In this document: positions 1 through 64,000 of the stretch, piece by piece
How positions within the stretch are numbered: position 1 is the first letter of the stretch
Layout of the letters: each line of letters starts with the position of its first letter
NCBI GenBank assembly: GCA_002703645.1
Contig: NZUX01000033.1
Span: 1,942 to 65,941, forward strand
Direction of reading: 5' to 3'
Origin: Fidelibacterota bacterium
GTDB lineage: Bacteria; Fidelibacterota; Marinisomatia; SCGC-AAA003-L08; D37C17
Length of the DNA stretch: 64,000 nucleotides
Translations under genes and position numbers: made by a program
Notes under the pieces: generated by a model
Database searches by the model: none
What the model saw: the letters and a program-made list of their open reading frames with translations, nothing else
Told to the model about the DNA's origin: nothing

Positions 1-405
1 ATACTTTTTCTTCATATAATCTTGAACGGTATTCTAGTAGGAGTAATCCTCATGACACAATTCATATCATATCCTATTTTGTTAAAAATAGATGAAAATA
101 ACTTTCGTAGATATTATGATGATTATATTAATAGGATTGCTTTTATTGCTGCACCGTTAATGATAGCAGAGCTAATTACCGGCTTTATCTTACTATTCTT
201 TATGTTAAATACAATTATAAAAACATCTTTCTTTGTATTACTTCTTATATGGATGAGCACATTTGCTATTCAAGTCCCAATTCATGATAGGCTATCAGTT
301 AAGTATAATTCAAAATTGATAAAAAATTTAATTTTTACAAATTGGATCAGGACATTTGGCTGGATTTTTAAACTCTTAATCTTATGTCCTTTATTATTAA
401 AATGA
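1..405 (+). CDS. small polytopic membrane protein, probably 5' truncated by the window edge
   Basis: The track ORF 22..405 starts at a TTG, but the frame stays open back to base 1. The translation is a series of hydrophobic helices. I do not recognise a family with confidence. Confidence 0.4.
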   Translation: MLFLHIILNGILVGVILMTQFISYPILLKIDENNFRRYYDDYINRIAFIAAPLMIAELITGFILLFFMLNTIIKTSFFVLLLIWMSTFAIQVPIHDRLSVKYNSKLIKNLIFTNWIRTFGWIFKLLILCPLLLK

Positions 406-746
406 ATAAAAAGAGATTTGATATAGTTGACCATATTGCCATTCAAGTTTCGGATATAGGAACATCACTTAAATGGTATAAAAGAAGATATAAATGCGCT
501 GTTATTTATGCAGACTCAACATGGGGACTTATACAATTCAATAATATTAAATTAGCTCTTGTTAGCAACGATGAACATCCTCCTCATATTGCATTTTTAG
601 ATAATAAAATTCATCTATCTAAAGATACTACAAAACATCGAGATGGGAGCATTTCAAAATATTATAAAGATCTTAACAATAACTATATTGAACATGTCTC
701 ATATGATAGTAAAGATGATGACAAAGATGATAACAATAGGATGTGA
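384..746 (+). CDS. VOC (glyoxalase/bleomycin-resistance/dioxygenase) family protein
   Basis: The N-terminus VDHIAIQVSDIGTSLKWY and the later HPPHIAF match the VOC beta-alpha-beta-beta-beta metal-binding pattern. The real start is likely the ATG at 402, which forms an ATGA overlap with the upstream stop. Confidence 0.6.
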   Translation: MSFIIKMNKKRFDIVDHIAIQVSDIGTSLKWYKRRYKCAVIYADSTWGLIQFNNIKLALVSNDEHPPHIAFLDNKIHLSKDTTKHRDGSISKYYKDLNNNYIEHVSYDSKDDDKDDNNRM

Positions 747-749
747 AAT

Positions 750-1205
750 CTATTTTTCCCGAGATTTATTAATATAGAAGTAAATAGGATATAAAGCTTT
801 CCTCAAAAATATTGGAATTACTAATATAGGATATAAAATATACCCAATAAAAATTGAATCATGCAAAAAATCAAGCCTATCTTTAATAATTATATTTTCA
901 CCCATTTTTTCTACAATATGCTCGTGCTTCCAATGGTTTAGTCCTAAAGGAAGTCCTATTCCTCTATCTACGAAATAAAGCTTCTTATTTGTTTTTTCAT
1001 ATTTTTGGTGCTCTACTTTAATAGAATTCCACTTAATGAACCAAAATTTAAGTTCTGCAATCAAGCCATTTTTTATACCTACCCAATGCACTATTTTAAC
1101 TGGCTGAAAAGAAATTAGAAATTTTACAAAATTAATATCATGGAAAGCATCGATCACTTTATCTATACTTATTCTTTTAATGATAACTTTTTGTCTATAT
1201 ATCAT
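750..1205 (-). CDS. SRPBCC-like ligand-binding domain protein with a C-terminal hydrophobic tail
   Basis: Size and the pattern W..IKVEH...F.D....LPLGL.HWKHEH.V resemble SRPBCC/cyclase-dehydrase-like proteins. This is a weak recognition by eye. Confidence 0.35.
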   Translation of the reverse strand: MIYRQKVIIKRISIDKVIDAFHDINFVKFLISFQPVKIVHWVGIKNGLIAELKFWFIKWNSIKVEHQKYEKTNKKLYFVDRGIGLPLGLNHWKHEHIVEKMGENIIIKDRLDFLHDSIFIGYILYPILVIPIFLRKALYPIYFYINKSREK

Positions 1206-1263
1206 AATTAAAGATAAAAAAATTAGTTTTAATAGCTAACAGCATTAGATGTACATATAATGC

Positions 1264-1992
1264 TTATTTAAGGTTTGATAGTCCACCATCAACAAATAAT
1301 GTTTGACCTGTAATCCAATCAGACCTTTCATCTATTAAAGAGTTTACAATAGGAATAAAATTATCCCCATTACCTATTCTGTTTAAAACATGTAATTTTT
1401 TTGAAAATTCTAGTGATGGCTTATTTGAAGTAATTCGTTTTGTCATATTAGTATCTACCAATCCAGGAGCAATAGCATTAATCCGAATATTATAATTTGC
1501 ATAAGTAGAGGCTGCAGATAACACTAAAGATGAAACTGCTCCTTTAGCACTGGCAATAGCCTCATGATTTTTTAATCCAATCTTAGAGGCCGCACTGGAA
1601 AAAAATATAAAACTACCTCCACTATCTTTGAGAAATTTAAATCCTCCTTTTAATAGTTGAAAGCAACTAAAAACATTTGTTCTAAATATTGATTCAATTT
1701 CTTCCTCTGAAGTTAAATGAGCTGGTTTTAGTAATAAAGAACCTGAACAATTGATAATACAATTAATACTTCCTAAACTATTATAACCTTCATCTAAAAA
1801 TGTATTAATAGATTCAAATTTACACACATCTACAATATGTGAATCTAACTTATTAACTGTTGAAATACTATTTTTCAGTGTTGATAAATTCTCATTGTTT
1901 CTAGATCCTATAAATAAATTATGATTTTTTGATAGGCTCTTTGTTAAAGCGCTTCCAATTCCTCCAGTAGCGCCTATTAATAATATATTCAT
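1264..1992 (-). CDS. short-chain dehydrogenase/reductase (SDR) family oxidoreductase
   Basis: N-terminal Rossmann motif IGATGGIGSA, the NAIAPGLVDT segment and a 242-aa length are typical. The YxxxK position reads IASAK (see findings). Confidence 0.85.
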   Translation of the reverse strand: MNILLIGATGGIGSALTKSLSKNHNLFIGSRNNENLSTLKNSISTVNKLDSHIVDVCKFESINTFLDEGYNSLGSINCIINCSGSLLLKPAHLTSEEEIESIFRTNVFSCFQLLKGGFKFLKDSGGSFIFFSSAASKIGLKNHEAIASAKGAVSSLVLSAASTYANYNIRINAIAPGLVDTNMTKRITSNKPSLEFSKKLHVLNRIGNGDNFIPIVNSLIDERSDWITGQTLFVDGGLSNLK

Positions 1993-2138
1993 ATCTAATT
2001 TCCTTTATAATCTGATTTAATTATTTATTTCAAATATTTTAGTGCTTGAACTAAAAAAGAATAAATAAAAGCTGAATATGAAACTTAAAAATAAGATTGA
2101 GATTAGCACAGGTAGTAAATAGTACATAGTACCTCCTT

Positions 2139-2810
2139 TTAATTATTATTAAAACTAAATGACTTAAATAGAATAAATGTTGAAAAATAAAAAAGTATAC
2201 CTAAAATAAACATAATGATAAAATAGTATGGCCAATCAGGCATAATACCTGATAGATTTACACCACCCGGTTTATTGAAAGTAAACCAATAATTAGATCC
2301 AAGAATAATATTTATAGGAACGATAGAAGAAAGCAAAATCACATTATACTTTATACTAGAGATTAGATGTAAAGTATTTAATTTAAATTTCAATTTATAC
2401 ATATACACACAGAATAGAGCTAAGTTAAAATGTGAAAAGTAAAAATGGATATGTTCAATAAATAAAGAATTAGCAGTGAGATTGGAATTAAGCAGCGCCA
2501 CAACTGACCCTAGAGATGAATTAAATAACATCCATGATTTAAATATATCACTACTAGAATAAAGAGAGATTAAAATTCCTAATTCTGTAATATAACAAAG
2601 ATGGAGAGGAAGATGAATTTTATAATCAAAATCACCATAGAATACCATAATACAAAAAAATGATATTGTATTAATTAGAATAAATGAAAATAAAATAGAT
2701 TTAATTTTTTGTACATTAAAAATAAAACCAATAAATGTTAAAAAAGATAATAGTAATAAACTAATTTTTAAATGATTCACATCAAATATTTGAACCGAAT
2801 TAATCAACAC
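2139..2810 (-). CDS. polytopic integral membrane protein of unknown function
   Basis: About 7 hydrophobic segments. GTG start is preceded by GAGGGG 4 nt upstream. It may be a YwaF-like family member, but that is not verified. Confidence 0.5.
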   Translation of the reverse strand: MLINSVQIFDVNHLKISLLLLSFLTFIGFIFNVQKIKSILFSFILINTISFFCIMVFYGDFDYKIHLPLHLCYITELGILISLYSSSDIFKSWMLFNSSLGSVVALLNSNLTANSLFIEHIHFYFSHFNLALFCVYMYKLKFKLNTLHLISSIKYNVILLSSIVPINIILGSNYWFTFNKPGGVNLSGIMPDWPYYFIIMFILGILFYFSTFILFKSFSFNNN

Positions 2811-2830
2811 AATCCCCTCAAATTTTGAAT

Positions 2831-2930
2831 GCAGTCATCTCAGATAGTTCGTGCGGATGTAAGGAAGTGTGGATGAGATATTTTTCCAATAAAGGAGGTA
2901 AACTACCTGAGATAGTCTGCAATTTTTTTA
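2831..2930. other. candidate structured RNA element or leader (strand ambiguous)
   Basis: GCAG..ATCTCAG (2831-2843) is complementary to CTGAGAT..CTGC (2907-2920) and encloses about 60 nt. A second TGAGAT at 2874-2879 could compete for the same partner. A T7 run follows on the plus strand. On the minus strand the element lies in the 5' leader of the 2139..2810 gene. Confidence 0.25.
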
Positions 2931-2967
2931 TAAAAAATATTATCTGTAAAATTTTAATCATTATTTA

Positions 2968-3036
2968 TACACGTTTTGCACGTTTTAATTTAAATCAATA
3001 ATATTAGAAAAGCAAGAAAAACGTGAATAACGTGTA
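2968..3036. promoter_or_regulatory. 19-nt inverted repeat built from tandem CACGTTTT units (candidate operator or hairpin)
   Basis: TACACGTTTTGCACGTTTT (2968-2986) matches the reverse complement of AAAACGTGAATAACGTGTA (3018-3036) at 17 of 19 positions. The arms are separated by 31 nt. It lies upstream of the minus-strand membrane-protein gene. Confidence 0.4.
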
Positions 3037-3110
3037 AAAAAGAGGTGTTGCAGGGGCTTGCTAGACCACAAAGTTTAGAGGAAAAATGCTTTAGTTAAGA
3101 CGAAATAAAT

Positions 3111-3141
3111 GGAAAGAAAAACCCCACTAAAAGTGGGGTTT
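3111..3141 (-). terminator. rho-independent terminator downstream of tRNA-Sec
   Basis: On the minus strand, AAACCCCAC-UUUUA-GUGGGGUUU is followed by UUUUUCUUU, starting 10 nt after the tRNA 3' end. Confidence 0.75.
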
Positions 3142-3151
3142 CCTATCTAAT

Positions 3152-3246
3152 TGGCGGAAACGTGTGGGAGTCGAACCCACCAGACCCATTTCTGTGTCTC
3201 AGCGGCTTTGAAGGCCGAGGCATCCACCGGGATAACATCCGCTTCC
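3152..3246 (-). tRNA. selC: tRNA-Sec (anticodon UCA)
   Basis: The reverse complement reads GGAAGCGGATGTTATCCCGGTGGATGCCTCGGCCTTCAAAGCCGCTGAGACACAGAAATGGGTCTGGTGGGTTCGACTCCCACACGTTTCCGCCA (95 nt). Anticodon loop is CTTCAAA. T-arm is GTGGG-TTCGACT-CCCAC. D-loop is CGGT. It has a long variable arm, a discriminator G and an encoded CCA. The 5' GGAAG, D-loop, anticodon loop and T-loop match what I remember of E. coli selC. Confidence 0.85.
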
Positions 3247-3286
3247 TTAAATCTTAACTAATTTTAAAAAGAATATATGTACAGCG

Positions 3287-4165
3287 CTAATATTTATTTA
3301 TATCTACAACGATAGAATTATATCCAGAACGAGATTTTATTTTCTTCTGAGTATTTTTTGCATATTCTTTAGATCTAAAATAACCCTCCCTAACTGCATA
3401 TAAATCTTTATTCTTTGTAGATAGATGAATAATATCAATTCTTGTATTAAATCCAAGTTCTACAAGCTCATCTCTAACCTTCCCTGCATTTTCATAACTT
3501 CCATATGCACCTATCTGAATTGAGAAATGGTCTTTTTTACTATGCTTTGGAGCTATAATTTTATTCTTTATTTCTTCTACAACTTTTAAAATTTTATTTT
3601 CACCTTTAGATTCCTTATCTGAATAGCTAACATCATTACTAGTTGATTTTTCTGAATCAACCTCTAGATACTCTTTTAAATTAATATTAGGATATTTTTT
3701 TTTAAATGTTTCGGCAAACATTCTAGCAGTATCTTTCTTGCCTGTCAAAATAAGAGTTCTTAAATATATATCTAAACTTCTATTGATATGTTCTGATTTA
3801 GAATAATATAAATTAATTTTTTTTATCCACTCACTAGACTTAGCATAAGAACCATTTGTATAGTAAAATTCAGAAATTTTCATAATAGCATCATCTGCAT
3901 ATTTTGAATCTTCATATAGGTTATAAATTTTTTTATATTTCTTGATAGCTCTTTCATGATTTTCATCTAACATTGCATCAAGAAACATGAAGGATGGATT
4001 ATCAGGATATTTTTTTCTAAGCTCTGGCAAAGACTCAAAAGCTTTTAAAGTATTTCCAGACTGCACTTCTTTAATTAAGGTATCTAAATCTATTTGAGGA
4101 AAGACAAGAGAACATGAAATCAATATAAATAAATATATCTTAATTCTTAAAATATTCATTCTCAC
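3287..4165 (-). CDS. SPOR-domain protein with an N-terminal signal/anchor and a TPR-like region
   Basis: The C-terminal FSIQIGAYGSYENAGKVRDEL...LYAVREGYFRSKEYAKNTQKKI is a typical SPOR peptidoglycan-binding repeat. The N-terminus has a signal peptide. Confidence 0.75.
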   Translation of the reverse strand: MRMNILRIKIYLFILISCSLVFPQIDLDTLIKEVQSGNTLKAFESLPELRKKYPDNPSFMFLDAMLDENHERAIKKYKKIYNLYEDSKYADDAIMKISEFYYTNGSYAKSSEWIKKINLYYSKSEHINRSLDIYLRTLILTGKKDTARMFAETFKKKYPNINLKEYLEVDSEKSTSNDVSYSDKESKGENKILKVVEEIKNKIIAPKHSKKDHFSIQIGAYGSYENAGKVRDELVELGFNTRIDIIHLSTKNKDLYAVREGYFRSKEYAKNTQKKIKSRSGYNSIVVDINKY

Positions 4166-5327
4166 TTAACCACTCAGAATCTTCGTCTTGCAATGCAGAT
4201 GGATGAATATGATTCACCTTACTCATTTCATTGGTTAAATTATTAAACTCATCCTTCATTTCATCCGTAACATTTTCAGAAATATTAAATCGAAGTCGTA
4301 ATCTTACCATTCTAGGAAGGATAGACTCTTTTTCTTTTCCTTTTAATGAGTCTAATAAATTAATTGATTTCTCATTTTCTCCTTGAAGAGAATAGTAATC
4401 AGCAAGCGTAATAAGAGCAGAAATATTATTTGAATCCCTCTCAACAAGGTCCTTAAGTATATGCTCAAGCTCCGAATAGCGATCTAATGCAAAAAGGCTA
4501 TCTTTAATTAGATGCATAACATTATTAGAATACATTGGCTTATGCTGTGCATACTTAATCCACATAAGTAAAGCTTTTGATAATAACTCTTTAGCTTCTT
4601 CAGTAGGGTGCTCATTTCCCTCTTCTTTAGATTTCTGGTATTCCACTTCACTTTCTTCGCTATATGTATCACCTATTAGCTTATAAGCAATAGCTAGTTC
4701 ATTATGCATATTAAGACCTTCTTCAAATAATGAGCGTGCCATAATAAAATCTTGTTTATTCAATTCAATTTGTCCTTGTTTAATAAGATAAAGTCCAAGA
4801 ATCCTACTATCCAAATTTCCTGTTATTTTCTGATATATCTCTAAATATTTTTGAGATGAGTTCCAATCATCTATTGATTTATACAAATCAACAAGCTGAA
4901 GTAAAGCCCATTCATTTTTCTTCTCAATTTTCAATATATCTAGACACTGCGTAATTGAATCATTAATTTTTTTAAGGTACTTGTAATCAAGCGCAATATT
5001 CCTTAATAATTCAATATTTTCATAGGTTGTTAAATCTTTTCTAATTAGAAGGCTCCTGTGAATTTTAAGCGCCCTCTCTGGATTTCCTATTTCTCTAAGA
5101 ACTTGACCAAGCTTAAGGTAAGCTTTTACATTGCTTGTATCATTTTTAATAAGCGCGAGCAGAGTAGCATATGCTTCTTTTAATTTTCCTGCAATTAGTA
5201 AATCTAGAGCTTCATAATAAAGATCTTTCTCTGTTTTCTTATACTTAGAGGTATAATCAAAATTTATATATGCTATAAAAGAAAGTATAACTAATATAAT
5301 AATTATACTAATTACAGTAATACTCAT
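4140..5327 (-). CDS. membrane-anchored TPR-repeat protein (LapB/YciM-like architecture without the C-terminal zinc finger)
   Basis: An N-terminal TM helix is followed by repeated TPR-like helices (AYLKLGQVLREIGNPERAL and others). There is no C-terminal CxxC pair. Confidence 0.55.
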   Translation of the reverse strand: MSITVISIIIILVILSFIAYINFDYTSKYKKTEKDLYYEALDLLIAGKLKEAYATLLALIKNDTSNVKAYLKLGQVLREIGNPERALKIHRSLLIRKDLTTYENIELLRNIALDYKYLKKINDSITQCLDILKIEKKNEWALLQLVDLYKSIDDWNSSQKYLEIYQKITGNLDSRILGLYLIKQGQIELNKQDFIMARSLFEEGLNMHNELAIAYKLIGDTYSEESEVEYQKSKEEGNEHPTEEAKELLSKALLMWIKYAQHKPMYSNNVMHLIKDSLFALDRYSELEHILKDLVERDSNNISALITLADYYSLQGENEKSINLLDSLKGKEKESILPRMVRLRLRFNISENVTDEMKDEFNNLTNEMSKVNHIHPSALQDEDSEWLSENEYFKN

Positions 5328-5692
5328 AGGCTGAATTTATTATCCTCTAAATCATCAGGAATATCTAACTCATCTTCTAAACCTTGATTCCTAAGAGCAT
5401 CTAATTCTATTTGAATTTTTTTATTTTTAGATTTCAAGGTTATCGTTTCGCTTTTCAGAGATATCATCTGAATCAGCGATATAACAAACCCCAGAACAAC
5501 TCCCAATGTGAATGTGATTAGCAAAACCATCCATACATTCAAACCTCCAGGAAAGGCTTCTTCATTAGTCATAAAAGGAATTTTGATTTTAATAGGATCA
5601 CCTTCTAACATATTTAGTTCATTTAACTCAATCAAAAAATAAATACTTGAAGATAAAATCATTAAAAATAAAAAATACTTAAGCAACTTCAT
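5324..5692 (-). CDS. LapA/YciS-like small membrane protein
   Basis: Two TM helices plus a C-terminal coiled-coil or acidic tail. It sits immediately upstream of the TPR protein and overlaps it by 4 nt. Confidence 0.45.
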   Translation of the reverse strand: MKLLKYFLFLMILSSSIYFLIELNELNMLEGDPIKIKIPFMTNEEAFPGGLNVWMVLLITFTLGVVLGFVISLIQMISLKSETITLKSKNKKIQIELDALRNQGLEDELDIPDDLEDNKFSL

Positions 5693-7022
5693 ATTTATAC
5701 TCCCGATTTACGTTTATTCCAAACAATGTAACTCCGCGAGCATCTTCAATTTTGACATCTATTAAATCTCCTACAGACTCACTTCCCTTATCAAATACTA
5801 CCCACATATTCCCTTCAGTTCTTCCAGCCCACTGCTCTTTTGATTTTTTACTTTCTTTTTCAACCAGAACTTTGATTGTCTTACCAACTAAAGCTTTGTT
5901 TTGTTTGAGGGTATTATCTAGCTGAACGTCAATTAATCTTTCTAATCTCTTCTGCTTAATTTCTTCAGGTATCTGATCAGTATATCCAGAAGCTTTTGTT
6001 CCTGGTCTTGATGAATACTTAAACATAAAAGCAAAATTAAATCCAACTTTCTTTGCAACATTTAGAGTATCTTCAAATTCTTCTTCTGTTTCACCTGGAA
6101 ATCCTACTATAACATCAGTTGTTATTGAACACCCTGGCATATATTGTTTAATTTTATCTGCTAAAATTAAAAATTCATTAGATGTATAAGATCTATTCAT
6201 TCTTTTTAAAATTCTATCATTACCAGACTGAAGTGGCAGGTGCACGTGATTACATATATTATCATAAGAGGACATCACCTCAAGCATATGATCATCAACA
6301 TCTTGAGGGTGAGGCGATGAGAACCTTAGCCTCTTTACTCCTTCTATTGATGCTACTCTATCTAATAATTCAGGAAATTTTCCATCAGGCGTATTGTAAG
6401 AATTGACATTTTGGCCTAGTAATGTAAATTCAACAAAACCTTCTTCAACGCCATGCTTAATTTCATTAACTATACTATCAATTGGACGACTTCTTTCTCT
6501 ACCTCTAGTAAAAGGTACTATACAGAAAGTACAAAACTTATCACAACCTCTCATAATAGACACCCATGAATTGACTCCTTCATTTCTAGATGGAAATAGT
6601 TCATCGTATATCTCATATTTTGATAATTTAGTATCTACTAAATGATTCATTTTATTTGTTCTATCTTTTAAAAGTTTTGGTATACTTCTGTAGGAATCTG
6701 GACCTAGTATAATATCAACATATGGCTTACTATCAAGAATATCATCTTTTAAATTCTGCGCCATACATCCTAAAACACCAATTAATAATGATGGATTTTT
6801 CTTTTTTAAATATTGAAAATTTTCTAGTCTATTATGGACTGTTTCTTCAGCTTTTTCTCTTATAGAGCATGTATTCAAAAAGATGGCGTCAGCCTTTCTG
6901 TAATCATCACCCTTCTTATAGCCACATTCTTCCATCATCTTTGAAACCAATTCGGAATCATAGACATTCATTTGGCAGCCATAGGTCTCTATATAATATA
7001 TTTTTTCATTAGTGTGTGTCAT
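5679..7022 (-). CDS. miaB: tRNA-2-methylthio-N6-dimethylallyladenosine synthase MiaB
   Basis: UPF0004 N-terminus YIETYGCQMNVYDSE, radical-SAM motif CDKFCTFCIVP, and a C-terminal TRAM domain. Confidence 0.95.
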   Translation of the reverse strand: MTHTNEKIYYIETYGCQMNVYDSELVSKMMEECGYKKGDDYRKADAIFLNTCSIREKAEETVHNRLENFQYLKKKNPSLLIGVLGCMAQNLKDDILDSKPYVDIILGPDSYRSIPKLLKDRTNKMNHLVDTKLSKYEIYDELFPSRNEGVNSWVSIMRGCDKFCTFCIVPFTRGRERSRPIDSIVNEIKHGVEEGFVEFTLLGQNVNSYNTPDGKFPELLDRVASIEGVKRLRFSSPHPQDVDDHMLEVMSSYDNICNHVHLPLQSGNDRILKRMNRSYTSNEFLILADKIKQYMPGCSITTDVIVGFPGETEEEFEDTLNVAKKVGFNFAFMFKYSSRPGTKASGYTDQIPEEIKQKRLERLIDVQLDNTLKQNKALVGKTIKVLVEKESKKSKEQWAGRTEGNMWVVFDKGSESVGDLIDVKIEDARGVTLFGINVNREYKYEVA

Positions 7023-7069
7023 TGAGTGTAATATAATATCAATTGATATCTTAGATAAAGATAATATTT

Positions 7070-8008
7070 TTACATGCCATCAAAATAAAAAGAGCGAGGA
7101 TCGACTCTCTTTTTATGATGCTTGACTTCATAGTGTAAATGAGGAGCTGTAGATCTACCAGTATTTCCGACCTCTCCAATCTTTTGTCCTCTTACCACAT
7201 AAGTACCTCTAGATACATTTCTTTTATTTAAATGTCCATAAACTGTTCTATAGCCATTACCATGGCTTATTTCTATATAATTACCGAATGTCCCATTGTA
7301 TTTTGATGATATCACTAAACCATCTGCTGTTGCCATAACTGGAGTTCCTGTTTTAGCTGAGAAATCATCCCCCTCATGTTTTTTATATCTTTTTGTAAAA
7401 GGATCTCTTCTATATCCAAACCTAGAAGTAAGCTTTGATTTAGATAAATCTACAGGATGAATTGCAGGGATGTGCCTTAATTTATTTTTATTTTTCATAG
7501 AATTGGATGACATTTCCATAAAACTTAAAATTTCTAAATTAGTAGATCTTTCTATAAAATCTAATTTTTGAAAGTACTCTTGAAGATCAACGGCTTCTTC
7601 ATCAGGCAACAAATACTCAAGAACTTCTACGGCCTGTGTTTCACTAATTCCTCCTTTTCCACCAACCCCTAATTGTCTAACATCTTCATGAATACGCGGC
7701 ATGCTCAGCATATCTCTCATCTCATTATCATAATTAATAATTGTATTAATTTTTTCTTCAATATTAGAAACTCTATTTTCTGCAATTAAAATCTTATCGA
7801 TTAGTAGCTGATTATTCTTTTTATGATTCTGGATTTCTCTATCTGATTTCCAAGACAGATAATCATCAGAAAAAAAGTATAAGGTAAAAAAATTGCAAGT
7901 AAGAAATATAAGAATAAAGGCAAAAACAACGGATTTAGAAAGAAGTATTTCTCTAATCAATCCTTTTGAATTATTAAAGAGTAATATTTTATATTTATTT
8001 TTTTTCAT
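7070..8008 (-). CDS. M23 (LytM-type) metallopeptidase with an N-terminal membrane anchor and coiled coil
   Basis: Motifs HEGDDF, GYRTVYGHL and NTGRSTAPHLHYEV. Confidence 0.9.
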   Translation of the reverse strand: MKKNKYKILLFNNSKGLIREILLSKSVVFAFILIFLTCNFFTLYFFSDDYLSWKSDREIQNHKKNNQLLIDKILIAENRVSNIEEKINTIINYDNEMRDMLSMPRIHEDVRQLGVGGKGGISETQAVEVLEYLLPDEEAVDLQEYFQKLDFIERSTNLEILSFMEMSSNSMKNKNKLRHIPAIHPVDLSKSKLTSRFGYRRDPFTKRYKKHEGDDFSAKTGTPVMATADGLVISSKYNGTFGNYIEISHGNGYRTVYGHLNKRNVSRGTYVVRGQKIGEVGNTGRSTAPHLHYEVKHHKKRVDPRSFYFDGM

Positions 8009-8061
8009 TTTCTATAAATAGACGGCATAAATTAATCTAAAATCATAAATAAATAAAACAA

Positions 8062-8394
8062 CTAATTATATTTTTTATCCTTCTTATATAAAGTAGAGAG
8101 CATCTTCTTATTTTGATTTAATAATTGCTCTTTTAATTTTATTCTATCCATATAATCAATAAATATTTTATCTTTTGAAAAATCATACTTATTGTTTCCT
8201 AAACTAGATAAATATTTCCCTAAATAATAATATTCACGTTTTAAATCAATCTTATACTTTGTCTTCTCTAAGAATATAGATATATAGCTGTTTGTATTTT
8301 TAATAATATTCAAAAATCTCTTAGAATGTTTACTGCTATTATCAAATATAACTCTTTTATAACTAAACATTCTTTCAACTATAGAATCAAACAT
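8062..8394 (-). CDS. hypothetical protein
   Basis: A 110-aa lysine-rich ORF in operon context with gatB. No motif recognised. Confidence 0.3.
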   Translation of the reverse strand: MFDSIVERMFSYKRVIFDNSSKHSKRFLNIIKNTNSYISIFLEKTKYKIDLKREYYYLGKYLSSLGNNKYDFSKDKIFIDYMDRIKLKEQLLNQNKKMLSTLYKKDKKYN

Positions 8395-8396
8395 GG

Positions 8397-9830
8397 TTAA
8401 TTTTCTATTATTTTTTTAAGATAGGCTGTTATATTAGCAGGTTTATATTTTCCTTTTGCCTGCTTCATAATATTACCCATAAAAAAATTGACTAGCTTCT
8501 CTTCTCCAGATAATAAACGAGAATATTCACTTGGGAATTGATCTAATACACCTTTAATAAATGATTCCATATCATCATGATTTTCTTCTTTATCATAGCC
8601 CATATCTTTGAAAGCCTGTTTAGCGGTAACCCTAGTCTTAATCATAGATGAAAAAATTTCTTTTGCCTGTTTATGGTCTATTTTTCCTTCTACCTCAATA
8701 TCAACTAATTCTCTCAGATTGATAGGAGCAATTGGAAAAGAGTCGATACTACTAGATGTTTCTTTTAAATATTTCACTACTTCAATCGTTACCCAATTAT
8801 AATACTTGATACAATTTTTCAAATTATCAGACAACATTAATTCAAAGTATTTCAGAATATTTCTATTACTAATTAAAAAATCGATTTGTTCTGAATTTAA
8901 TTTATAAGATAAAAGCTCTTCCCTAATCTCATTTGGTAGCTTAGGAATACTCTTTTTAATCTCATCTATTAGATTATCACTAATTTTTAATGGTGGCAAG
9001 TCTGGCTCTGGGAAATATCTATAGTCATGAGCATCTTCTTTTGTTCTTATAGAATGAGTAACCATCTGCTTATCATCCCATAATAATGTTTCTTGATTAA
9101 TCCTTCCACCTGCATTTAAAATATTACGTTGAAAATCAAATTCATAATTAATTGCTTTCTCTACATTTCTAAATGAATTAATATTTTTAACCTCTCTTCT
9201 AATACCTAATTTTTTATCATCTTCTTTCATTACAGATATATTAAGATCAACCCTTAAATTTCCTTTTTCCATATCGCAATCTGAAGCATTTAAAGTCAAT
9301 ATAGTTTCTTTTAAATAATTTAAATAGGCTATAGCATCCGATGAAGATTCCATATCAGGCCCAGTAACAATTTCTAATAATGGTGCCCCCGCTCTATTAT
9401 AGTCAATTAAAGCATCTCCCTCAATGGTATGAATTGTTTTACCAGCATCTTCCTCAAGATGTGCTCGTACAATATTAATTTTTTTTCCATTTTCTATATT
9501 TACATACCCATGTTCACAAAGAGGATCTTCAAATTGTGATATCTGATAACCTTTAGGTAAATCTGGGTAAAAATAATGTTTTCTAGCAAACTTTGTGATT
9601 TGGTTAATCTTACAATTAAGAGATAATCCAATTAAAATTCCTTTTTTAACAGCTAATTGATTAATTGTAGGTAATGCTCCAGGATAACCCAAAGTCACAG
9701 GACATATTTGAGTATTTGGACTTTCTCCATAGCCCCAATCAGAAGTTGTAAACATTTTTGTTTTAGTATTAAGCTGAACATGAACTTCAAGTCCAATAAC
9801 CATTTTCCAAGTGTTATCTAAGGCAGTCAA
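8397..9830 (-). CDS. gatB: Asp-tRNA(Asn)/Glu-tRNA(Gln) amidotransferase subunit B
   Basis: IGLEVHVQLNT, RKHYFYPDLPKGYQISQ and a C-terminal YqeY-like tail. Confidence 0.95.
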   Translation of the reverse strand: MTALDNTWKMVIGLEVHVQLNTKTKMFTTSDWGYGESPNTQICPVTLGYPGALPTINQLAVKKGILIGLSLNCKINQITKFARKHYFYPDLPKGYQISQFEDPLCEHGYVNIENGKKINIVRAHLEEDAGKTIHTIEGDALIDYNRAGAPLLEIVTGPDMESSSDAIAYLNYLKETILTLNASDCDMEKGNLRVDLNISVMKEDDKKLGIRREVKNINSFRNVEKAINYEFDFQRNILNAGGRINQETLLWDDKQMVTHSIRTKEDAHDYRYFPEPDLPPLKISDNLIDEIKKSIPKLPNEIREELLSYKLNSEQIDFLISNRNILKYFELMLSDNLKNCIKYYNWVTIEVVKYLKETSSSIDSFPIAPINLRELVDIEVEGKIDHKQAKEIFSSMIKTRVTAKQAFKDMGYDKEENHDDMESFIKGVLDQFPSEYSRLLSGEEKLVNFFMGNIMKQAKGKYKPANITAYLKKIIEN

Positions 9831-10444
9831 ATCAACTCTCCTATATCACTTAGTATTTTTTCTAGTTTATCCTGATCTTTATAGATATTAAAATTATTAG
9901 TATCAATAGTAATTGTTTTTGTCCAATCAATACCTTCAATCCAATTATCATATAGCTTATTAAGCTGAGTAAGATATGCGGGATCTATCTTATTTTCATA
10001 ATCTCTATCTCGATTATTAATTCTATCAATCAGAATATTCAAATCAGCTTTTAAATAGACTATTAAATCAGGCTTTCTTATAAATTGAATCATATTTTCA
10101 AATAAATTTGAATAGGTCTCCCAATCTCTTTCATCCATGGACCCCATTTTATATAAATTTTTTGAAAAAATCTCAACATCCTCATATATTGTTCGATCTT
10201 GAACCATACCTTGGTCTATACTAGAAACCATATTATTAATTGAACCAAATCGATGATGTAAAAAATATATTTGAAGATTAAAAGACCATCTATGCATATC
10301 AGAATAAAAATCAGATAGATATGGATTATCAGTTACTGATTCATATATTTCAACTAAATTAAATTCTTTAGCAACAAATGAAGTAAACGTAGTCTTACCT
10401 ACACCAATATTACCAGCAATACCAATAAAAGGTTTCTTTTTCAT
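9827..10444 (-). CDS. deoxynucleoside kinase family protein
   Basis: P-loop GIAGNIGVGKTT, the ERSIYED-like motif DRTIYED, and a 205-aa length. Confidence 0.85.
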   Translation of the reverse strand: MKKKPFIGIAGNIGVGKTTFTSFVAKEFNLVEIYESVTDNPYLSDFYSDMHRWSFNLQIYFLHHRFGSINNMVSSIDQGMVQDRTIYEDVEIFSKNLYKMGSMDERDWETYSNLFENMIQFIRKPDLIVYLKADLNILIDRINNRDRDYENKIDPAYLTQLNKLYDNWIEGIDWTKTITIDTNNFNIYKDQDKLEKILSDIGELI

Positions 10445-11730
10445 TCTAAGCTCCCTACCATATGATCAAAGTACTGGACAGTAGGCTTTATATCAACCAA
10501 TTGATTGATATTAAGACTTTTATCCATGATTTTTACTTTAATATAATTTTCTGTATATCCTTGAACAATTTCATCATCCTTAGATTCTATTAAAACCTGA
10601 TGATTTTTATCCATATTATTAATAATAAATCTTGATTTTAAGATATCAGATAAAGCTCTTAATTTTTTGCTACGCTCATTTCTGATCTTCTGTGGAATTT
10701 TCGACTTCATAGTAGCTCCAACAGTATTTTCTCTCTCTGAATATGTAAAAACATGCAAGTAAGATACCTCAAGGCTATTAAGTAAATCATATGTTTTTTG
10801 AAAATCATTTTCTGTTTCTGACGGAAAGCCAGTAATAACATCCACACCTATTGAAATATTTGGAATTTTATTTTTTATTAGTTTGATTTTACGTTCATAA
10901 AACTCTCTAGTGTATCTTCTTTTCATTAACTTTAATATTTTATTAGATCCAGATTGCAATGGAATATGAAGATGAGGCATAATTTTTTTAGAGGTTGCTA
11001 ATAAATCAATAATTTTATTTGTTAATAGATTCGGTTCAATTGATGAAATGCGTATTCTTGGAATTTGAGAAATATTGTTTAGTTCATTTAATAAATCATA
11101 ACAAGTTTCATCTGTCCCAACCCCAAAATCTCCTAAATTAATTCCACTTAAAACTACTTCATTAAATCCTTTTGCCTTTAACTCTTCTATTATTATTAAT
11201 ATATCATCAATTTTTGCACTTCTACTTTTCCCTCTTGCCATAGGGATAGTACAAAAAGAGCAATTATAATCACATCCATCTTGAATTTTAATAAATGAAC
11301 GGACCCTATCTGCTAATGAATAAGAAGGAGTAAATTGATTAATATTTTTTATATCTGATACATAGTCATTTTTCTTTGTATTATCACTTATAATAATATC
11401 AGCTATATCCATCTTATTCTCAGTACCTACAACTAAATCTACATCTTTATTAGTAGATAATTCTTTGGGCTTGAGCTGAGCATAACATCCTGTAATAGCA
11501 ATAAATGAATTTGGATTTTTTCTCTTTAAAGATCTTACTATTCTATTACACTTCAAATTTGCATTTTCAGTAACAGAGCAAGTATTAATAACATATATAT
11601 CAGCAAATTGATCAAAAGGCACCAAGGATACTCCCTTAGCTTGGAAAGATTCTGAAATAGATGATGTTTCAGTAAAATTAACTTTACAGCCTAAAGTATG
11701 AAATGCTGCGGTTTTATATGGAGAGCTCAT
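10441..11730 (-). CDS. mtaB: tRNA (N6-threonylcarbamoyladenosine) methylthiotransferase MtaB
   Basis: FHTLGCKVNFTETSSI, radical-SAM CDYNCSFCTIP, and a TRAM-like C-terminus. Confidence 0.9.
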   Translation of the reverse strand: MSSPYKTAAFHTLGCKVNFTETSSISESFQAKGVSLVPFDQFADIYVINTCSVTENANLKCNRIVRSLKRKNPNSFIAITGCYAQLKPKELSTNKDVDLVVGTENKMDIADIIISDNTKKNDYVSDIKNINQFTPSYSLADRVRSFIKIQDGCDYNCSFCTIPMARGKSRSAKIDDILIIIEELKAKGFNEVVLSGINLGDFGVGTDETCYDLLNELNNISQIPRIRISSIEPNLLTNKIIDLLATSKKIMPHLHIPLQSGSNKILKLMKRRYTREFYERKIKLIKNKIPNISIGVDVITGFPSETENDFQKTYDLLNSLEVSYLHVFTYSERENTVGATMKSKIPQKIRNERSKKLRALSDILKSRFIINNMDKNHQVLIESKDDEIVQGYTENYIKVKIMDKSLNINQLVDIKPTVQYFDHMVGSLE

Positions 11731-11780
11731 TATTTTATAAATTTCATATTTATTTTATTCCCAAAAACATTGATAACTTA

Positions 11781-12218
11781 TTAATTATCTAAGTTTTTTT
11801 CCATTCTATAATGAATAATATTACCAAAAGATGAATCAGTCTCACAAATAGTGCTGTATCCATTTTTTCTATAAAATTCTATTGCATTTTCTCTTGAATT
11901 TAGAAAAACCATTTTAATTTTATTTATTAGTGCAATTTTCTCAAGCTCTAAAATCAACTTTGTTCCTAAACCTTTTTTTCTGTGAGAATTTTGAACTGCC
12001 ATATATCTTATCTGAGCATTTTGATTAATAAAATGGATTCTTCCAACAGCTACTAACTGACCTTTTCTATCTTTTATAGCTCTATGGATTGATACTCCTT
12101 CCATATCATCAATTTCAGATCCCTTTTTCGCTCCCCATGGAAACCTTAACAACCTCCATCTCAATATAAGATATTTATTAAATTCATCTTTACTCGTAGG
12201 TTCAAAGATAGTATACAT
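11781..12218 (-). CDS. GNAT family N-acetyltransferase
   Basis: Acetyl-CoA motif A: RYMAVQNSHRKKGLGTKLI. A FYRKNGY motif lies near the C-terminus. Confidence 0.8.
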   Translation of the reverse strand: MYTIFEPTSKDEFNKYLILRWRLLRFPWGAKKGSEIDDMEGVSIHRAIKDRKGQLVAVGRIHFINQNAQIRYMAVQNSHRKKGLGTKLILELEKIALINKIKMVFLNSRENAIEFYRKNGYSTICETDSSFGNIIHYRMEKNLDN

Positions 12219-13058
12219 TTAGTCTAAATATAAAGAAGGGTTATCTTTAGTCTTTGCATTGCACTCATTCCAATAATAACACCAATTACACAAATTACTC
12301 TCTTTTGGGTCAAAGCTACTTGTCTCTTCACAAGTTTTAATTTCACTTATATTTTTTATGATTTGATTCTTTAAATTCTTAGAATCAAACTCAGATGCCT
12401 TAATAGATACTTCCTTATTATTCATGGTATAAAATAGTGTAAGAGTAATATTATCTCTATTAATTTCAGGGAAGGTTGAATTAGCTGCAATAGAATAGAT
12501 TCCCATTTGTAAATTTTTTAACATTTTTTTTTCAGTAAGATTTTTCTTACCTGTTTTGTAATCAATAATTTTAATATTCCCTGAACCGTCATTATCAATA
12601 CGATCTATTATACTAATAAAATTAAAACCTTTAATTTGAAATTCAACTTTCTCTTCTAATCTAAATACATCCTGATTGAAATTAGGACCATATTTAGAGT
12701 AATAGTTAACTAAGGTTTTAATTCCTAATGTAAAATAGTCATTTTTTTTCTGCTTAATAAAATGAGATAGTTTTTTTGGATGTCTAAATTGGTAGAATCT
12801 AATTTTACTATGCCATCTTTCATCCCAATATTCTTTAAACTTATTTGTTATTTGGTCTAATGAAAAATAGGAAACCTTATTATCTAATTTTTGAATATAT
12901 ATCCACTCTAAACAACTATGAATTATTTTTCCCAAAAAAGCCTGAATACTCTCATCTTTTTTTCTTATTTGATCTATATATATAAATTTATACTTTAATG
13001 GGCAGGTATTAAATGAATCTAATTTTGAATAAGAATATTTTTCTATTTTCAAGGCCAA
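12219..13058 (-). CDS. PD-(D/E)XK nuclease superfamily protein with a Cas4/AddB-like Fe-S cysteine set
   Basis: N-terminal SKLDSFNTCPLKYKF, the IDRID...IIDYKTGK nuclease core, and a C-terminal CNWCYYWNEC. Confidence 0.7.
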   Translation of the reverse strand: MALKIEKYSYSKLDSFNTCPLKYKFIYIDQIRKKDESIQAFLGKIIHSCLEWIYIQKLDNKVSYFSLDQITNKFKEYWDERWHSKIRFYQFRHPKKLSHFIKQKKNDYFTLGIKTLVNYYSKYGPNFNQDVFRLEEKVEFQIKGFNFISIIDRIDNDGSGNIKIIDYKTGKKNLTEKKMLKNLQMGIYSIAANSTFPEINRDNITLTLFYTMNNKEVSIKASEFDSKNLKNQIIKNISEIKTCEETSSFDPKESNLCNWCYYWNECNAKTKDNPSLYLD

Positions 13059-13065
13059 AATCTAT

Positions 13066-14256
13066 TTAAATAGTTTTTCTAATAAGAATAAAATTTCCAA
13101 ATCCATTTTGATCAAGAAAAGTGAATTTTAACCCAGAGGGATATTCCCAAATCTCATAAACACCATTAGATTGATTTGAATATCTCTCAGCTGTTTCAGG
13201 AGGTCCATAAATAATATATACTCTTCCTCGATCAGACCTCCAACCTTTACTCATATCAAAAAATTTCAAATTTACAAACTTTACTCTATCAGAAAATTCC
13301 ATCAATAATTCATTTTCAGGAGTTTTAGGGTCAGGATCTCTATCTATCCAATAATTTTCAACAAACTTAAACTGATCAATTAGTTCCATTTTTTTTAATG
13401 CCTTAATATCTGATACTGGTAATATATATCTCATAACAGCAACAATTTCCGTAGAGTCATTAGTCCAAAAAATATTATTTTCATCTTCTAAGTATAAATA
13501 TTTCATTATTGAATAGTCTGAAGTTGACAAAGTTAAATCAAAATAATTATAATATTGATTTGGAATATCAAATTCAATAGAATAAAAACCATTTTGATCC
13601 ATAGATAGATTAGAGAATGTAGAAATATATTCTTGATTAGAATCATTCAGTTTTATTGATAAATCATTAATTTTTTTATCACTATTAAAATATTGAAAAG
13701 ATAATAAAATATTATTACTATCAATTTTTAATTCATTATTAATTTCTTTTACAACAGAAAACTCATTAGAACTATTTCTAATATATAAAGATAAATCTCC
13801 AAAACCATTTATTGCTGATAAATCAATCTTTTTATCTGATTTAAATATATTGCTATTATCTAAATCTTGGATATTGACTCTTATATGATATTCACCCTTT
13901 GGAAGGTTTATAAATTCTTTAAATGTTAAAAACTTAGTCGATGACCTTGTATCCTCATAATATCTTTGAACAATTTCATCTTTCCAAGAATCTTGGATGA
14001 CAATTGAGTCATTATTCATATCATAAATTTGGATAGTAGTAAGAATTGAAGCTTTAAAAACATTATCCTGTTTAACAAAAACAAAATGATTATTACTTAC
14101 CGAATGATTGATTGAAACCTCAAATATATCTTCTTTATAATTATATATCTGATTGGTAGATAAATTAATCAGCATATCACTATTCTTATTTCTATTTTTA
14201 TCTTTTGTAGAACAAGAGCAAAGCATTAATAATATAATAAATATTTTAATTAGCAT
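13066..14256 (-). CDS. GWxTD-domain lipoprotein
   Basis: C-terminal GWRSDRGRVYIIYGPP. The likely start is MLIKIFIILLMLCSC (lipobox) at 14256 rather than the track start at 14322. Confidence 0.75.
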   Translation of the reverse strand: MLIKIFIILLMLCSCSTKDKNRNKNSDMLINLSTNQIYNYKEDIFEVSINHSVSNNHFVFVKQDNVFKASILTTIQIYDMNNDSIVIQDSWKDEIVQRYYEDTRSSTKFLTFKEFINLPKGEYHIRVNIQDLDNSNIFKSDKKIDLSAINGFGDLSLYIRNSSNEFSVVKEINNELKIDSNNILLSFQYFNSDKKINDLSIKLNDSNQEYISTFSNLSMDQNGFYSIEFDIPNQYYNYFDLTLSTSDYSIMKYLYLEDENNIFWTNDSTEIVAVMRYILPVSDIKALKKMELIDQFKFVENYWIDRDPDPKTPENELLMEFSDRVKFVNLKFFDMSKGWRSDRGRVYIIYGPPETAERYSNQSNGVYEIWEYPSGLKFTFLDQNGFGNFILIRKTI

Positions 14257-15877
14257 GATATTTTTCCCAGTTAAATAGCGCGACACCCTTATTTGATATA
14301 AACCAAACCCAATCATTATCACAATCTATGTTAAATATTTCATTACCCTGTATACCATCATCTTGATCATAGTACCAAGATTCGCCATTATTCATATTTA
14401 TAAGCCGAGCCCTATCAACTAAATTAATCCAAATATAATTATTACATAATTCAAAATTTCTAATATTATTATCAAATACTAATTCTTTAAAATTATTTGA
14501 TGATAATTTCAATCTTGAGATTGTTCTATTTAAACAATATAATGACTCATTATCAATTTCTATTTGATAGCAGACTCTATCTGATACAAATAAATTATTA
14601 TTAAATGACAAATCTATTTTTTTAATTCCTCTATTTGTTGCCACAAATAAATTATTATCATACACTTCCATATCATAATTTTTTTGATTATTAAGATTGT
14701 AATCATTAGGAATAACTCTAAATGGATTAATATTTATTTCATTGATTCCATTTAAAGTCATAGCTAAAATCTTACCATCATGCTCAATTACTTCCCATAC
14801 AGCATCATCACCTAACCCATCAGAAGAATCTAATATATCCCATGAACTACGAAAATTTTTTAAATCTTTTTTTAATAATCCAAAAGATGTGGCAACAAAC
14901 AAGTGATTACCTAACCGTTTCACATCATTAACATCTGTACTCTTAATATTTATAGACTCATTTATATTAAATCTTTCCCAATCTCCATTATTTTCATCCC
15001 AAGAAATTAAAAAAACATCATCATCTCCATTGAAATAATTAAAAAACTGATTATCAAAATGTCCTGTACGTTTAAATTCACTATCAAAAAACCACCACTT
15101 TTTTTCTTTATCCAAGTAAGCATCAGATATAACACCTTTTTTCAATATGGGTTGTATTGGATCCAACTTCTTTGAATTTCCCCATGAGTAAAACAAAAAA
15201 CCTCTATCCGTACCAACCCAATTATTATTATCACTATCAGTATAAAATACTGTAGGAATTATCTGATTGCCATTCTTATCAAAAAAAACATTATAATCTA
15301 TATGATGATTATTAATATTATTAACTCTATATCCTATTGACCAATTAGAGTCTGGTATATAAAATTTAGATAAATCAATATTCTGCCCATCAAACCCATA
15401 CATTGAACTACCCCAAACAATATTATTTTTTTCATCAATAGCATCGTTAATATCTACAAATTTACCTGAAAATGGATTCAATGGCACAATATATTGATAA
15501 TTTCTAATCCATATAAAACCAGAAGAGCTTCCAATATCATCAATAATAGTTATGCCCTTACCTATCAAATCGGAATTTAATAAATGATGATAAGAAAAAG
15601 ATGATAAAGGCTTAAAGCTAACACCTTGATCATGAACAACCCATATATGATCAGTATTATCATCATAATAAATATGCTTAATAATATCTGATGGAAGTCC
15701 TCTCATAAGTTCAATGTCATAAACTAACTCACCTGTTATTTTATCGTACGTAAAAATTCCATTATTAGCACCAATAATAACATTATAATTATCATCAGTT
15801 ATTGCATGAATCTGACTGGGGTTCCTAAGAATATACCAATCACCTTCTTCATAAAAAAAGTTAGTGAAGGAATACAA
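14246..15877 (-). CDS. beta-propeller protein with Reg_prop-like repeats
   Basis: Recurrent blades: IWVVHDQGVSF, NWVGTDRGFLFY, LFVATSFGLLKK, LFVATNRGIKKID and WVWFISNKGVALF. The start codon is uncertain (TTG; see findings). Confidence 0.5.
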   Translation of the reverse strand: MYSFTNFFYEEGDWYILRNPSQIHAITDDNYNVIIGANNGIFTYDKITGELVYDIELMRGLPSDIIKHIYYDDNTDHIWVVHDQGVSFKPLSSFSYHHLLNSDLIGKGITIIDDIGSSSGFIWIRNYQYIVPLNPFSGKFVDINDAIDEKNNIVWGSSMYGFDGQNIDLSKFYIPDSNWSIGYRVNNINNHHIDYNVFFDKNGNQIIPTVFYTDSDNNNWVGTDRGFLFYSWGNSKKLDPIQPILKKGVISDAYLDKEKKWWFFDSEFKRTGHFDNQFFNYFNGDDDVFLISWDENNGDWERFNINESINIKSTDVNDVKRLGNHLFVATSFGLLKKDLKNFRSSWDILDSSDGLGDDAVWEVIEHDGKILAMTLNGINEININPFRVIPNDYNLNNQKNYDMEVYDNNLFVATNRGIKKIDLSFNNNLFVSDRVCYQIEIDNESLYCLNRTISRLKLSSNNFKELVFDNNIRNFELCNNYIWINLVDRARLINMNNGESWYYDQDDGIQGNEIFNIDCDNDWVWFISNKGVALFNWEKYHAN

Positions 15878-15935
15878 AGTATTTATAATAATTATAAAAA
15901 AAAATATTTCTTTTATTAAACATAAAATAAATTAA

Positions 15936-15970
15936 TAAAAAAAGGCCGTTATTAAACGGCCTTTTTTTTA
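15936..15970 (-). terminator. rho-independent terminator (potentially bidirectional)
   Basis: GGCCGTT-attaa-AACGGCC (15944-15961) is flanked by A8 and T8 runs. It lies directly downstream of the 1247-aa gene. Confidence 0.8.
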
Positions 15971-15992
15971 TTAGTCTTATTTAAAGAGTTAA

Positions 15993-18900
15993 TTACCTAA
16001 TAAGCGTTAAATGCTTTGTAAATGTTTGACTAGGTGTAACTAATTTATATAGATAAACACCAGAAGGGACTAACTCTCCACTCAGATTCATACCATTCCA
16101 TATAAACGAATAAACTCCAGGGCTATAAACCCCTTCAGTAACAACATCAACAACTCTACCATTTATATCGTATATAGTAAGTGATATCTCTGATATATTA
16201 GGGATAGAGAAAGATATTGTTGTTTCAGGATTAAATGGATTTGGATAATTCTGAGATAACTCAAAACTTACTGGAGATAGAATATCATTAGATAGTTCTT
16301 GACAATCCCCACAAGCACCTTCATCGCAATTAAACTCTACACAATTGAAATTAGGAAAAGCTTCATCACACCATGCATCACCTAAGAATGCATCAGAAAC
16401 ACAAGATAATGAACAATCAAAAATAAATCCTTCATCAGCTACTCCATCATCATTAATATCGCATGGATCTCCAATGTTTATTGGAACCTCTAATGCAACT
16501 ACATCTCCACTAGTTAACGCTGCAAACAACCCGAAGGCAGGATCGCTACCAGATAAAAATCCTGAAGCAAATACTACAGCCGAAGTACCACCTAAACCAG
16601 ATAAAGGAGCAATAAACTCAGCTATCACATCGCCACCAGTTGGAGCAATACCAATAGTATAATCTACAGCAGCAACTTCAACTTGAGTTGAAAACTCACC
16701 ATAGCTTAAATCTCCAAATAATAGACCACCATCAGCTAATACATCAACCGCTGGGGCATCTGTTGAACCATGATAAACATGAAGACCTGTATAATAATTA
16801 TTAGATGCTCCAAACGATGTTCCTGAAGCTGCTAAATCAAATGGGGTTGCAGCATCACCTAAAATACCTGTAGCAACAACTACATACTCACCACCAGCCA
16901 TTAACTCAAATGGGAATTCTGCAATAACATCACCATCTGCAGGCGCAATACCTACTGTGAAAGATGTTGATAGCTCTAATACTGGAGTTGCTGTACGATA
17001 TTCAAAGTTCTCAACAGCTAAAGCACCATCAAGATATATATCGACTACAGGAGAAGGTGAATTATGAATCACCTGAACATGCGCTACCTCTGGAGCTTCA
17101 CCCAAGTCTATATCAGTAACAACCGTCATTATATCACCAAAATCTCCACCCATATCTGTTGTTAGTTGAGTCATTTCATACTCAACTCCTTCACTTACAT
17201 CATAAACCTTAACAACAATAGGATTACCATCAACTGCTCCGTTTAAAATTGGACCACCAAAATCGCTTAAGTCTAAAGACATAATTGCTGTAACTTCAGT
17301 TACTACACCTTCATTGTTAGCCACACCATCCCAAACTGTTGAACCAACAAGTACCTCTCCATATTGAGGGTTTAGACCGGTCGAGTCTGTTTCAATAACA
17401 CCCATTAAATCAAATACACCAATTTCATCACCAACTTCTAATGTTGATATAGAATCCATTAAGATAATTAAGTGAGATTCTCCTGTATGGTTAATATCTA
17501 CAGAATAATAACATGTAGAGTTACCATCACAATCAAAACAATCCTCTGGATATACACAGTCACCAGGCTCACCGTAGTTACAAGCATCTACATCACTACA
17601 AGCAGCATCAAATTCAAAATCTTCCATTATATTGAATGTTAATGCAGCCCCATCAATATCAGAAAGAATTACATTTTCTAAGCCAAAGCTTCCGCTATCA
17701 CAGCCAAGCCAACCAGCTTCCAAAGAAACAAGCAACCCAGAACCTGCTGGAATTGTTGCTCCTGTCAATGAAAAACCTAGAACTGTAGTTCCACTTGTAC
17801 TAATCATAAAACCAGCATCGGCTGAAGAACCGCCTGTTCCACTTAAAACAGATACAGAGTCACATGAGGATGTGATATTAAATTGAAAGCCTGCAACATC
17901 AGTAATATTTTCCATCGAAACATCAATCATTCCCTCTGTTACATTACTAACTCCAATCATTGCATCAGCAGGGTATTGACAACAATCAGGACCACAATCA
18001 ACTAATGCCTCTGGATCATAGTTTAGCGCATTGGGATCCATACAGCCAGAACATGTAGAATTATCTCCACCGCACTCACCACATAAATCATCTACCAATG
18101 AACCACCACACGTACCAGCACAATCAATATCTACAGTACAATTTCCTTCACAATCAAAGTTTTCTTCTGGATATTCACATGATCCATCATCATTGTTTGC
18201 TTCTGGGTTATAATTACACGCATCTACATCAGTACAACCTTCTAAAACAGTAAAATCAAGAGTTACACACTCACCAACATTCCAAGCTATTCCAGCACCA
18301 AATGGATCTGAAAGAACAACGTCACTCATACATGATTCATCCCAAAGAGGAACAAAACTCACTTCAAGTAAAACTGCGTCACCTGGAGGTATCGTTGCAC
18401 CTGTTAATGAGAAACCTACTACAGTACCATTAGCTGCACTCACTAAAAAACCATTTTCTTCAGCGCTTCCACCTGCTACAGATAGAATCTCAACATTTGA
18501 TAATACAAATTGAAATCCAGCCACATCCATTGCATTGCTCATATTAACAGACATAATTCCAGTTTCATTGTTAACAGATAAGTCTAAAGAAACTGTACAT
18601 AGCGATCCATCACCCTCACATATACCACATTCATCTTCTACAGCATCACCACCACATACTCCAGCACAATCTTCTTCAGCTACACAATTTCCTTCACAAT
18701 CAAAATTTTCTTCTGGATATTCACATGAGCCATCATCATTATTCGCATTAGGGTCGTAGTTACATGCTTCCATATCCATACACCCATCTACAAGAACAAC
18801 TGGGAAGCCAACCTCAAGGGCTTCACCCTCTGAATCAGAAAAAATAAAATCAGACAAACAATCTTCAGTCACATTTCCAGTAAGTTCTACTAAGGTACCT

Positions 18901-19736
18901 GAACCAGCAGGAACGACAGAGCCTGTAAAAGAAAAAGCTAATACAGCTGATCCACTAGCCGATATGGTAAATCCAGCAGCTGTTGCATCACCTCCACTAG
19001 CTCCGGTTACACATCCATTATGTGCAAACTGAAATCCAGCGATATTAGCTGTGCTTGAATAATCAAGATTTCCACCATCAAGAGTAAGACATACTTCTAC
19101 ACCTTCTTCACAGCCGTATTCACATGTAGAACCGTCACCAAAACATACTCCACAGCTATCTAAATCCCACAGCTCACAACACGTATCAAATTCATCTGTA
19201 ATGGCTGCTCCATTACATATTCCAAAGCAATCTTCATCAAATAAACAGTTTCCATCACAATCAAAATTTTGTTCTGGATATTCACATGACCCATCATCTG
19301 TATTAGCGCTAGAATCATAGTTACATGCTTCAATGTCAGTACATCCCAAAACAGGATCAACAGAAAAAGCTACTAATAATGCATCCCCTCCTGGTCCTGA
19401 AAAAATAAAATCAGATAAGCACCCCTCATTTACATCACCATCTAAATCAACAAGAGTTCCTGTGCCTGCTGGAATAACCGCTCCGGTAAAAGAAAATGCT
19501 AATACAACAGTTCCGCTAGCTGATATTGTAAATCCAGCAGCTGTTGCATCACCTCCACTGGCTCCAGTAACACATCCATTATGATTAAATTGAAATCCTG
19601 CAATATCCGCGGTACTATCATATTCTAGACTTCCATTATTTAATGATAAACACACATCTGTGCCATCTGGACAATTTGAAAAAACAAATGATAGAACCAT
19701 AAAAGGTACTAAATAAAATAGTTTACTAAATGACAT
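15993..19736 (-). CDS. secreted multi-domain surface protein: 4 cohesin-like modules, Cys-rich CNYD linkers, 2 DUF4397-like domains, T9SS C-terminal sorting domain
   Basis: Signal peptide, then four modules of about 100 aa centred on (I/V)AGFQF ... GF.(I/V)S..G..V(L/V).FS(F/L)TG..(I/V)P.G.G.L. Five (A)CNY(D/N)....DDGSCEYPE.NFDC(D/E)GNC linkers. VQVIHNSPSPVVDIYLDG and LHVYHGSTDAPAVDVLADG mark the DUF4397-like domains. The tail is LSQNYPNPFNPETTISFSIP...GVYLYKL...LTLIR. An AAGGAG RBS precedes the ATG. Confidence 0.85.
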   Translation of the reverse strand: MSFSKLFYLVPFMVLSFVFSNCPDGTDVCLSLNNGSLEYDSTADIAGFQFNHNGCVTGASGGDATAAGFTISASGTVVLAFSFTGAVIPAGTGTLVDLDGDVNEGCLSDFIFSGPGGDALLVAFSVDPVLGCTDIEACNYDSSANTDDGSCEYPEQNFDCDGNCLFDEDCFGICNGAAITDEFDTCCELWDLDSCGVCFGDGSTCEYGCEEGVEVCLTLDGGNLDYSSTANIAGFQFAHNGCVTGASGGDATAAGFTISASGSAVLAFSFTGSVVPAGSGTLVELTGNVTEDCLSDFIFSDSEGEALEVGFPVVLVDGCMDMEACNYDPNANNDDGSCEYPEENFDCEGNCVAEEDCAGVCGGDAVEDECGICEGDGSLCTVSLDLSVNNETGIMSVNMSNAMDVAGFQFVLSNVEILSVAGGSAEENGFLVSAANGTVVGFSLTGATIPPGDAVLLEVSFVPLWDESCMSDVVLSDPFGAGIAWNVGECVTLDFTVLEGCTDVDACNYNPEANNDDGSCEYPEENFDCEGNCTVDIDCAGTCGGSLVDDLCGECGGDNSTCSGCMDPNALNYDPEALVDCGPDCCQYPADAMIGVSNVTEGMIDVSMENITDVAGFQFNITSSCDSVSVLSGTGGSSADAGFMISTSGTTVLGFSLTGATIPAGSGLLVSLEAGWLGCDSGSFGLENVILSDIDGAALTFNIMEDFEFDAACSDVDACNYGEPGDCVYPEDCFDCDGNSTCYYSVDINHTGESHLIILMDSISTLEVGDEIGVFDLMGVIETDSTGLNPQYGEVLVGSTVWDGVANNEGVVTEVTAIMSLDLSDFGGPILNGAVDGNPIVVKVYDVSEGVEYEMTQLTTDMGGDFGDIMTVVTDIDLGEAPEVAHVQVIHNSPSPVVDIYLDGALAVENFEYRTATPVLELSTSFTVGIAPADGDVIAEFPFELMAGGEYVVVATGILGDAATPFDLAASGTSFGASNNYYTGLHVYHGSTDAPAVDVLADGGLLFGDLSYGEFSTQVEVAAVDYTIGIAPTGGDVIAEFIAPLSGLGGTSAVVFASGFLSGSDPAFGLFAALTSGDVVALEVPINIGDPCDINDDGVADEGFIFDCSLSCVSDAFLGDAWCDEAFPNFNCVEFNCDEGACGDCQELSNDILSPVSFELSQNYPNPFNPETTISFSIPNISEISLTIYDINGRVVDVVTEGVYSPGVYSFIWNGMNLSGELVPSGVYLYKLVTPSQTFTKHLTLIR
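17640..19680 (-). repeat. four tandem cohesin-like coding modules (modules 1 and 2 are near-identical at DNA level)
   Basis: The AGFQF codons recur near 19600, 19040, 18520 and 17890. A stretch of about 50 nt around 19534-19584 recurs almost exactly at 18973-19023, an offset of 561 nt. Confidence 0.8.
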
Positions 19737-19919
19737 ACTTTTTTCTCCTTACTCTCTTTAATTATTCTTTGCACTTTGAAGAGATAGAAAATACCTATTT
19801 TTTGACCAAAAACAAATAAGTTTTACTCATCAAATTAAATTATAATAAAAAATACAAATCCACTCTATCTAAATCTAATCAATTTAATCTATTGCTTTAT
19901 GTAACACCATGTAAAATCA

Positions 19920-21728
19920 TCAAACTGAAATAAATGGCCAGTAAATAGGAATTAATTTCATCGCAATAAACCAAAAAATAATTGTTAATGGAAGACCCAT
20001 AATAATGAAATCTTTCATTTTATATTCCCCGGGTCCATAAACCATTAAATTAGTCTGATAGCCAATAGGAGTCATAAAGCTATTTGATGCTCCAAAACAA
20101 ATTGCAATTAAAAAAGGTCTAGGGTCAATATTGAGTTGAGCAGCTAAATAAATTCCAATGGGCGCTAGAATAATAGCTACCGCAGCATTAGACATAAATG
20201 CTGATAAAATAAATGTAACCGAATATAATAAAGATAAATAAACCATATATGTTGATGATGAAAACCCTGATAGGAAATTTGCAATTTGAATAATTAAGTC
20301 ACCTAATAATTGGTCTGCTCCAGTGTTTCTTATAGCAACACTAATAGGCACTAACGCTGCCAATAAAAATATAACAGTCCAATTAATTGATTGATATGCT
20401 TCCTGAATTGATAGTGCTCTAAGTGCTAAAATTATTACAACAGCAAATATAGCTCCCTTAGTTATCGATATAAATTCAATAGAAGATAAAAGCATAATAA
20501 TAGGAATTACAATAACAGATATCCACCAAAACCTCTCATATCGAAGATGGAGATCAAGTTCTTCTAGCACAACAAAATCTAAAGAGCTTTTTAATTTATT
20601 AATTTTATTTCTAGGAACTAAAATAAGTAGTGTATCTGAGAATTTTAATTTTATATGAGCTACTTTTTCTCTTAACAACTCATTTTGTCTCTTAATAGCA
20701 AGAACAAATGATGATAATTTTGTTCTAAAATTGAATTGATATAGAGTTCTACCAATCAAAGAAGATTGCTGCGTAACAAGCGCTTCAACAAGAACATGAT
20801 TTTTGCCTTCAAGCTCTTCTTGATTCATTTTAACTTCAGACAGAAGAGATACATTCATTTCATTTTTAAATTTTATGATATTCTTGACATTAATTTGAAC
20901 CAAGAAGACATCTCCATGCCTTATAGTATGAGAATCTAAATTAACTGATATGGTTTTATCTTTTCTTAATAGTTTAATAATATCAATTTCATACTTTTCA
21001 CTTAAATCTAAATCACCAATATTTTTTCCAATTAAAATTGAATCTTCTTTTACTGAAAATTCTGTTAGATATTTATTCATATGATATTTTTGAGTTAATG
21101 AAGAGACAATTGCTCTAGATGGAAGAAAGAAGCAAGCAATTATTAAATTATAAACAATTCCTACTACCATAAATATGCTTCCAACTTTAGTAAATTCAAA
21201 TATACTAAATGGAGTTAATCCTTGCTGTTCAATAAAATCACTAATAATTAGATTAGTAGATGTTCCAATTAAAGTTAAGGTCCCTCCAAAAATAGCAGCA
21301 TATGATAAAGGGAGTAAAACTCTCGTTGGGCTTATATGAAATTTTTGACATAAATTAATAGCCAAAGGAATGAAAATTGCTACCGCAGCAGTATTATTTA
21401 TTAAACCTGATAAAATAGATACAATTAATAGAAATGTCGCGATTGTAACCCATTTATTTTTTCCAACATGAGTATACATGAAATCAGCAAATACTTCTAA
21501 AAATCCAGTTTTAACAAGAGAACGACTAAGTATAAACATTGCCCCTATAGTAATTACCGCTTTATTACTAAACCCACTTAAGGCATCATCAACACTTATA
21601 ACATTAAATAGCAATAATATAGCAGTTGCTGCCATAGCTGTTACTTCTAAAGCAAAAACTTCAAAAATAAAAAATGTAACTAGCATAGCAAAAACTATAA
21701 GAAGTATAATTAAATCAAAACTTAGCAT
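19920..21728 (-). CDS. SLC13/DASS-type anion permease with two central TrkA-C (RCK_C) domains
   Basis: About 5+5 TM helices flank two soluble repeats (GKNIGDLDL...HGDVFLV and GRTLYQFNF...FSDTLLIL). Confidence 0.8.
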   Translation of the reverse strand: MLSFDLIILLIVFAMLVTFFIFEVFALEVTAMAATAILLLFNVISVDDALSGFSNKAVITIGAMFILSRSLVKTGFLEVFADFMYTHVGKNKWVTIATFLLIVSILSGLINNTAAVAIFIPLAINLCQKFHISPTRVLLPLSYAAIFGGTLTLIGTSTNLIISDFIEQQGLTPFSIFEFTKVGSIFMVVGIVYNLIIACFFLPSRAIVSSLTQKYHMNKYLTEFSVKEDSILIGKNIGDLDLSEKYEIDIIKLLRKDKTISVNLDSHTIRHGDVFLVQINVKNIIKFKNEMNVSLLSEVKMNQEELEGKNHVLVEALVTQQSSLIGRTLYQFNFRTKLSSFVLAIKRQNELLREKVAHIKLKFSDTLLILVPRNKINKLKSSLDFVVLEELDLHLRYERFWWISVIVIPIIMLLSSIEFISITKGAIFAVVIILALRALSIQEAYQSINWTVIFLLAALVPISVAIRNTGADQLLGDLIIQIANFLSGFSSSTYMVYLSLLYSVTFILSAFMSNAAVAIILAPIGIYLAAQLNIDPRPFLIAICFGASNSFMTPIGYQTNLMVYGPGEYKMKDFIIMGLPLTIIFWFIAMKLIPIYWPFISV

Positions 21729-21770
21729 ATCAACTGAAGTTAACTAAATATTTAATAAAGATAAAAATAA

Positions 21771-21804
21771 AAAAGGGGCTTCCATATTTTTAAAAGCCCC
21801 TTTT
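21771..21804 (-). terminator. rho-independent terminator after glnII
   Basis: AAAAGGGGCTT-loop-AAGCCCCTTTT, with a T-rich tract on the minus strand. Confidence 0.7.
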
Positions 21805-21826
21805 AAATAATAACTATTATAGGATA

Positions 21827-22855
21827 TTATGCTTCTACTAATTTTTCTTCACATATTGTTTCAATAAGCATCGTACAAACTATATATGGATCCATATTTG
21901 CAGATGGGCGCCTATCCTCTAAATACCCATAACCATCATTAGCTGTCCCCATAGGAATCCTAACTGAAGCACCTCTATCACTAACTCCATATCTAAATTC
22001 AGCTATACTACATGTTTCATGTAATCCAGTTAATCTTTGATCGTTATCAGCTCCATATGCTGCTATATGCTCAGCATGTCTAGATTCTAATTTTTTACAT
22101 GCAGCTTCAATAACTTTCATTCCACCAGCTTCTCTCATTGATTTTGTACTAAAGTTAGTATGGGCTCCAGCTCCATTCCAATCACCTTTTACTGGCTTTG
22201 GATCTAAAGTCGCACTAACCTCATAATCCTCACCTATTCTATACAATAACCACCTAGCAATCCAAAGCTGATCTGAAACTTCCAATGGACCTAATGGACC
22301 AACTTGAAATTCCCATTGACCTGGCATAACCTCTGCATTAATACCAGAAAGTTTAATCCCTGCTAGCAAAGAAGCTTCCATATGCTCTTCGACAATATCT
22401 CTTCCAAAAACTTCATCAGATCCAACACCACAATAATAGCCTCCTTGAGGGGCTGGAAAACCATTATCAGGCCAACCTAAAGGTTTAATACCATCAAAAA
22501 AAGTATATTCTTGTTCAATTCCAAACCAACACTCTTCACTTTCAAATTTTTCCGCTAAAGCTCTAAGTTTAGCTCTTTTATTACTCGAATGAACAGTACC
22601 GTCTGCATTAAAAACTTCACACATTACCAATATATCATCTCCACCTCTAAGAGGATCAGAAAAATATGAGACTGGTTTTAATAAGCAATCACTAAAATGT
22701 CCCTCAGCTTGCATAGTACTAGAACCATCAAAACCCCACTCTGGCAAATCTTCTACACTATTAACTTCACCATAAATAATTCGTGTTTTACTTCTAAGTT
22801 TAGCTGTAGGGTTACTCCCATCTATCCAAATATATTCGGCTTTAACTACGGACAT
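21827..22855 (-). CDS. glnII: glutamine synthetase, type II (eukaryote-like GSII)
   Basis: N-terminus AEYIWIDGS..KLRSKT, GYYCGVG, EVMPGQWEFQVGP, NGAGAHTNFS, and a 342-aa length. Confidence 0.9.
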   Translation of the reverse strand: MSVVKAEYIWIDGSNPTAKLRSKTRIIYGEVNSVEDLPEWGFDGSSTMQAEGHFSDCLLKPVSYFSDPLRGGDDILVMCEVFNADGTVHSSNKRAKLRALAEKFESEECWFGIEQEYTFFDGIKPLGWPDNGFPAPQGGYYCGVGSDEVFGRDIVEEHMEASLLAGIKLSGINAEVMPGQWEFQVGPLGPLEVSDQLWIARWLLYRIGEDYEVSATLDPKPVKGDWNGAGAHTNFSTKSMREAGGMKVIEAACKKLESRHAEHIAAYGADNDQRLTGLHETCSIAEFRYGVSDRGASVRIPMGTANDGYGYLEDRRPSANMDPYIVCTMLIETICEEKLVEA

Positions 22856-23315
22856 GCTCTTCCTCCTTTTTAATTAATAATTTAGTACTTTTATACGAAC
22901 TTAATATTAATTGGGTTTCAGTTCTTTTTACTCCTGGCCATGACTGAATATCTCTTAATAACTTTTCAAGCGATGTAGTATTCTCAACTTCTACAAGCAG
23001 AATATGAGACCCTGTACCTGTGGTCGTATAACAGCTTACAACATTTTGGCTATTATTCGCTTGGTTTACAACATCTTCAAAGTATGCTGATGATTCTGAT
23101 ATAATAGTTATAAATGCATTAACATCCATCCCAAGCTTTTGCTTATTAATATCAACGCTATATCCTCTTATTACTCCAGAATCTTGAAGTTTTTTAATTC
23201 TTTCAGTAACAGCAGGAACTGACATTCCAACAGAATCAGCAATATTACTCGCTGATTCTCTAGCATTCTCTATAAGATGATTAAGAATTAACAAATCTGT
23301 GTTATCTAATTGCAC
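22842..23315 (-). CDS. Lrp/AsnC family transcriptional regulator
   Basis: N-terminal HTH LDNTDLLILNHLIENARESASNIADSVGMSVPAVTERIKKL plus a C-terminal RAM/AsnC_trans_reg domain. It overlaps glnII by 14 nt. Confidence 0.85.
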   Translation of the reverse strand: MQLDNTDLLILNHLIENARESASNIADSVGMSVPAVTERIKKLQDSGVIRGYSVDINKQKLGMDVNAFITIISESSAYFEDVVNQANNSQNVVSCYTTTGTGSHILLVEVENTTSLEKLLRDIQSWPGVKRTETQLILSSYKSTKLLIKKEEEHVRS

Positions 23316-23435
23316 TAAACCTCATTTTTTAATATTTAAATTTAATAATTAATATTAATTTATACCAAATATTTTTAATATAAACTATATATTTATTTAA
23401 AATTATAAAGAAATAAGGAGTATGTCTTTAATATT

Positions 23436-23780
23436 ATGAAAACTACAGTTTACCATAACCCTAGATGAAGTAAGAGCAGGAATTCGGTTCGAATTCTAGA
23501 AGAAAAAAAAATTGATTACAAAATTATAGAATATCTAAAAAATCCTTTAAGTGTTAATGAATTAGAAAACATTCTTAACATTCTTAAACTAAAGCCAATT
23601 GATATTATTAGAAAAACGGAAGCAGATTATAAAGAAAATAAAATTAATTTAATCAAAAATGATAATGAACTCTTAATGGCAATAATAAAATTCCCTAAAA
23701 TACTTCAACGACCAATTATATTAAATGGGAACAAGGGAGTAATTGGTAGGCCCCCTGAAAATATTTTATCAATAATTTAA
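23436..23780 (+). CDS. ArsC/YfgD-family thiol reductase with an in-frame UGA (probable selenocysteine) at the catalytic Cys position
   Basis: Manual translation gives MKTTVYHNPR-U-SKSRNSVRILEEKKIDYKIIEYLKNP...FPKILQRPIILNGNKGVIGRPPENILSII (114 aa). I align it to the YHNPRCSKSR...RPIV...GRPPE..L pattern of the E. coli ArsC/YfgD family. The TGA at 23466-23468 replaces the Cys codon. The ORF is absent from the ORF track. Confidence 0.85.
23480..23496 (+). promoter_or_regulatory. bacterial SECIS-like hairpin
   Basis: GAATTCG-GTT-CGAATTC is a 7-bp perfect stem with a G/U-containing apical loop. It starts 11 nt after the UGA, which matches the bacterial SECIS spacing as I recall it from fdhF. Confidence 0.6.
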
Positions 23781-23787
23781 ATATTTA

Positions 23788-26259
23788 CTATCTAACAAAA
23801 AACCTTAAGCCATGCGTTTGGCTAAGTTCATTAATCAAAGGAAGTCCATAAGGATCCTCATGATCTGTATTAAATATATATTGAACCCCTTCATTTTTAT
23901 CTGGAGATTCAATACCTATAGTAACGCCATGGTCGTCAACATTATATATTTCTTTATATTGAAATACAATTTCACCATCACCTCCATTTGTGCCTTCAAG
24001 AATAATATTTAATATAGCCATAATATCAAAAATATCTATATTGTCATCACCATTTAAATCTGAATCTACTAATTCAGTGGGACTAGGGTTGTGTATATCT
24101 AAAATAATATTAAGGACCAACATAATATCAAAAATATCTATATTCAAATCTTCATTAACATCTCCATTAGAACTATATTCACTTGGATATAATATTAATT
24201 GAAACGTTTCTTTTTTACATTCTTCTGGATCTGGGGCATCACCATTATCTAAACAGTATTCATCAACATGTCCATTTGCAAGATTATCCCATTGAATTAC
24301 AAAAGCCTGTTCCTCTTCAATCCATTGCGAATAAACATTAAATGGTTCTGTTCCACCATTATCATCTAAGTCATCATAGAAAGGAGCTAGTAATCCATAA
24401 GGCCCAATAGGGAAGGTTATAGAATTATTATAAAAGTAACTTAAAGCATCACATTCTTGATTATCATTAGTATTACCATCTAAACAAGGAATAAATGAGG
24501 CCCAACCATTAGAACATACTGTTAAATTTGAAAAAGTTTGACCATAATATTGAAAATCAAACCCTAAATCAATAGTAGTATTTGTATCATCTACTAAGTT
24601 TAGATTAGTCCCCGTATCTGATATCTCATACCAATAATATGGAATAGCTTCCATAACATATCCATAATCACTCTGCTCTTCCATATCACCAAATTCTGTA
24701 GCATTATATGTCTCATTTAAATCTTCATCATAATTAATTAGATATTCCTTCTGATAATATTGCGATCTATTAATATATAGATTGAGATTAGAGCTAGGTT
24801 CTACTCCATCAAAATCAATACCTAGTTCTCCATACTCATTTGATAAACCCTTAGCAATTAGCTCTCCATTATACATAAGAGCCCCAACTGCATCTTTTAA
24901 TGGATTTCCAAATTCATCTTCAACAATCACATTTAAAAAAGAATTATCAATATTATAAGATTCATCAATACCATCTAAATACAACTCATTAGGCTCTTTC
25001 AGCCAAACGCTTAAGCTTGCATCACCAAGAACACCATAAACATGATGATAAAATTCTCCAATATCAGTTCCATTTATCTCAAGACCTTCAAATTCTTGAG
25101 CTACAGCTTGCTTCCCTGTATGTAATGCAGGGCCTATTTCACTTTGTCTACCCTCCAAATAGTCATCCCACATCGCTCCACATAACACATTATTAAATCG
25201 CGTATCTGTATCTAAATCAGAAGGACCAACCATCGCAACTGCACCTTTTGGAGCATTTATGGTCCCTGCAGTTATTAATTTTTCCCCAAAACAAAAAACT
25301 TGTGATTCATTTCCAAAGTCACCAGTATTACACACAAAACTAAATACTACTGGCATGGAGAATGTTGGGTTTAATAAACTTTCAATTTCATCTAAACGGA
25401 ATTGTGGTTTATGCCAACCTCTAGCATCCCCCCATCCTCGATAATTAACAATACCAATACCATTATTCCATGACTCTTCTATCTGATCGGGACTAGTAGC
25501 CCAATCATAATTCCACTTATGAAAGAATGCACTATCGACACTTGAATATCCATATGCAAATAATTCTTCTTGAACCCATTTTGATGTCCAAACAGGTGTC
25601 ACAGGCCAATTTTGTGGTGATGTTCCCTCTCCACTATAATTTCCAGCTACGACTAAAGCATTATTTAAATAGCTAGGGTCTGGAACATATGGAAAATCTA
25701 ACTTAGCATAATGAATGTTTCGATTTATAATATTAGATAAATCTGTAGCGCTTCCAATAGACCATCTACCTAGAAAAAAATGTGGTTCTAGCATATTTTC
25801 TCCTTGACCATCATTGATATCAAAAAATGTATATGGATAATCTGTTTGATCATTTTCAGCTTCATTGTACGATGGAATCTCATATGTCGGAATATTATAG
25901 TTATCATTATTCTGATTAACGTCACCAACAAGAAGGACATACTCAAGCATTGGGTCTTGCTCATAAAAGCTAATCAAATAATTTCTAAGATCATCATTCG
26001 TATTACCGTTAATTCCTTCAATCTCTGAATTTCCAGATCTAAATGAAACAACCGTAACATCATATCCTTGAGTCTTTTTTAAATTAATAAAAGTTTCTAA
26101 GGAAGAATTATTAAGATCAGAGTTAGATAGGACAATAAGATATGTCCCTCTGGCAAACTCTGAATCTCTATATTTATTTATATTCTTTTTGGCTAGAGGA
26201 ACTAGCTCACTAAATAAAGTTGAGGCTAATACAAATACTAATAAAATCACTTTTCTCAA
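23788..26259 (-). CDS. gingipain-like peptidase C25 family protein (canonical His absent) with an internal dockerin near the C-terminus
   Basis: Signal peptide. YVLLVGDVN...IPTY, DYPY, and IVNYRGWGDARGW...VVFSFVCNTGDF align to the RgpB segment LVNYTGHGSETAW...IFDVACVNGDF. Dockerin repeats are DVNEDLNIDIFDIMLVLNIIL and DLNGDDNIDIFDIMAILNIIL. Confidence 0.8.
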   Translation of the reverse strand: MRKVILLVFVLASTLFSELVPLAKKNINKYRDSEFARGTYLIVLSNSDLNNSSLETFINLKKTQGYDVTVVSFRSGNSEIEGINGNTNDDLRNYLISFYEQDPMLEYVLLVGDVNQNNDNYNIPTYEIPSYNEAENDQTDYPYTFFDINDGQGENMLEPHFFLGRWSIGSATDLSNIINRNIHYAKLDFPYVPDPSYLNNALVVAGNYSGEGTSPQNWPVTPVWTSKWVQEELFAYGYSSVDSAFFHKWNYDWATSPDQIEESWNNGIGIVNYRGWGDARGWHKPQFRLDEIESLLNPTFSMPVVFSFVCNTGDFGNESQVFCFGEKLITAGTINAPKGAVAMVGPSDLDTDTRFNNVLCGAMWDDYLEGRQSEIGPALHTGKQAVAQEFEGLEINGTDIGEFYHHVYGVLGDASLSVWLKEPNELYLDGIDESYNIDNSFLNVIVEDEFGNPLKDAVGALMYNGELIAKGLSNEYGELGIDFDGVEPSSNLNLYINRSQYYQKEYLINYDEDLNETYNATEFGDMEEQSDYGYVMEAIPYYWYEISDTGTNLNLVDDTNTTIDLGFDFQYYGQTFSNLTVCSNGWASFIPCLDGNTNDNQECDALSYFYNNSITFPIGPYGLLAPFYDDLDDNGGTEPFNVYSQWIEEEQAFVIQWDNLANGHVDEYCLDNGDAPDPEECKKETFQLILYPSEYSSNGDVNEDLNIDIFDIMLVLNIILDIHNPSPTELVDSDLNGDDNIDIFDIMAILNIILEGTNGGDGEIVFQYKEIYNVDDHGVTIGIESPDKNEGVQYIFNTDHEDPYGLPLINELSQTHGLRFFVR

Positions 26260-26263
26260 AAAA

Positions 26264-28540
26264 TTAATCTCCTATAATTTGATTTACAATACCTACAATA
26301 TCTAAAATATCTAGATTATCATCTATATTATAATCTCCACTGCACAACTGAAAACCCGATGCAATCTGATTATCTAAAATAATATTTAATAAAGCTACAA
26401 TATCAGTTACAATTATATCTCCATCATGGTTAAGGTCACCCCTATAGCAACTATAGTCTGGATTATAGAGTAATTTTAATGCATCCATAGATATTCCTCT
26501 ATAGCTAATTGTAATATCTGACATAATCCCTAAACTAATAACATTATTTGAATTGACATCTAAATTAACTGACTTGTAGTATGTACTATCTACCCAATTT
26601 TGATTTGAAAAGGATAGCACTCTTGAGCTCCCTTGACTATTTACAATATCAACAAAGAGAGTATCGTTATCCCATTCTAGCTCATATTTCATATCAAAAA
26701 CTAGTACAGCATTATCTATATCCGAATAAATCTCTTCATTAGAATTGATTTGAATAGGACCTAAAGGAGTAAAGTCGGGATAAGTTAAACTGTATTGAGA
26801 TTTTAAGCGTCCATCATCAGAGTGCCAATCCCCTAAAACAATATCCCATTTATTTAAATCATCAAATTCATCTAAAAATAAATAATCGTACCAATCTAAT
26901 GATATCAAAAACTCAGAGTTTGAATTTATAGCTATATCTTCTACATGTGGAAAAATATCATTTGATAGTATAGTAAAATTATATTCACCTTCAGGAATTG
27001 ATAGCACATTTGATCCAGGGTAAACTTCAATTTCATGATTAAAATATTCATTACTCATTTTTAGAAGAATTTCATCTGAATGATTAGCCGGAACATCAAT
27101 ATTAATAATCACTTCATATTCAGGCTTAGGCTCCAATAAAATATTAATTTCACTTACAATATCAGCACTGGGAATTAAATCTAAATATTCAAAATCATAA
27201 TAACCATGTTTGCTAAAAGTTATATCAAATGAATCTAAGTATAGTAGTCGTCTATATCGACCAAAATCATCAGTTAATCTAGGTGCTAAAATTCCACCAT
27301 CCATCTGATGAATCACAACATCCACACCCTCTAATGGCATACCAGTCATACTATCAGAAACAATACCCGTTACTTGATACTTATCTGGACCTGTTGGATA
27401 GTTTATCCCAGCAGCTCTCTTCATCAGGTAATATGCTCCCGGAAGATTTCTTTCAATAGTATTCTCTATCATTTCAGCATCTGGCTGCATATCTTCAGTG
27501 CCTACTTCAATTAAATATTGAATACATCCAGCCTGAGAATATGTCCAATCATGAGCATTACCTTTCATGGAGCCACTAGCTGCAAAATGATAATTCCCAT
27601 CACCAAATTCAACTAAAGTAAGTTCTGCAATTTGCTGGCCTAATGGCTGAATCACTTGATAGTCTGGAGAAATTTTTCCCCCTGGCCACAATGAAGAATA
27701 AATAACCCTTTCAGCAACACATCCAGATCTTGAGCTATGATATGCTATTGATAGTAAAAAATCATAAGTTTCTACTAAATTTTTAATGGCTACAACCTCA
27801 CTTTCAGAAAAAGGAGCCTCACCTCTATAATAGTCAAAGTTTGAAACATAAGAAGGGTTAGATGGACAACCTGAATCTGTTTCTCCAAATTCATCTCCAA
27901 AAATCCAATTTAAGCCATAATTTCTATTTAAATCTACCCCATCAATATCATTACCATATCCATTTAAATGATCATAATCAAATACGCCATTATGATTTGC
28001 ATCCATTTTATTTTTTCTATAACTAACATCCTGTATCCATTCACCATTTTCTTCATATCCATGAACCACCTCTAAACCCTCCGGATTATAAGTAGGGACA
28101 ATCCAAACCTCAGATGAATATAAAATTCCAGCTAAAGTCTGAAAATCAGACGGGAATTCTTCAGGATGTAAAAATCTATAAATAAGCTCCATTGAAATTT
28201 CAACTCCAAGAATTTCTTCTGCATGACATTGACCTAAAATCAATACTCTAGGCTGATCTTCATCTACATCAGCATTAAAGGATAGTTTTACAGCCCAAAA
28301 AGGCATCTCCTCTAATTCAGAAGTACCTATTTCTATTAGCTTATATATAGTACCACTATTAGGATAGGGTGAAGACATACTACCATATTCTCCAAATTGA
28401 TCATCCCAAATATGTAAAATAGAATCTATTTCTTCATAGGTATGATATCTCTCAGATAAGGGACTCTCTGAGAATAAAAATTCAGTTGAAATTAATCCAA
28501 TAAGTATATAAAGGAAAAACGTATTAAAACTATTTTTCAT
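26264..28540 (-). CDS. M14 zinc carboxypeptidase with a CarboxypepD_reg-like domain and a C-terminal dockerin
   Basis: GQCHAEEILG (HxxE), GVDLNRNY, SIAYHS and YLIEVG motifs. QVTGIVSDSMTGMPLEGVDV marks the regulatory-like domain. The C-terminus has GDLNHDGDIIVTDIVALLNIIL and GDYNIDDNLDILDIVGIVNQII. Confidence 0.85.
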   Translation of the reverse strand: MKNSFNTFFLYILIGLISTEFLFSESPLSERYHTYEEIDSILHIWDDQFGEYGSMSSPYPNSGTIYKLIEIGTSELEEMPFWAVKLSFNADVDEDQPRVLILGQCHAEEILGVEISMELIYRFLHPEEFPSDFQTLAGILYSSEVWIVPTYNPEGLEVVHGYEENGEWIQDVSYRKNKMDANHNGVFDYDHLNGYGNDIDGVDLNRNYGLNWIFGDEFGETDSGCPSNPSYVSNFDYYRGEAPFSESEVVAIKNLVETYDFLLSIAYHSSRSGCVAERVIYSSLWPGGKISPDYQVIQPLGQQIAELTLVEFGDGNYHFAASGSMKGNAHDWTYSQAGCIQYLIEVGTEDMQPDAEMIENTIERNLPGAYYLMKRAAGINYPTGPDKYQVTGIVSDSMTGMPLEGVDVVIHQMDGGILAPRLTDDFGRYRRLLYLDSFDITFSKHGYYDFEYLDLIPSADIVSEINILLEPKPEYEVIINIDVPANHSDEILLKMSNEYFNHEIEVYPGSNVLSIPEGEYNFTILSNDIFPHVEDIAINSNSEFLISLDWYDYLFLDEFDDLNKWDIVLGDWHSDDGRLKSQYSLTYPDFTPLGPIQINSNEEIYSDIDNAVLVFDMKYELEWDNDTLFVDIVNSQGSSRVLSFSNQNWVDSTYYKSVNLDVNSNNVISLGIMSDITISYRGISMDALKLLYNPDYSCYRGDLNHDGDIIVTDIVALLNIILDNQIASGFQLCSGDYNIDDNLDILDIVGIVNQIIGD

Positions 28541-31515
28541 TATGGATTAAGAATAGCGTTAACAGTTGAAACTACATCAAGAACGTCAATATTATCATCA
28601 CTATTAACATCTGCAGCGCAACTTTGGTAGTTATCTGGAATTAAGTTACCAAGCACGATGTTAACCATTTGAACAACATCAAGAACATCTACATTTGAAT
28701 CAGCATTTACATCAAATAATGTACAATCTGAATCAGATGGAGTAATTAATTGAGCGTAGATATTAGTTAAGAGCTCTTTACCTGTACTTCTATCATCTTC
28801 CCAAAATGCTAAATATAAATTATCTTCTTCTGATAAAACTCCAAATCTAATATTAACTTGGCCAAAGGGGTCTGTCGATAGTGGAATTCCACCTTCCTCA
28901 TAAACTATACCATTTGAATTTATTTCTTGGTAGTAAGCATCCCATTCGAAAGATAAATTTAAACTTTGATCTATTCCTTGAGCGCTCCTCATATCTTCCC
29001 AGCCTATCATATAATTCCCTGACTGTGTTGAAAAGACTGATGGATTTTGCTGTTGACTACCTTCAATTGCAGCTACTTCAATCTCTTCTGAAATTATTAA
29101 ATCACCTTCTAAAACTGATAAATTTGCACACAAAATATTTAAATCAACGATTTCTTCACCCTCTTCATTATTAAACGTCTCCCTTCCATCATTCCAGCAA
29201 GCTAAATATTCATCTAAAAATTGATTATATGTGATTCTAGAACTTCTTTGATCATTAACTTCATCAGATATAATGTAGCTAGCACCATTACCAAAATTAT
29301 TACCATCAAATGAAAATACTTGAGCATACACTCCAGCTGAGAGTGAGCTTGATGAAGATTTATAAGTTACAATAAACTCATTATCACCAGAAGCGTAAGA
29401 TTCGTATTGAGGATCATTACAATCTGAGCAGACTTGACTTGATGAATATGGTGCTCCATTTTCATCAACAAATATAGCATTTAGTCCAACACCCATAAAG
29501 CTAGCAGATTCATAAATAACAACAACACCTCCATTAATTGGATTTGGGATAACTGCTTTCACTAGATTGTCCTCAAAACTAGCTTCAACAATATTAATGG
29601 GCGATGACCACTGAGCTATTCCATCAGCATTATATTTTTGCAAAAAGATACCATATGCAAAATTAAGACTTGAATATGCTAAATAATACATATCATCAAC
29701 TGTACATACGCCTGAATACTTTTGATCATTACCTTGACTATCAATTTCTTGGCCAGAATCACTACCTATAATATCTAAATTATAATCTAACATTTGATAG
29801 TATTGTCTATATGGCCCGTCATACTGATGAAAGTTCATCATAATTGAGCTGCTACTTTTAGCTAATTTAGCTCTAAAATCATAATTACCACCATGAGGTC
29901 CTTGGAAAGGGTTAAAACAAAGAGGCTCTGCTTCTTGATGGGATGCTATATTCATATTTTCATTTACTGATAATCCATACGTATAAGAACCAGGATGCCC
30001 AGTACTAAGATAGCGATTATCTTCCCATGCTACTAAATGCTCCCCATCCTCTATATATAGAGAGCTACTTAAAAGAGCATTTCCATCTACCCCGTACCAA
30101 ACCTCTTGTCCATTATTTGTAAAGCTTGTACCATCAGCAACTGTAACTTTTTGAAGCTCAACAATAATCGAAGAACCTTCCTTGCGGTCATTCCAAATAA
30201 TATAAGCTTCTCCTGACTGATTACATTTTATGAGCGGATCTACTTGAGGACCAGAATCTTCATCTAAAACTAAGCCAGATGGAGCAAATGATAAATCACC
30301 TGATGAGCTAATATGCTCAAGATATATATCAGACCCAGCCCACTCTATATTATCATCACCTCTTCCATCAATCCACGCAAAAAAAGCACCACCATTATTA
30401 TCCACAGTCATTCTAACCTGATCTTGATCATTAGGATCTGAAATTACCTGGACACCATTATTAGTCCATAATAAATTTCCTTGAGTATCCATTTTTTGAA
30501 CAAATGGGTCAACATTATTAAACCTTTTATCTTCCCAATAAATAAATGCATGAACACCATCAGTTTTAACTCTAGGAGAAGCTTGCTGCCCAGTATCATC
30601 ACAAACTATAATACCATCTTCACTTAATAAAGAGTTACCACTTTCATCTAAAATTTGCGCATACACATCACCATCTGGATCATTTCTTAAATCTCTCCAT
30701 ACTACTGCTACATTATTATCATTAAAAGTAGTAACCTTCGCTTTACTTTGAATTCCCTCAGCATCACAAATTGTTTTGCCACTATCTCCACCATCATCAT
30801 TCCATAAGGACTCCATATTTTGATTAATTCTTTGAGCTCTTAAATCAGATTGATCTCCATCTACACTTTGAGTCCAAACCATTACTGCTTCACCATTACC
30901 GGCATACTCAAGACTAAATCCACCATTTTGATATGAAGAAACAAGCACGCCAACTCCTTGCGCTATAATATCCGATTGGTTAGGCCCTAAATGAGTTCCA
31001 ACATATGTACCAGAACCATTTTTATCAACCCATAAAGCATAGGCACCACCATTTCCATCTACGCAAAGATTGTGACTTGATTGCTCTCCAGATTGATTTG
31101 AAAGGGGAACTCCGTTAGGATCCCATAATCTATTTCCATTTGCATCTATATGCTGACCATATATATCTCCATAATAATTCTCATCTCTATAATCTCTCCA
31201 AATAATATATGCACCACCATTGCCATCTCTAACTAAAAGAGGATCCTCTTGACGTCCTTCAAAATCAGCAACCACGGCTCCACCTTCACCCCAAAGATAA
31301 TTACCATCTGAGTCAATCTTCTGAGCATAAATGTCTCTAATTGCATTTCTGGTATCTGACCATGCAATAATCATACTACCATCTTCACTAACATCTCCAG
31401 TCCTCTGCCATTCAATATGGACCCCTTGCCTAATAGGAAGCCCCCCATCCTGCCATGAAAACTGTGCAAACCCTAAAGTAACACCTGCTATTAATACTAA
31501 TAATCTGTAAATCAT
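28540..31515 (-). CDS. secreted repeat protein (about 55-aa DIYAQ...GN.LW blades) with a C-terminal dockerin
   Basis: Signal peptide. At least 6 repeats of D(I/V)Y(A/G)Q.(I/L)D..GN.LW...G(V/I)....Q..P....DG.GGA..(I/A)W.D. The C-terminus has DVNADSNVDVLDVVQMVNIVL and DVNSDDNIDVLDVVSTVNAIL. Confidence 0.6.
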   Translation of the reverse strand: MIYRLLVLIAGVTLGFAQFSWQDGGLPIRQGVHIEWQRTGDVSEDGSMIIAWSDTRNAIRDIYAQKIDSDGNYLWGEGGAVVADFEGRQEDPLLVRDGNGGAYIIWRDYRDENYYGDIYGQHIDANGNRLWDPNGVPLSNQSGEQSSHNLCVDGNGGAYALWVDKNGSGTYVGTHLGPNQSDIIAQGVGVLVSSYQNGGFSLEYAGNGEAVMVWTQSVDGDQSDLRAQRINQNMESLWNDDGGDSGKTICDAEGIQSKAKVTTFNDNNVAVVWRDLRNDPDGDVYAQILDESGNSLLSEDGIIVCDDTGQQASPRVKTDGVHAFIYWEDKRFNNVDPFVQKMDTQGNLLWTNNGVQVISDPNDQDQVRMTVDNNGGAFFAWIDGRGDDNIEWAGSDIYLEHISSSGDLSFAPSGLVLDEDSGPQVDPLIKCNQSGEAYIIWNDRKEGSSIIVELQKVTVADGTSFTNNGQEVWYGVDGNALLSSSLYIEDGEHLVAWEDNRYLSTGHPGSYTYGLSVNENMNIASHQEAEPLCFNPFQGPHGGNYDFRAKLAKSSSSIMMNFHQYDGPYRQYYQMLDYNLDIIGSDSGQEIDSQGNDQKYSGVCTVDDMYYLAYSSLNFAYGIFLQKYNADGIAQWSSPINIVEASFEDNLVKAVIPNPINGGVVVIYESASFMGVGLNAIFVDENGAPYSSSQVCSDCNDPQYESYASGDNEFIVTYKSSSSSLSAGVYAQVFSFDGNNFGNGASYIISDEVNDQRSSRITYNQFLDEYLACWNDGRETFNNEEGEEIVDLNILCANLSVLEGDLIISEEIEVAAIEGSQQQNPSVFSTQSGNYMIGWEDMRSAQGIDQSLNLSFEWDAYYQEINSNGIVYEEGGIPLSTDPFGQVNIRFGVLSEEDNLYLAFWEDDRSTGKELLTNIYAQLITPSDSDCTLFDVNADSNVDVLDVVQMVNIVLGNLIPDNYQSCAADVNSDDNIDVLDVVSTVNAILNP

Positions 31516-32799
31516 TTATTGCTCCTCAATTTTATATATTGATATTCCATTTTCTGAAGCGGTGTATATATTATTTCCATCTACTTTAACATCATAAACA
31601 TAATTATCATCACCACTATCTATATTTGTTAACAAATTCACTTCCAAAGATCCATCCCATTGATAAATAAGAACACCGTCATTACCCGCTGCAAGTGCTA
31701 AAAAACTATTACCAGCATCAATCGCATTAATCGAATATCCATCTGCAAATAATAAATTAGCCATAATACTACTATCTGAGTCAAGTAACGCCATGTAACA
31801 GCCTCTATCATTATCAAATCCAGCTAATACATAGTTATCTGTGATAAACAGACTTTCAGCTTCCCCACCTTGAACATTAAAATTGTCTTTAAAAGTAAAG
31901 GAGTTTTTAATTATTGTATAAACTCCATCACCATTAGTATCCTCAAACACCTCTGCGTCTTCTTCTGTCACCCATGTTCCACATGGTTCTACGCAATCAG
32001 CCTCATCTACAAATTCCCCACAAAGCCATGCCAACTCTGGATTAAGTCCATAACATCCAACTCCATCATAAACTCCATTATCATTAGAATCTGTAAATGG
32101 CTCAGCTATATAACGCTCATACTTATATATCTCAACACCTAAGCCAGCATCAGCGACGGCTACAATATTATTAAAATAAGATACCTTGGTTGCATCAATG
32201 CTAAAATGTAGAGCTGTATTACATGCTGGCTCTGTATCAGGCTCCCAAATTCCATTGCTATCATTAAAATATTCCCTGATCGCAACTGAAGTAGAATAGT
32301 TAGAACCTCCTGATGGAGCACCATCTGAATGCTTTTGTAACGTGAATAATAAAGTTGTATCTGGAATATCATTATTTAAAGCTAAATCTCTTATAACAAA
32401 ACTATTTCCACAAGTTGTAGTAGTTCTATATAAAACTCCTGGGTTATTTAAATCCTCACGAAGAAAAGGATCATAGTCATCATGAATAAATACCATGCCA
32501 TGCATATTATCTGAGATTAAGACACCTGTTGCAGCATCTCCTTCATCACCTGATACCAGATCTTCTACATGCTGTTCTAGCTCTAGAGATGCATTTCCAT
32601 TATCATCTTCTAATATATTATATCTTAAATATCCATTATGATTTGCAGCAGCTACCAACATATTATCATCTATATCAATGCCTGTACATTTATCAATCGT
32701 TTCATAGTGAACTTCACTAATTATATAATTTTCCTGTACAAAAACATTTGGCTCTTTACAAGAAAACAGAAATAATAACATAAAAATATATACTTTCAT
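31516..32799 (-). CDS. lipoprotein, LVIVD-like beta-propeller
   Basis: Lipobox LFSC. Repeats: NIVAVADAGLGVEIYKY, FLALAAGNDGVLIYQWDG and NNIYTASENGISIYKIE. Confidence 0.45.
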   Translation of the reverse strand: MKVYIFMLLFLFSCKEPNVFVQENYIISEVHYETIDKCTGIDIDDNMLVAAANHNGYLRYNILEDDNGNASLELEQHVEDLVSGDEGDAATGVLISDNMHGMVFIHDDYDPFLREDLNNPGVLYRTTTTCGNSFVIRDLALNNDIPDTTLLFTLQKHSDGAPSGGSNYSTSVAIREYFNDSNGIWEPDTEPACNTALHFSIDATKVSYFNNIVAVADAGLGVEIYKYERYIAEPFTDSNDNGVYDGVGCYGLNPELAWLCGEFVDEADCVEPCGTWVTEEDAEVFEDTNGDGVYTIIKNSFTFKDNFNVQGGEAESLFITDNYVLAGFDNDRGCYMALLDSDSSIMANLLFADGYSINAIDAGNSFLALAAGNDGVLIYQWDGSLEVNLLTNIDSGDDNYVYDVKVDGNNIYTASENGISIYKIEEQ

Positions 32800-32809
32800 T
32801 TATACTCCT

Positions 32810-33907
32810 CTAAAAAAGAAAATCTAAGTGTGTATTAAAAACAATTTTATATATAAACTCTAATTTTTCAAAACTTTTTAAATCTGAAACAGTAGTTGGA
32901 TACGGAGTATCTGTACCTCCAAAATAATTAACCCTAAAATCAGAAAAAACATTTCTATCCCTATGCTTTATTTTAAATTGATGCGATAAATTATCATTAA
33001 TTTTTTTCTCTAACCAAAAAGATAAATTATACTCGATATGCTTTCGACCTGCATGGATAGGGTCATCCAATGATTCTTCATTGTAAGCTCTATTTTTAAT
33101 AACTGATGATACTCCAAATCTATCTATTAGAGATATTGATTTAATTCTTTTATTAGCACTATAACCAAATGTGTATTCTTTATACGACCTATCATAAAGA
33201 GATGATTCATAACCTGAATTATAAGATATATTATCTCCTATTGCATAAGATACCCAGAATGAATTATTCATCCTAAAATAGCTAGAGTTTAATCTAAAAT
33301 GCCATTGATCAATTACGGTATCATACTCAGTAAAATCGATATTATAGTAAAGATTTGTTCTAGTATACTTCACTCTTGCCCATATTTTTTTTACTATTGG
33401 ATTTGAGAACGAAATTATAAATGATTCAGAAGAGAAAATACATTCAGAATAGTTTTTATCATTTGAGTCATGATCAATATAGTTTCTAAGATAATATTCA
33501 GGTAAATATCTATGAGAAAATTTCAACCATCTGTATGATCCTAACTTAACTCCAAATTCTGTGTAAATAATATTGTAAGATTTTTCAGTTGCTCCAAAAT
33601 AATGATTCCTTAGCAATGAAAAATTAAATTGAGTCTTATTTTTTTTTATCAAATGAGGACTATAGCTAATACTTATTTTGGGAACCATATAGCTAGCATC
33701 AAATGTATCTGAATTAATAATAGGAATAGTATTTTGAAATTGAAATTCTTTTTCAAAATCTGATAACCTAAATATATTACTATCATAGCCAGTAGACAAA
33801 GAGTAGGTTGTATATATAGGAACATTAAGTCTCTCTAAAAAAGCTTGAGACATTAGAGATGAAGTCATAGCAAAAAGTAGAAAAACGATAACTCTACTAT
33901 TTGTCAT
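32810..33907 (-). CDS. putative outer-membrane beta-barrel protein
   Basis: Signal peptide, alternating amphipathic beta-strand pattern rich in Y/S/N/F, and a C-terminal ...HLDFLF with terminal Phe. Confidence 0.5.
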   Translation of the reverse strand: MTNSRVIVFLLFAMTSSLMSQAFLERLNVPIYTTYSLSTGYDSNIFRLSDFEKEFQFQNTIPIINSDTFDASYMVPKISISYSPHLIKKNKTQFNFSLLRNHYFGATEKSYNIIYTEFGVKLGSYRWLKFSHRYLPEYYLRNYIDHDSNDKNYSECIFSSESFIISFSNPIVKKIWARVKYTRTNLYYNIDFTEYDTVIDQWHFRLNSSYFRMNNSFWVSYAIGDNISYNSGYESSLYDRSYKEYTFGYSANKRIKSISLIDRFGVSSVIKNRAYNEESLDDPIHAGRKHIEYNLSFWLEKKINDNLSHQFKIKHRDRNVFSDFRVNYFGGTDTPYPTTVSDLKSFEKLEFIYKIVFNTHLDFLF

Positions 33908-34790
33908 ACTGCTTTACCTTTAAATAAATTGGCTTATTCTTATTAGATAAATCACCTCTTCTTACTGTATAGTAATGTTTGCCTTTAGGAACATTGATCC
34001 AGCACGTCTTCCACTTACCCACTTTTTCTTTTGATGTTTTTAAGTAACTTATATTAGATGCATCTGAGTTAAAGGAGTAAGTTCCAATATCTAAACCATC
34101 TTCTTTTACAAATAAAGTGTAATTATTTTCATCTAAGTTTAAAGATGGATTACCTAAACGAGTAAAAATTCTTATTGATGTCGGACCCTCTACTTCAAAT
34201 TGATATTCATTTTTCTTTGATGAAAGTTTATACCAATAGCTCGATTTACTTTCTCCTTTAGCCCTTTTTGTTTCAATAATATATTTTGATTCTTTATTAA
34301 TTGAGTTTAATCCTATAGAAGAATATTTATTTCTATTGATTTTACTGATCTGAGATCTCACAATTATATTTTTATTACCAGTAATTTTAATATTTTGAAA
34401 TTCACTAGCAAGCATATCTACAAACCAGATACCAGGTTGTGTAGGAACTCTTCCATATTTACCTTTTATATTCAGCTTACTTTTTGGCTTTATATAACGA
34501 AGAGTTCTAGATGACTTATCATTTAATTTTAATTTGATTTTAAAATCTTCTTTACCCTTTGATTCAGAGGGTGTAACAGCTCTTATGAAAAATTTTATTC
34601 TAACTGAATCACTATTAGAATACCCCTCACCCAAATCATTAAATTGAAGTCCATCTTTTTTAAAATGATAGTATATATATTCTTTCTTATCTTTATTAAG
34701 TATAATGGATGATCCATTAGTAGGAATTAATGTTTTTGAAAATATAAATGATAAGCAAAATAGAATTAAAATTTTATTCAACTGGTTCAT
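33897..34790 (-). CDS. secreted, strongly basic beta-rich protein of unknown function
   Basis: Signal peptide and a K-rich sequence. It overlaps both neighbouring genes. No known motif. Confidence 0.4.
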   Translation of the reverse strand: MNQLNKILILFCLSFIFSKTLIPTNGSSIILNKDKKEYIYYHFKKDGLQFNDLGEGYSNSDSVRIKFFIRAVTPSESKGKEDFKIKLKLNDKSSRTLRYIKPKSKLNIKGKYGRVPTQPGIWFVDMLASEFQNIKITGNKNIIVRSQISKINRNKYSSIGLNSINKESKYIIETKRAKGESKSSYWYKLSSKKNEYQFEVEGPTSIRIFTRLGNPSLNLDENNYTLFVKEDGLDIGTYSFNSDASNISYLKTSKEKVGKWKTCWINVPKGKHYYTVRRGDLSNKNKPIYLKVKQYDK

Positions 34791-35982
34791 TATGTATCTC
34801 TTCCATTTTTTTATTTACTTGTGATATGCTACTTAAAACGACCCATACTAAGGTTGATAGCGATATAATCAAACATAACCAAACTACCAATCTATGATGA
34901 GGAGTCCTTATGCCAAATAATTCACCAAATCCAACCTCCATACTCATTGAATTATAACTATCATCAGAATATGGCAGGTCATACCAATCACACAAGTTAT
35001 TAATATTTTTAATGTTAATCACAGGGATATTTAATTCTTCTGAAAACTTTTGTATTACAGGAATAATGTCATTTATATCCTTATCTATTAAATCCTCATC
35101 AAAAGCATTGTTAATTGCTTCTTCCATATCAGAATCTTTTTCAAGGTTTAAACCGGGTAAAAATAATCTCATGGTTGTAGAATCTCCTAAGCTTGCGGCA
35201 GATCCTCCTATACTTACATAAGCTTTATAATTTTTACTTTTTGCTAAATAAAGCTCCATTCTTTTTTCTATTGATTCAGATAGAGAAGATGATTCAATAA
35301 TACTATAATTATTATCCGCAATTCTCATTTTTAACAACTCTTTAATATCACTAGACAATTCATCTGCTCTATCCTGATCTCCCCCTAATGAAAAAGCTGA
35401 GCTTCTATATTCAAAGATATTACCATATAGATGATTCTCGATATCTGCCCATGTCATATTAATCTGATTAGCTCCCCATGAAGATGAACCAATTGAGCTA
35501 ATAATAACAGGATATATATTTACGGCTTTACAAGCAGCCAATAAAGCAATATTAGCCCCTGGAAATGAACCTGTATAACTTACAGCAATAGTATCTACTT
35601 TATTAGGATTCAGCAAAGATGAGTCGATCTCTGAAAATAATTGAATAAATAATGCTGAAAAATTAGGGTTTGTAACTGCTACCTTTGAATATAATGAGCC
35701 TTCTTTTGTAGTTATAGATGATGAAGTAGAATCAACACCTATAATTCCAGAATCAAATCTATCATACGATAAAGATTGGGTTGAAAGACTAGGAATCTTA
35801 TCATTAGAAAAGTTTTTTGTTGACCGCAATGCATCTTTCATGATTTGAGTAGATTTAATTTTAGCATCATAATGCTCAAATGCCTTGAACTCGTAGGATA
35901 TATAGGATATGTAAACTAATAGTAAATTAATAACTGCAACAAAAACTAAGACGCTTGTTCTTTTTATATATGGTCTAAACAT
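34774..35982 (-). CDS. poly-gamma-glutamate system partner protein (membrane-anchored at both ends)
   Basis: N- and C-terminal TM helices. It sits immediately after pgsC with an 8-nt overlap. As I recall, a 'poly-gamma-glutamate system protein' family replaces CapA next to PgsBC in some lineages. The assignment rests on context and size only. Confidence 0.45.
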   Translation of the reverse strand: MFRPYIKRTSVLVFVAVINLLLVYISYISYEFKAFEHYDAKIKSTQIMKDALRSTKNFSNDKIPSLSTQSLSYDRFDSGIIGVDSTSSSITTKEGSLYSKVAVTNPNFSALFIQLFSEIDSSLLNPNKVDTIAVSYTGSFPGANIALLAACKAVNIYPVIISSIGSSSWGANQINMTWADIENHLYGNIFEYRSSAFSLGGDQDRADELSSDIKELLKMRIADNNYSIIESSSLSESIEKRMELYLAKSKNYKAYVSIGGSAASLGDSTTMRLFLPGLNLEKDSDMEEAINNAFDEDLIDKDINDIIPVIQKFSEELNIPVINIKNINNLCDWYDLPYSDDSYNSMSMEVGFGELFGIRTPHHRLVVWLCLIISLSTLVWVVLSSISQVNKKMEEIHNEPVE

Positions 35983-36508
35983 ATTTACCTAAAACCATTA
36001 ATATTAAATTTATCAAACTTGAAATAATTAGAATTGTAGAAATTGTAGACAAGACTCCCTGTCTATCCATCCAACTAGATATAAGCCCTGGAATTAACCA
36101 GCCAATATAAATCATTTCTCCAGAATAACTTGCCAAAAAACTATTAAAATCATATAAACTAGTACTCATATAAACAATGAGATTAGATAGAAAAAAATCC
36201 CCACCAGGCTTATATGTTATAAAATATACAGGGATATCTCTAATAAAAGATCCTAGAGTAAAAGATAGAAGCAAACAAAATACTAATCTTCTTTTTCCAT
36301 ATATAATAATAAATCTTGATAGAAAATTGAGGATAAGCAAGGTTAGAAGACTAATACAAAAAGTGAATATCACAGCATAAGGGTTATGAAGTGAGAGAGC
36401 GATATAACCAGGAACAATAAGTCCTCCCGCTGTAACACCCACTGATTCAGTAAGTACTAAGCTAATAATCATACCCAACCCTATTGCTATAGCAGGATGA
36501 TCAAGCAT
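35975..36508 (-). CDS. pgsC: poly-gamma-glutamate biosynthesis protein PgsC/CapC
   Basis: TAGGLIVPGYIAL, IIYGKRRLVF and LIPGLISSWMDRQG parallel B. subtilis PgsC (PAGLVVPGYL, ILYGRRKF, IVPGLIAN). Confidence 0.9.
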   Translation of the reverse strand: MLDHPAIAIGLGMIISLVLTESVGVTAGGLIVPGYIALSLHNPYAVIFTFCISLLTLLILNFLSRFIIIYGKRRLVFCLLLSFTLGSFIRDIPVYFITYKPGGDFFLSNLIVYMSTSLYDFNSFLASYSGEMIYIGWLIPGLISSWMDRQGVLSTISTILIISSLINLILMVLGKYV

Positions 36509-37673
36509 TTTTAAACTCCCTTAATCGTTTTATAAAGCTTTCACCCCATCCAACTATATTACCAATACCAATTATAGCATAATCATCTAATTCTGACATT
36601 TTATTAATAATCAATCCCATATCATCATCATTTAAAAATAAGGAGAATTTAAGATTTTTATTATAATTAACTCTATCTGTAATATCACTATCTAAATTAT
36701 CACCTCTAATAATTAAGTAATCTGGAGCTATATCTTTAAACACCAGATCAAGAAGCTGTTGTGTTCTAAGCTGTCTATCAGTTCGAGTATTAAGGAAAAT
36801 AGCAATTTTTTTCTTGCCATTATAATGCTCTTTAATAATATCTAAAGTTCTAAGAGTTGAATTAGGATCATTTGCTGCAAAAGCATTAACAAAGTCAATA
36901 GATGATTTATTGATATTCAATTTAAGAATAGATAATGCCCCAGGGTCAGGGTTTGTATTTTTCATACCATTAATTGCATCTTTTTTGCTAACACCAACAC
37001 TCTGACAGACACCTAGAGCTAAAGCTATATTATCTGGATGTTCAATAAAGGGGAAACCTTCTAAATATTTTTTATTCATATACTTTGAATCACAAATATT
37101 AATTTCACTATTATTACTAATAGCTTTATTAATAATTGGAGCTACGGAATCTGTTTCTGAAGTGAATACTTTTTCATTTATCGGAATTGTATTAGATAAA
37201 GATTTTGCAATATGAGTATGACTATATCCCATTTCTTCAAGATGATCTGCTCTCACATTGGTAATCACACAATAATTTGATTGTAAAATTTTATGTTCTG
37301 ACACCCATTGATATTGAGGTTGGACTGCCATACATTCCATGACAATTGCCTTAGGCTTATATTTTGAAAATCGAGCGATCATTCTAATTTGTTCTCCAAT
37401 AGAGGCAGGCCTAAATCTTTGAATGATATGATCATCGCCTAAACTATCGATAAATCTCGGAGAAGATCCTGTGGTTTTAGCTACCGTTTGAATTCCTCCA
37501 CCTCTTAAACCAGCTGCTATTAATCGAGTAACACTAGACTTTCCTCTGGTACCATTAACATGAATTCTAATAGGGATTTTTCTGATTGCATTATTGTGTA
37601 ATTTAGATTCAACTAAACCTAGTAGAATTAATGTTAATAAAATAACAAGGAGTGAAAGAGTAACTACTGGCAA
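36501..37673 (-). CDS. pgsB: poly-gamma-glutamate synthase PgsB/CapB (Mur-ligase-like)
   Basis: N-terminal TM. IRIHVNGTRGKSSVTRL, IVMECMAVQPQYQ, NVRADHLEEMG and FAANDPNSTL parallel B. subtilis PgsB. Confidence 0.9.
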   Translation of the reverse strand: MPVVTLSLLVILLTLILLGLVESKLHNNAIRKIPIRIHVNGTRGKSSVTRLIAAGLRGGGIQTVAKTTGSSPRFIDSLGDDHIIQRFRPASIGEQIRMIARFSKYKPKAIVMECMAVQPQYQWVSEHKILQSNYCVITNVRADHLEEMGYSHTHIAKSLSNTIPINEKVFTSETDSVAPIINKAISNNSEINICDSKYMNKKYLEGFPFIEHPDNIALALGVCQSVGVSKKDAINGMKNTNPDPGALSILKLNINKSSIDFVNAFAANDPNSTLRTLDIIKEHYNGKKKIAIFLNTRTDRQLRTQQLLDLVFKDIAPDYLIIRGDNLDSDITDRVNYNKNLKFSLFLNDDDMGLIINKMSELDDYAIIGIGNIVGWGESFIKRLREFKNA

Positions 37674-37682
37674 TGTTAACCT

Positions 37683-40600
37683 TTAATATTCTAAAATTAA
37701 ATTAATCATCAAAATAACATCTAAAATATTAATAGTCCCATCTTCATCCATATCCGCAACAAATTGACTGATAGCATCCAGCTCTTCAATGACCAAAATA
37801 TGATTAATAACCATAATAATATCCAAAATATTAACTTCATCATCTTGATTAACATCTCCAGAAGAAAGCACTGTAGTATTTCTAGTTGTAATAAATATCG
37901 CACTTTCATCTTGTAAGTGAGCTGCAGCATCAGGATATTTATTATCAAAAGTATATTCTAAACCAACTGTTGCTTGATGATTCTCTATACCTACAGTAGA
38001 ATAGCAACCATGATATGGAGTATATTGAGAATAATCACCATTCGTGGTATTATTAAATTCTTTATACTGAATTTTAATTTCATCATCCCCTGTTGGAGTT
38101 ATAGAATTGTATAAAATAACTTGAAACGTCTGAATATCATTATGCTGTTTTGTAAGCATATTAGACCATTCAATAATAACATAATCTTCATTTAAATATT
38201 TAAATACTTTCGAATTTTGACTTCCTGTAGTTTTCAAATCATCCCAAAATGCTGCGACCATTGGAGATGGTCCTCCTGGGCCTGGCAATTGATAATTTCT
38301 AAAAGACTCCATATTTGAATGACCAAATGCTATCCAACCATTTGCACTAACAGAAATTTCGTCATAATCTTCTCCATAAAATGTAAATATAAAAGGAAGA
38401 TCAACATATTTAGTACTATTAACTACACTACCATCTCCATTACCTGAGTGCTCAATACCTAAATCTACCCCTTCTCCCCCTTGACTGGGATCAATTTCAA
38501 TCCAATCATAAAAGGGCATTAAACTATAGCCAATATCTGTCCAATCATATATGTAGTATCCATATGAATCAGGACCGAGGGGGTCGTGTTCATCTGCAAC
38601 TCCAACAGTGATATTTAAATTAATATCCTGATTAAACCCACTATTATTATATATATTAATATTAAAATTAAATACAGAGCCATCAATAATGTCTTCTCCA
38701 AATTCAATAACTAATGGATTTAAAATAACTTGTGATTGACCGGGATAAATATCACCAATGAATGCTTCATCCTGAATGAAATTAATCAATGAACTAGCAA
38801 TATCGATACTTATATAAGAATCTATCAACTCTTGTTCCCCTGTATTGGTAAAAACAAAATCAAGCTCCACTATATCACCAGGGTTAGGCATAACAGTTAC
38901 AGGCATAAGATTAATATTTGGAGATATAACATCAAACGGAACATTAAAACTCCAGCCATCATTCATATCGCTATTATTGATAGTTAAATTTAAATCTAAT
39001 AAATCGCTAGCTATTAAATCTTCATGTATATATATCTCGATAGGCCCTACTGTAGTTGGTATAAAAGGTGATAAATTATCTATAGTAAAAGTATCATCCA
39101 AAATATCTAATTTATCTGAATTGGTTGATACATGCCCTTCTAAAGAAGAAATTGATGAAGTTGAAAGGTTATCTAAATTAAAAAAGATATTTACAATTTC
39201 ACCTGGCTGCGCAATACCATCAATAGAATTTTGGTTCTCCGGATTATCATCATAAACATAAAACATCGTTTGTTGATTGATCTGAATATTTGCACTTTCA
39301 GAGTCTACTAAAATTAAATCACTAAAAGGAATGTAATTGTCCTTAATAACAGTAATTTTAGCATTAGAGTCTATAGAGTTATCGCAATATATAGATGCAA
39401 ATCCATTTTCGTCTGTATAAGAATAATAGACTTCTTCTTCATCTATATAAATAACAACTCTCGCATCCCCTAGAGGCTGACCTTCATCGTCAACAATATT
39501 AACACTTATTAAATCAGTACCTATATTAATCGTTGACGGATATGAAACATTAATAGATTTTGGCGTGTCTGTCCATAAATGTAACACGGGGTCACCCATA
39601 AGGTTATTCCAGTGCGTAAATTTGTATGTCATTTGATAGGGATCTTCTGGATATGTATTATAGAGTGATAACTTACCATTTACAAGAGCAGCGCCAGCTG
39701 TTCTTAAATTTTTTGAAAAAATCCCATCATATATACCCATATCTAAAATATTATTAGGTACTGTATGAGTAGAGGATGTTGCTGTACCTACCGCAGCAAC
39801 ACCACCCTTAGGATTAGCTACAGAGCCCGCCCTAATAAAACTTTCTGATATAGCAGTGCCACTAAATCCACCGGTTGCGCATGTAATAAAAGTAACAAAA
39901 GGAGTCATATATCCATTGTTAGCATTATTAATATGAGATGAGCCAAAGCCACTTGTACCAATATACCCTCTATAATTAAAATAAAGTATACCTTCTTCTA
40001 AACGATTTTGCATCCAACTACTATAACTACATACATAGCATGTTTCAATATCATTAAAATCAAATGCATTTAACATATTTTCTACGTATTCATTAGTTAT
40101 TATAGCTGAGTTTCCAGTTGCAGATGGATCACCAACAAGCGCTGCGCTTTCATACCAATTTGTTCCAGTATAATCAATAAAAGTAGCTTTTTCATATGCT
40201 AATGTTTTATTTATTATATTTGATAAATCACTAGAGCTATTTGCTGAAATTCTTCCAATAAACATTTCTGGCAACAAATCATTTCCATCAATTAATGTAT
40301 AAGGATAATCACTTTCTCCTCCAGACGCATTTGAATATCCTACTTGATAGCTTCCACCCGTATCCCCAACCAAAACTATATACTCTGGCGGATACTCCCA
40401 TGTATAGTAAGCATTTTCTATATAGCTTTTAATTGAACTTTGACTTGTTCCTGTTGCACTCGTATTGGCAGTATACACTTTATAGCCTTGCTCTCTTCTC
40501 CATTGCACTAAATCTTGAAAATAACTATTGGAAGCAGAGCTTCCACCACATATATATAGTATAGAACCAAAATCATCTACAACTCTACTACTAACATCAA

Positions 40601-41138
40601 GATTAACAACCATGCTCTCTAGCAGTTTCTCAAATTCTCTTGATATGGGAACAACGTGATTGCCATCTGATTCATTGAAATTTTCTTCTTCTAAAATGAA
40701 TATTTCAACTTCTTCAATAACTTCAAGAGATTTGTTTTCATAGTCATATTGGATAGGAAAATATAAAATCTTAGCCAAATCAACGCCTCGCATAGTCATC
40801 GTCTCAGAAAAACTAAAATTATCAACTATAGATTGATCTAATTCTATATTAACATCAGAGATATGGTAAGATTCAGTAATATTATACGATATAGAATAAT
40901 CAATATTATTATCAACCATATATAAAGCTGAAAATGGTTTAATACCTATATCATATAAAAAATCTACGTCTACATGATACTGATTATTCAGCTTTTCTAA
41001 TAAATCATTATCATCAATATCAACATTAACAGTTAAGCTTTTCAAGGCTTGATTAAAATTATAATTATACGCGTTCGCATTATCATCTATTGAAAAAGCA
41101 ACATTAAATAAAAAAATCAAAGCAACAATCTTTGGCAT
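37683..41138 (-). CDS. gingipain-like peptidase C25 family protein (canonical His absent) with a C-terminal dockerin
   Basis: The likely start is ATG at 41138 (MPKIVALIFLFNVAFS signal peptide, AAGGGG RBS 5 nt upstream) rather than the track start at 41186. YIVLVGD, DYPY and FNYRGYIGTSGFGSSH...FITCATGGF are present. The C-terminus has DVNQDDEVNILDIIMVINHIL and DMDEDGTINILDVILMINLIL. Confidence 0.8.
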   Translation of the reverse strand: MPKIVALIFLFNVAFSIDDNANAYNYNFNQALKSLTVNVDIDDNDLLEKLNNQYHVDVDFLYDIGIKPFSALYMVDNNIDYSISYNITESYHISDVNIELDQSIVDNFSFSETMTMRGVDLAKILYFPIQYDYENKSLEVIEEVEIFILEEENFNESDGNHVVPISREFEKLLESMVVNLDVSSRVVDDFGSILYICGGSSASNSYFQDLVQWRREQGYKVYTANTSATGTSQSSIKSYIENAYYTWEYPPEYIVLVGDTGGSYQVGYSNASGGESDYPYTLIDGNDLLPEMFIGRISANSSSDLSNIINKTLAYEKATFIDYTGTNWYESAALVGDPSATGNSAIITNEYVENMLNAFDFNDIETCYVCSYSSWMQNRLEEGILYFNYRGYIGTSGFGSSHINNANNGYMTPFVTFITCATGGFSGTAISESFIRAGSVANPKGGVAAVGTATSSTHTVPNNILDMGIYDGIFSKNLRTAGAALVNGKLSLYNTYPEDPYQMTYKFTHWNNLMGDPVLHLWTDTPKSINVSYPSTINIGTDLISVNIVDDEGQPLGDARVVIYIDEEEVYYSYTDENGFASIYCDNSIDSNAKITVIKDNYIPFSDLILVDSESANIQINQQTMFYVYDDNPENQNSIDGIAQPGEIVNIFFNLDNLSTSSISSLEGHVSTNSDKLDILDDTFTIDNLSPFIPTTVGPIEIYIHEDLIASDLLDLNLTINNSDMNDGWSFNVPFDVISPNINLMPVTVMPNPGDIVELDFVFTNTGEQELIDSYISIDIASSLINFIQDEAFIGDIYPGQSQVILNPLVIEFGEDIIDGSVFNFNINIYNNSGFNQDINLNITVGVADEHDPLGPDSYGYYIYDWTDIGYSLMPFYDWIEIDPSQGGEGVDLGIEHSGNGDGSVVNSTKYVDLPFIFTFYGEDYDEISVSANGWIAFGHSNMESFRNYQLPGPGGPSPMVAAFWDDLKTTGSQNSKVFKYLNEDYVIIEWSNMLTKQHNDIQTFQVILYNSITPTGDDEIKIQYKEFNNTTNGDYSQYTPYHGCYSTVGIENHQATVGLEYTFDNKYPDAAAHLQDESAIFITTRNTTVLSSGDVNQDDEVNILDIIMVINHILVIEELDAISQFVADMDEDGTINILDVILMINLILEY

Positions 41139-41242
41139 AAGATCCCCTTTAGTTTTAAATAGTTTAGATACAAAGAATTTAATCAAAATAGAAGAACTAT
41201 CTAAGATAACTTTGTTACAACTTGTAATGCAAATAAAAATGC

Positions 41243-41264
41243 TTATGTAGTAATTATGTAGTAA
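41243..41264. promoter_or_regulatory. perfect tandem 11-bp direct repeat (TTATGTAGTAA x2) in the divergent control region
   Basis: Read directly at 41243-41253 and 41254-41264. A 6-1-6 palindrome TTACAA-C-TTGTAA lies at 41215-41227. Confidence 0.4.
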
Positions 41265-41386
41265 GTTCTCGATATTTTTTTATTTATAATTTATTCAAAA
41301 TTATAGTTAGCTAATTTTATAGATTTTAATAAATTAGGGGATACCAAAATTTTTATATATAAAATCTAATTAAGGAGATTAAAACT

Positions 41387-41806
41387 GTGAAAAAATTTAA
41401 AAAATATTTAAATGGTTTTACTTTAGTTGAAATTCTTATAGTAGTTGTTATTGTTGGAATATTAGCAGCAATTGCTATTCCTACATACTATAGCTATGTG
41501 AAAAAAGGATATGCGACTGAGGCTAAAACTCAACTTAAAAGTATTGTTCAAGCCGCTGATATGTACTATTCTGAAAGAGGCGAGGCTGCTCCAGACGTAG
41601 AAACGATGGAAGCAGAAGGATTTATTGAAATTAACCAATCCGTAAAAAATAAATGGGAGTTTGAGCTTAATCTAGACCCTACTGGTGATGGCGGCTCATG
41701 TACTGCAACAAGTACAGAAGAAATGTCAGGTGGCGCTGGAGAAGTGGTTACATATGATGTAGCAACTGGGAAGTTCACCGGATATGGACAAGGAACACAG
41801 GAGTAA
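41387..41806 (+). CDS. pilA: type IV pilin (major pilin candidate)
   Basis: GTG start with AAGGAG 9 nt upstream (8-nt spacer). The class III signal is MKKFKKYLNG/FTLVEILIVVVIVGILAAIAIPTY. Confidence 0.9.
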   Translation: MKKFKKYLNGFTLVEILIVVVIVGILAAIAIPTYYSYVKKGYATEAKTQLKSIVQAADMYYSERGEAAPDVETMEAEGFIEINQSVKNKWEFELNLDPTGDGGSCTATSTEEMSGGAGEVVTYDVATGKFTGYGQGTQE

Positions 41807-41809
41807 ATT

Positions 41810-42868
41810 TTGGCTATATCAATTAAAGAGCTTTTAGGCTACGCACTAGATAGCGGAGCCTCAGATCTTCATCTTAGCGTAGGGAACATCCCTATGCTAA
41901 GAATACACGGAGAGATGAAGCAGATTAAATCCCCCCCACTAGATTTGAAGTCTATGGAAAAAATTAGAGATGAAGTCTTAAACTCAAATCAGCAAAAAGC
42001 CTTTAAAGATATGCTTGAAATTGACTTTTCTGCAGAATTAAAAGGAAAGGGAAGATTTAGAGTTAATTTTTTTAATCAAATAAATGGTTTATCTGCAGTA
42101 TTTAGAACGATTTCTAATGTTATTTTAAATTCTGAGGAATTAGGTGTACCTCCAATACTTAATTCTCTAGCAATGAAAAATCGAGGCCTTATTCTCCTTA
42201 CTGGTCCCACTGGAAGTGGTAAGTCTACAACTCTAGCTGCGATGGTTGACCATATAAATGAAAATAAAAATTGTCATATCATAACAATTGAAGACCCAGT
42301 AGAATATTACCATACATCAAAAAATTGTCTTATAAATCAAAGAGAGGTAGGTCATTCAACTCATTCATTTTCTAATGCGTTAAGATCTTCCTTAAGAGAA
42401 GATCCAGATGTTATCCTAGTTGGAGAAATGCGCGATCTTGAAACAATCCAATTAGCTTTAACTGCAGCTGAAACAGGACATCTTGTATTATCAACTTTAC
42501 ATACTTCAAGTGCTGTAAAAACGGTAGATAGGATTATCGATGTTTTTCCATCAGGACAAAAATCTCAAATTAGATCAATGTTATCAGAAAGTCTTGTGGC
42601 AATTGTTGCGCAAAAATTACTTCAAAATAAGGATGGCGATGGACGTGTTCCAGCAAGTGAAATAATGATAGCAAACCCTGCGGTAAGAAACCTTATAAGA
42701 GAAGATAAAATATATCAAATTCCTTCTCTAATACAATCTGGAAGTAAAGAAGGTATGCAAACATTAGACCAAGACTTACAAAGACTTCTAACTCAAGGTT
42801 TAATTAATAGAGAAGATGCCCTCAGTATCGCTGAAGACCCTGAATTATTCCAAAAAGGTATTTTTTAG
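41810..42868 (+). CDS. pilT: type IV pilus retraction ATPase PilT
   Basis: ASDLHLSVG..P..RIHGE, Walker A GPTGSGKSTT, IITIEDPVEY, Walker B VILVGEMRD, and the AIRNLIRE-like motif AVRNLIRE. Confidence 0.92.
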   Translation: MAISIKELLGYALDSGASDLHLSVGNIPMLRIHGEMKQIKSPPLDLKSMEKIRDEVLNSNQQKAFKDMLEIDFSAELKGKGRFRVNFFNQINGLSAVFRTISNVILNSEELGVPPILNSLAMKNRGLILLTGPTGSGKSTTLAAMVDHINENKNCHIITIEDPVEYYHTSKNCLINQREVGHSTHSFSNALRSSLREDPDVILVGEMRDLETIQLALTAAETGHLVLSTLHTSSAVKTVDRIIDVFPSGQKSQIRSMLSESLVAIVAQKLLQNKDGDGRVPASEIMIANPAVRNLIREDKIYQIPSLIQSGSKEGMQTLDQDLQRLLTQGLINREDALSIAEDPELFQKGIF

Positions 42869-42872
42869 TTCA

Positions 42873-43304
42873 ATGAAAGCTAAGAGATTCTATAATGGCT
42901 TTACTATTGTAGAGCTGATGATAGGATTACTTTTTACAGTAATGGCCGGAGGTGCAATTATTGTAGGTACGGGTCATTACTATAAAACAATCAGTAACCT
43001 CAAGTTGAAAGAAGCTGCATATGAAAAATTAAAAGGGTATACTGAATATCAAAAAGGGAAAATTGCAGCAGGAGATATAAGGAATAATAGCTGTGAATCT
43101 GGTGAAGATTTATGTCTTGGTTCAATTGGAGAAGATGAAGAGTGTACATTCGAAGCTAATGATTTATGCTTTTACATATCTGAATCGATAGGATCTCAAA
43201 ATTCAAAAGCAAAAAGATATGAATTATTAACAACTATAAAATGGAATAATATAAATGAAGAAGAAAAAGAAATGAGTTTTTATGCAATTCAAATCGTTTA
43301 TTAA
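42873..43304 (+). CDS. prepilin-type N-terminal cleavage/methylation domain protein (minor pilin)
   Basis: MKAKRFYNG/FTIVELMIGLLF. The start was moved to the ATG at 42873. Confidence 0.75.
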   Translation: MKAKRFYNGFTIVELMIGLLFTVMAGGAIIVGTGHYYKTISNLKLKEAAYEKLKGYTEYQKGKIAAGDIRNNSCESGEDLCLGSIGEDEECTFEANDLCFYISESIGSQNSKAKRYELLTTIKWNNINEEEKEMSFYAIQIVY

Positions 43305-43878
43305 AAAAAACATTCTTCATAAATCTTTAAGTGGTTTTAGCTTAATTGAGTTTATTGTTTCATTATCAATTATGACAATTGGCTTTCTAGGAATTATGAC
43401 TCTTTATATAGATGTCGTAAAAAATTACACTCAAACTCAATTTATAGAGGAAACTCGTTTTGCACTTTCCTCGCAAATAGAAGCAATTAGTGAAGATATT
43501 AGAAACGCCAATAAAGTAGAGGTTATACCTGGATTTAGAACTAGAATTAAAATTGAAGATGATATAGTATACTCCTGTTCTAATAGTGAGGGACTCTTAA
43601 AAGATGGAAGTCAAACTGGTTTTTATGGAAGTACTATTAAACAATTATTTGAAAATAACGATGTCTATACATTAGAAGTTAAATGCGATGAATTCGATTG
43701 CAAAAAAAGCTTATCATCCATGGGTAATGAAAAAAAACTTCGTGATAATTTTTATACCCTTACCGCAGAATTCGAATTAACATCACAAATAAATCCAGAC
43801 TTCTTAAAAACATATAAATTTAAACGGGATATATTTACACAAAATATGTTCTCTATACCTAGTGATGATGAAAATTAA
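43282..43878 (+). CDS. prepilin-type minor pilin
   Basis: SLSG/FSLIEFIVSLSIMTIGFLGI. Confidence 0.7.
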   Translation: MQFKSFIKKNILHKSLSGFSLIEFIVSLSIMTIGFLGIMTLYIDVVKNYTQTQFIEETRFALSSQIEAISEDIRNANKVEVIPGFRTRIKIEDDIVYSCSNSEGLLKDGSQTGFYGSTIKQLFENNDVYTLEVKCDEFDCKKSLSSMGNEKKLRDNFYTLTAEFELTSQINPDFLKTYKFKRDIFTQNMFSIPSDDEN

Positions 43879-46222
43879 TAACAAAAAGTACTCAAGCAAG
43901 GGACTCATACTCCCTACTACTTTAGTATTAACTTTTTCAAGTTTTTGGATTATTTCAGGCTACTTGTGGTGGCTTGATGATAAGATTAATGAATTAGAAT
44001 ATAAAATTGCAGTGACTAAAGCAACATATAATGCAGAAAGTGGAATTGCAGATTTTGTCTATCCATTTTTAATTAATACTGGATTTACAAAAGATACTTT
44101 ATACAAACCAGAAGATGCTGGAGGAATTATTAATCCATATTTAGATAGTGAAATTAGCTTTCCTGGATCAGAAGTTTTTATGGGAAGTTATGATGCCGAT
44201 GCGTCTAATTGGGGATATGATGAGATTACAAGCGATTCTATAAGATATAATTTTATAAAATCAAGTGCCATAAGTTCTGGAAAAATACGAGGTGTTGCTT
44301 ATTGGGGGCCTCTTAACTCAGATGGTAGCTGCTGTAAATCAAAGGTTACAAGAACTTCAGAGTTATCTGTATCCTCAGATGGGTGGGGACGATACATGTA
44401 TTATACGGCATCTGAAAGTGCTGGCGGAGGACCCTGGACTTTTGATCCACCATACTTAACTGATGCAGACCGAAGATCAGTATGCTTTTGGGGACCAGAT
44501 GTAATGCAAGGAGTTGTACAATCAAATTCTTTACTTACATTCTGTAGCAGCGGAGGGTGTCCTGATTTCTCTGATGCAAGTTGGTACTTTTCTCCAGGCT
44601 TTGATGGACCTGAGGATTGGGGGCAGTGCTCTAATGAATACTATACTCTTTTTCAAACACAAGATTCTGAGGAAATAGATACTCTAACAACATGTCAATA
44701 TCAATTTCCTCCTAATATGGCTTCAAGCTATGATGATGCAAATATAGTGATTGAGGCAGACTACATGCTTAGAGCAAGCAATGGAACAGGGCTGAAAGAT
44801 ACTTTGATTATGACTGATATAGAGTTTTTCCCGAATGGTGGAGTTCAAGTTTATCAGTGGTGGTATCTAATGCCTCCACATTTGAAAAAATATAAAGGAA
44901 ATCAGGCAACAAATAATCCATCAGATTTTATTGAACTAACTGACTATGATCAACAACACCCAAAGCCTCATCATATTGATGGTTTTGATGAATTGTTTGA
45001 AGAAATTACTGGAAATAGTTGGACTGAATATAATTATTGGGATGATCAAGCTGATAATTTTTCATTTTTAAACCAAATTTGTAATACTACAAATTTTTCA
45101 AATCAAGCATTCCCTATGAATAACATTACATGCAAGCATTATCTAGATTCGTTAAGAGCATATCATGGAAAAGATGTGAGCACAAGTAATGGGTTCGAAT
45201 CATATATGAATCCATCTATATCTGGTCACCATGGAATTGTTGGACAGCATTTTGATTTTCATAATGGGATTGATCAAAATGGAAATGGTCAAATAGAAGA
45301 TTCATTGCTTGTTTATGATGAGTATTTTAGTTATAATGTGCCTTCAGTAATTTATGTAAAAGGAGGCCCTGTGAGAGTTAGAGGCACATATAAAGGTCAA
45401 TGGACTGTTCTAACAGACTCAGAAACAGAATATCAAAGACATGCTTGGAGAGATACTCTAGAGCAAAGCCCTCCTATTGATAAAGTATTAAATAACATAT
45501 ATATAGTAGATGACTTAATTAACGCTGATTCCTTTAATGGTAATATGGGAGGACTATTACAACCAGATGAAGAAACTTGTCGTGGAGGAAGCGATAATGT
45601 TATGGGGCTTTTATCTGGTGCCAATATAGTTGTTGCGAGTACAAGGGAAAACGGACTAGGGGATGGTGCCGGATCGTGTTCTACAGTGGCTAGTTGCAAT
45701 CAAAATATTTCATCTGTAAAAATTAATGCTGCTATGATGGCGCTTGATGAATCATTTGTAGTTCAATATTGGCAAAATTCAACAGCCAATCAAGCTGCTA
45801 CTAACTATAATCCTTTAAATTATGAATCAAGCTGGTGGAATGGGGTAGTTGGTGAAACTAGTCCTACTAATGATGACTTCTACGAAGGTGCAAGTCAACC
45901 AGGGGATGCGCAAGACCCCCCAGGAGCAGATGGAAGAGGTCGAATAAAATCTAATGATAACAATATTTTTCCTTCCCAAACTCAAGATAGGCGGGGTGTT
46001 ATATATTTATGGGGTGGTGTTGTCCAGAAAAATCGTGGATATGTTAGAAGATCAGCAAATAGTCCTTACGGAAATGCAGAAGTAGGCTATGTAACTAAAG
46101 ATTATAACTTTGATGATAACGTCCGATGTAATGAGCCTCCAGGGTGGCCTCCTCTTCAATGCCTAGGTGACTCAACTGAGGTAGATGTTACAATAATAGG
46201 CTCTATTACTAAAAAGAATTAA
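43862..46222 (+). CDS. large PilX-N-like pilus-associated protein (candidate tip or adhesin subunit)
   Basis: The N-terminal hydrophobic segment GLILPTTLVLTFSSFWIISGYLWW resembles PilX/GspK-type minor pilins that lack the G/F site. It is followed by about 740 aa of Cys-, Gly- and Trp-containing globular sequence. Confidence 0.5.
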   Translation: MMMKINNKKYSSKGLILPTTLVLTFSSFWIISGYLWWLDDKINELEYKIAVTKATYNAESGIADFVYPFLINTGFTKDTLYKPEDAGGIINPYLDSEISFPGSEVFMGSYDADASNWGYDEITSDSIRYNFIKSSAISSGKIRGVAYWGPLNSDGSCCKSKVTRTSELSVSSDGWGRYMYYTASESAGGGPWTFDPPYLTDADRRSVCFWGPDVMQGVVQSNSLLTFCSSGGCPDFSDASWYFSPGFDGPEDWGQCSNEYYTLFQTQDSEEIDTLTTCQYQFPPNMASSYDDANIVIEADYMLRASNGTGLKDTLIMTDIEFFPNGGVQVYQWWYLMPPHLKKYKGNQATNNPSDFIELTDYDQQHPKPHHIDGFDELFEEITGNSWTEYNYWDDQADNFSFLNQICNTTNFSNQAFPMNNITCKHYLDSLRAYHGKDVSTSNGFESYMNPSISGHHGIVGQHFDFHNGIDQNGNGQIEDSLLVYDEYFSYNVPSVIYVKGGPVRVRGTYKGQWTVLTDSETEYQRHAWRDTLEQSPPIDKVLNNIYIVDDLINADSFNGNMGGLLQPDEETCRGGSDNVMGLLSGANIVVASTRENGLGDGAGSCSTVASCNQNISSVKINAAMMALDESFVVQYWQNSTANQAATNYNPLNYESSWWNGVVGETSPTNDDFYEGASQPGDAQDPPGADGRGRIKSNDNNIFPSQTQDRRGVIYLWGGVVQKNRGYVRRSANSPYGNAEVGYVTKDYNFDDNVRCNEPPGWPPLQCLGDSTEVDVTIIGSITKKN

Positions 46223-46232
46223 GGAAATAATA

Positions 46233-47282
46233 ATGTCGATAAGTTTAGATATAGGAACAAATGAAGTTAAATTAATTGAACTTGAAAGAGTTAATGATGA
46301 TGCTGCTGTAATTAGATTTTTTTCTAAGCCTACTATGAGTGATATGGATTCTTTTGATCCTGAAAAATTAGAAAAAGCTAATTGGGTGGCATGCATAAAA
46401 GAGCTCCTTGAAGAGATAAAGTTAAATCCCAAAAAAATAAAAACTATTATTACTGCTATATCAGGGAAAAATTTATCTATCAAAGAAATTACCACTTTAG
46501 AAATGAAAGAAGAGGAATTGCTGCAATCCCTAGAGTTTGAAGCAAAAAAACATATTCCTCTTGATGGAACAGAAGCTGTTATGGACTATCATATAAAAGG
46601 TAGTAATAATAGTGAGATTGATAAAATAAATGTGATATTAGTTGCTACTACTAAAAATATAATTAAGCAATTTGACTCAATCGTTAGAGAGTCAGGATTT
46701 AAAAATTCAATTTTTGATGCTGAGCCTATTGCTCTTGTAAACTGTATGGCGCATAACTATGGGAAAAGCGAAGAAGGTATAGATGTAATTCTTGATATTG
46801 GTTCTAATAGTACAACTTTAGTTGTATCGAGTGATGAAAATACATTTTTCACAAGAGAAATAGATATAGCAGGTTTTCATATCATCAAAGAAATAATGAA
46901 AAAATATAATACAAACTACCTAGATGCAGAAAATATTTTAAAAGAAAATGGTATAAACGCACTAGGATCTACAGAGGAAGAAGAAGATACCTTTAGTTTG
47001 CAAGTAGCTGAAAAAACAATTATATCAAGTTTAATTGATGAGGTAAGAAAATCACTTAGATATTATGTTAAATCAAATAACGGAAATGCAAACTTTAAAA
47101 GGTTATTCATATGTGGTGGGTATGCTCAAATGGATGGGCTAAAAGACCAATTGAAAGATGAGCTTAGAATAGATGTAGAAATTTTAAACCCATTCAATAA
47201 AATAGAAAGTGATATAAAAATTGACAACCCGACAAAATATTGTGTTGCTGTTGGATTAGCTCTAAGAGGACTTTTACAGTGA
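46233..47282 (+). CDS. pilM: type IV pilus assembly protein PilM (actin-like ATPase fold)
   Basis: ISLDIGTNEVKLIEL, ILDIGSNSTTLVV and LFICGGYAQMDGL. Confidence 0.85.
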   Translation: MSISLDIGTNEVKLIELERVNDDAAVIRFFSKPTMSDMDSFDPEKLEKANWVACIKELLEEIKLNPKKIKTIITAISGKNLSIKEITTLEMKEEELLQSLEFEAKKHIPLDGTEAVMDYHIKGSNNSEIDKINVILVATTKNIIKQFDSIVRESGFKNSIFDAEPIALVNCMAHNYGKSEEGIDVILDIGSNSTTLVVSSDENTFFTREIDIAGFHIIKEIMKKYNTNYLDAENILKENGINALGSTEEEEDTFSLQVAEKTIISSLIDEVRKSLRYYVKSNNGNANFKRLFICGGYAQMDGLKDQLKDELRIDVEILNPFNKIESDIKIDNPTKYCVAVGLALRGLLQ

Positions 47283-48493
47283 AATCTGAAAATTTTATAT
47301 TAATAAATTTAAATCAAAATATTAGTAGAGCACGTAAGGTTGCTCAAAAAGAGCAAAGAGATAAATGGATTATATTTGGACTAATCTGCCTTTCTTTTAT
47401 AGGCTTAACTGCTTGGTTTTTTCAAATTAACAATAATTTCAACAAACTTATTCAAGCCAGAGAAGGTACTATTGAAAATATTAAATCTACAACTGCAAAA
47501 CTAAAAAAAGATGCTAAGATAAATTTATCAAAAGGAGATATCATATCGTCTTATGACTTAGGGAAAAGACACATTCCATGGTCTAGAAAATTAATTCAAT
47601 TATCTGAAATGACTCCTTATAATATGTGTATTACAAATTTAGTTTATGATACAAAATTCTTATATATATCAGCTATTTCTAAGATTGAAGATGAGAACCA
47701 AAAAGAGCAGCAAATATTAAATGATTTCATGAGTCTTATAAAGAGCAATGAAGATTTTTATAAAGAATTTGATAAAATTAAAATTAAAAAATCAACAAAA
47801 GTAGAAAGAGATAGTCAATCATATCTATCATTTGAAATCTCTGCCAAATTAAAAAAGAAATTAAAGAATAGAATGGATGAAATTCCTGTTGGGTTAATAG
47901 ATGATTTAAATAATATTGATAAAGAAGAGAGGAAAAGTAAACCTAAAACTGAGAGTAAACAAAAGAAGAAAGAAGAAGAAAAAAAACCTAAATATTCTGA
48001 TGATAGTATTAGACTAGCAAAAGCAATCAATATTACTAATGGAAACGACCCCAGTGGTTCAAAAGAAGTGAAGCAATTTCAACAAGAATTAAATATCTAT
48101 TCTAGCGATGATATACAATATGGTTACTGGGATTCAAAAACAATTTTAGTATATAATGATGTTCTTGAAATAAAAGCAGAAACAAGCTGGGAAAAAGAAT
48201 ATAAAAATATTAATAAGATGTTAGCAGGTGTGGAAGAAAAATCAAATAAAAATCAAAATTCTAAAGCTGAAAAAAATAATACTCGTGATAAAAACGGATA
48301 TGATAAGCTAACAATTAAAATTGCCTATGAAATAGCAGGGCAGATAGGTGCAGGGGCTCAAATTCCGGACTTAGATCTTATAAAAAGGTTTCAAGAACTA
48401 ACTTATATTGCTACAGAAAATGATTCTTGGTATGGAATCTTTAATAATGAAACAATAGAAAAGCTTGGGGAAGTAATGAGGACACAAGAATGA
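47279..48493 (+). CDS. pilN: PilN-like protein with a long C-terminal extension (K/E-rich linker plus two PG-binding-like repeats)
   Basis: The probable GTG start at 47279 forms a GTGA overlap with the pilM stop. INLNQ...KWIIFGLICLSFIGLTAWFF is a PilN-type N-terminus with TM helix. The protein is about twice the usual PilN length. Confidence 0.65.
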   Translation: MKSENFILINLNQNISRARKVAQKEQRDKWIIFGLICLSFIGLTAWFFQINNNFNKLIQAREGTIENIKSTTAKLKKDAKINLSKGDIISSYDLGKRHIPWSRKLIQLSEMTPYNMCITNLVYDTKFLYISAISKIEDENQKEQQILNDFMSLIKSNEDFYKEFDKIKIKKSTKVERDSQSYLSFEISAKLKKKLKNRMDEIPVGLIDDLNNIDKEERKSKPKTESKQKKKEEEKKPKYSDDSIRLAKAINITNGNDPSGSKEVKQFQQELNIYSSDDIQYGYWDSKTILVYNDVLEIKAETSWEKEYKNINKMLAGVEEKSNKNQNSKAEKNNTRDKNGYDKLTIKIAYEIAGQIGAGAQIPDLDLIKRFQELTYIATENDSWYGIFNNETIEKLGEVMRTQE

Positions 48494-49047
48494 AAAGAAA
48501 TATAATACTTCTATCTCTAACTATTATTTTTATTATATCATCTTTTTTACTAAGGACTATAATGTTTTCTGATAAACCCGAGCAAATTGTTGATTTAGAG
48601 GGAATACAAAAATCAGCAAATGAAAAATATATTACAGCTCAAATATTATCTCAAAGTTTAGATAATGTTTATAGATTATTTGAAGTCAATCTTGCAGCAA
48701 GTAAAAATGATAAGCTTAATGAAGAAGCCTCAGTTGATTTTATCAATACATTAACAGATATACTCTTTGAATTAAAAATTGATGTAATTGAAATGAAGCC
48801 TATGGATAAATATAGAAGTGGAAAATATACATATATTCCATATAGACTAAAACTTTCTTGTGATTTTGAGAAGTTTGGGAAATTCGTATCTGAACTTGAA
48901 CGTAATGAAAGATTAATTGCAATTGGAGAGTTTGAATATAGTAATTCTCCTGAAAATGTCAGGCGCAGCTCTGCATTAACTGAACTACCTGATGCTCTAA
49001 TTGAAATGGAAATAGCAACAATAACCTTAAATAAATCTAAAAAATGA
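48490..49047 (+). CDS. pilO: PilO-like pilus assembly protein
   Basis: N-terminal TM, a coiled segment, and YIPYRLKLSCDFEKFGKFVSELERNERLIAIGEFEY, which is a typical PilO core. Confidence 0.6.
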   Translation: MKRNIILLSLTIIFIISSFLLRTIMFSDKPEQIVDLEGIQKSANEKYITAQILSQSLDNVYRLFEVNLAASKNDKLNEEASVDFINTLTDILFELKIDVIEMKPMDKYRSGKYTYIPYRLKLSCDFEKFGKFVSELERNERLIAIGEFEYSNSPENVRRSSALTELPDALIEMEIATITLNKSKK

Positions 49048-49526
49048 ACAAAAGAGAAAACTTACTTTGGCAGATTATCTTAATAATTGCTTCCTTTGCA
49101 ATTATTTATAATGGATATGTACTCTATAATATGAATACTGAAATGATATCATTATGGGAAAAATATGAAAAGGAAGACATCGGAACAGATAAAAAACTTC
49201 AAAATAAAGTTGAAAGACTAGAAAAAAGCCTTCAAGATAAAAAAGAATTTAAATTTAAAATGAGACAAAATCCATCTGATTTATCAGCAGTGATTAATTT
49301 TGATGGATTAAATTCTATGGGAATTTTTAGACACTTTAAACTACAAAGTATTTGGTACAGTAAAAGAAGAGGTAAATATATGGCTCAACTTGAAACAACT
49401 ACATCTTCTAACTATTACTCTGAAAAAGATACCTTAGCAGGTGGAACTATTTCAAAAATAACTGAAGAAGCAGTTATTTTTGAAAAGGATGGGGAAATAT
49501 TTAAATATGAACAAGGGGAAGATTAA
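49044..49526 (+). CDS. pilP: PilP-like pilus assembly protein
   Basis: N-terminal TM plus a small C-terminal beta domain (GKYMAQLE...LAGGTISKITEEAVIFEKDGEIF). It sits between pilO and pilQ. Confidence 0.45.
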   Translation: MNKRENLLWQIILIIASFAIIYNGYVLYNMNTEMISLWEKYEKEDIGTDKKLQNKVERLEKSLQDKKEFKFKMRQNPSDLSAVINFDGLNSMGIFRHFKLQSIWYSKRRGKYMAQLETTTSSNYYSEKDTLAGGTISKITEEAVIFEKDGEIFKYEQGED

Positions 49527-49529
49527 ATA

Positions 49530-51059
49530 ATGAAAATAAAAAAATATACGATTTTATACATATTCATTTTATTAATATCGAGTATTTTATATACTCAAAC
49601 AGATGAAATAACACCTACAATCACAATACATGCAGTGGAATCTAGTCTTCCTAGTGTTTTATCAATATTAGCTGATGAAAGTGGATATAATATTGTTACA
49701 GGACCTAAAGTAAATAGTTCAGAAAAAATCACAATTCACCTTGAAGATGTCCCAATTGATCAGGCTATTGATATGGTGGTTAGAGCAGCTGGGTTAAGCT
49801 ATGAAATTGTTGGAAATTCAATTTTAGTCGCAAATAAGGAACGATTAAATAGTGATGTAGGGACGGTACCCCATGTTATATCATTAAAGTATGCTAATGC
49901 TGAAGAAGTTGCATCACTGCTTCAAACTATAACTGAAAAAATAACTTTAGATAAATCGGGAAATAGTCTATTAGTTAATGTTAGTCCAAAAAAACTAGCT
50001 GAAATTGAAAGTATAATAGAAGATATAGATAAGCCTGCAGTTCAGATAATGCTAGAAGCTAAATTAATTGAAGTAACACTATCAGATGAAGATAAAGAAG
50101 GTATTGATTGGGCTAAGCTATCAAGTTTAACGGCTATTATTGCAGAAACGGGTAATCCTGTTAATTTAGGTGGAGGAGCTGTATCTGGATCTTTATTGCC
50201 GGGAGGAACTTTTGAGGTCTCTGAAGATGGTTCGGTAATTGAAACTTTGGGTGCTTTAACAACAGAGCAGATTCCAGCGGAAATGTACTTTGTTAGACTT
50301 GATGGTAGTACTCCTGCACTTAGCCGTCAATTAAATGCATTTGATGTCACTTTGGATTTTTTAATGAAAAATAATAAAGCAGAAATCCTCGCAAATTCTC
50401 AAGTTGTAACCCTTAATGGGCATCATGCAAAAATAGCTATGGTTGATGTTGTACCATACTTACTATCTAGTGGTGGTGTAGGAGGACAAGTTCAAGTACA
50501 AGAAAAAGAAGTAGGAATTAAGCTAGATATCCTTCCAACGGTAAATACTGATGGCTATATAACAACCACCATAACACCAGAAGTTAGCTCAATATATGAT
50601 TTTATTGGTCCAGATAGAAATATACCTTGGGTAAAGAAAAGAATTTCTAAAACTACAATTAGAGTAATGGATGATCAATCTATTGTTATTGCAGGCCTTA
50701 TTTCATTAGATAAAAAAATGGTAACATATAAAGTCCCATTATTACATCGTATTCCCTTCCTAGGTGAGCGATTATTTACTCATAATGCTGAAATTGAGAC
50801 TAAAACAGACTTGGTGATTCAAATCACGCCTAAAATAGTTAAAGACAATTATACTGGTATAGAAAAGAATATTTTGCATGAAGAAACAGAAAAAAGAAGT
50901 ATCATGATAGATGAAGAACAAAAGCTAATATTAGAAGAAAAGGAAAAGCGTGCAAAAGAACAATTTGATAAGTTAGAAAAAAAACGATTGAAAAAGGAAA
51001 AGAAGAAAAAGAAAAAAGAAGAAAGAAAAAATAAAAAGAAGAAAAAGAAGAAAAAATAA
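49530..51059 (+). CDS. pilQ: type IV pilus secretin PilQ (GspD superfamily) with a poly-lysine tail
   Basis: N0/STN-like domain, LEAKLIEVTLSDEDKEGIDW, and the secretin C-domain VPLLHRIPFLGERLF...TDLVIQITPKIV. The C-terminus is KKEKKKKKKEERKNKKKKKKKK. Confidence 0.9.
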   Translation: MKIKKYTILYIFILLISSILYTQTDEITPTITIHAVESSLPSVLSILADESGYNIVTGPKVNSSEKITIHLEDVPIDQAIDMVVRAAGLSYEIVGNSILVANKERLNSDVGTVPHVISLKYANAEEVASLLQTITEKITLDKSGNSLLVNVSPKKLAEIESIIEDIDKPAVQIMLEAKLIEVTLSDEDKEGIDWAKLSSLTAIIAETGNPVNLGGGAVSGSLLPGGTFEVSEDGSVIETLGALTTEQIPAEMYFVRLDGSTPALSRQLNAFDVTLDFLMKNNKAEILANSQVVTLNGHHAKIAMVDVVPYLLSSGGVGGQVQVQEKEVGIKLDILPTVNTDGYITTTITPEVSSIYDFIGPDRNIPWVKKRISKTTIRVMDDQSIVIAGLISLDKKMVTYKVPLLHRIPFLGERLFTHNAEIETKTDLVIQITPKIVKDNYTGIEKNILHEETEKRSIMIDEEQKLILEEKEKRAKEQFDKLEKKRLKKEKKKKKKEERKNKKKKKKKK

Positions 51060-51107
51060 TAATCATAAATACATTCTTCAATAATTAAAAGTAAGCTAAG
51101 GATTAAT

Positions 51108-54100
51108 ATGAATAAAACTTTTTTAAAAAAATATAAAATTTTACTAATGAGTATTTTAATGTCTATGATTTCACTTACTTGTGATGATCAGGTTCCAGTA
51201 GATGCTCAAGCCCCTACCCTTGACTATAGCATTTCAATAATAACAGAAGTGGTTAATTGCCAAGAAGTAGATTGTCTTGAAGAAATGTGTATTGGTGATG
51301 CTGGATGCTCAGATTTCAATGAAGAACAATGCGAGTCTAATGAAGGATTAACTTGTTCTTGGGAAATTCCAAATAATCAAGCTTACAGTGCTGGTGCAAG
51401 AAATATAGAAGAGCTAGATGATTTCACTTCATACGAAGGCTATTATTTATTCTTTGAATTAAAACTATTAGATATTGACCAAGAGCCGGTTGAAGGTGCA
51501 AGCCTGGTAGTTATTGAAGAGTACTTAGAAGATGGCGCACAACAAGGAACATTTAGAGCTTTTAAAAATAATGATGTAACTAATAGCAGTGGTATTATAA
51601 ACGGATATTGGAAAGATAGCGGTCAAACTGGGAATTTTATGATAACTGTAAAATATACAGATGAAAATGGAGATGACTATACTCAAGAGCACCCTATTAC
51701 TGTTCTACCTACATTCAATGTTGTAAATGAGGTTACAATTGCTACTGAAGATAATGAAATACTTATCCTTGATGCTGGGCAAGGGACTACAGCTATTTAT
51801 GCATATGTAGAAAATGCGACGAACAAGCAACTTGAAAATGTGCCAGTAACTTTTGGAGTAATAGGAGACGGAAAAGGTTCTTTAACTCCTCAAGAAGCAT
51901 ATACACAAGCTGTTGCTACTGAAGATGATGAAGGAAATATATATTATCCTATTTATGCATATTCTATATATACTACTGAGCCTGGAGTTGAGGAGGATGT
52001 GGTTGATATTTTTGTTAGTATAGTAGGTGATGATGATAATGTGCTTTATAGCGATACAACGGCGGTTACAGTAACCAATGAAATTGCAGCAGCTGAAGAT
52101 GATGTGCATTCTTTAACTACAAATTTCGCGCCAAATCAGTTAGTAATGCCTATTTCAGATGCAACTGAAGATTCTACATATAGTATTAACTTAATTGCAA
52201 CAGTTAAGGATGAAGCCAATGAAGCATTAGCAGATGTAACCATTGACTTTGAAATTTTAACTCCAGAAAATACATCAGCTTCAGTAGGAACCTTGACAAC
52301 TGGAAGTGTTGAAAGTAATTCTAGTGGGGTTGCGCAAGCGATTATAGAAGTGCAAGAAAGTATTATAGGTAATGAAACTCTATTCAAAGATTCAGTATTA
52401 GTAAAAACATCTATTACAAACCCTGAAGACGGCATTAGTATTATTGCAGAAGAAATATCTAAAATTTATATTTATTCAGATGAATATTATGATTTAGAAG
52501 TTAGTGTTATGGATGTTGAATACTTAATTAATAATATAATTCCAAATCCATTAGTTATATCAACTGAAGATAATATTGATTCAACCTATATTGTTGAAGT
52601 AAATGCTACCGTTAAAGATGAAAATGGTGTTGCAATAGAAAATGTACCTATTAATTTTCAAAGTTTAAATGCAAATATAGGAACACTAGTTGCATCTGAC
52701 TTATTAAGTGATAGTACAGGAACAGCCACTGGCAGAATTGAAATTCCAGAAAATCAAATAGAAAGCTATGTTAATATGGATATCAGAGTATATATCCCAA
52801 ATCCTCAGAATGAAGCTGAAACGCTACTAGAGGCTACCGAAACACTTAACGTTTATACAGATAGCTATTTTTCTACTATAGGAGCTTCAGAGCTAATAAC
52901 TTGGCCTGAGCAAAATGAAGAAATTATTGATAATATAAATATTGAGTATACAACTAACTTGTATGCAAAAGTATTAAATCAAAATGGCGCACAAATGCCA
53001 AACATGCCAGTACTATTTCAAAGAACAACTCCAGGCATAGGAGCATTAAATACAAGTGTTGCATATACTGATTCTACAGGAGAAGCTGCTACGGTAGCAT
53101 TTGTAATCAACCCTAATGAATTAAATGATTTTCCAGCGGATACTACGGTTTCAGTAGATTTTAGTATTTCTTTATACGGCAATCAAGCTGAGGGCCTAAC
53201 AGCAACAGAATCTTTAACATACCAAATCAATGGTAATACTGATCCTGAGTATAATGTGTCAGAGTTTCATTTTTATCCTGATATTGATGGAATAAGTCAT
53301 GATTTATATGACCAAACTCAAATTTCAGTTATCGCAAAAGACAATGCAGGTGTTGGTGTATCAAATGTATTGGTAAGATTTGAATTGCAAGAATTTAATT
53401 CTAGAGCATCTAATGGTGAATTAAGTGCAGGTTTTGTTTATACATGCTGTAATACTTCTACAGATTCTACCTCTACCCAAATAGATTCAACAGCTATTCA
53501 GCAAAATGGTGTTGCATCTGTTACTTATTCCAATATAGAAGGAGGAGCAGATATGCTTAAGGCTTATATTTTAGATCCTTCTAATTCTGATATTATTGCT
53601 ATTGATAGTATGATGATATCAGTTAATGATGCTTGCCCTGACTGTGTTGAAGAGTTAAACTTATATTCAAAATACTATGAATTACCAACTATAGATTCAC
53701 AATTTGAGCAAACTGATATCTATGCATTTTACACTGACTCAACAGGAAATCCCGCACAACAAAATTCATTTATCAACTTCCAACCTTGGCAGCAAGATGA
53801 AGAAGGTGAATGGATAAATGTTGGTTCAATTAGTCCTGAAAATGCATTTTTTGTTAGTGGTACTGTTAGCGACTTAAATGGAATATTTCCCAATGCTCCA
53901 CAAGATTCGGCTGTAGTATATGCAAACGCAACATTTAATATGGAGAATGCTTCTGGTCTTGTTAAGATAGTTGGGTCGTACCTATCTCTATCAGATACTT
54001 TAGGTGTACAAATAAACTCTACAGGTGCTTCATTTGTTGAAATTATTCCACCATTCCCTAGTACTATTGCTGTACAGGGGAGTCCAGAGCAAGAATCTAC

Positions 54101-55394
54101 AATTATTACAGCAGAAATTAGAGATGGAAATGGAAACCTTGTATCTGATAGTTATATTACTAGATTTACACTAGCCTATCCAGCAGCAATTGCAGGAGTA
54201 CATTTTAATGGTGAAATTGGAGCGACAGATACATATACTTTATCTTCAAATGGAACTTCATCTATTACTCTTAACTCGGGTCAAATACCTGTTTCTGTTG
54301 CTATGACTGTAGAGGTTTATGAAATAGCTGATATTTCATCTGTAGATGATCTGGATAATTTAGATATTATAACTGAAGCCTCCGCCGTGCCTGTGACCGT
54401 AGCATCAGGTCCTCCTTCTTCTGCAGTAATTGGATATTCATTTCTTGAAGCACTTAATATAGGTGGTGGATTAACTGAGCTACCAGTGTCAATTATGCTT
54501 TGGGATGCATGGTCAAACCCTGTGGCAGATAGTATCTCAGTCTATTTTACACTAAATCCTGTAACAGCTGGTTCAATCATTCCTGAAGCAAAAACAGCAA
54601 ATTTAAAACCAAATGGTACGGATGAAGATACTTGGCCTGGAGTTGCTTGGACAACTATTCAATATAATGCATCACAGCTTTTTGAGTTTCCTGAAATTAT
54701 AGCAAATACAACTGGAAATGCATGTTATGATATTGCAGCTCAAGCTTATGATCCAACAATAACATATGATTTATGTGTAGCGCCTGATTATGAATGGCAA
54801 ACCGAAGTACTTTTAACCTATTCAAGTTTAGATAATATAGTAAGCTATCAAAATGTATGTGTAGATTGTAGCTTAACCCTTGTTCCATTATCTGATACTC
54901 AATGGGACTTCCAGTGTGGAACAGGTGAATTCACTATAGATGTTAGAGCTCAACTACTTGATTTCTATGGAGTTCCTGTTGAAGGTGCGGTAAGTGAGCT
55001 CCTTATATTTGGTTCTCAAGGAGGACCAACTATTGAAGCCTATGAATATGTTTGTTATTGGGATAATGCTCCATTTAATGGCCAATACGATCAAGGTGAA
55101 GAACAGTTTGATGAAGATGGTAATCCTATTGATGAAGATGGTTGCAATGCTGTGCCTGTATTTACATGGGGGCAAGCATTTACTGCAGAACCGCCATCAA
55201 CTCAAGTTTTAACAGATGAATTTGGATTAAAATACTGGAGAGTGACTTTTACAGATGCTGAATGCATTCAAACATCAATTGACCCGGATAGTTATACTTG
55301 CTCTAGTCCATCAATCCAAGCAAATTTGGTTAATCCAAATGGAGCTTTAAGTGAAGAATTAAGTATTACTCTAAATAGCACATGTGCAGAATAA
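51108..55394 (+). CDS. giant acidic surface protein with many Big_1-like (invasin/intimin-type Ig-like) repeats; signal peptide, possibly lipidated
   Basis: N-terminus ILLMSILMSMISLTC. At least 6 repeats match A.V.D.NG..(V/L)..V.(V/I).F......G.L.......TDS.G.A. Examples: ATVKDEANEALADVTIDF, ATVKDENGVAIENVPINF, AKVLNQNGAQMPNMPVLF, IAKDNAGVGVSNVLVRF, AEIRDGNGNLVSDS. Confidence 0.7.
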   Translation: MNKTFLKKYKILLMSILMSMISLTCDDQVPVDAQAPTLDYSISIITEVVNCQEVDCLEEMCIGDAGCSDFNEEQCESNEGLTCSWEIPNNQAYSAGARNIEELDDFTSYEGYYLFFELKLLDIDQEPVEGASLVVIEEYLEDGAQQGTFRAFKNNDVTNSSGIINGYWKDSGQTGNFMITVKYTDENGDDYTQEHPITVLPTFNVVNEVTIATEDNEILILDAGQGTTAIYAYVENATNKQLENVPVTFGVIGDGKGSLTPQEAYTQAVATEDDEGNIYYPIYAYSIYTTEPGVEEDVVDIFVSIVGDDDNVLYSDTTAVTVTNEIAAAEDDVHSLTTNFAPNQLVMPISDATEDSTYSINLIATVKDEANEALADVTIDFEILTPENTSASVGTLTTGSVESNSSGVAQAIIEVQESIIGNETLFKDSVLVKTSITNPEDGISIIAEEISKIYIYSDEYYDLEVSVMDVEYLINNIIPNPLVISTEDNIDSTYIVEVNATVKDENGVAIENVPINFQSLNANIGTLVASDLLSDSTGTATGRIEIPENQIESYVNMDIRVYIPNPQNEAETLLEATETLNVYTDSYFSTIGASELITWPEQNEEIIDNINIEYTTNLYAKVLNQNGAQMPNMPVLFQRTTPGIGALNTSVAYTDSTGEAATVAFVINPNELNDFPADTTVSVDFSISLYGNQAEGLTATESLTYQINGNTDPEYNVSEFHFYPDIDGISHDLYDQTQISVIAKDNAGVGVSNVLVRFELQEFNSRASNGELSAGFVYTCCNTSTDSTSTQIDSTAIQQNGVASVTYSNIEGGADMLKAYILDPSNSDIIAIDSMMISVNDACPDCVEELNLYSKYYELPTIDSQFEQTDIYAFYTDSTGNPAQQNSFINFQPWQQDEEGEWINVGSISPENAFFVSGTVSDLNGIFPNAPQDSAVVYANATFNMENASGLVKIVGSYLSLSDTLGVQINSTGASFVEIIPPFPSTIAVQGSPEQESTIITAEIRDGNGNLVSDSYITRFTLAYPAAIAGVHFNGEIGATDTYTLSSNGTSSITLNSGQIPVSVAMTVEVYEIADISSVDDLDNLDIITEASAVPVTVASGPPSSAVIGYSFLEALNIGGGLTELPVSIMLWDAWSNPVADSISVYFTLNPVTAGSIIPEAKTANLKPNGTDEDTWPGVAWTTIQYNASQLFEFPEIIANTTGNACYDIAAQAYDPTITYDLCVAPDYEWQTEVLLTYSSLDNIVSYQNVCVDCSLTLVPLSDTQWDFQCGTGEFTIDVRAQLLDFYGVPVEGAVSELLIFGSQGGPTIEAYEYVCYWDNAPFNGQYDQGEEQFDEDGNPIDEDGCNAVPVFTWGQAFTAEPPSTQVLTDEFGLKYWRVTFTDAECIQTSIDPDSYTCSSPSIQANLVNPNGALSEELSITLNSTCAE

Positions 55395-55409
55395 AATAAA
55401 GGTATAAAG

Positions 55410-57128
55410 ATGAGTTATGATCCACAATTTGCAAAAATAGGCGAAGTACTAGTTCATGAAGGTTTAATAACTGAAAAAGAACTTGAAAGTGCACTATCTG
55501 AACAAAAAAATAAAAAAGATAAGCTTGGAAATATTTTAGTTTCACAAGGTGTAATTACAGAAGATGAGTTGGCTACGGCATTTTCATTACAAGCAAATTG
55601 CAAAAAATTGACAGAAGATGAATTACTAAAGGCACCTGAAGAAATTGTGAAATTAATTCCAGAAGATTTTGCAAGACAGAATAATATCTTAGCTTTAAAA
55701 AAAACATCTGACAGTATTTATGTTGCGATAGAAGACCCTGAGGATGTCTCTACTTTAGATGCAATAAAAAAATTAGTGAATTTAAAACCTGAAGTATTCG
55801 TATCAGGTAAGACTGCTATTAAAAATGCTATTGATCAACTTTATGAAAGAGTTAAAAAATCTGGTGAAGTTGAAAGTGCAATTTCGAATATAAAAATTGT
55901 AAAAGGAAATGAAGAAGGTGGGGATGAATTAGATCTTGGCTCAGAAAAAGTATCTGCAAAAGATGCACCTTTTGTTAAACTTGTTAATTTAATTCTTACA
56001 GAAGCTATTAAAGAGGATTCATCTGATGTTCATATTGAGCCCGGTAGAGATGAAGTAAATGTAAGAATTAGAGTTGATGGTGTTTTAGTAAAGATAATGA
56101 CACCACCAGCATCCTCACTAAATGGAATTGTTACAAGAATTAAGATTCTATCAAAATTAAACATTGCAGAGCATCGTTTACCTCAAGATGGTAGGATGAA
56201 AATTAAAACAGATTCTAGAGATATAGATGTTAGGGTATCAATTTTACCGACTGTGCATGGTGAAAAAGTCGTACTAAGATTATTAGGAAGCGGAAAGTTA
56301 TCTCTAAACTTATCTAATCTAGGATTCCCCGATAAGAAATTGCAAACATTTAAAAAATGGATTGGACAGCCATATGGTATGATTATTATTTCAGGACCAA
56401 CAGGTAGCGGTAAATCAACAACTCTTTATGCCGCATTGCAAGAAATTCATTCTGAAGGGATAAATATTACAACTGTTGAAGATCCTGTAGAATACCAACT
56501 AGCTGGAATTAATCAAGTTCAAATGCATGATGAGATAGGTTTAAACTTTTCAGCATCTCTCAGATCTATTCTTAGACAAGACCCAGATGTATTGCTTATT
56601 GGTGAGATTAGAGATGAAGAAACTGCAAATATAGCTGTTAAATTTTCAATGACGGGTCACTTAGTATTTAGTACAGTCCATGCAAATGATGCAACTTCTA
56701 CTATACTTCGTTTACTAGATTTAGGAATTCCACCATTTCTATTAGGTTCATCTTTAAATCTAGTTATGGCACAGAGACTAGTTAGAACAATTGATAAAGA
56801 TTACAATGAAGTTTACAATCCTACTAAAGAAGAGCTAGATTTAATAGATTTTCCAAAATCAAAAATTAAATCTACAAAATTTCATAGAGGGATTCCACAT
56901 AGAAGTAATCATAATACTGGTTATAAAGGAAGAACTGCAATACATGAAATAATGGAAGTAGATAGCACTATTAAAAAATTGATATTTGATGGAGCAGATC
57001 AAACTGATATAAAAGCTGCTGCTATGAAAAATGGGATGACACCGCTTAGAGATGCTGGAATTGAAAAAATCATTAATGGAACTTCATCAATTGATGAAAT
57101 CATAAGAGCTACAGTAGAAGATATCTAA
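55410..57128 (+). CDS. pilB: type IV pilus assembly (extension) ATPase PilB/GspE family
   Basis: N-terminal MshEN/T2SSE_N-like domain (IGEVLVHEGLITEKELESAL), Walker A GPTGSGKSTT, VEDPVEY, and Walker B VLLIGEIRD. Confidence 0.92.
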   Translation: MSYDPQFAKIGEVLVHEGLITEKELESALSEQKNKKDKLGNILVSQGVITEDELATAFSLQANCKKLTEDELLKAPEEIVKLIPEDFARQNNILALKKTSDSIYVAIEDPEDVSTLDAIKKLVNLKPEVFVSGKTAIKNAIDQLYERVKKSGEVESAISNIKIVKGNEEGGDELDLGSEKVSAKDAPFVKLVNLILTEAIKEDSSDVHIEPGRDEVNVRIRVDGVLVKIMTPPASSLNGIVTRIKILSKLNIAEHRLPQDGRMKIKTDSRDIDVRVSILPTVHGEKVVLRLLGSGKLSLNLSNLGFPDKKLQTFKKWIGQPYGMIIISGPTGSGKSTTLYAALQEIHSEGINITTVEDPVEYQLAGINQVQMHDEIGLNFSASLRSILRQDPDVLLIGEIRDEETANIAVKFSMTGHLVFSTVHANDATSTILRLLDLGIPPFLLGSSLNLVMAQRLVRTIDKDYNEVYNPTKEELDLIDFPKSKIKSTKFHRGIPHRSNHNTGYKGRTAIHEIMEVDSTIKKLIFDGADQTDIKAAAMKNGMTPLRDAGIEKIINGTSSIDEIIRATVEDI

Positions 57129-58372
57129 TGCCTTTATTTGAATATATTGTAAGAAACGAAGAAGGCAAAAGATTAGAAGGGACAATAGAAGCAAATACCC
57201 TTAATGAAGCTAATGAGAATCTCCTAAAAAAGAAATATACAATAGTAAAATTATCAGAAAAAGAAGTTGTCTTTGACTTCTTGGGACCATTCTTAGATAG
57301 ATTAAGTCTAGAAGTAGAAAAAATGAAAAACAAGATTCCTTTAACGACTCTTGTTTTTTTTACTAGACAATTATCAACTATGTTTTCTGCAGGTTTAACC
57401 TTAGAGAAATCGATTTTCTTTTTATCACAAGAAGAAAAACATAAAAAGTTTAAGAAGATACTAGGAAATATGGATAAAAATATAAAAAGAGGTATGCTAT
57501 TATCTGATACCCTAGAAAGAAATCCTGGTGTTTTTTCTAATCTTTTCATATCAATGGTAAGAGCTGGAGAAGTGAGTGGTAAATTATCTGAAACATTAGA
57601 AGAGTTAGCCTTATACCTGGAAAGTGTTGAAGAGACTCAGAGAAAAGTAAAATCTGCTATGTACTATCCTATATTTATTATTGGTTTTCTTGTACTTACG
57701 CTATTCCTTACTTTTACATTCTTAATTCCTAGTTTTTCATCTGTATATGATTCCCTGGGTTCTGAACTACCATATTATACAGTTTTAATGGTGAGTATTG
57801 GTGAATGGCTACAAAATAATATTTTTTCTGTTTTATTTTTATCATTTATATCAATTGGTTCTGTTTGGCTATTATTTTTAACTGATACAGGTAAGTTATT
57901 AAAAGATCGTTTTCTGCTTAGAGTACCTATTTTTGGAAAAATTATTAAAGATAATATATTGAGTAAATTTTCTAAAACATTTGGTATCCTAGTAAATGCA
58001 GGAGTGCCTGTAATAGATACATTTGACTTAGTAAAAAAAGTTGTAGATAATAGAGTCTATGAATTAGCCATTGCTGATTCAAAAGAAAGTATTGAGAATG
58101 GTTTAAATATTTCTCAAGCTCTAAAAAATACAGGAGAATTCCCATCTGTAATGATACAGCTTTTATCTACTGGAGAAGAAACGGGAGAAATTGATACTCT
58201 AGCATTAAAAGCATCTGAATTTTATACAAAACAAGTAAACGCTAGTGTAGATAGATTAACATCTATTATTGAGCCCGCATTAATAATTCTAGTAGGTGGT
58301 GTTATAGGGGTTATAATTATTGCTACATATCTACCAATATTTCATTTTGGTAATGCAATGTCTAATATGTAA
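57128..58372 (+). CDS. pilC: type IV pilus platform protein PilC/GspF family
   Basis: Two T2SSF repeats (FTRQLSTMFSAGLTLEKS and FSKTFGILVNAGVPVIDT), 3 TM helices, and a C-terminal YLPIFHFGNAM. Confidence 0.9.
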   Translation: MPLFEYIVRNEEGKRLEGTIEANTLNEANENLLKKKYTIVKLSEKEVVFDFLGPFLDRLSLEVEKMKNKIPLTTLVFFTRQLSTMFSAGLTLEKSIFFLSQEEKHKKFKKILGNMDKNIKRGMLLSDTLERNPGVFSNLFISMVRAGEVSGKLSETLEELALYLESVEETQRKVKSAMYYPIFIIGFLVLTLFLTFTFLIPSFSSVYDSLGSELPYYTVLMVSIGEWLQNNIFSVLFLSFISIGSVWLLFLTDTGKLLKDRFLLRVPIFGKIIKDNILSKFSKTFGILVNAGVPVIDTFDLVKKVVDNRVYELAIADSKESIENGLNISQALKNTGEFPSVMIQLLSTGEETGEIDTLALKASEFYTKQVNASVDRLTSIIEPALIILVGGVIGVIIIATYLPIFHFGNAMSNM

Positions 58373-58374
58373 AT

Positions 58375-59118
58375 ATGCTTTTCTTTATTATAGGAACTAT
58401 TATTGGGAGTTTCTTAAATGTTATTATAATTAGATTTCCTAAAAATGAATCTATAATATTCCCTCGATCTCAGTGTACTAAATGTAAACAGATGATTCCT
58501 TTTTATTATAATATTCCAATTATAAGCTATATTTTTTTAAAGGGTAAATGTGCTAATTGCAATAAAAAAATATCTGTACAATATATTATTATTGAATTTC
58601 TAACCGGGATATTGTTTTATATATCATTTAATTTATTCCCAATAGATTATGCTATTTTATTATCAATTATTATCTGTTTACTAATTATTTTATCTACTAC
58701 AGATATATATCATCTATTAATACCAATCTATACAATAATATTATTATATATAATGTTAATAATAAGGGTATTATTATATAGAGAATCTATTTTAAATATT
58801 ATCTGGGGAGCAACTGCATCAATACTATACTTAAGTATTCCTGCCTTATTAATTATTTTTATAAAGAAAAACAAAAAAGTATTAGGCTTTGGAGATATTT
58901 TACTATCAGGTTTTACTGGTGCATGGCTTGGTGCCATTAATGGAGTTTTCTGTTTATTCTTAGCATCAATTATAGGGATATTATTTGTTGTTTATTCCAT
59001 GATGGTTAATAAGGATATTTCATCATTAAGAGTTCCATTTGGAGCATGTATATCAATCTCTTTTACTATCATTATAATTATTGAAAAATATTATGATATT
59101 AAATCATTCATAATCTAG
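58375..59118 (+). CDS. pilD: prepilin peptidase / N-methyltransferase PilD (A24 family)
   Basis: N-terminal CTKCKQ...CANCNKK zinc motif, the GFGDILLSG aspartyl motif, and a polytopic topology. Confidence 0.9.
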   Translation: MLFFIIGTIIGSFLNVIIIRFPKNESIIFPRSQCTKCKQMIPFYYNIPIISYIFLKGKCANCNKKISVQYIIIEFLTGILFYISFNLFPIDYAILLSIIICLLIILSTTDIYHLLIPIYTIILLYIMLIIRVLLYRESILNIIWGATASILYLSIPALLIIFIKKNKKVLGFGDILLSGFTGAWLGAINGVFCLFLASIIGILFVVYSMMVNKDISSLRVPFGACISISFTIIIIIEKYYDIKSFII

Positions 59119-59850
59119 AATCTGACGATTTCGTTCAAATAAAATAGCACTAACTGTTGCAGATATATTTAAAGAGTTAATTTTTCCCAACATAGGTATA
59201 GTTATTAAATAATCACAATATTTTTTAATAAGAGAACGTATTCCCTCCCCCTCACTACCAAAGACAAATATATTTTTACCTTTCATATCCATTTCATACC
59301 AATTTTTAGAATCTATTGAATTCTCCACTCCAATAACCCAATAGCCATTTTTTTTGAATTCATTAATTGAGTATTTAATATTCTTAGAAACAATAATATT
59401 TAAATTACAAAATGCTCCTTGACTTACTTGCAAAACAGTAGATGTGATATTAGAACTTCTCCTTTCAGGAATAATTACTCCTGTAACACCAGCACATTCT
59501 GAAGTTCTTAAAATCTGACCTAAATTTTGAGGGTCTTTTATTGAATCTAAAATAATATAACATTGATTGATTCTATCTTTATCATCATCTGGAATATAGT
59601 TATATATTTTATAATTAAAATATATAACTATACCTTGAGTCCTAGAACTATGATATTTATTTTTAAATTTATCTTTGGATATAGTTTGTATAGTATTTCT
59701 ATATTTTTCAAATATTTTTTTATTACTATTTTTTTTTATATTAAAATCAGAAGAAATAATTATTTTATCAATAATACATGATTCAGAGTTCATAATTGAT
59801 AGAGCTCCATTTATTCCATAGACTTTATAAAGATTATTATTATGTTTCAT
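59104..59850 (-). CDS. rlmB: SpoU/TrmH-family RNA 2'-O-methyltransferase (RlmB-like)
   Basis: N-terminal substrate-binding domain (VYGINGALSIM), DPQNLGQILRTSECAGV, FVFGSEGEGI and NSLNISATVSAILFE. Confidence 0.75.
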   Translation of the reverse strand: MKHNNNLYKVYGINGALSIMNSESCIIDKIIISSDFNIKKNSNKKIFEKYRNTIQTISKDKFKNKYHSSRTQGIVIYFNYKIYNYIPDDDKDRINQCYIILDSIKDPQNLGQILRTSECAGVTGVIIPERRSSNITSTVLQVSQGAFCNLNIIVSKNIKYSINEFKKNGYWVIGVENSIDSKNWYEMDMKGKNIFVFGSEGEGIRSLIKKYCDYLITIPMLGKINSLNISATVSAILFERNRQILDYE

Positions 59851-59895
59851 AGATTAGATATATTAATAATATAATTTTAATACAAATAGATATAA

Positions 59896-60285
59896 ATGAA
59901 AAATAAAATCCGGATTGATAAATTTTTATGGTGTGTTCGATTATTTAAAACTCGAAAATTAAGTAATGAAGCCTGTAATAAATCAAAAGTAAAAATAGAT
60001 AAAAAAACTCTTAAATCATCTTATTTAGTAAAAGAAGGTGATATTATTAAAATAAAAAAAAAATTAGTCCTTGTTACAATTAAAGTTAAAAATATTATAG
60101 ATAAAAGAATTTCTGCAAAATTAGTTAATGAATATATTGAAGATCTTACTCCCAATTCAGAAAAGATTAAAATTGAAATCTCAAAAAAATTACCCCATTC
60201 AAATAGAAAAAAAGGATTAGGTAGACCTACAAAAAAAGAAAGAAGAAATTTGATTAAAAGCCTAGAAAACTATTCTAAACTTTAA
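59896..60285 (+). CDS. S4-domain RNA-binding protein (Hsp15/HslR-like)
   Basis: IRIDKFLWCVRLFKTRKLSNEACNKSKVKIDKK..K.SYLVKEGDII, followed by a basic tail. Confidence 0.7.
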   Translation: MKNKIRIDKFLWCVRLFKTRKLSNEACNKSKVKIDKKTLKSSYLVKEGDIIKIKKKLVLVTIKVKNIIDKRISAKLVNEYIEDLTPNSEKIKIEISKKLPHSNRKKGLGRPTKKERRNLIKSLENYSKL

Positions 60286-60840
60286 TTATTTATTAATACC
60301 TAGATACTTTTCAATATTATTTACTAAATCTTGATACATTTTAGGATCATACTGCTTTAAAATAGCTCCTGGATAAATTGTAATAATTTCACCATTAGTA
60401 TCAATTAGGAACGACCAAGGGACTGCAGATACGCCACCATAATCAGATGCAATTTTATTTATTTTTTCTGATGAACCGTATAATAATGGATATTTAACAC
60501 CATAAGTTTTAGCAAAATCAATTAGTTGCCTTTTAGTGTCTGAAAGACTAATTCCTAATATTTCAAATCCACTTTTATGATATTTATCATATAATTCATT
60601 AAATTCAGGAATCTCCATTATACATGGGCCACACCAAGTTGCCCAAAAATTTAATAAAACGACTTTTCCTCTAAAATCTGATAAAGCGTATAAATCATCA
60701 TTATAACTATTTAAAGAGAATTCTGGAGCAATAAACGCTTTATCATTTTTTTCTATAGGGTTTTCTTTTATTGCTTCTGCTTTAATTTCATTTGAACATG
60801 ACATCAATAATAAATAAAAAATAAATAATCCGTTTTTCAT
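60286..60840 (-). CDS. TlpA-like thioredoxin-fold thiol:disulfide oxidoreductase lipoprotein
   Basis: Lipobox LMSC. LLNFWATWCGPC active site. Confidence 0.85.
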   Translation of the reverse strand: MKNGLFIFYLLLMSCSNEIKAEAIKENPIEKNDKAFIAPEFSLNSYNDDLYALSDFRGKVVLLNFWATWCGPCIMEIPEFNELYDKYHKSGFEILGISLSDTKRQLIDFAKTYGVKYPLLYGSSEKINKIASDYGGVSAVPWSFLIDTNGEIITIYPGAILKQYDPKMYQDLVNNIEKYLGINK

Positions 60841-60841
60841 A

Positions 60842-62683
60842 TTACTTACTAAACTCCTCTAATGATTTTTCAAGAAATTGAATGAATTTATTTACATCGG
60901 GGTCCATACCATGAAATCGATTAATTTCTTTTTCATTAACATCTAACACTACATAAAAAGGTAATGCTGAAGTTCCGTATCTATCAATTTCCATTTGTCG
61001 ATACTTTTTATGATTTGGTCCACCATCAGTAAATAACTTTATTAAAATAAAATTTTTAAATAATTCTTTAACCTTATCATCGATAAAGACATTTACCTCC
61101 ATCCACCTACAATTAGTGCATGTATATCCAGTAAAATCAACAAATATTGGCTTGCCTGTTTTTTTTGATAGCTCTACTCCATCATTATAATTTTCTATCC
61201 AAATATCTTTAGATGAATCTATACTAGTTTGTTCTTTAAAATAATCTTGCTTAGGAGGTAAATACGAATCAACTAAACCATAAACATTCCCTCCCCATAA
61301 TCCATTGGAAAGATATAATCCAAATGTTAAAAAAGAAATACTAAACATCATTCTAGGGACACTTATTTTGTCCATTTTACTATCATGAGGTAATTGAATT
61401 TTACCTAATAAATATATACCCATAAGTATTGCAATAATAGCCCAGCTAGCTAAAACAAATTCATAAGTAAAAAAACCTATTCCCCAGACTAAATCAACAT
61501 TACTAAAAAATTTCATAGCTGCACCTAATTCTAAAAAACCCATAGTAACTTTTATAGAATTCATCCATTGTCCACTCTTAGGCATTCTTGATAAATATTG
61601 TGGAAATAAAGCTAAAAAGAAGAATGGTAAAGAAAATGCCAAAGAAAAAATAAGCATTCCTAATATTGGCCACATATAGCTTCCTCTACTAGCAGCAACA
61701 AGTAATAATCCTACAAATTGAACTGTACATGTAAAGGAAGTAAGAGTAAATGTTAGAGCCATAAACAATATTCCAAGAGTTCCTCCTTTTTGTTCATTTT
61801 CTAAACTAAATTGTCGCATTACCGATGGGATTTGAATCTCATACATTCCAAAGAGGCTAAAAGCAAAAAATACAAATAATAAAGCAATAAAAAGATTAAC
61901 CCAAGGATTAGAAGCAATTTGATTAGCCCCTGATGCTCCTAAAGTGATAGCTAAAATCAATCCTAATGAAGTAAAAATAACTATTATACCTAAAGCGTAA
62001 ATAATAGCTGATTTTAATGGATTATTATTTTCTTTTTCTCCTTGTTTTGTAAAAAATGATACTGTAATTGGTATCATAGGAAATACACAAGGAGTTAAAA
62101 GAGCTAATAAACCCATCCCAAATGAAAGCATTATAAATGATATAAAACCAGAATCAATTGATTCTTGAAGGATGTCTTTTGTTTCATTATCATTAGTAAC
62201 CTTTGGTATTTCTGAATAATCTAAACGTATATCTCCATCTTTAATATCTACATTAATAGTAAAATCATCATAATGTCTTACACATTTTTTATCATCACAA
62301 ACTTGATAAAATAACTTTCCATTTATACTATTGATTACCTTATTAATATTTGGTGATGTTAAGAAATATTGTTCTAAGGTCACATTGTTGAAATGGCAAC
62401 CCACATCCATTTCAAAGTTTTGATCATACTTAATTTTTGGATTTGGTTCAAAAACCATGCTAGAGTCAATAAAGATAGTTGAATCTGGCCATATTATTTT
62501 TGTAGGGCTTAAAGACTTTTCTGGATCAGCAGAATAAATATAAGAACCTTTAGAGATATCTATATCTACCAATAATTTTATATATTCACCTTTAATAATA
62601 TCAGACCTATCAGTACTAATAGTAAAATCAACTTGAGAGCTAAATATGATAGATAAAAATGTTATTAAAGTTATTTTATACAT
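60842..62683 (-). CDS. dsbD: thiol:disulfide interchange protein DsbD-like
   Basis: N-terminal periplasmic domain (YQVCDDKKC), the LTPCVFPMIP transmembrane core, and a C-terminal thioredoxin domain (DFTGYTCTNCRWME). Confidence 0.85.
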   Translation of the reverse strand: MYKITLITFLSIIFSSQVDFTISTDRSDIIKGEYIKLLVDIDISKGSYIYSADPEKSLSPTKIIWPDSTIFIDSSMVFEPNPKIKYDQNFEMDVGCHFNNVTLEQYFLTSPNINKVINSINGKLFYQVCDDKKCVRHYDDFTINVDIKDGDIRLDYSEIPKVTNDNETKDILQESIDSGFISFIMLSFGMGLLALLTPCVFPMIPITVSFFTKQGEKENNNPLKSAIIYALGIIVIFTSLGLILAITLGASGANQIASNPWVNLFIALLFVFFAFSLFGMYEIQIPSVMRQFSLENEQKGGTLGILFMALTFTLTSFTCTVQFVGLLLVAASRGSYMWPILGMLIFSLAFSLPFFFLALFPQYLSRMPKSGQWMNSIKVTMGFLELGAAMKFFSNVDLVWGIGFFTYEFVLASWAIIAILMGIYLLGKIQLPHDSKMDKISVPRMMFSISFLTFGLYLSNGLWGGNVYGLVDSYLPPKQDYFKEQTSIDSSKDIWIENYNDGVELSKKTGKPIFVDFTGYTCTNCRWMEVNVFIDDKVKELFKNFILIKLFTDGGPNHKKYRQMEIDRYGTSALPFYVVLDVNEKEINRFHGMDPDVNKFIQFLEKSLEEFSK

Positions 62684-63580
62684 CTATTTTTCTTCTTCTT
62701 TACTGATTACCCTGATTTTTTTAATAATAACCGGAATAGCAGGGTTATCACTTCTTAAATCATTTATTATTTTTTGTCTAAAATTATCTTTTTTACTTCC
62801 AACAGGAACTTTTGCAAATAATTCCTCCCTAGTTTTAGGATCTTGAACCTGAACCCAATAATTTTCATCTTCTCCTTCAGGAATTTGGTTATAACAACTA
62901 GATTTTATAACAGTATAATCTGTAGGTGAAGCAGCTATATAATCAATTACATGAATATTCTCAACGACCTCTCCAAAAACTGTATATTTCCCATCAAGCC
63001 ATGGAGCATCTTTGTGGCATATAAAAAATTGACTCCCAGCAGAATTCTCTGATGGACCTCTTGCCATAGAAAGTATGCCCTTTTTATGTTTCAAATTATT
63101 AAATTCTTGATTAATACTCCAACCAGGATTGCCTTGGCCATCATTTTTTCTATCTTTATCTCTAGATAATATATCACCACCTTGTATCATGAAATTTTTA
63201 ATAACTCTATGAAATAATGTTTCATCATAAAATCCACTATTAGCTAATTTCTTAAAATTATAACAATGTTTAGGAGCAATATCTGGAAAATATTTTAGCT
63301 TAATTACCCCCTTGCTAGTTTCCATTACAATTATGTCATCAGAACTAACTACACTTGGAGTATATTCTTTAGCATTAACTTTTATAGTATCAATTAGATT
63401 ATCACTAATAGCATTAGATACTCCTGCATATTTATCAGCTGCATATTTAGGAAGTATATCTCTAGGATTAAGGTTAAGTTTTAAATCTAAATTATTAAAA
63501 TAATTATTTTTAGTTACAACTCTATTAGAATCTGAGCTACAAAATAAAAATGAAATGATAATAAAATAATTAATTATCAT
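62684..63580 (-). CDS. cyclophilin-type peptidyl-prolyl cis-trans isomerase, secreted or lipoprotein
   Basis: FHRVIKNFMIQGGD, GILSMARG...SAGSQFFI and KYTVFGEVV. Confidence 0.9.
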   Translation of the reverse strand: MIINYFIIISFLFCSSDSNRVVTKNNYFNNLDLKLNLNPRDILPKYAADKYAGVSNAISDNLIDTIKVNAKEYTPSVVSSDDIIVMETSKGVIKLKYFPDIAPKHCYNFKKLANSGFYDETLFHRVIKNFMIQGGDILSRDKDRKNDGQGNPGWSINQEFNNLKHKKGILSMARGPSENSAGSQFFICHKDAPWLDGKYTVFGEVVENIHVIDYIAASPTDYTVIKSSCYNQIPEGEDENYWVQVQDPKTREELFAKVPVGSKKDNFRQKIINDLRSDNPAIPVIIKKIRVISKEEEK

Positions 63581-64000
63581 CTATTTCCCCGTACTACCTG
63601 GTTTAGTAATTGGAATATCATTTAACCAATCTGGAATATTATTTTCTTCCCAGGATTGAATATTAATTTTAGTTAGAGGATGATATTTATATCCAAAATC
63701 AATAATATCACCTCTATGCGCTAAACTACAAATACCTGCTATATTAACATTAAGCGGTTCTAATAGAGCTATTATTTCTTTAATTGAGCCACCAGTTGTA
63801 ACTATATCTTCAACTACTAAAACATTAGAATTTTCTAATATTTGGAATCCTCTTTTAAAGATCATTTCTCCATTAACTCTCTCAGCAAATATACCATTAA
63901 CATTTAATTGATCTGCAACGCCCGAGCTTATCAATATCCCTCCAATTGCTGCGCTAACCACTATATCAATATTAGAATCTGAATATATTTCAGCCATACT
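63581..64000 (-). CDS. pyrE: orotate phosphoribosyltransferase, 5' end outside the window
   Basis: PRTase motif VLVVEDIVTTGGS and a C-terminal IPITKPGS. The frame is still open at base 64000. Confidence 0.8.
   Translation of the reverse strand, partial: SMAEIYSDSNIDIVVSAAIGGILISSGVADQLNVNGIFAERVNGEMIFKRGFQILENSNVLVVEDIVTTGGSIKEIIALLEPLNVNIAGICSLAHRGDIIDFGYKYHPLTKINIQSWEENNIPDWLNDIPITKPGSTGK

Follow-up and report, generated by a model that had tools for sequence, protein, structure and literature searches.

A probable selenocysteine-containing arsenate reductase-family gene, left unannotated, in a marine Marinimicrobia (SAR406) genome

A 64,000-nt stretch of DNA (hereafter the window, with positions numbered from its first letter; 30.6% G+C) from the genome of an uncultured marine Marinimicrobia (SAR406) carries what is very probably a functional gene for a selenocysteine (Sec)-containing, glutaredoxin-type ArsC. 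The gap 23316-23787 can with high confidence be said to hold a real gene, coding for a small enzyme of the arsenate reductase family with Sec at the position of the catalytic Cys. The features concerned are as follows:

23436-23780, forward strand: proposed Sec-ArsC coding sequence, 114 codons plus TAA, with the motif U11-S-K-S (UxxS)
23466-23468, forward strand: UGA, proposed Sec codon (codon 11), aligned with the catalytic Cys12 of R773 ArsC
23415-23420, forward strand: Shine-Dalgarno-like AAGGAG, 15 nt upstream of the ATG, from an upstream alignment of the window and eight relatives
23479-23497, forward strand: SECIS hairpin, with a stem at 23479-23485 / 23491-23497 and a 5-nt loop at 23486-23490, from RNAfold, RNAalifold and covariation
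3152-3246, reverse strand: tRNA-Sec gene, anticodon UCA, from ARAGORN and Rfam (RF01852, 66.9 bits vs. a threshold of 47, E = 1.9e-11)

The 472-nt stretch 23316-23787 contains no long open reading frame (ORF) and is one of only three such stretches of at least 200 nt in the window, a second one (2811-3286) containing the tRNA-Sec gene. The initial annotation had described, in a gap of about 470 nt, a 114-codon frame with one internal TGA, and this description holds upon translation: on the forward strand, 23436-23780 reads MKTTVYHNPR, then the TGA, then SKSRNSVRILEEKK...GVIGRPPENILSII and the final stop, the TGA at 23466-23468 being the single internal stop. Within the uncovered sequence of the window, this is the sole TGA-interrupted frame. 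As for its upstream region, the spacer CTT(T)AATATT, located 3' of AAGGAG, is kept in most of the close relatives when the window and eight of them are aligned, and AAGGAG itself is a putative ribosome-binding site. A mini-ORF of five codons (ATG TCT TTA ATA TTA TGA, 23422-23439) was also seen, whose stop codon overlaps the first codon of arsC as ATGA. It was rejected as a coupling device, its ATG being unconserved (ATA in the related locus L207), and its occurrence is probably due to chance.

Contigs with this locus originate from marine metagenomes, among them Tara Oceans, and two proteins of the window are identical to the NCBI records MAQ43726.1 and MAQ43714.1, which belong to a Candidatus Marinimicrobia (SAR406) MAG. 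The interval was left empty by gene callers on all six long contigs, in agreement with the earlier remark that ORF calling had missed the gene. On short ENA contigs, it is recorded either with Trp at the active site (P0001-P0036) or as fragments of 38 to 77 aa (P0033, P0084, P0087 and P0127). The Trp records presumably arose from a gene caller choosing, on short contigs, a model in which TGA is read as Trp.

Family profiles were searched with the translated protein, U being read as C. The Pfam ArsC profile (PF03960) gave 47.3 bits against a cut-off of 24 (E = 2.5e-12), and NCBIfam TIGR00014 (arsC), an equivalog model for "arsenate reductase (glutaredoxin)", was passed end to end with 119.7 bits against a curated cut-off of 106.05 (residues 4-114 on profile positions 2-114). 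The R773-type model NF007456 yielded 50.4 bits against a cut-off of 242, so that the protein was placed in the short chromosomal subgroup. The label ArsC/Spx/YfgD, under which the frame had first been described, thus keeps its ArsC part and loses YfgD, the YfgD-type model NF008107 giving 27.9 bits, below its cut-off of 121. As for Spx/MgsR, model TIGR01617 gave 48 bits, below its cut-off of 75.05. Spx/MgsR and YfgD share the ArsC/Spx superfamily fold with the window protein and have an N-terminal motif at the equivalent place, but both models score far below their cut-offs and Spx carries CxxC, whereas the window motif is UxxS.

Among solved structures, the best matches are two short chromosomal proteins, 3rdw (E = 4e-20) and 3f0i (E = 2e-18), followed by ArsC of the E. 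coli plasmid R773 (1i9d). The first two are structural-genomics entries of about 120 aa, deposited as "putative arsenate reductase" and "arsenate reductase", respectively, and belong to the same length class as the window protein; together with R773 ArsC (1i9d, 1j9b), they also share its fold family. Aligned to 1i9d, U11 coincides with Cys12, and R59, R92 and R105 with Arg60, Arg94 and Arg107, i.e. with what we take to be the arsenate-binding and catalytic set of R773 ArsC. That the TGA column is that of the catalytic Cys, as had been proposed, is thus seen both in the match to Cys12 of 1i9d and in the match to YHNPRC of 3rdw and 3f0i. The three Arg residues are invariant in all 29 homologues analysed. 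With the nucleophile position and the Arg triad in place, the profile and alignment data assign the predicted protein to the glutaredoxin-type ArsC family. It differs from R773 ArsC and from 3rdw and 3f0i by its predicted nucleophile, Sec instead of Cys, and its gene differs from those of R773 ArsC and the chromosomal homologues in lacking an ars operon context.

By analogy with R773 ArsC, the U11 selenol would, in place of the Cys12 thiolate, attack an arsenate held by R59, R92 and R105, and the adduct would be resolved by glutathione/glutaredoxin or another thiol, arsenite then being released. Both the arsenate substrate and the thiol partner are deduced from the sequence and its relatives: no ars operon genes (arsR, arsB or acr3) flank the Sec-arsC gene in the window, so that it is homology which points to arsenate as the substrate. 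A genuine selenoprotein with another substrate, namely a general selenol redox protein of the ArsC/Spx superfamily whose target would be another oxyanion, a protein or a low-molecular-weight thiol, is a possibility that we consider unlikely but worth keeping in mind. It would agree with the missing ars context, with the structural-genomics origin of the closest solved relatives (3rdw and 3f0i), and with the position of the gene next to an AsnC-type regulator, which is found in relatives too. Against it stand the passing of the TIGR00014 equivalog cut-off, with the Spx and YfgD models far below theirs, and the conservation of the arsenate-binding Arg triad. In addition, arsenate enters marine cells via phosphate uptake, so that oligotrophic marine bacteria commonly carry an arsC gene standing on its own.

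The distribution of the TGA among homologues was analysed at both the protein and the DNA level. A protein search retrieved 36 full-length clusters with 60 to 97% identity, all of which have "W" at column 11, in the motif HNPRWSKSR or HNPRWGKSR. Cys forms (HNPRCSKSR) were encountered only at 56% identity and below, and U11 is aligned with C in P0047, P0071, P0081 and P0085; the search for Sec/Cys homologue pairs suggested by the initial annotation thus had a positive outcome. In the DNA of the 12 loci fetched, which stem from eight W clusters (eight distinct proteins), codon 11 is TGA in every case, and the recorded proteins are not reproduced by translating that DNA, as would follow if TGA had been read as Trp in the source records. 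All 12 frames are intact apart from that TGA, so the further disruptions for which relatives had to be checked do not occur.

The pattern Y-H-N-P-R-TGA-x-K-S-R was found at a minimum of 120 loci on metagenome contigs. Among the 120 matches listed, 119 begin as ArsC frames, the other one (L130) being a chance match. These 119 ArsC-type matches come from many lineages and about 100 of them are full length, the remaining ones being either cut by contig ends or members of a clade with a shortened arsC at an integrase junction. When an alignment of mixed Sec and Cys forms was compared with genome contigs, only Cys-type ArsC appeared among the matches listed (38 to 55% identity); the lack of Sec relatives among these matches is partly explained by the breaking of tblastn alignments at the TGA. 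Concerning the locus of the window itself, it is present on six contigs, which differ in sample and assembler, five with an identical gene and one with a 3-nt difference. The recovery of an identical gene in five independent assemblies rules out a sequencing error as the origin of the TGA.

A comparison by codon position was carried out on seven gap-free members of the window clade. The numbers of differences at the first, second and third positions are 28, 32 and 78 for codons 1-10, and 590, 278 and 1026 for codons 12-114. Third-position changes predominate both upstream and downstream of the TGA, in a single frame, a pattern consistent with coding selection on either side of it. Taken with the UGA lying in the Cys column and its conservation among relatives, this conservation of the protein on both sides is what would be expected of a selenoprotein gene.

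The same data bear on the idea that only a truncated product is made, from an internal Met start downstream of the TGA, codons 1-10 being left untranslated. Versions of 77 and 72 aa do exist in public catalogues (P0033, P0084 and P0087), but such a product would be devoid of the catalytic residue and of the first strand of the fold. Moreover, the peptide encoded by codons 1-10 (YHNPR) is conserved, nucleotide changes being mostly at third positions, and AAGGAG with its largely conserved spacer precedes the ATG at 23436 in most close relatives. This idea is hardly credible, and a full-length product with Sec at position 11 is preferred.

The initial annotation had also pointed to a perfect 7-bp hairpin with G/U in its apical loop, 11 nt after the TGA, and had read it as a bacterial SECIS. 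The sequence GAATTCG-GTT-CGAATTC is indeed present, starting at 23480, 11 nt past the TGA. RNAfold adds a G.U pair to it, giving 8 bp over 23479-23497 with a GUU loop and a dG of -7.3 kcal/mol. In the window, an extra G-C pair (23486/23490) closes this 3-nt loop; it is unpaired in 9 of the 15 relatives compared, and G23487 and U23488 of the loop are invariant. By itself, the hairpin is within the range of chance (z = -1.34, with 21 of 200 shuffles folding equally well). Since this single-sequence score is weak, the significance of the hairpin was drawn solely from the comparison with relatives. No SECIS family was matched by Rfam, either at the gathering threshold or at E <= 10 on 23400-23600; the Rfam SECIS models cover other lineages.

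The covariation set of the window clade comprised 15 sequences, nine of which had been picked by protein similarity only. The helix formed by alignment columns 14-20 / 26-32, equivalent to 23479-23485 / 23491-23497, is kept in these sequences, and the RNAalifold consensus has the identical 7-bp stem and 5-nt loop. Pair 16/30 is A-U in ten sequences, G-C in five and unpaired in none, its exchange coupling a non-synonymous Asn/Asp codon change with a synonymous ATT/ATC change of Ile. Pair 15/31 is G-C in eight sequences and A-U in four. The covariation score was 0.260, vs. 0.143 in shuffles; none of 500 shuffles scored as high, and all slid registers scored lower.

In 55 more distant Sec-ArsC genes, an equivalent helix was found one nt out of register, with a CGUGNN loop. 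Its exchanges include G-C to U-A (34/21), A-U to G-C (32/17) and G-C to A-U (47/7). This set had been picked for having at least six of the seven pairs, and the percentage of paired positions in it is inflated accordingly. Loop positions G22 and U23 do not vary in any of the 15 window-clade or the 55 distant sequences. The SECIS reading is thereby strengthened, by the conserved stem and by compensatory changes at pairs 16/30 and 15/31 and in the 55 genes. At the protein level, the peptide encoded by the hairpin, SVRIL, is fixed in Sec forms and variable in Cys forms, a contrast of the kind that would result from an RNA constraint superimposed on the coding sequence.

These comparisons effectively refute the idea of a pseudogene, with a Cys codon (TGC or TGT) turned into TGA by mutation and with two EcoRI-like GAATTC sites forming the hairpin as a palindrome by chance. 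The shuffle result for the hairpin alone and the empty interval on long contigs could be quoted in its favour, but the TGA is kept down to about 60% identity and in more than 100 divergent metagenomic genes without further disruption, the codon-position pattern is one of purifying selection on either side of it, and the stem shows compensatory changes. A pseudogene is consequently very improbable, and the hairpin is best seen as the SECIS of a working gene.

In E. coli, the fdhF SECIS is a hairpin of the coding region with an apical G and U. The predicted SECIS of the window resembles it in lying within the coding region, in starting about 11 nt after the UGA and in its apical G/U, but it is much shorter (7 bp and a 5-nt loop) and has no bulged U.

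Across the Sec-ArsC family, the 45 to 50 nt following the TGA (metagenome loci L081-L200) display at least three hairpin layouts over one peptide region. The first one, that of the window clade, has a 7-bp stem and an NGUUN loop. The second one, found in the majority, has a 6-7-bp stem and a CGUGNN loop, with the register shifted by one nt. The third one, in a clade whose protein starts with MDGFTIYHNPRU, has either a helix that starts at +4 and is interrupted, or a second hairpin lying some 12 nt further downstream. The latter (GCUGUUG-CGUGA-CAACGGC) is a candidate SECIS, which this third clade may use. Tentatively, Sec-ArsC genes may thus carry several lineage-specific SECIS solutions on one conserved peptide, although we would not wager on it; if so, the family would offer a natural series for the study of SelB-SECIS co-evolution.

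The tRNA-Sec gene which had been reported in the same window was confirmed by both ARAGORN and Rfam (RF01852), about 20 kb from the arsC frame. It is solitary, its neighbours coding for a SPOR-domain protein and a TMEM164-like membrane protein, and not for selA or selB. For selA, selB and selD, 74 kb were covered, and none of the three was encountered, either among 20 window ORFs chosen by length (Pfam) or among the called genes of the 10 kb past the left end of the window.

Concerning the genetic code, TGA is the stop of 8 out of 45 long ORFs, including those of pilM, a radical-SAM enzyme and a SpoU methylase, and table-11 ORFs tile the window with three gaps left; TGA is therefore a normal stop in the window. 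An alternative code (4 or 25), with TGA standing for Trp or Gly and position 11 being Trp, would match the W at column 11 in the ENA-derived records of the 36 homologue clusters but is extremely unlikely, given these TGA stops and this tiling, the presence of tRNA-Sec, a column that is the catalytic Cys in all Cys-type homologues and where Trp would abolish catalysis, and a W that is best explained as a gene-caller artefact of short contigs.

Under the Sec reading, ribosomes would initiate at the ATG at 23436 and meet the UGA at 23466, for which the hairpin 10-11 nt downstream would serve as a bacterial SECIS. [quoted passage not shown] In this scheme, SelB binding and the actual insertion of Sec are what the frame, the SECIS structure and the tRNA gene together suggest.

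The statement, in the initial annotation, that ArsC-like selenoproteins had been inferred from marine metagenomes proved correct. An "arsenate reductase, UxxS" was described as a new selenoprotein family on the basis of 14 Sargasso Sea sequences, and its predicted SECIS was displayed (Zhang, Fomenko & Gladyshev 2005, PMC1088965), and 77 arsenate reductase UxxS sequences (pfam03960) were subsequently counted in 23 GOS samples (Zhang & Gladyshev 2008, PMC2398784). The family also appears in the list of a 2022 review (Zhang et al. 2022, PMC9312934). From the time of the Sargasso Sea and GOS surveys onwards, Sec-ArsC has counted among the commoner marine selenoprotein families.

Judged on its sequence, the window gene is of this already known kind, with every sequence-level trait of the UxxS family (ArsC 1): it belongs to PF03960 / COG1393, has the UxxS motif with Sec at the catalytic Cys position, comes from surface-ocean metagenomes, and has a SECIS with a small apical loop and a conserved G directly downstream of the UGA. 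Nothing substantive differs between the two. What is particular to the window copy is its assignment to a named lineage (SAR406), its location on a long contig with tRNA-Sec, and its absence from annotation. The literature on Marinimicrobia together with selenocysteine yielded nothing relevant.

As a worked example, the SAR406 contig brings together tRNA-Sec, the UGA and a SECIS supported by covariation. Its main value lies in exposing an annotation blind spot for Sec-arsC in public catalogues, where mis-called copies inflate the number of "hypothetical" gaps and lead to incorrect residues in protein databases. The gene is also a small data point for ocean biogeochemistry, namely that Marinimicrobia would spend selenium on an enzyme of the ArsC family, the role of which is presumably arsenate detoxification.

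The gene is surrounded by a divergent AsnC/Lrp regulator, a glutamine synthetase, a permease of the Na/sulfate-symporter family and secreted C25-peptidase/T9SS proteins, and the AsnC-ArsC arrangement recurs on related contigs. Elsewhere in the window, 41810-59118 and 35975-37673 hold a type IV pilus / type II secretion cluster, with two T2SSE ATPases, PilM, a secretin, T2SSF and a prepilin peptidase, plus a pair made up of CapC and a Mur-ligase-like protein, which points to the synthesis of poly-gamma-glutamate. For several large ORFs in the neighbourhood, Pfam gave no match (14246-15877, 31516-32799, 32810-33907, 33897-35982 and 47240-48493).

A last observation was made on metagenome loci outside the window, in another marine Sec-ArsC clade (MDGFTIYHNPRUGKSRQTLQLLRDNG...). 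About ten contigs retain just the first 80-85 nt or so of arsC, from the start through the UGA and the hairpin to ...CTGTTGCGTGACAAC, the loci of this set being L119 (1-3500), L141 (1-3427), L121, L122, L135, L166, L180, L190 and L194. Past CTGTTGCGTGACAAC, there is a switch to non-arsC sequence common to the ten or so contigs, several of which start at that point. No tRNA genes were found at these arsC junctions. Beyond the junction, the opposite strand codes for a tyrosine integrase of about 390 aa (Phage_int_SAM_5, 5.9e-6; Phage_integrase, 2.5e-5), followed by a Toprim/AAA_25 primase-helicase. These sequences appear to belong to an integrative element whose attachment site would be the UGA- and SECIS-bearing 5' end of Sec-arsC.

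Follow-up and report, generated by a model that had tools for sequence, protein, structure and literature searches.

The described systems closest to this gene cluster are the poly-gamma-glutamate (PGA) operons of Bacillus, pgsBCAE and capBCADE. As in those operons, the genes for PgsB and PgsC are adjacent and overlapping, and both proteins have equivalog-level scores, but PgsA/CapA, PgsE and CapD were not found and a TIGR04332 protein follows PgsC. The host here has two membranes, and the cluster carries additional genes predicted to specify an outer-membrane barrel, a lipoprotein and a basic periplasmic protein. Its flanks are occupied by surface proteins rather than by gamma-glutamyltransferase or an NlpC/P60 hydrolase. 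The PgsB–PgsC–'system protein' core is shared with the three-gene, TIGR04332-type PGA systems that NCBI annotates in many phyla, and was found in Firmicutes, Actinomycetota, Omnitrophota, Zixibacteria, KSB1 and Cloacimonadota. Beyond Gemmatimonadota and the FCB group (the Fibrobacterota–Chlorobiota–Bacteroidota superphylum) these systems lack g1 and g5–g10 of the list below, whereas in the present locus the core is both extended and nested.

The host lineage, Marinimicrobia (SAR406), is an abundant, uncultured phylum of the ocean. No description of this composite locus was found in the literature, in agreement with the first-pass annotation, which knew of no locus with pgsB and pgsC among dockerin-carrying C25 and carboxypeptidase proteins. 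The nearest is the study of Ace Lake Cloacimonadota MAGs by Williams et al. 2021 (PMC8542988), which inferred polyglutamate synthesis and, as a feature apart, C25 peptidases with dockerin tags. The accessible part of that paper treats the capsule and a cellulosome-like complex apart, and says nothing of nesting within an operon, of a lost catalytic His, of candidates for export or of Marinimicrobia. The cloacimonadote Tenebribacter davisii (locus L064) has two C25 genes upstream of pgsB.

Organization of the gene cluster

The window (the whole stretch of DNA analysed, 64,000 nt) contains ten consecutive minus-strand ORFs between 41138 and 23788, which either overlap or lie no more than 10 nt apart (from g1 to g10: +9, -8, -8, -17, -11, +10, 0, -1 and +4 nt):

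41139..41386, no strand: divergent intergenic region between g1 and a pilin gene, putatively the sole plausible site of the main promoter
37683..41138, minus: g1, secreted C25-like protein (Pfam; alignment to gingipain R)
36501..37673, minus: g2, PgsB ligase subunit (TIGR04012, Mur_ligase_M)
35975..36508, minus: g3, PgsC membrane subunit (TIGR04011, Caps_synth_CapC)
34774..35982, minus: g4, TIGR04332 'poly-gamma-glutamate system protein' (TIGR04332)
33897..34790, minus: g5, basic secreted tandem beta-sandwich protein (pI, AF2, Foldseek)
32810..33907, minus: g6, predicted outer-membrane beta-barrel (AF2, Foldseek)
31516..32799, minus: g7, acidic lipoprotein (lipobox)
28540..31515, minus: g8, secreted repeat protein (repeat positions, Dockerin_1)
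26264..28540, minus: g9, M14 metallocarboxypeptidase (Peptidase_M14, carboxypeptidase T alignment)
23788..26259, minus: g10, second C25-like protein (Pfam C25, Dockerin_1, 1cvr alignment)

The longest ORF for g1 spans 37683-41186 with a TTG start at 41186; the ATG at 41138 has a Shine-Dalgarno-like motif (AAAGGGG) directly upstream and is the start of the public 1151-aa gene call. At the 3' edge, a convergent gene (23436-23780, plus strand) ends 7 nt from the stop codon of g10. Across the 19.5 kb scanned there were five weak terminator-like sites against 6.6 expected in shuffles, none of them at a gene junction. The promoter scan gave 145 matches against 118 expected, and says little in such AT-rich DNA. 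Both the tight junctions and the absence of a visible terminator had been claimed in the first-pass annotation, and the ten-gene cluster is confirmed as an observation, while the interpretation then given to it is partly supported, as set out below. Gene spacing suggests that the ten genes form an operon. The locus consists of two modules, A (g2–g7) and B (g1, g8, g9 and g10).

The synthase core and candidate export proteins

PgsB is an ATP-dependent amide ligase. Its counterpart g2 matched the equivalog model TIGR04012 with 400.6 bits (cut-off 222.7) as well as Mur_ligase_M, and has an N-terminal transmembrane segment and a P-loop, GTRGKS, visible in the sequence. PgsC (g3) scored 121.2 bits with TIGR04011 (cut-off 96.45) and 95 bits with Caps_synth_CapC, so that the original assignment of both subunits holds at HMM thresholds. 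The third protein, g4, matched TIGR04332 (230 bits, cut-off 100), has hydrophobic segments at its N and C ends, and occupies the position of Bacillus PgsA. A sequence search gave no solved homologue for it, but 291 homologues were found, and a g4 homologue adjoins PgsB–PgsC in every one of 80 loci. No PgsA/CapA or gamma-glutamyltransferase was present among the window ORFs scanned. With this core, PGA would be the product of the cluster.

The three genes that follow may serve in export of the polymer. The g5 protein is secreted and strongly basic (pI 9.9), has no Pfam family assignment, and was modelled by AF2 (pLDDT 82) as two beta-sandwich domains of jelly-roll, CBM-like type; the TM-scores of its Foldseek matches (tandem CBM22, CBM-like domains, BcsB) were low, at 0.2-0.28. 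It is a candidate periplasmic polyanion binder. The g6 protein, annotated initially as a putative outer-membrane barrel, has about 16 strands and a C-terminal Phe in an AlphaFold2 model (pLDDT 80, pTM 0.78), and Foldseek (E=5e-8) returned porins, CymA, FadL, OmpG and PgaA, which supports that label and makes g6 a candidate outer-membrane conduit. It comes after g5 in Marinimicrobia, Gemmatimonadota and other FCB-group loci. The acidic g7 was first described as a beta-propeller lipoprotein. Its lipobox (LFSC) has a Cys14 that is invariant across nine orthologues, so the lipoprotein half of that description stands, but the fold was not confirmed: there was no Pfam or PDB match, and although the genes in the g7 slot of loci L082 and L087 carry LVIVD repeats, their hhalign probability to g7 was only 3.9%. 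Taken as models, g5 and g6 give the locus a likeness to the Pga, Bcs and Alg operons, which combine an inner-membrane synthase, a periplasmic binder, an outer-membrane barrel and an enzyme that cuts or modifies the polymer of the same operon. It differs from them in its presumed polymer, a polyamide instead of a polysaccharide; homology to their components was not detected at the sequence level, and there is no TPR scaffold.

Surface proteins of module B

The g1 protein (1151 aa) consists of a signal peptide, a Peptidase_C25 domain (residues 217-536 of the 1167-aa ORF; 176 bits in Pfam), Ig-like domains, a weak NIDO-like region (21.9 bits, below cut-off) and a C-terminal dockerin-like module; g10 (823 aa) has a Peptidase_C25 domain of 186 bits. 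Their membership of the gingipain family, as first annotated, is clear, and they share with gingipains and PorU the conserved nucleophile Cys and orthologues bearing type IX sorting domains. The catalytic site is another matter. Aligned to gingipain R (1cvr), g1 has Tyr in place of His211 and keeps Cys244, within a motif NYRG[YF]...TCGTG retained in about 45 orthologues. In an ungapped alignment to 1cvr, g10 has Trp for His211 (NYRGWGD) and retains the Cys (VCN), a pattern kept in 22 orthologues. None of the 150 nearest cluster representatives has the His, the position being Tyr, Phe or Trp across this large subfamily while the Cys is kept, and no other conserved His was found there as a substitute. 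Since the catalytic His is absent from all orthologues, the C25-like proteins are probably not conventional proteases, and that part of the earlier gingipain-like description needs revising.

The g8 protein (991 aa, secreted) carries a W-x-D-x-R motif about every 55 aa, with some ten copies found, which suggests beta-propeller blades; the C-terminus of its profile matches FlgD-Ig and Por sorting-domain structures. The g9 protein matches Peptidase_M14 (106 bits) and CarboxypepD_reg in Pfam, and besides its M14 domain has a transthyretin-like domain, a beta-rich region that received no assignment and a dockerin-like module. Alignment to carboxypeptidase T indicates an intact active site, with HxxE, H, E, RKN and NRN conserved in 30 orthologues, bearing out its identification as an M14 carboxypeptidase; its pocket loop, S-[RM]-[RK]-G-N-A-H-D-W, is basic.

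Four dockerin-tagged exoproteins had been proposed, with the following modules:

37686..37862, minus: g1 (Dockerin_1, 47 bits, E=2.3e-12; matches to PDB dockerins 2ccl and 1ohz)
28543-28731, minus: g8, C-terminal (Dockerin_1, 24.6 bits)
26273-26449, minus: g9 (operon-built HMM)
24001-24165, minus: g10, inserted within the C-terminal region (Dockerin_1, 26 bits)

Pfam places those of g1, g8 and g10 above threshold, but detects none in g9 even at E<=1. Residues 698-756 of g9 are nevertheless recognised by an HMM made from the modules of g1, g8 and g10 (E=1e-17), which matched no other window ORF. Like cellulosomal type I dockerins, the modules have a duplicated Ca-binding loop-helix, in g1 two repeats of the form DxNxDxxVNILD. 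They differ in that no cohesin was identified as their partner, they come from a non-cellulolytic host, that of g10 is internal, and in many orthologues their place is taken by type IX secretion C-terminal domains (for g8, 23 with the latter and five with a dockerin). This alternation suggests a general role in surface sorting or anchoring, not a cellulosome in particular.

Conservation of gene order

Synteny across relatives, which the first-pass annotation had named as a check, was found to be extensive. About 40 Marinimicrobia species share the gene order, at protein identities as low as 30-37%, as does one Gemmatimonadota genome, which was reached via the C25 protein alone and has the identical nested order. 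Dozens of species-level genomes have equally tight junctions, with median gaps from -20 to +26 nt. Among loci with enough sequence, a C25 gene lies directly 5' of pgsB in 41 of 51, and g8 plus M14 lie downstream in 28 of 38; of the ten exceptions, nine lack the Marinimicrobia label, and the tenth (L032) is a Marinimicrobia locus with module A and no module B. One Marinimicrobia clade (L054-L062) lacks g5. In L083, L086 and the P0213 contig module B has no pgs genes beside it, and the M14 pocket motif is the same in L083 and L086. Other FCB-group lineages have g5- and g6-sized ORFs after g4, and the exopeptidases that border their PGA loci, again with type IX secretion tags, are different ones (M14 and M1 in Zixibacteria, S51 in Bacteroidota, C69 in L070).

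Proposed function and alternative explanations

Given the gene layout, family memberships, active-site states, predicted g5 and g6 folds and deep conservation established here, we favour, with a probability of roughly 0.55, a composite cell-envelope locus of Marinimicrobia in which module A makes and exports PGA and module B provides tethered surface proteins that handle the polymer or peptides. Module A could plausibly make the polymer and take it across both membranes of the envelope: PgsB and PgsC would form an inner-membrane synthase together with the TIGR04332 protein, which stands in for Bacillus PgsA, g5 would take up the PGA polyanion in the periplasm, and the g6 barrel with lipoprotein g7 would carry it through the outer membrane. 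The very acidic proteins of module B would be sorted or tethered by the dockerin-like module, or by the type IX domain in other lineages; g9 would most likely trim C-terminal glutamate, from polymer or peptides, and g1 and g10, lacking the His of the Cys-His dyad, would most likely be non-proteolytic binding or anchoring proteins. Points against this reading also include the low TM-scores of g5, its absence from one clade, the unconfirmed fold of g7, and the locus with module A alone.

The earlier suggestion that tethered enzymes remodel or process PGA is plausible rather than established, because module B also occurs without adjacent pgs genes. Action of g9 on gamma-PGA is a conjecture. In its favour, the zinc site of the known PGA hydrolases PghP and PghL is of the carboxypeptidase kind: the two enzymes have the His/Glu/His site and the fold of carboxypeptidases (PMC6506827). 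The M14 site of g9 is intact, and zinc carboxypeptidase chemistry would be common to all three. Against it, g9 is a classical M14 enzyme with a transthyretin-like domain and no match to the PghP family, and keeps the Arg127, Asn144 and Arg145 of classical carboxypeptidases, which PghL replaces for PGA recognition (PMC6506827).

Those retained substrate-anchoring residues fit a different explanation, in which module B is a general surface assembly for harvesting peptides or proteins, and PGA is a co-regulated capsule or hydrogel, retaining for example enzymes, cations or substrates, and not itself a substrate. The module B loci that stand alone and the varied exopeptidases bordering other FCB-group PGA loci are consistent with this, as is the reading of Cloacimonadota dockerin-tagged C25 proteins as part of a cellulosome-like degradative complex (PMC8542988). 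We consider it rather unlikely, given that, with the C25 His missing, half of the 'peptidase' complement probably has no activity, and that the nesting of A within B, with junctions of a few nucleotides, persists across very deep divergence and two phyla. The missing His, with no conserved replacement in any member, also weighs on the idea that the C25-like proteins are PorU-like sortase transpeptidases joining surface proteins covalently to PGA, or PGA to an envelope acceptor, with g8 as a PorZ-like protein, the barrel as PorV/PorQ-like, and PGA in place of anionic LPS. PorU (PDB 6za2) is a member of the C25 family, the nucleophile Cys is invariant, and type IX secretion handles the orthologues as cargo. 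The set also includes a C25 protein of about the size of PorU, a large repeat protein that has a sorting domain, and a barrel resembling FadL. However, the NCBIfam PorU, PorV and PorQ models gave no match (g1 had no NCBIfam match at all), phmmer with the C25-like proteins failed to reach PorU at E<=1, and the match between the g8 profile and PorZ (5m11) was confined to the C-terminal sorting domain (E=0.11), making this idea improbable.

It is also improbable that the PgsB/PgsC-like ligase adds gamma-glutamyl chains to a lipid, glycan or protein acceptor, making no free polymer and leaving the flanking proteins to handle the conjugate. PgsA is absent and an uncharacterised partner takes its place, and no experimental study of a TIGR04332-type system was found in the literature, the one paper with the name in it giving it no more than a passing mention; yet PgsB and PgsC both score at equivalog level, and TIGR04332 owes its name to its association with PGA systems. 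That the ten genes are chance neighbours or an assembly artefact is scarcely credible: it is contradicted by the order kept in about 40 species and a second phylum, the same contig was independently assembled in several datasets, and an NCBI Marinimicrobia MAG holds an identical protein.

Organization of the gene cluster

The ten genes follow one another on the minus strand from 41186/41138 down to 23788 in the ORF list, and in order of transcription they specify a C25-like protein (g1), PgsB (g2), PgsC (g3), a TIGR04332 protein (g4), a basic protein (g5), a predicted outer-membrane beta-barrel (g6), a lipoprotein (g7), a repeat protein (g8), an M14 protein (g9) and a second C25-like protein (g10). 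The candidates for synthesis and export of polyglutamate, g2-g7, are termed module A, and the exoproteins g1, g8, g9 and g10 module B. The nine junctions from g1 to g10 measure +9, -8, -8, -17, -11, +10, 0, -1 and +4 nt, so that the first-pass annotation of a ten-gene run with overlaps or gaps of at most 10 nt was accurate, as was its remark that no terminator is visible inside the cluster: a scan of 19.5 kb gave 5 weak hairpins (6.6 expected in shuffles) and none at a junction. The start of g1 is most likely ATG 41138, because AAAGGGG lies just 5' of it and a public 1151-aa gene call has the same start. A sigma-70 promoter scan (145 matches, 118 expected) is uninformative in DNA of 30% GC. 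With one strand, gaps of at most 10 nt and internal terminators absent (ORF list, terminator scan), g1-g10 have the gene spacing and terminator pattern of an operon, and we infer a single transcript. A divergent type IV pilus-like operon lies upstream of g1 and a convergent gene downstream, its end 7 nt from the g10 stop codon, and the boundaries of the cluster are therefore clear. Around it lie the following features.

41387-59118, plus strand: type IV pilus-like set (pilin, two T2SSE ATPases, PilM/N/O, secretin, PilC, prepilin peptidase)
23436-23780, plus strand: unlisted 114-codon ORF, convergent with g10
19920-23315, minus strand, just beyond the cluster: AsnC/Lrp-type regulator, short (342-aa) glutamine synthetase-like protein, CitMHS/TrkA_C transporter
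15993-19736, minus strand: 1247-aa secreted protein with DUF4397 domains and a type IX secretion sorting domain
13066-15877, minus strand, beside the type IX cargo gene: GWxTD-domain protein and 543-aa protein
3152-3246, minus strand: tRNA-Sec (Rfam)

Polyglutamate synthesis and export candidates

The first-pass assignments of PgsB and PgsC both pass curated NCBIfam thresholds: g2 matches TIGR04012 at 400.6 bits (cut-off 222.7) and carries a P-loop read as GTRGKS, and g3, overlapping pgsB by 8 nt, matches TIGR04011 at 121.2 bits (cut-off 96.45). The third gene, g4, belongs to TIGR04332, 'poly-gamma-glutamate system protein' (230 bits, cut-off 100), and among 80 loci from many phyla this gene adjoins PgsB and PgsC wherever flanks are present; its profile matched no PDB sequence. 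The PgsB ligase and adjacent PgsC are shared with the Bacillus PgsBCA(E) system, but PgsA/CapA is missing here, with no PGA_cap match in the ten cluster proteins or the other scanned window ORFs. A gamma-glutamyltransferase was likewise not found in the scanned window ORFs. From these family matches, the putative product of g2-g4 is a gamma-linked polyglutamate (poly-gamma-glutamate, PGA).

To our knowledge there is no described route for PGA across an outer membrane, and a targeted literature search on this point returned nothing relevant. In synthase-dependent exopolymer export an outer-membrane beta-barrel is encoded with the synthase, and the same holds here for the predicted barrel g6. 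Its AlphaFold2 model (pLDDT 80, pTM 0.78) shows a signal peptide and about 16 strands closed into a beta-barrel, and Foldseek retrieved porins, CymA, FadL, OmpG and the PgaA secretin barrel, with probability 1.0 to porins, CymA, FadL and PgaA; the outer-membrane barrel first proposed from sequence is thereby upheld, and g6 becomes a candidate PGA conduit. The basic nature noted for g5 is borne out by a computed pI of 9.9, against about 4.05 for the exoproteins. Its AlphaFold2 model has two beta-sandwich domains (pLDDT 82), for which Foldseek gave matches of low TM-score to tandem CBM22, CBM-like domains and BcsB. The lipobox cysteine of g7 is invariant, in keeping with the lipoprotein call. 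Homology of g7 to the LVIVD proteins that fill its slot elsewhere is not supported by profile comparison (hhalign probability 3.9% against the LVIVD protein of a Gemmatimonadota locus), and the g7 profile matched no PDB sequence. None of g5, g6 and g7 has a family in Pfam (to E=10) or NCBIfam. Conserved in several phyla, they are concrete, testable candidates for PGA export in diderm bacteria.

One Marinimicrobia clade (L054, L057 and L062; g4 at about 10001-11350) differs in that its g4 is longer (about 450 aa), g5 is absent between g4 and g6, and two tandem g1-like C25 genes lie upstream.

The exoproteins

Both g1 and g10 match Peptidase_C25 (PF01364; 176 and 186 bits) and, in a PDB sequence search, gingipain R structures (E=5e-26 and 1e-14). 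The catalytic His211 of gingipain R (1cvr, RgpB) is replaced by Tyr in g1 and by Trp in g10, the latter in an alignment that is ungapped at this position, and Cys244 is conserved. Of the gingipain-family identity given in the first pass, membership of the fold stands, but the Cys-His dyad of C25 is lacking in both proteins. The replacements recur in orthologues, as NYRG[YF]...TCGTG in about 45 for g1 and NYRGWGD...VCN in 22 for g10. When 1.84 billion cluster representatives were searched in full with the g10 domain (HMMER), 2122 matched at E<1e-3, 142 of them at E<1e-30. Not one of the best 150 of the 2122 has His at the catalytic position; when these are aligned with the g1 and g10 query domains, the position holds Trp in 116, Phe in 18 and Tyr in 7, and the cysteine is kept in 145 of the 152 sequences, with an Arg two residues upstream equally conserved. 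No other His exceeds 51% conservation in the best-150 alignment, which leaves no conserved substitute. Annotated members come from Cloacimonadota, Gemmatimonadota and Bacteroidota, under the names 'C25 family cysteine peptidase' or 'T9SS type A sorting domain-containing protein'. PorU membership was rejected for both proteins, as no NCBIfam family, the PorU model included, matched at E<=0.01 and phmmer failed to retrieve the PorU structure 6za2 (E<=0.01 for g1, E<=1 for g10). The subfamily-wide absence of the histidine, with no match to PorU, places g1 and g10 in a C25 subfamily of their own kind, large and without the His, and makes it unlikely that they are conventional cysteine endopeptidases. 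The size of the subfamily (142 cluster representatives at E<1e-30) bears on C25 annotation in general. MAG surveys covering Marinimicrobia have counted extracellular C25 peptidases (e.g., PMC8359207), and some of the proteolytic potential inferred from such counts may be misassigned.

The M14 carboxypeptidase call for g9 holds: Peptidase_M14 and CarboxypepD_reg were the only Pfam families matched, and g9 has the zinc ligands (HxxE...H), catalytic Glu, Arg127 and Asn144-Arg145, all of them conserved in 30 orthologues. The specificity pocket has a conserved basic loop, S-[RM]-[RK]-G-N-A-H-D-W. M14 enzymes that cleave gamma-glutamyl bonds exist. The PGA hydrolases PghP and PghL have a carboxypeptidase-like zinc site, with PGA-recognition residues in the positions of Arg127, Asn144 and Arg145, whereas g9 keeps the classical ones (PMC6506827); with these retained and the PghP family unmatched, a PghP-type identity was rejected. 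The pocket motif was also rejected as a marker of linkage to PGA, being identical in module-B copies that have no adjacent pgs genes. The repeat protein g8 has about ten W-x-D-x-R repeats some 55 residues apart, which suggests beta-propeller blades. Only its dockerin was found in Pfam (to E=10) or NCBIfam, and its main body matched no PDB sequence, alone or as a profile; the C-terminus of the profile matched type IX sorting-domain and FlgD-Ig structures.

Dockerin tags had been assigned to all four exoproteins. Pfam Dockerin_1, the model for the duplicated Ca-binding segment of type I dockerins (cut-off 22.9 bits), detects them in g1 (47.4 bits), g8 (24.6 bits) and g10 (26.0 bits); the C-terminal module of g9 escapes Pfam even at E<=1 and is recognized (E=1e-17) only by an HMM built from the modules of the other three, which finds the module in g1, g8, g9 and g10 alone within the window. 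The only sorting domain in the window is that of the 1247-aa protein. Among orthologues, dockerin-like and type IX tags are interchangeable on the same proteins (Table), and this swapping argues that both serve to deliver proteins to the surface or tether them there.

Table. C-terminal tags of orthologues with intact 3' ends
Protein; dockerin-like; type IX secretion C-terminal domain
g1 orthologues; 38; 9
g8 orthologues; 5; 23
g9 orthologues; 5; 18

No cohesin match was listed among the window proteins scanned. An obligatory cohesin-like role for g5 as partner of the dockerins was rejected, as the L054-L062 clade lacks g5 yet has a dockerin-tagged g1. Dockerin-like and cohesin-like leads occur in a Gemmatimonadota locus (L082:1-1192 and 9610-9965), where a 117-aa protein with little beyond a dockerin is encoded directly upstream of the C25 gene and 9 kb from the cluster a protein tagged for type IX secretion matches cohesin faintly; this pair may help to identify what the dockerins bind.

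Conservation of the locus and its two modules

The 80 loci, one genome per GTDB species, were found with the g4 profile, and all window proteins were compared against them. The order C25-PgsB-PgsC-g4-g5-g6-(g7)-g8-M14-C25 is found throughout Marinimicrobia, with g4 identity down to 30-37%. A C25 gene ends within 400 nt of pgsB in 41 of the 51 loci with enough upstream sequence, and g8 and M14 follow downstream in 28 of the 38 with enough downstream sequence; nine of the ten exceptions have no Marinimicrobia label and one (L032) is module A alone. Median intergenic gaps across loci are -20 to +26 nt, and where BLAST detected no g7 there is a gap of about 1050 nt in its slot. Synteny in relatives, on which the first-pass proposal hung, is conserved, as the gene order recurs throughout Marinimicrobia and in one Gemmatimonadota genome. 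The nearest taxon-labelled genome loci are from Candidatus Neomarinimicrobiota (SAR406); an identical g6 protein is present in an NCBI 'Candidatus Marinimicrobia' MAG, and homologues occur in Tara Oceans data.

Only PgsB-PgsC-g4 is retained in the loci of Firmicutes, Actinomycetota and Omnitrophota. Other lineages of the FCB group (Fibrobacterota-Chlorobiota-Bacteroidota superphylum) have g5- and g6-sized ORFs after g4, flanked by type IX secretion-tagged exoproteins, and the gene neighborhoods suggest that polyglutamate genes have been paired with surface exopeptidases repeatedly. The flanking genes include M14 and M1 in Zixibacteria, S51 (cyanophycinase family) in a Bacteroidota MAG, and C25 and C69 in L070. 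PgsB-PgsC-TIGR04332 loci flanked by exopeptidases, several of them type IX-tagged, can be seen at L053:1334-5609, L081:11020-13116 and L070:16373-18025.

The contexts of seven C25 representatives, picked by C25 similarity alone, were compared by tblastn. The complete Gemmatimonadota genome CP070758 has the order C25-PgsB-PgsC-g4-g5-g6-LVIVD protein-propeller+dockerin and, judged by this arrangement, carries the same nested locus in a second phylum. A Cloacimonadia locus (L083:4476-13501) and one from an uncultured genome (L086:1-17542) are module-B units of repeat protein, M14 and His-less C25, in the order g8-M14-C25; their proteins carry type IX sorting domains, and the surrounding 10 kb is free of pgs genes. 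Contig P0213 combines an M14-C25 pair with one LVIVD and one g8-like protein. The remaining three of the seven representatives stand alone. Because it is found without adjacent pgs genes, module B is a unit of its own, and in Marinimicrobia the six-gene module A lies nested within it. In L086 the g8 homologue comes immediately after a g1-like C25 gene, so that the usual slot of module A looks empty.

Proposed mechanism and alternatives

Most likely, glutamate would be polymerized at the inner membrane by PgsB, PgsC and g4, the polyanion bound in the periplasm by g5 and passed through the outer membrane by g6 and g7, and the polymer then bound and trimmed by the surface-tethered proteins of module B. 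The M14 enzyme would act as an exopeptidase freeing C-terminal glutamate, as a gamma-glutamyl amide, viewed from the C-terminal residue, looks like any carboxypeptidase substrate, and the C25 proteins, lacking the His, would bind or anchor without catalysis. In the main rival reading, module B is an assembly that harvests peptides in general, and the polymer, instead of being its substrate, is a coat expressed along with it; the independence of module B weakens the inference that its proteins act on the polymer but does not remove it. The analogy with PorU makes a sortase-like role of the C25 proteins appealing, although the absence of the catalytic histidine speaks against it. It is improbable that polyglutamate organizes a surface protein system in which the His-less C25 proteins, repeat protein and barrel act as an equivalent of the PorU/PorZ/PorV attachment complex of type IX secretion, either with polyglutamate in the place of anionic LPS or with calcium-loaded dockerin-like tags that hold proteins on the polymer. 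If true, SAR406 cells would have a peptide-polymer coat that tethers exoproteins.

The components are already known. Williams et al. (PMC8542988), on Cloacimonadota, deduced polyglutamate synthesis and, as a distinct matter, dockerin-tagged C25 peptidases belonging to a cellulosome-like complex, and locus L064 represents one of the species of that study. The literature search found no paper joining Marinimicrobia or SAR406 to polyglutamate, or pgsB to C25, dockerin or M14, in line with the earlier impression that no such locus had been described. What appear undescribed are the nested, multi-phylum locus with its outer-membrane export candidates, the subfamily-wide loss of the catalytic His, and the swap of dockerin and type IX sorting domains. 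Among the uncultured bacteria of the dark ocean, SAR406 (Marinimicrobia) is one of the most abundant groups, and a near-universal SAR406 locus for a nitrogen-rich polyanion would matter for marine gels, the binding of metals and cations, dissolved organic nitrogen, and the ability to resist grazers or phages.

Neighboring features

The type IV pilus-like set, complete and divergent from the cluster, is kept beside the polyglutamate genes in 11 Marinimicrobia loci (e.g., L004-L006, L010, L017, L022, L026, L074), and its region in the window also encodes a 1428-aa Big_1/MG4 protein. With the glutamine synthetase-like gene and its neighbors just beyond g10, glutamate/glutamine metabolism adjoins the glutamate-polymer locus. 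The ORF convergent with g10 probably encodes an ArsC-like selenoprotein, judging from an in-frame TGA (23466-23468) at the position of the ArsC/Spx catalytic Cys (VYHNPR-U-SKSR) and a match to Pfam ArsC (47 bits) once Cys is substituted; an 8-bp hairpin begins 11 nt past the UGA but does not exceed shuffles in stability. The tRNA-Sec is the only Rfam match in the window. The 1247-aa protein has 62 Cys, 7 Lys+Arg against 202 Asp+Glu and a pI of about 4, and its gene coincides with a local rise in GC to 0.37-0.38. Beside it, the 543-aa protein has a sub-threshold match to the PorZ N-terminal propeller (23.4 bits, cut-off 27), and this and the GWxTD-domain protein may be related to type IX secretion.
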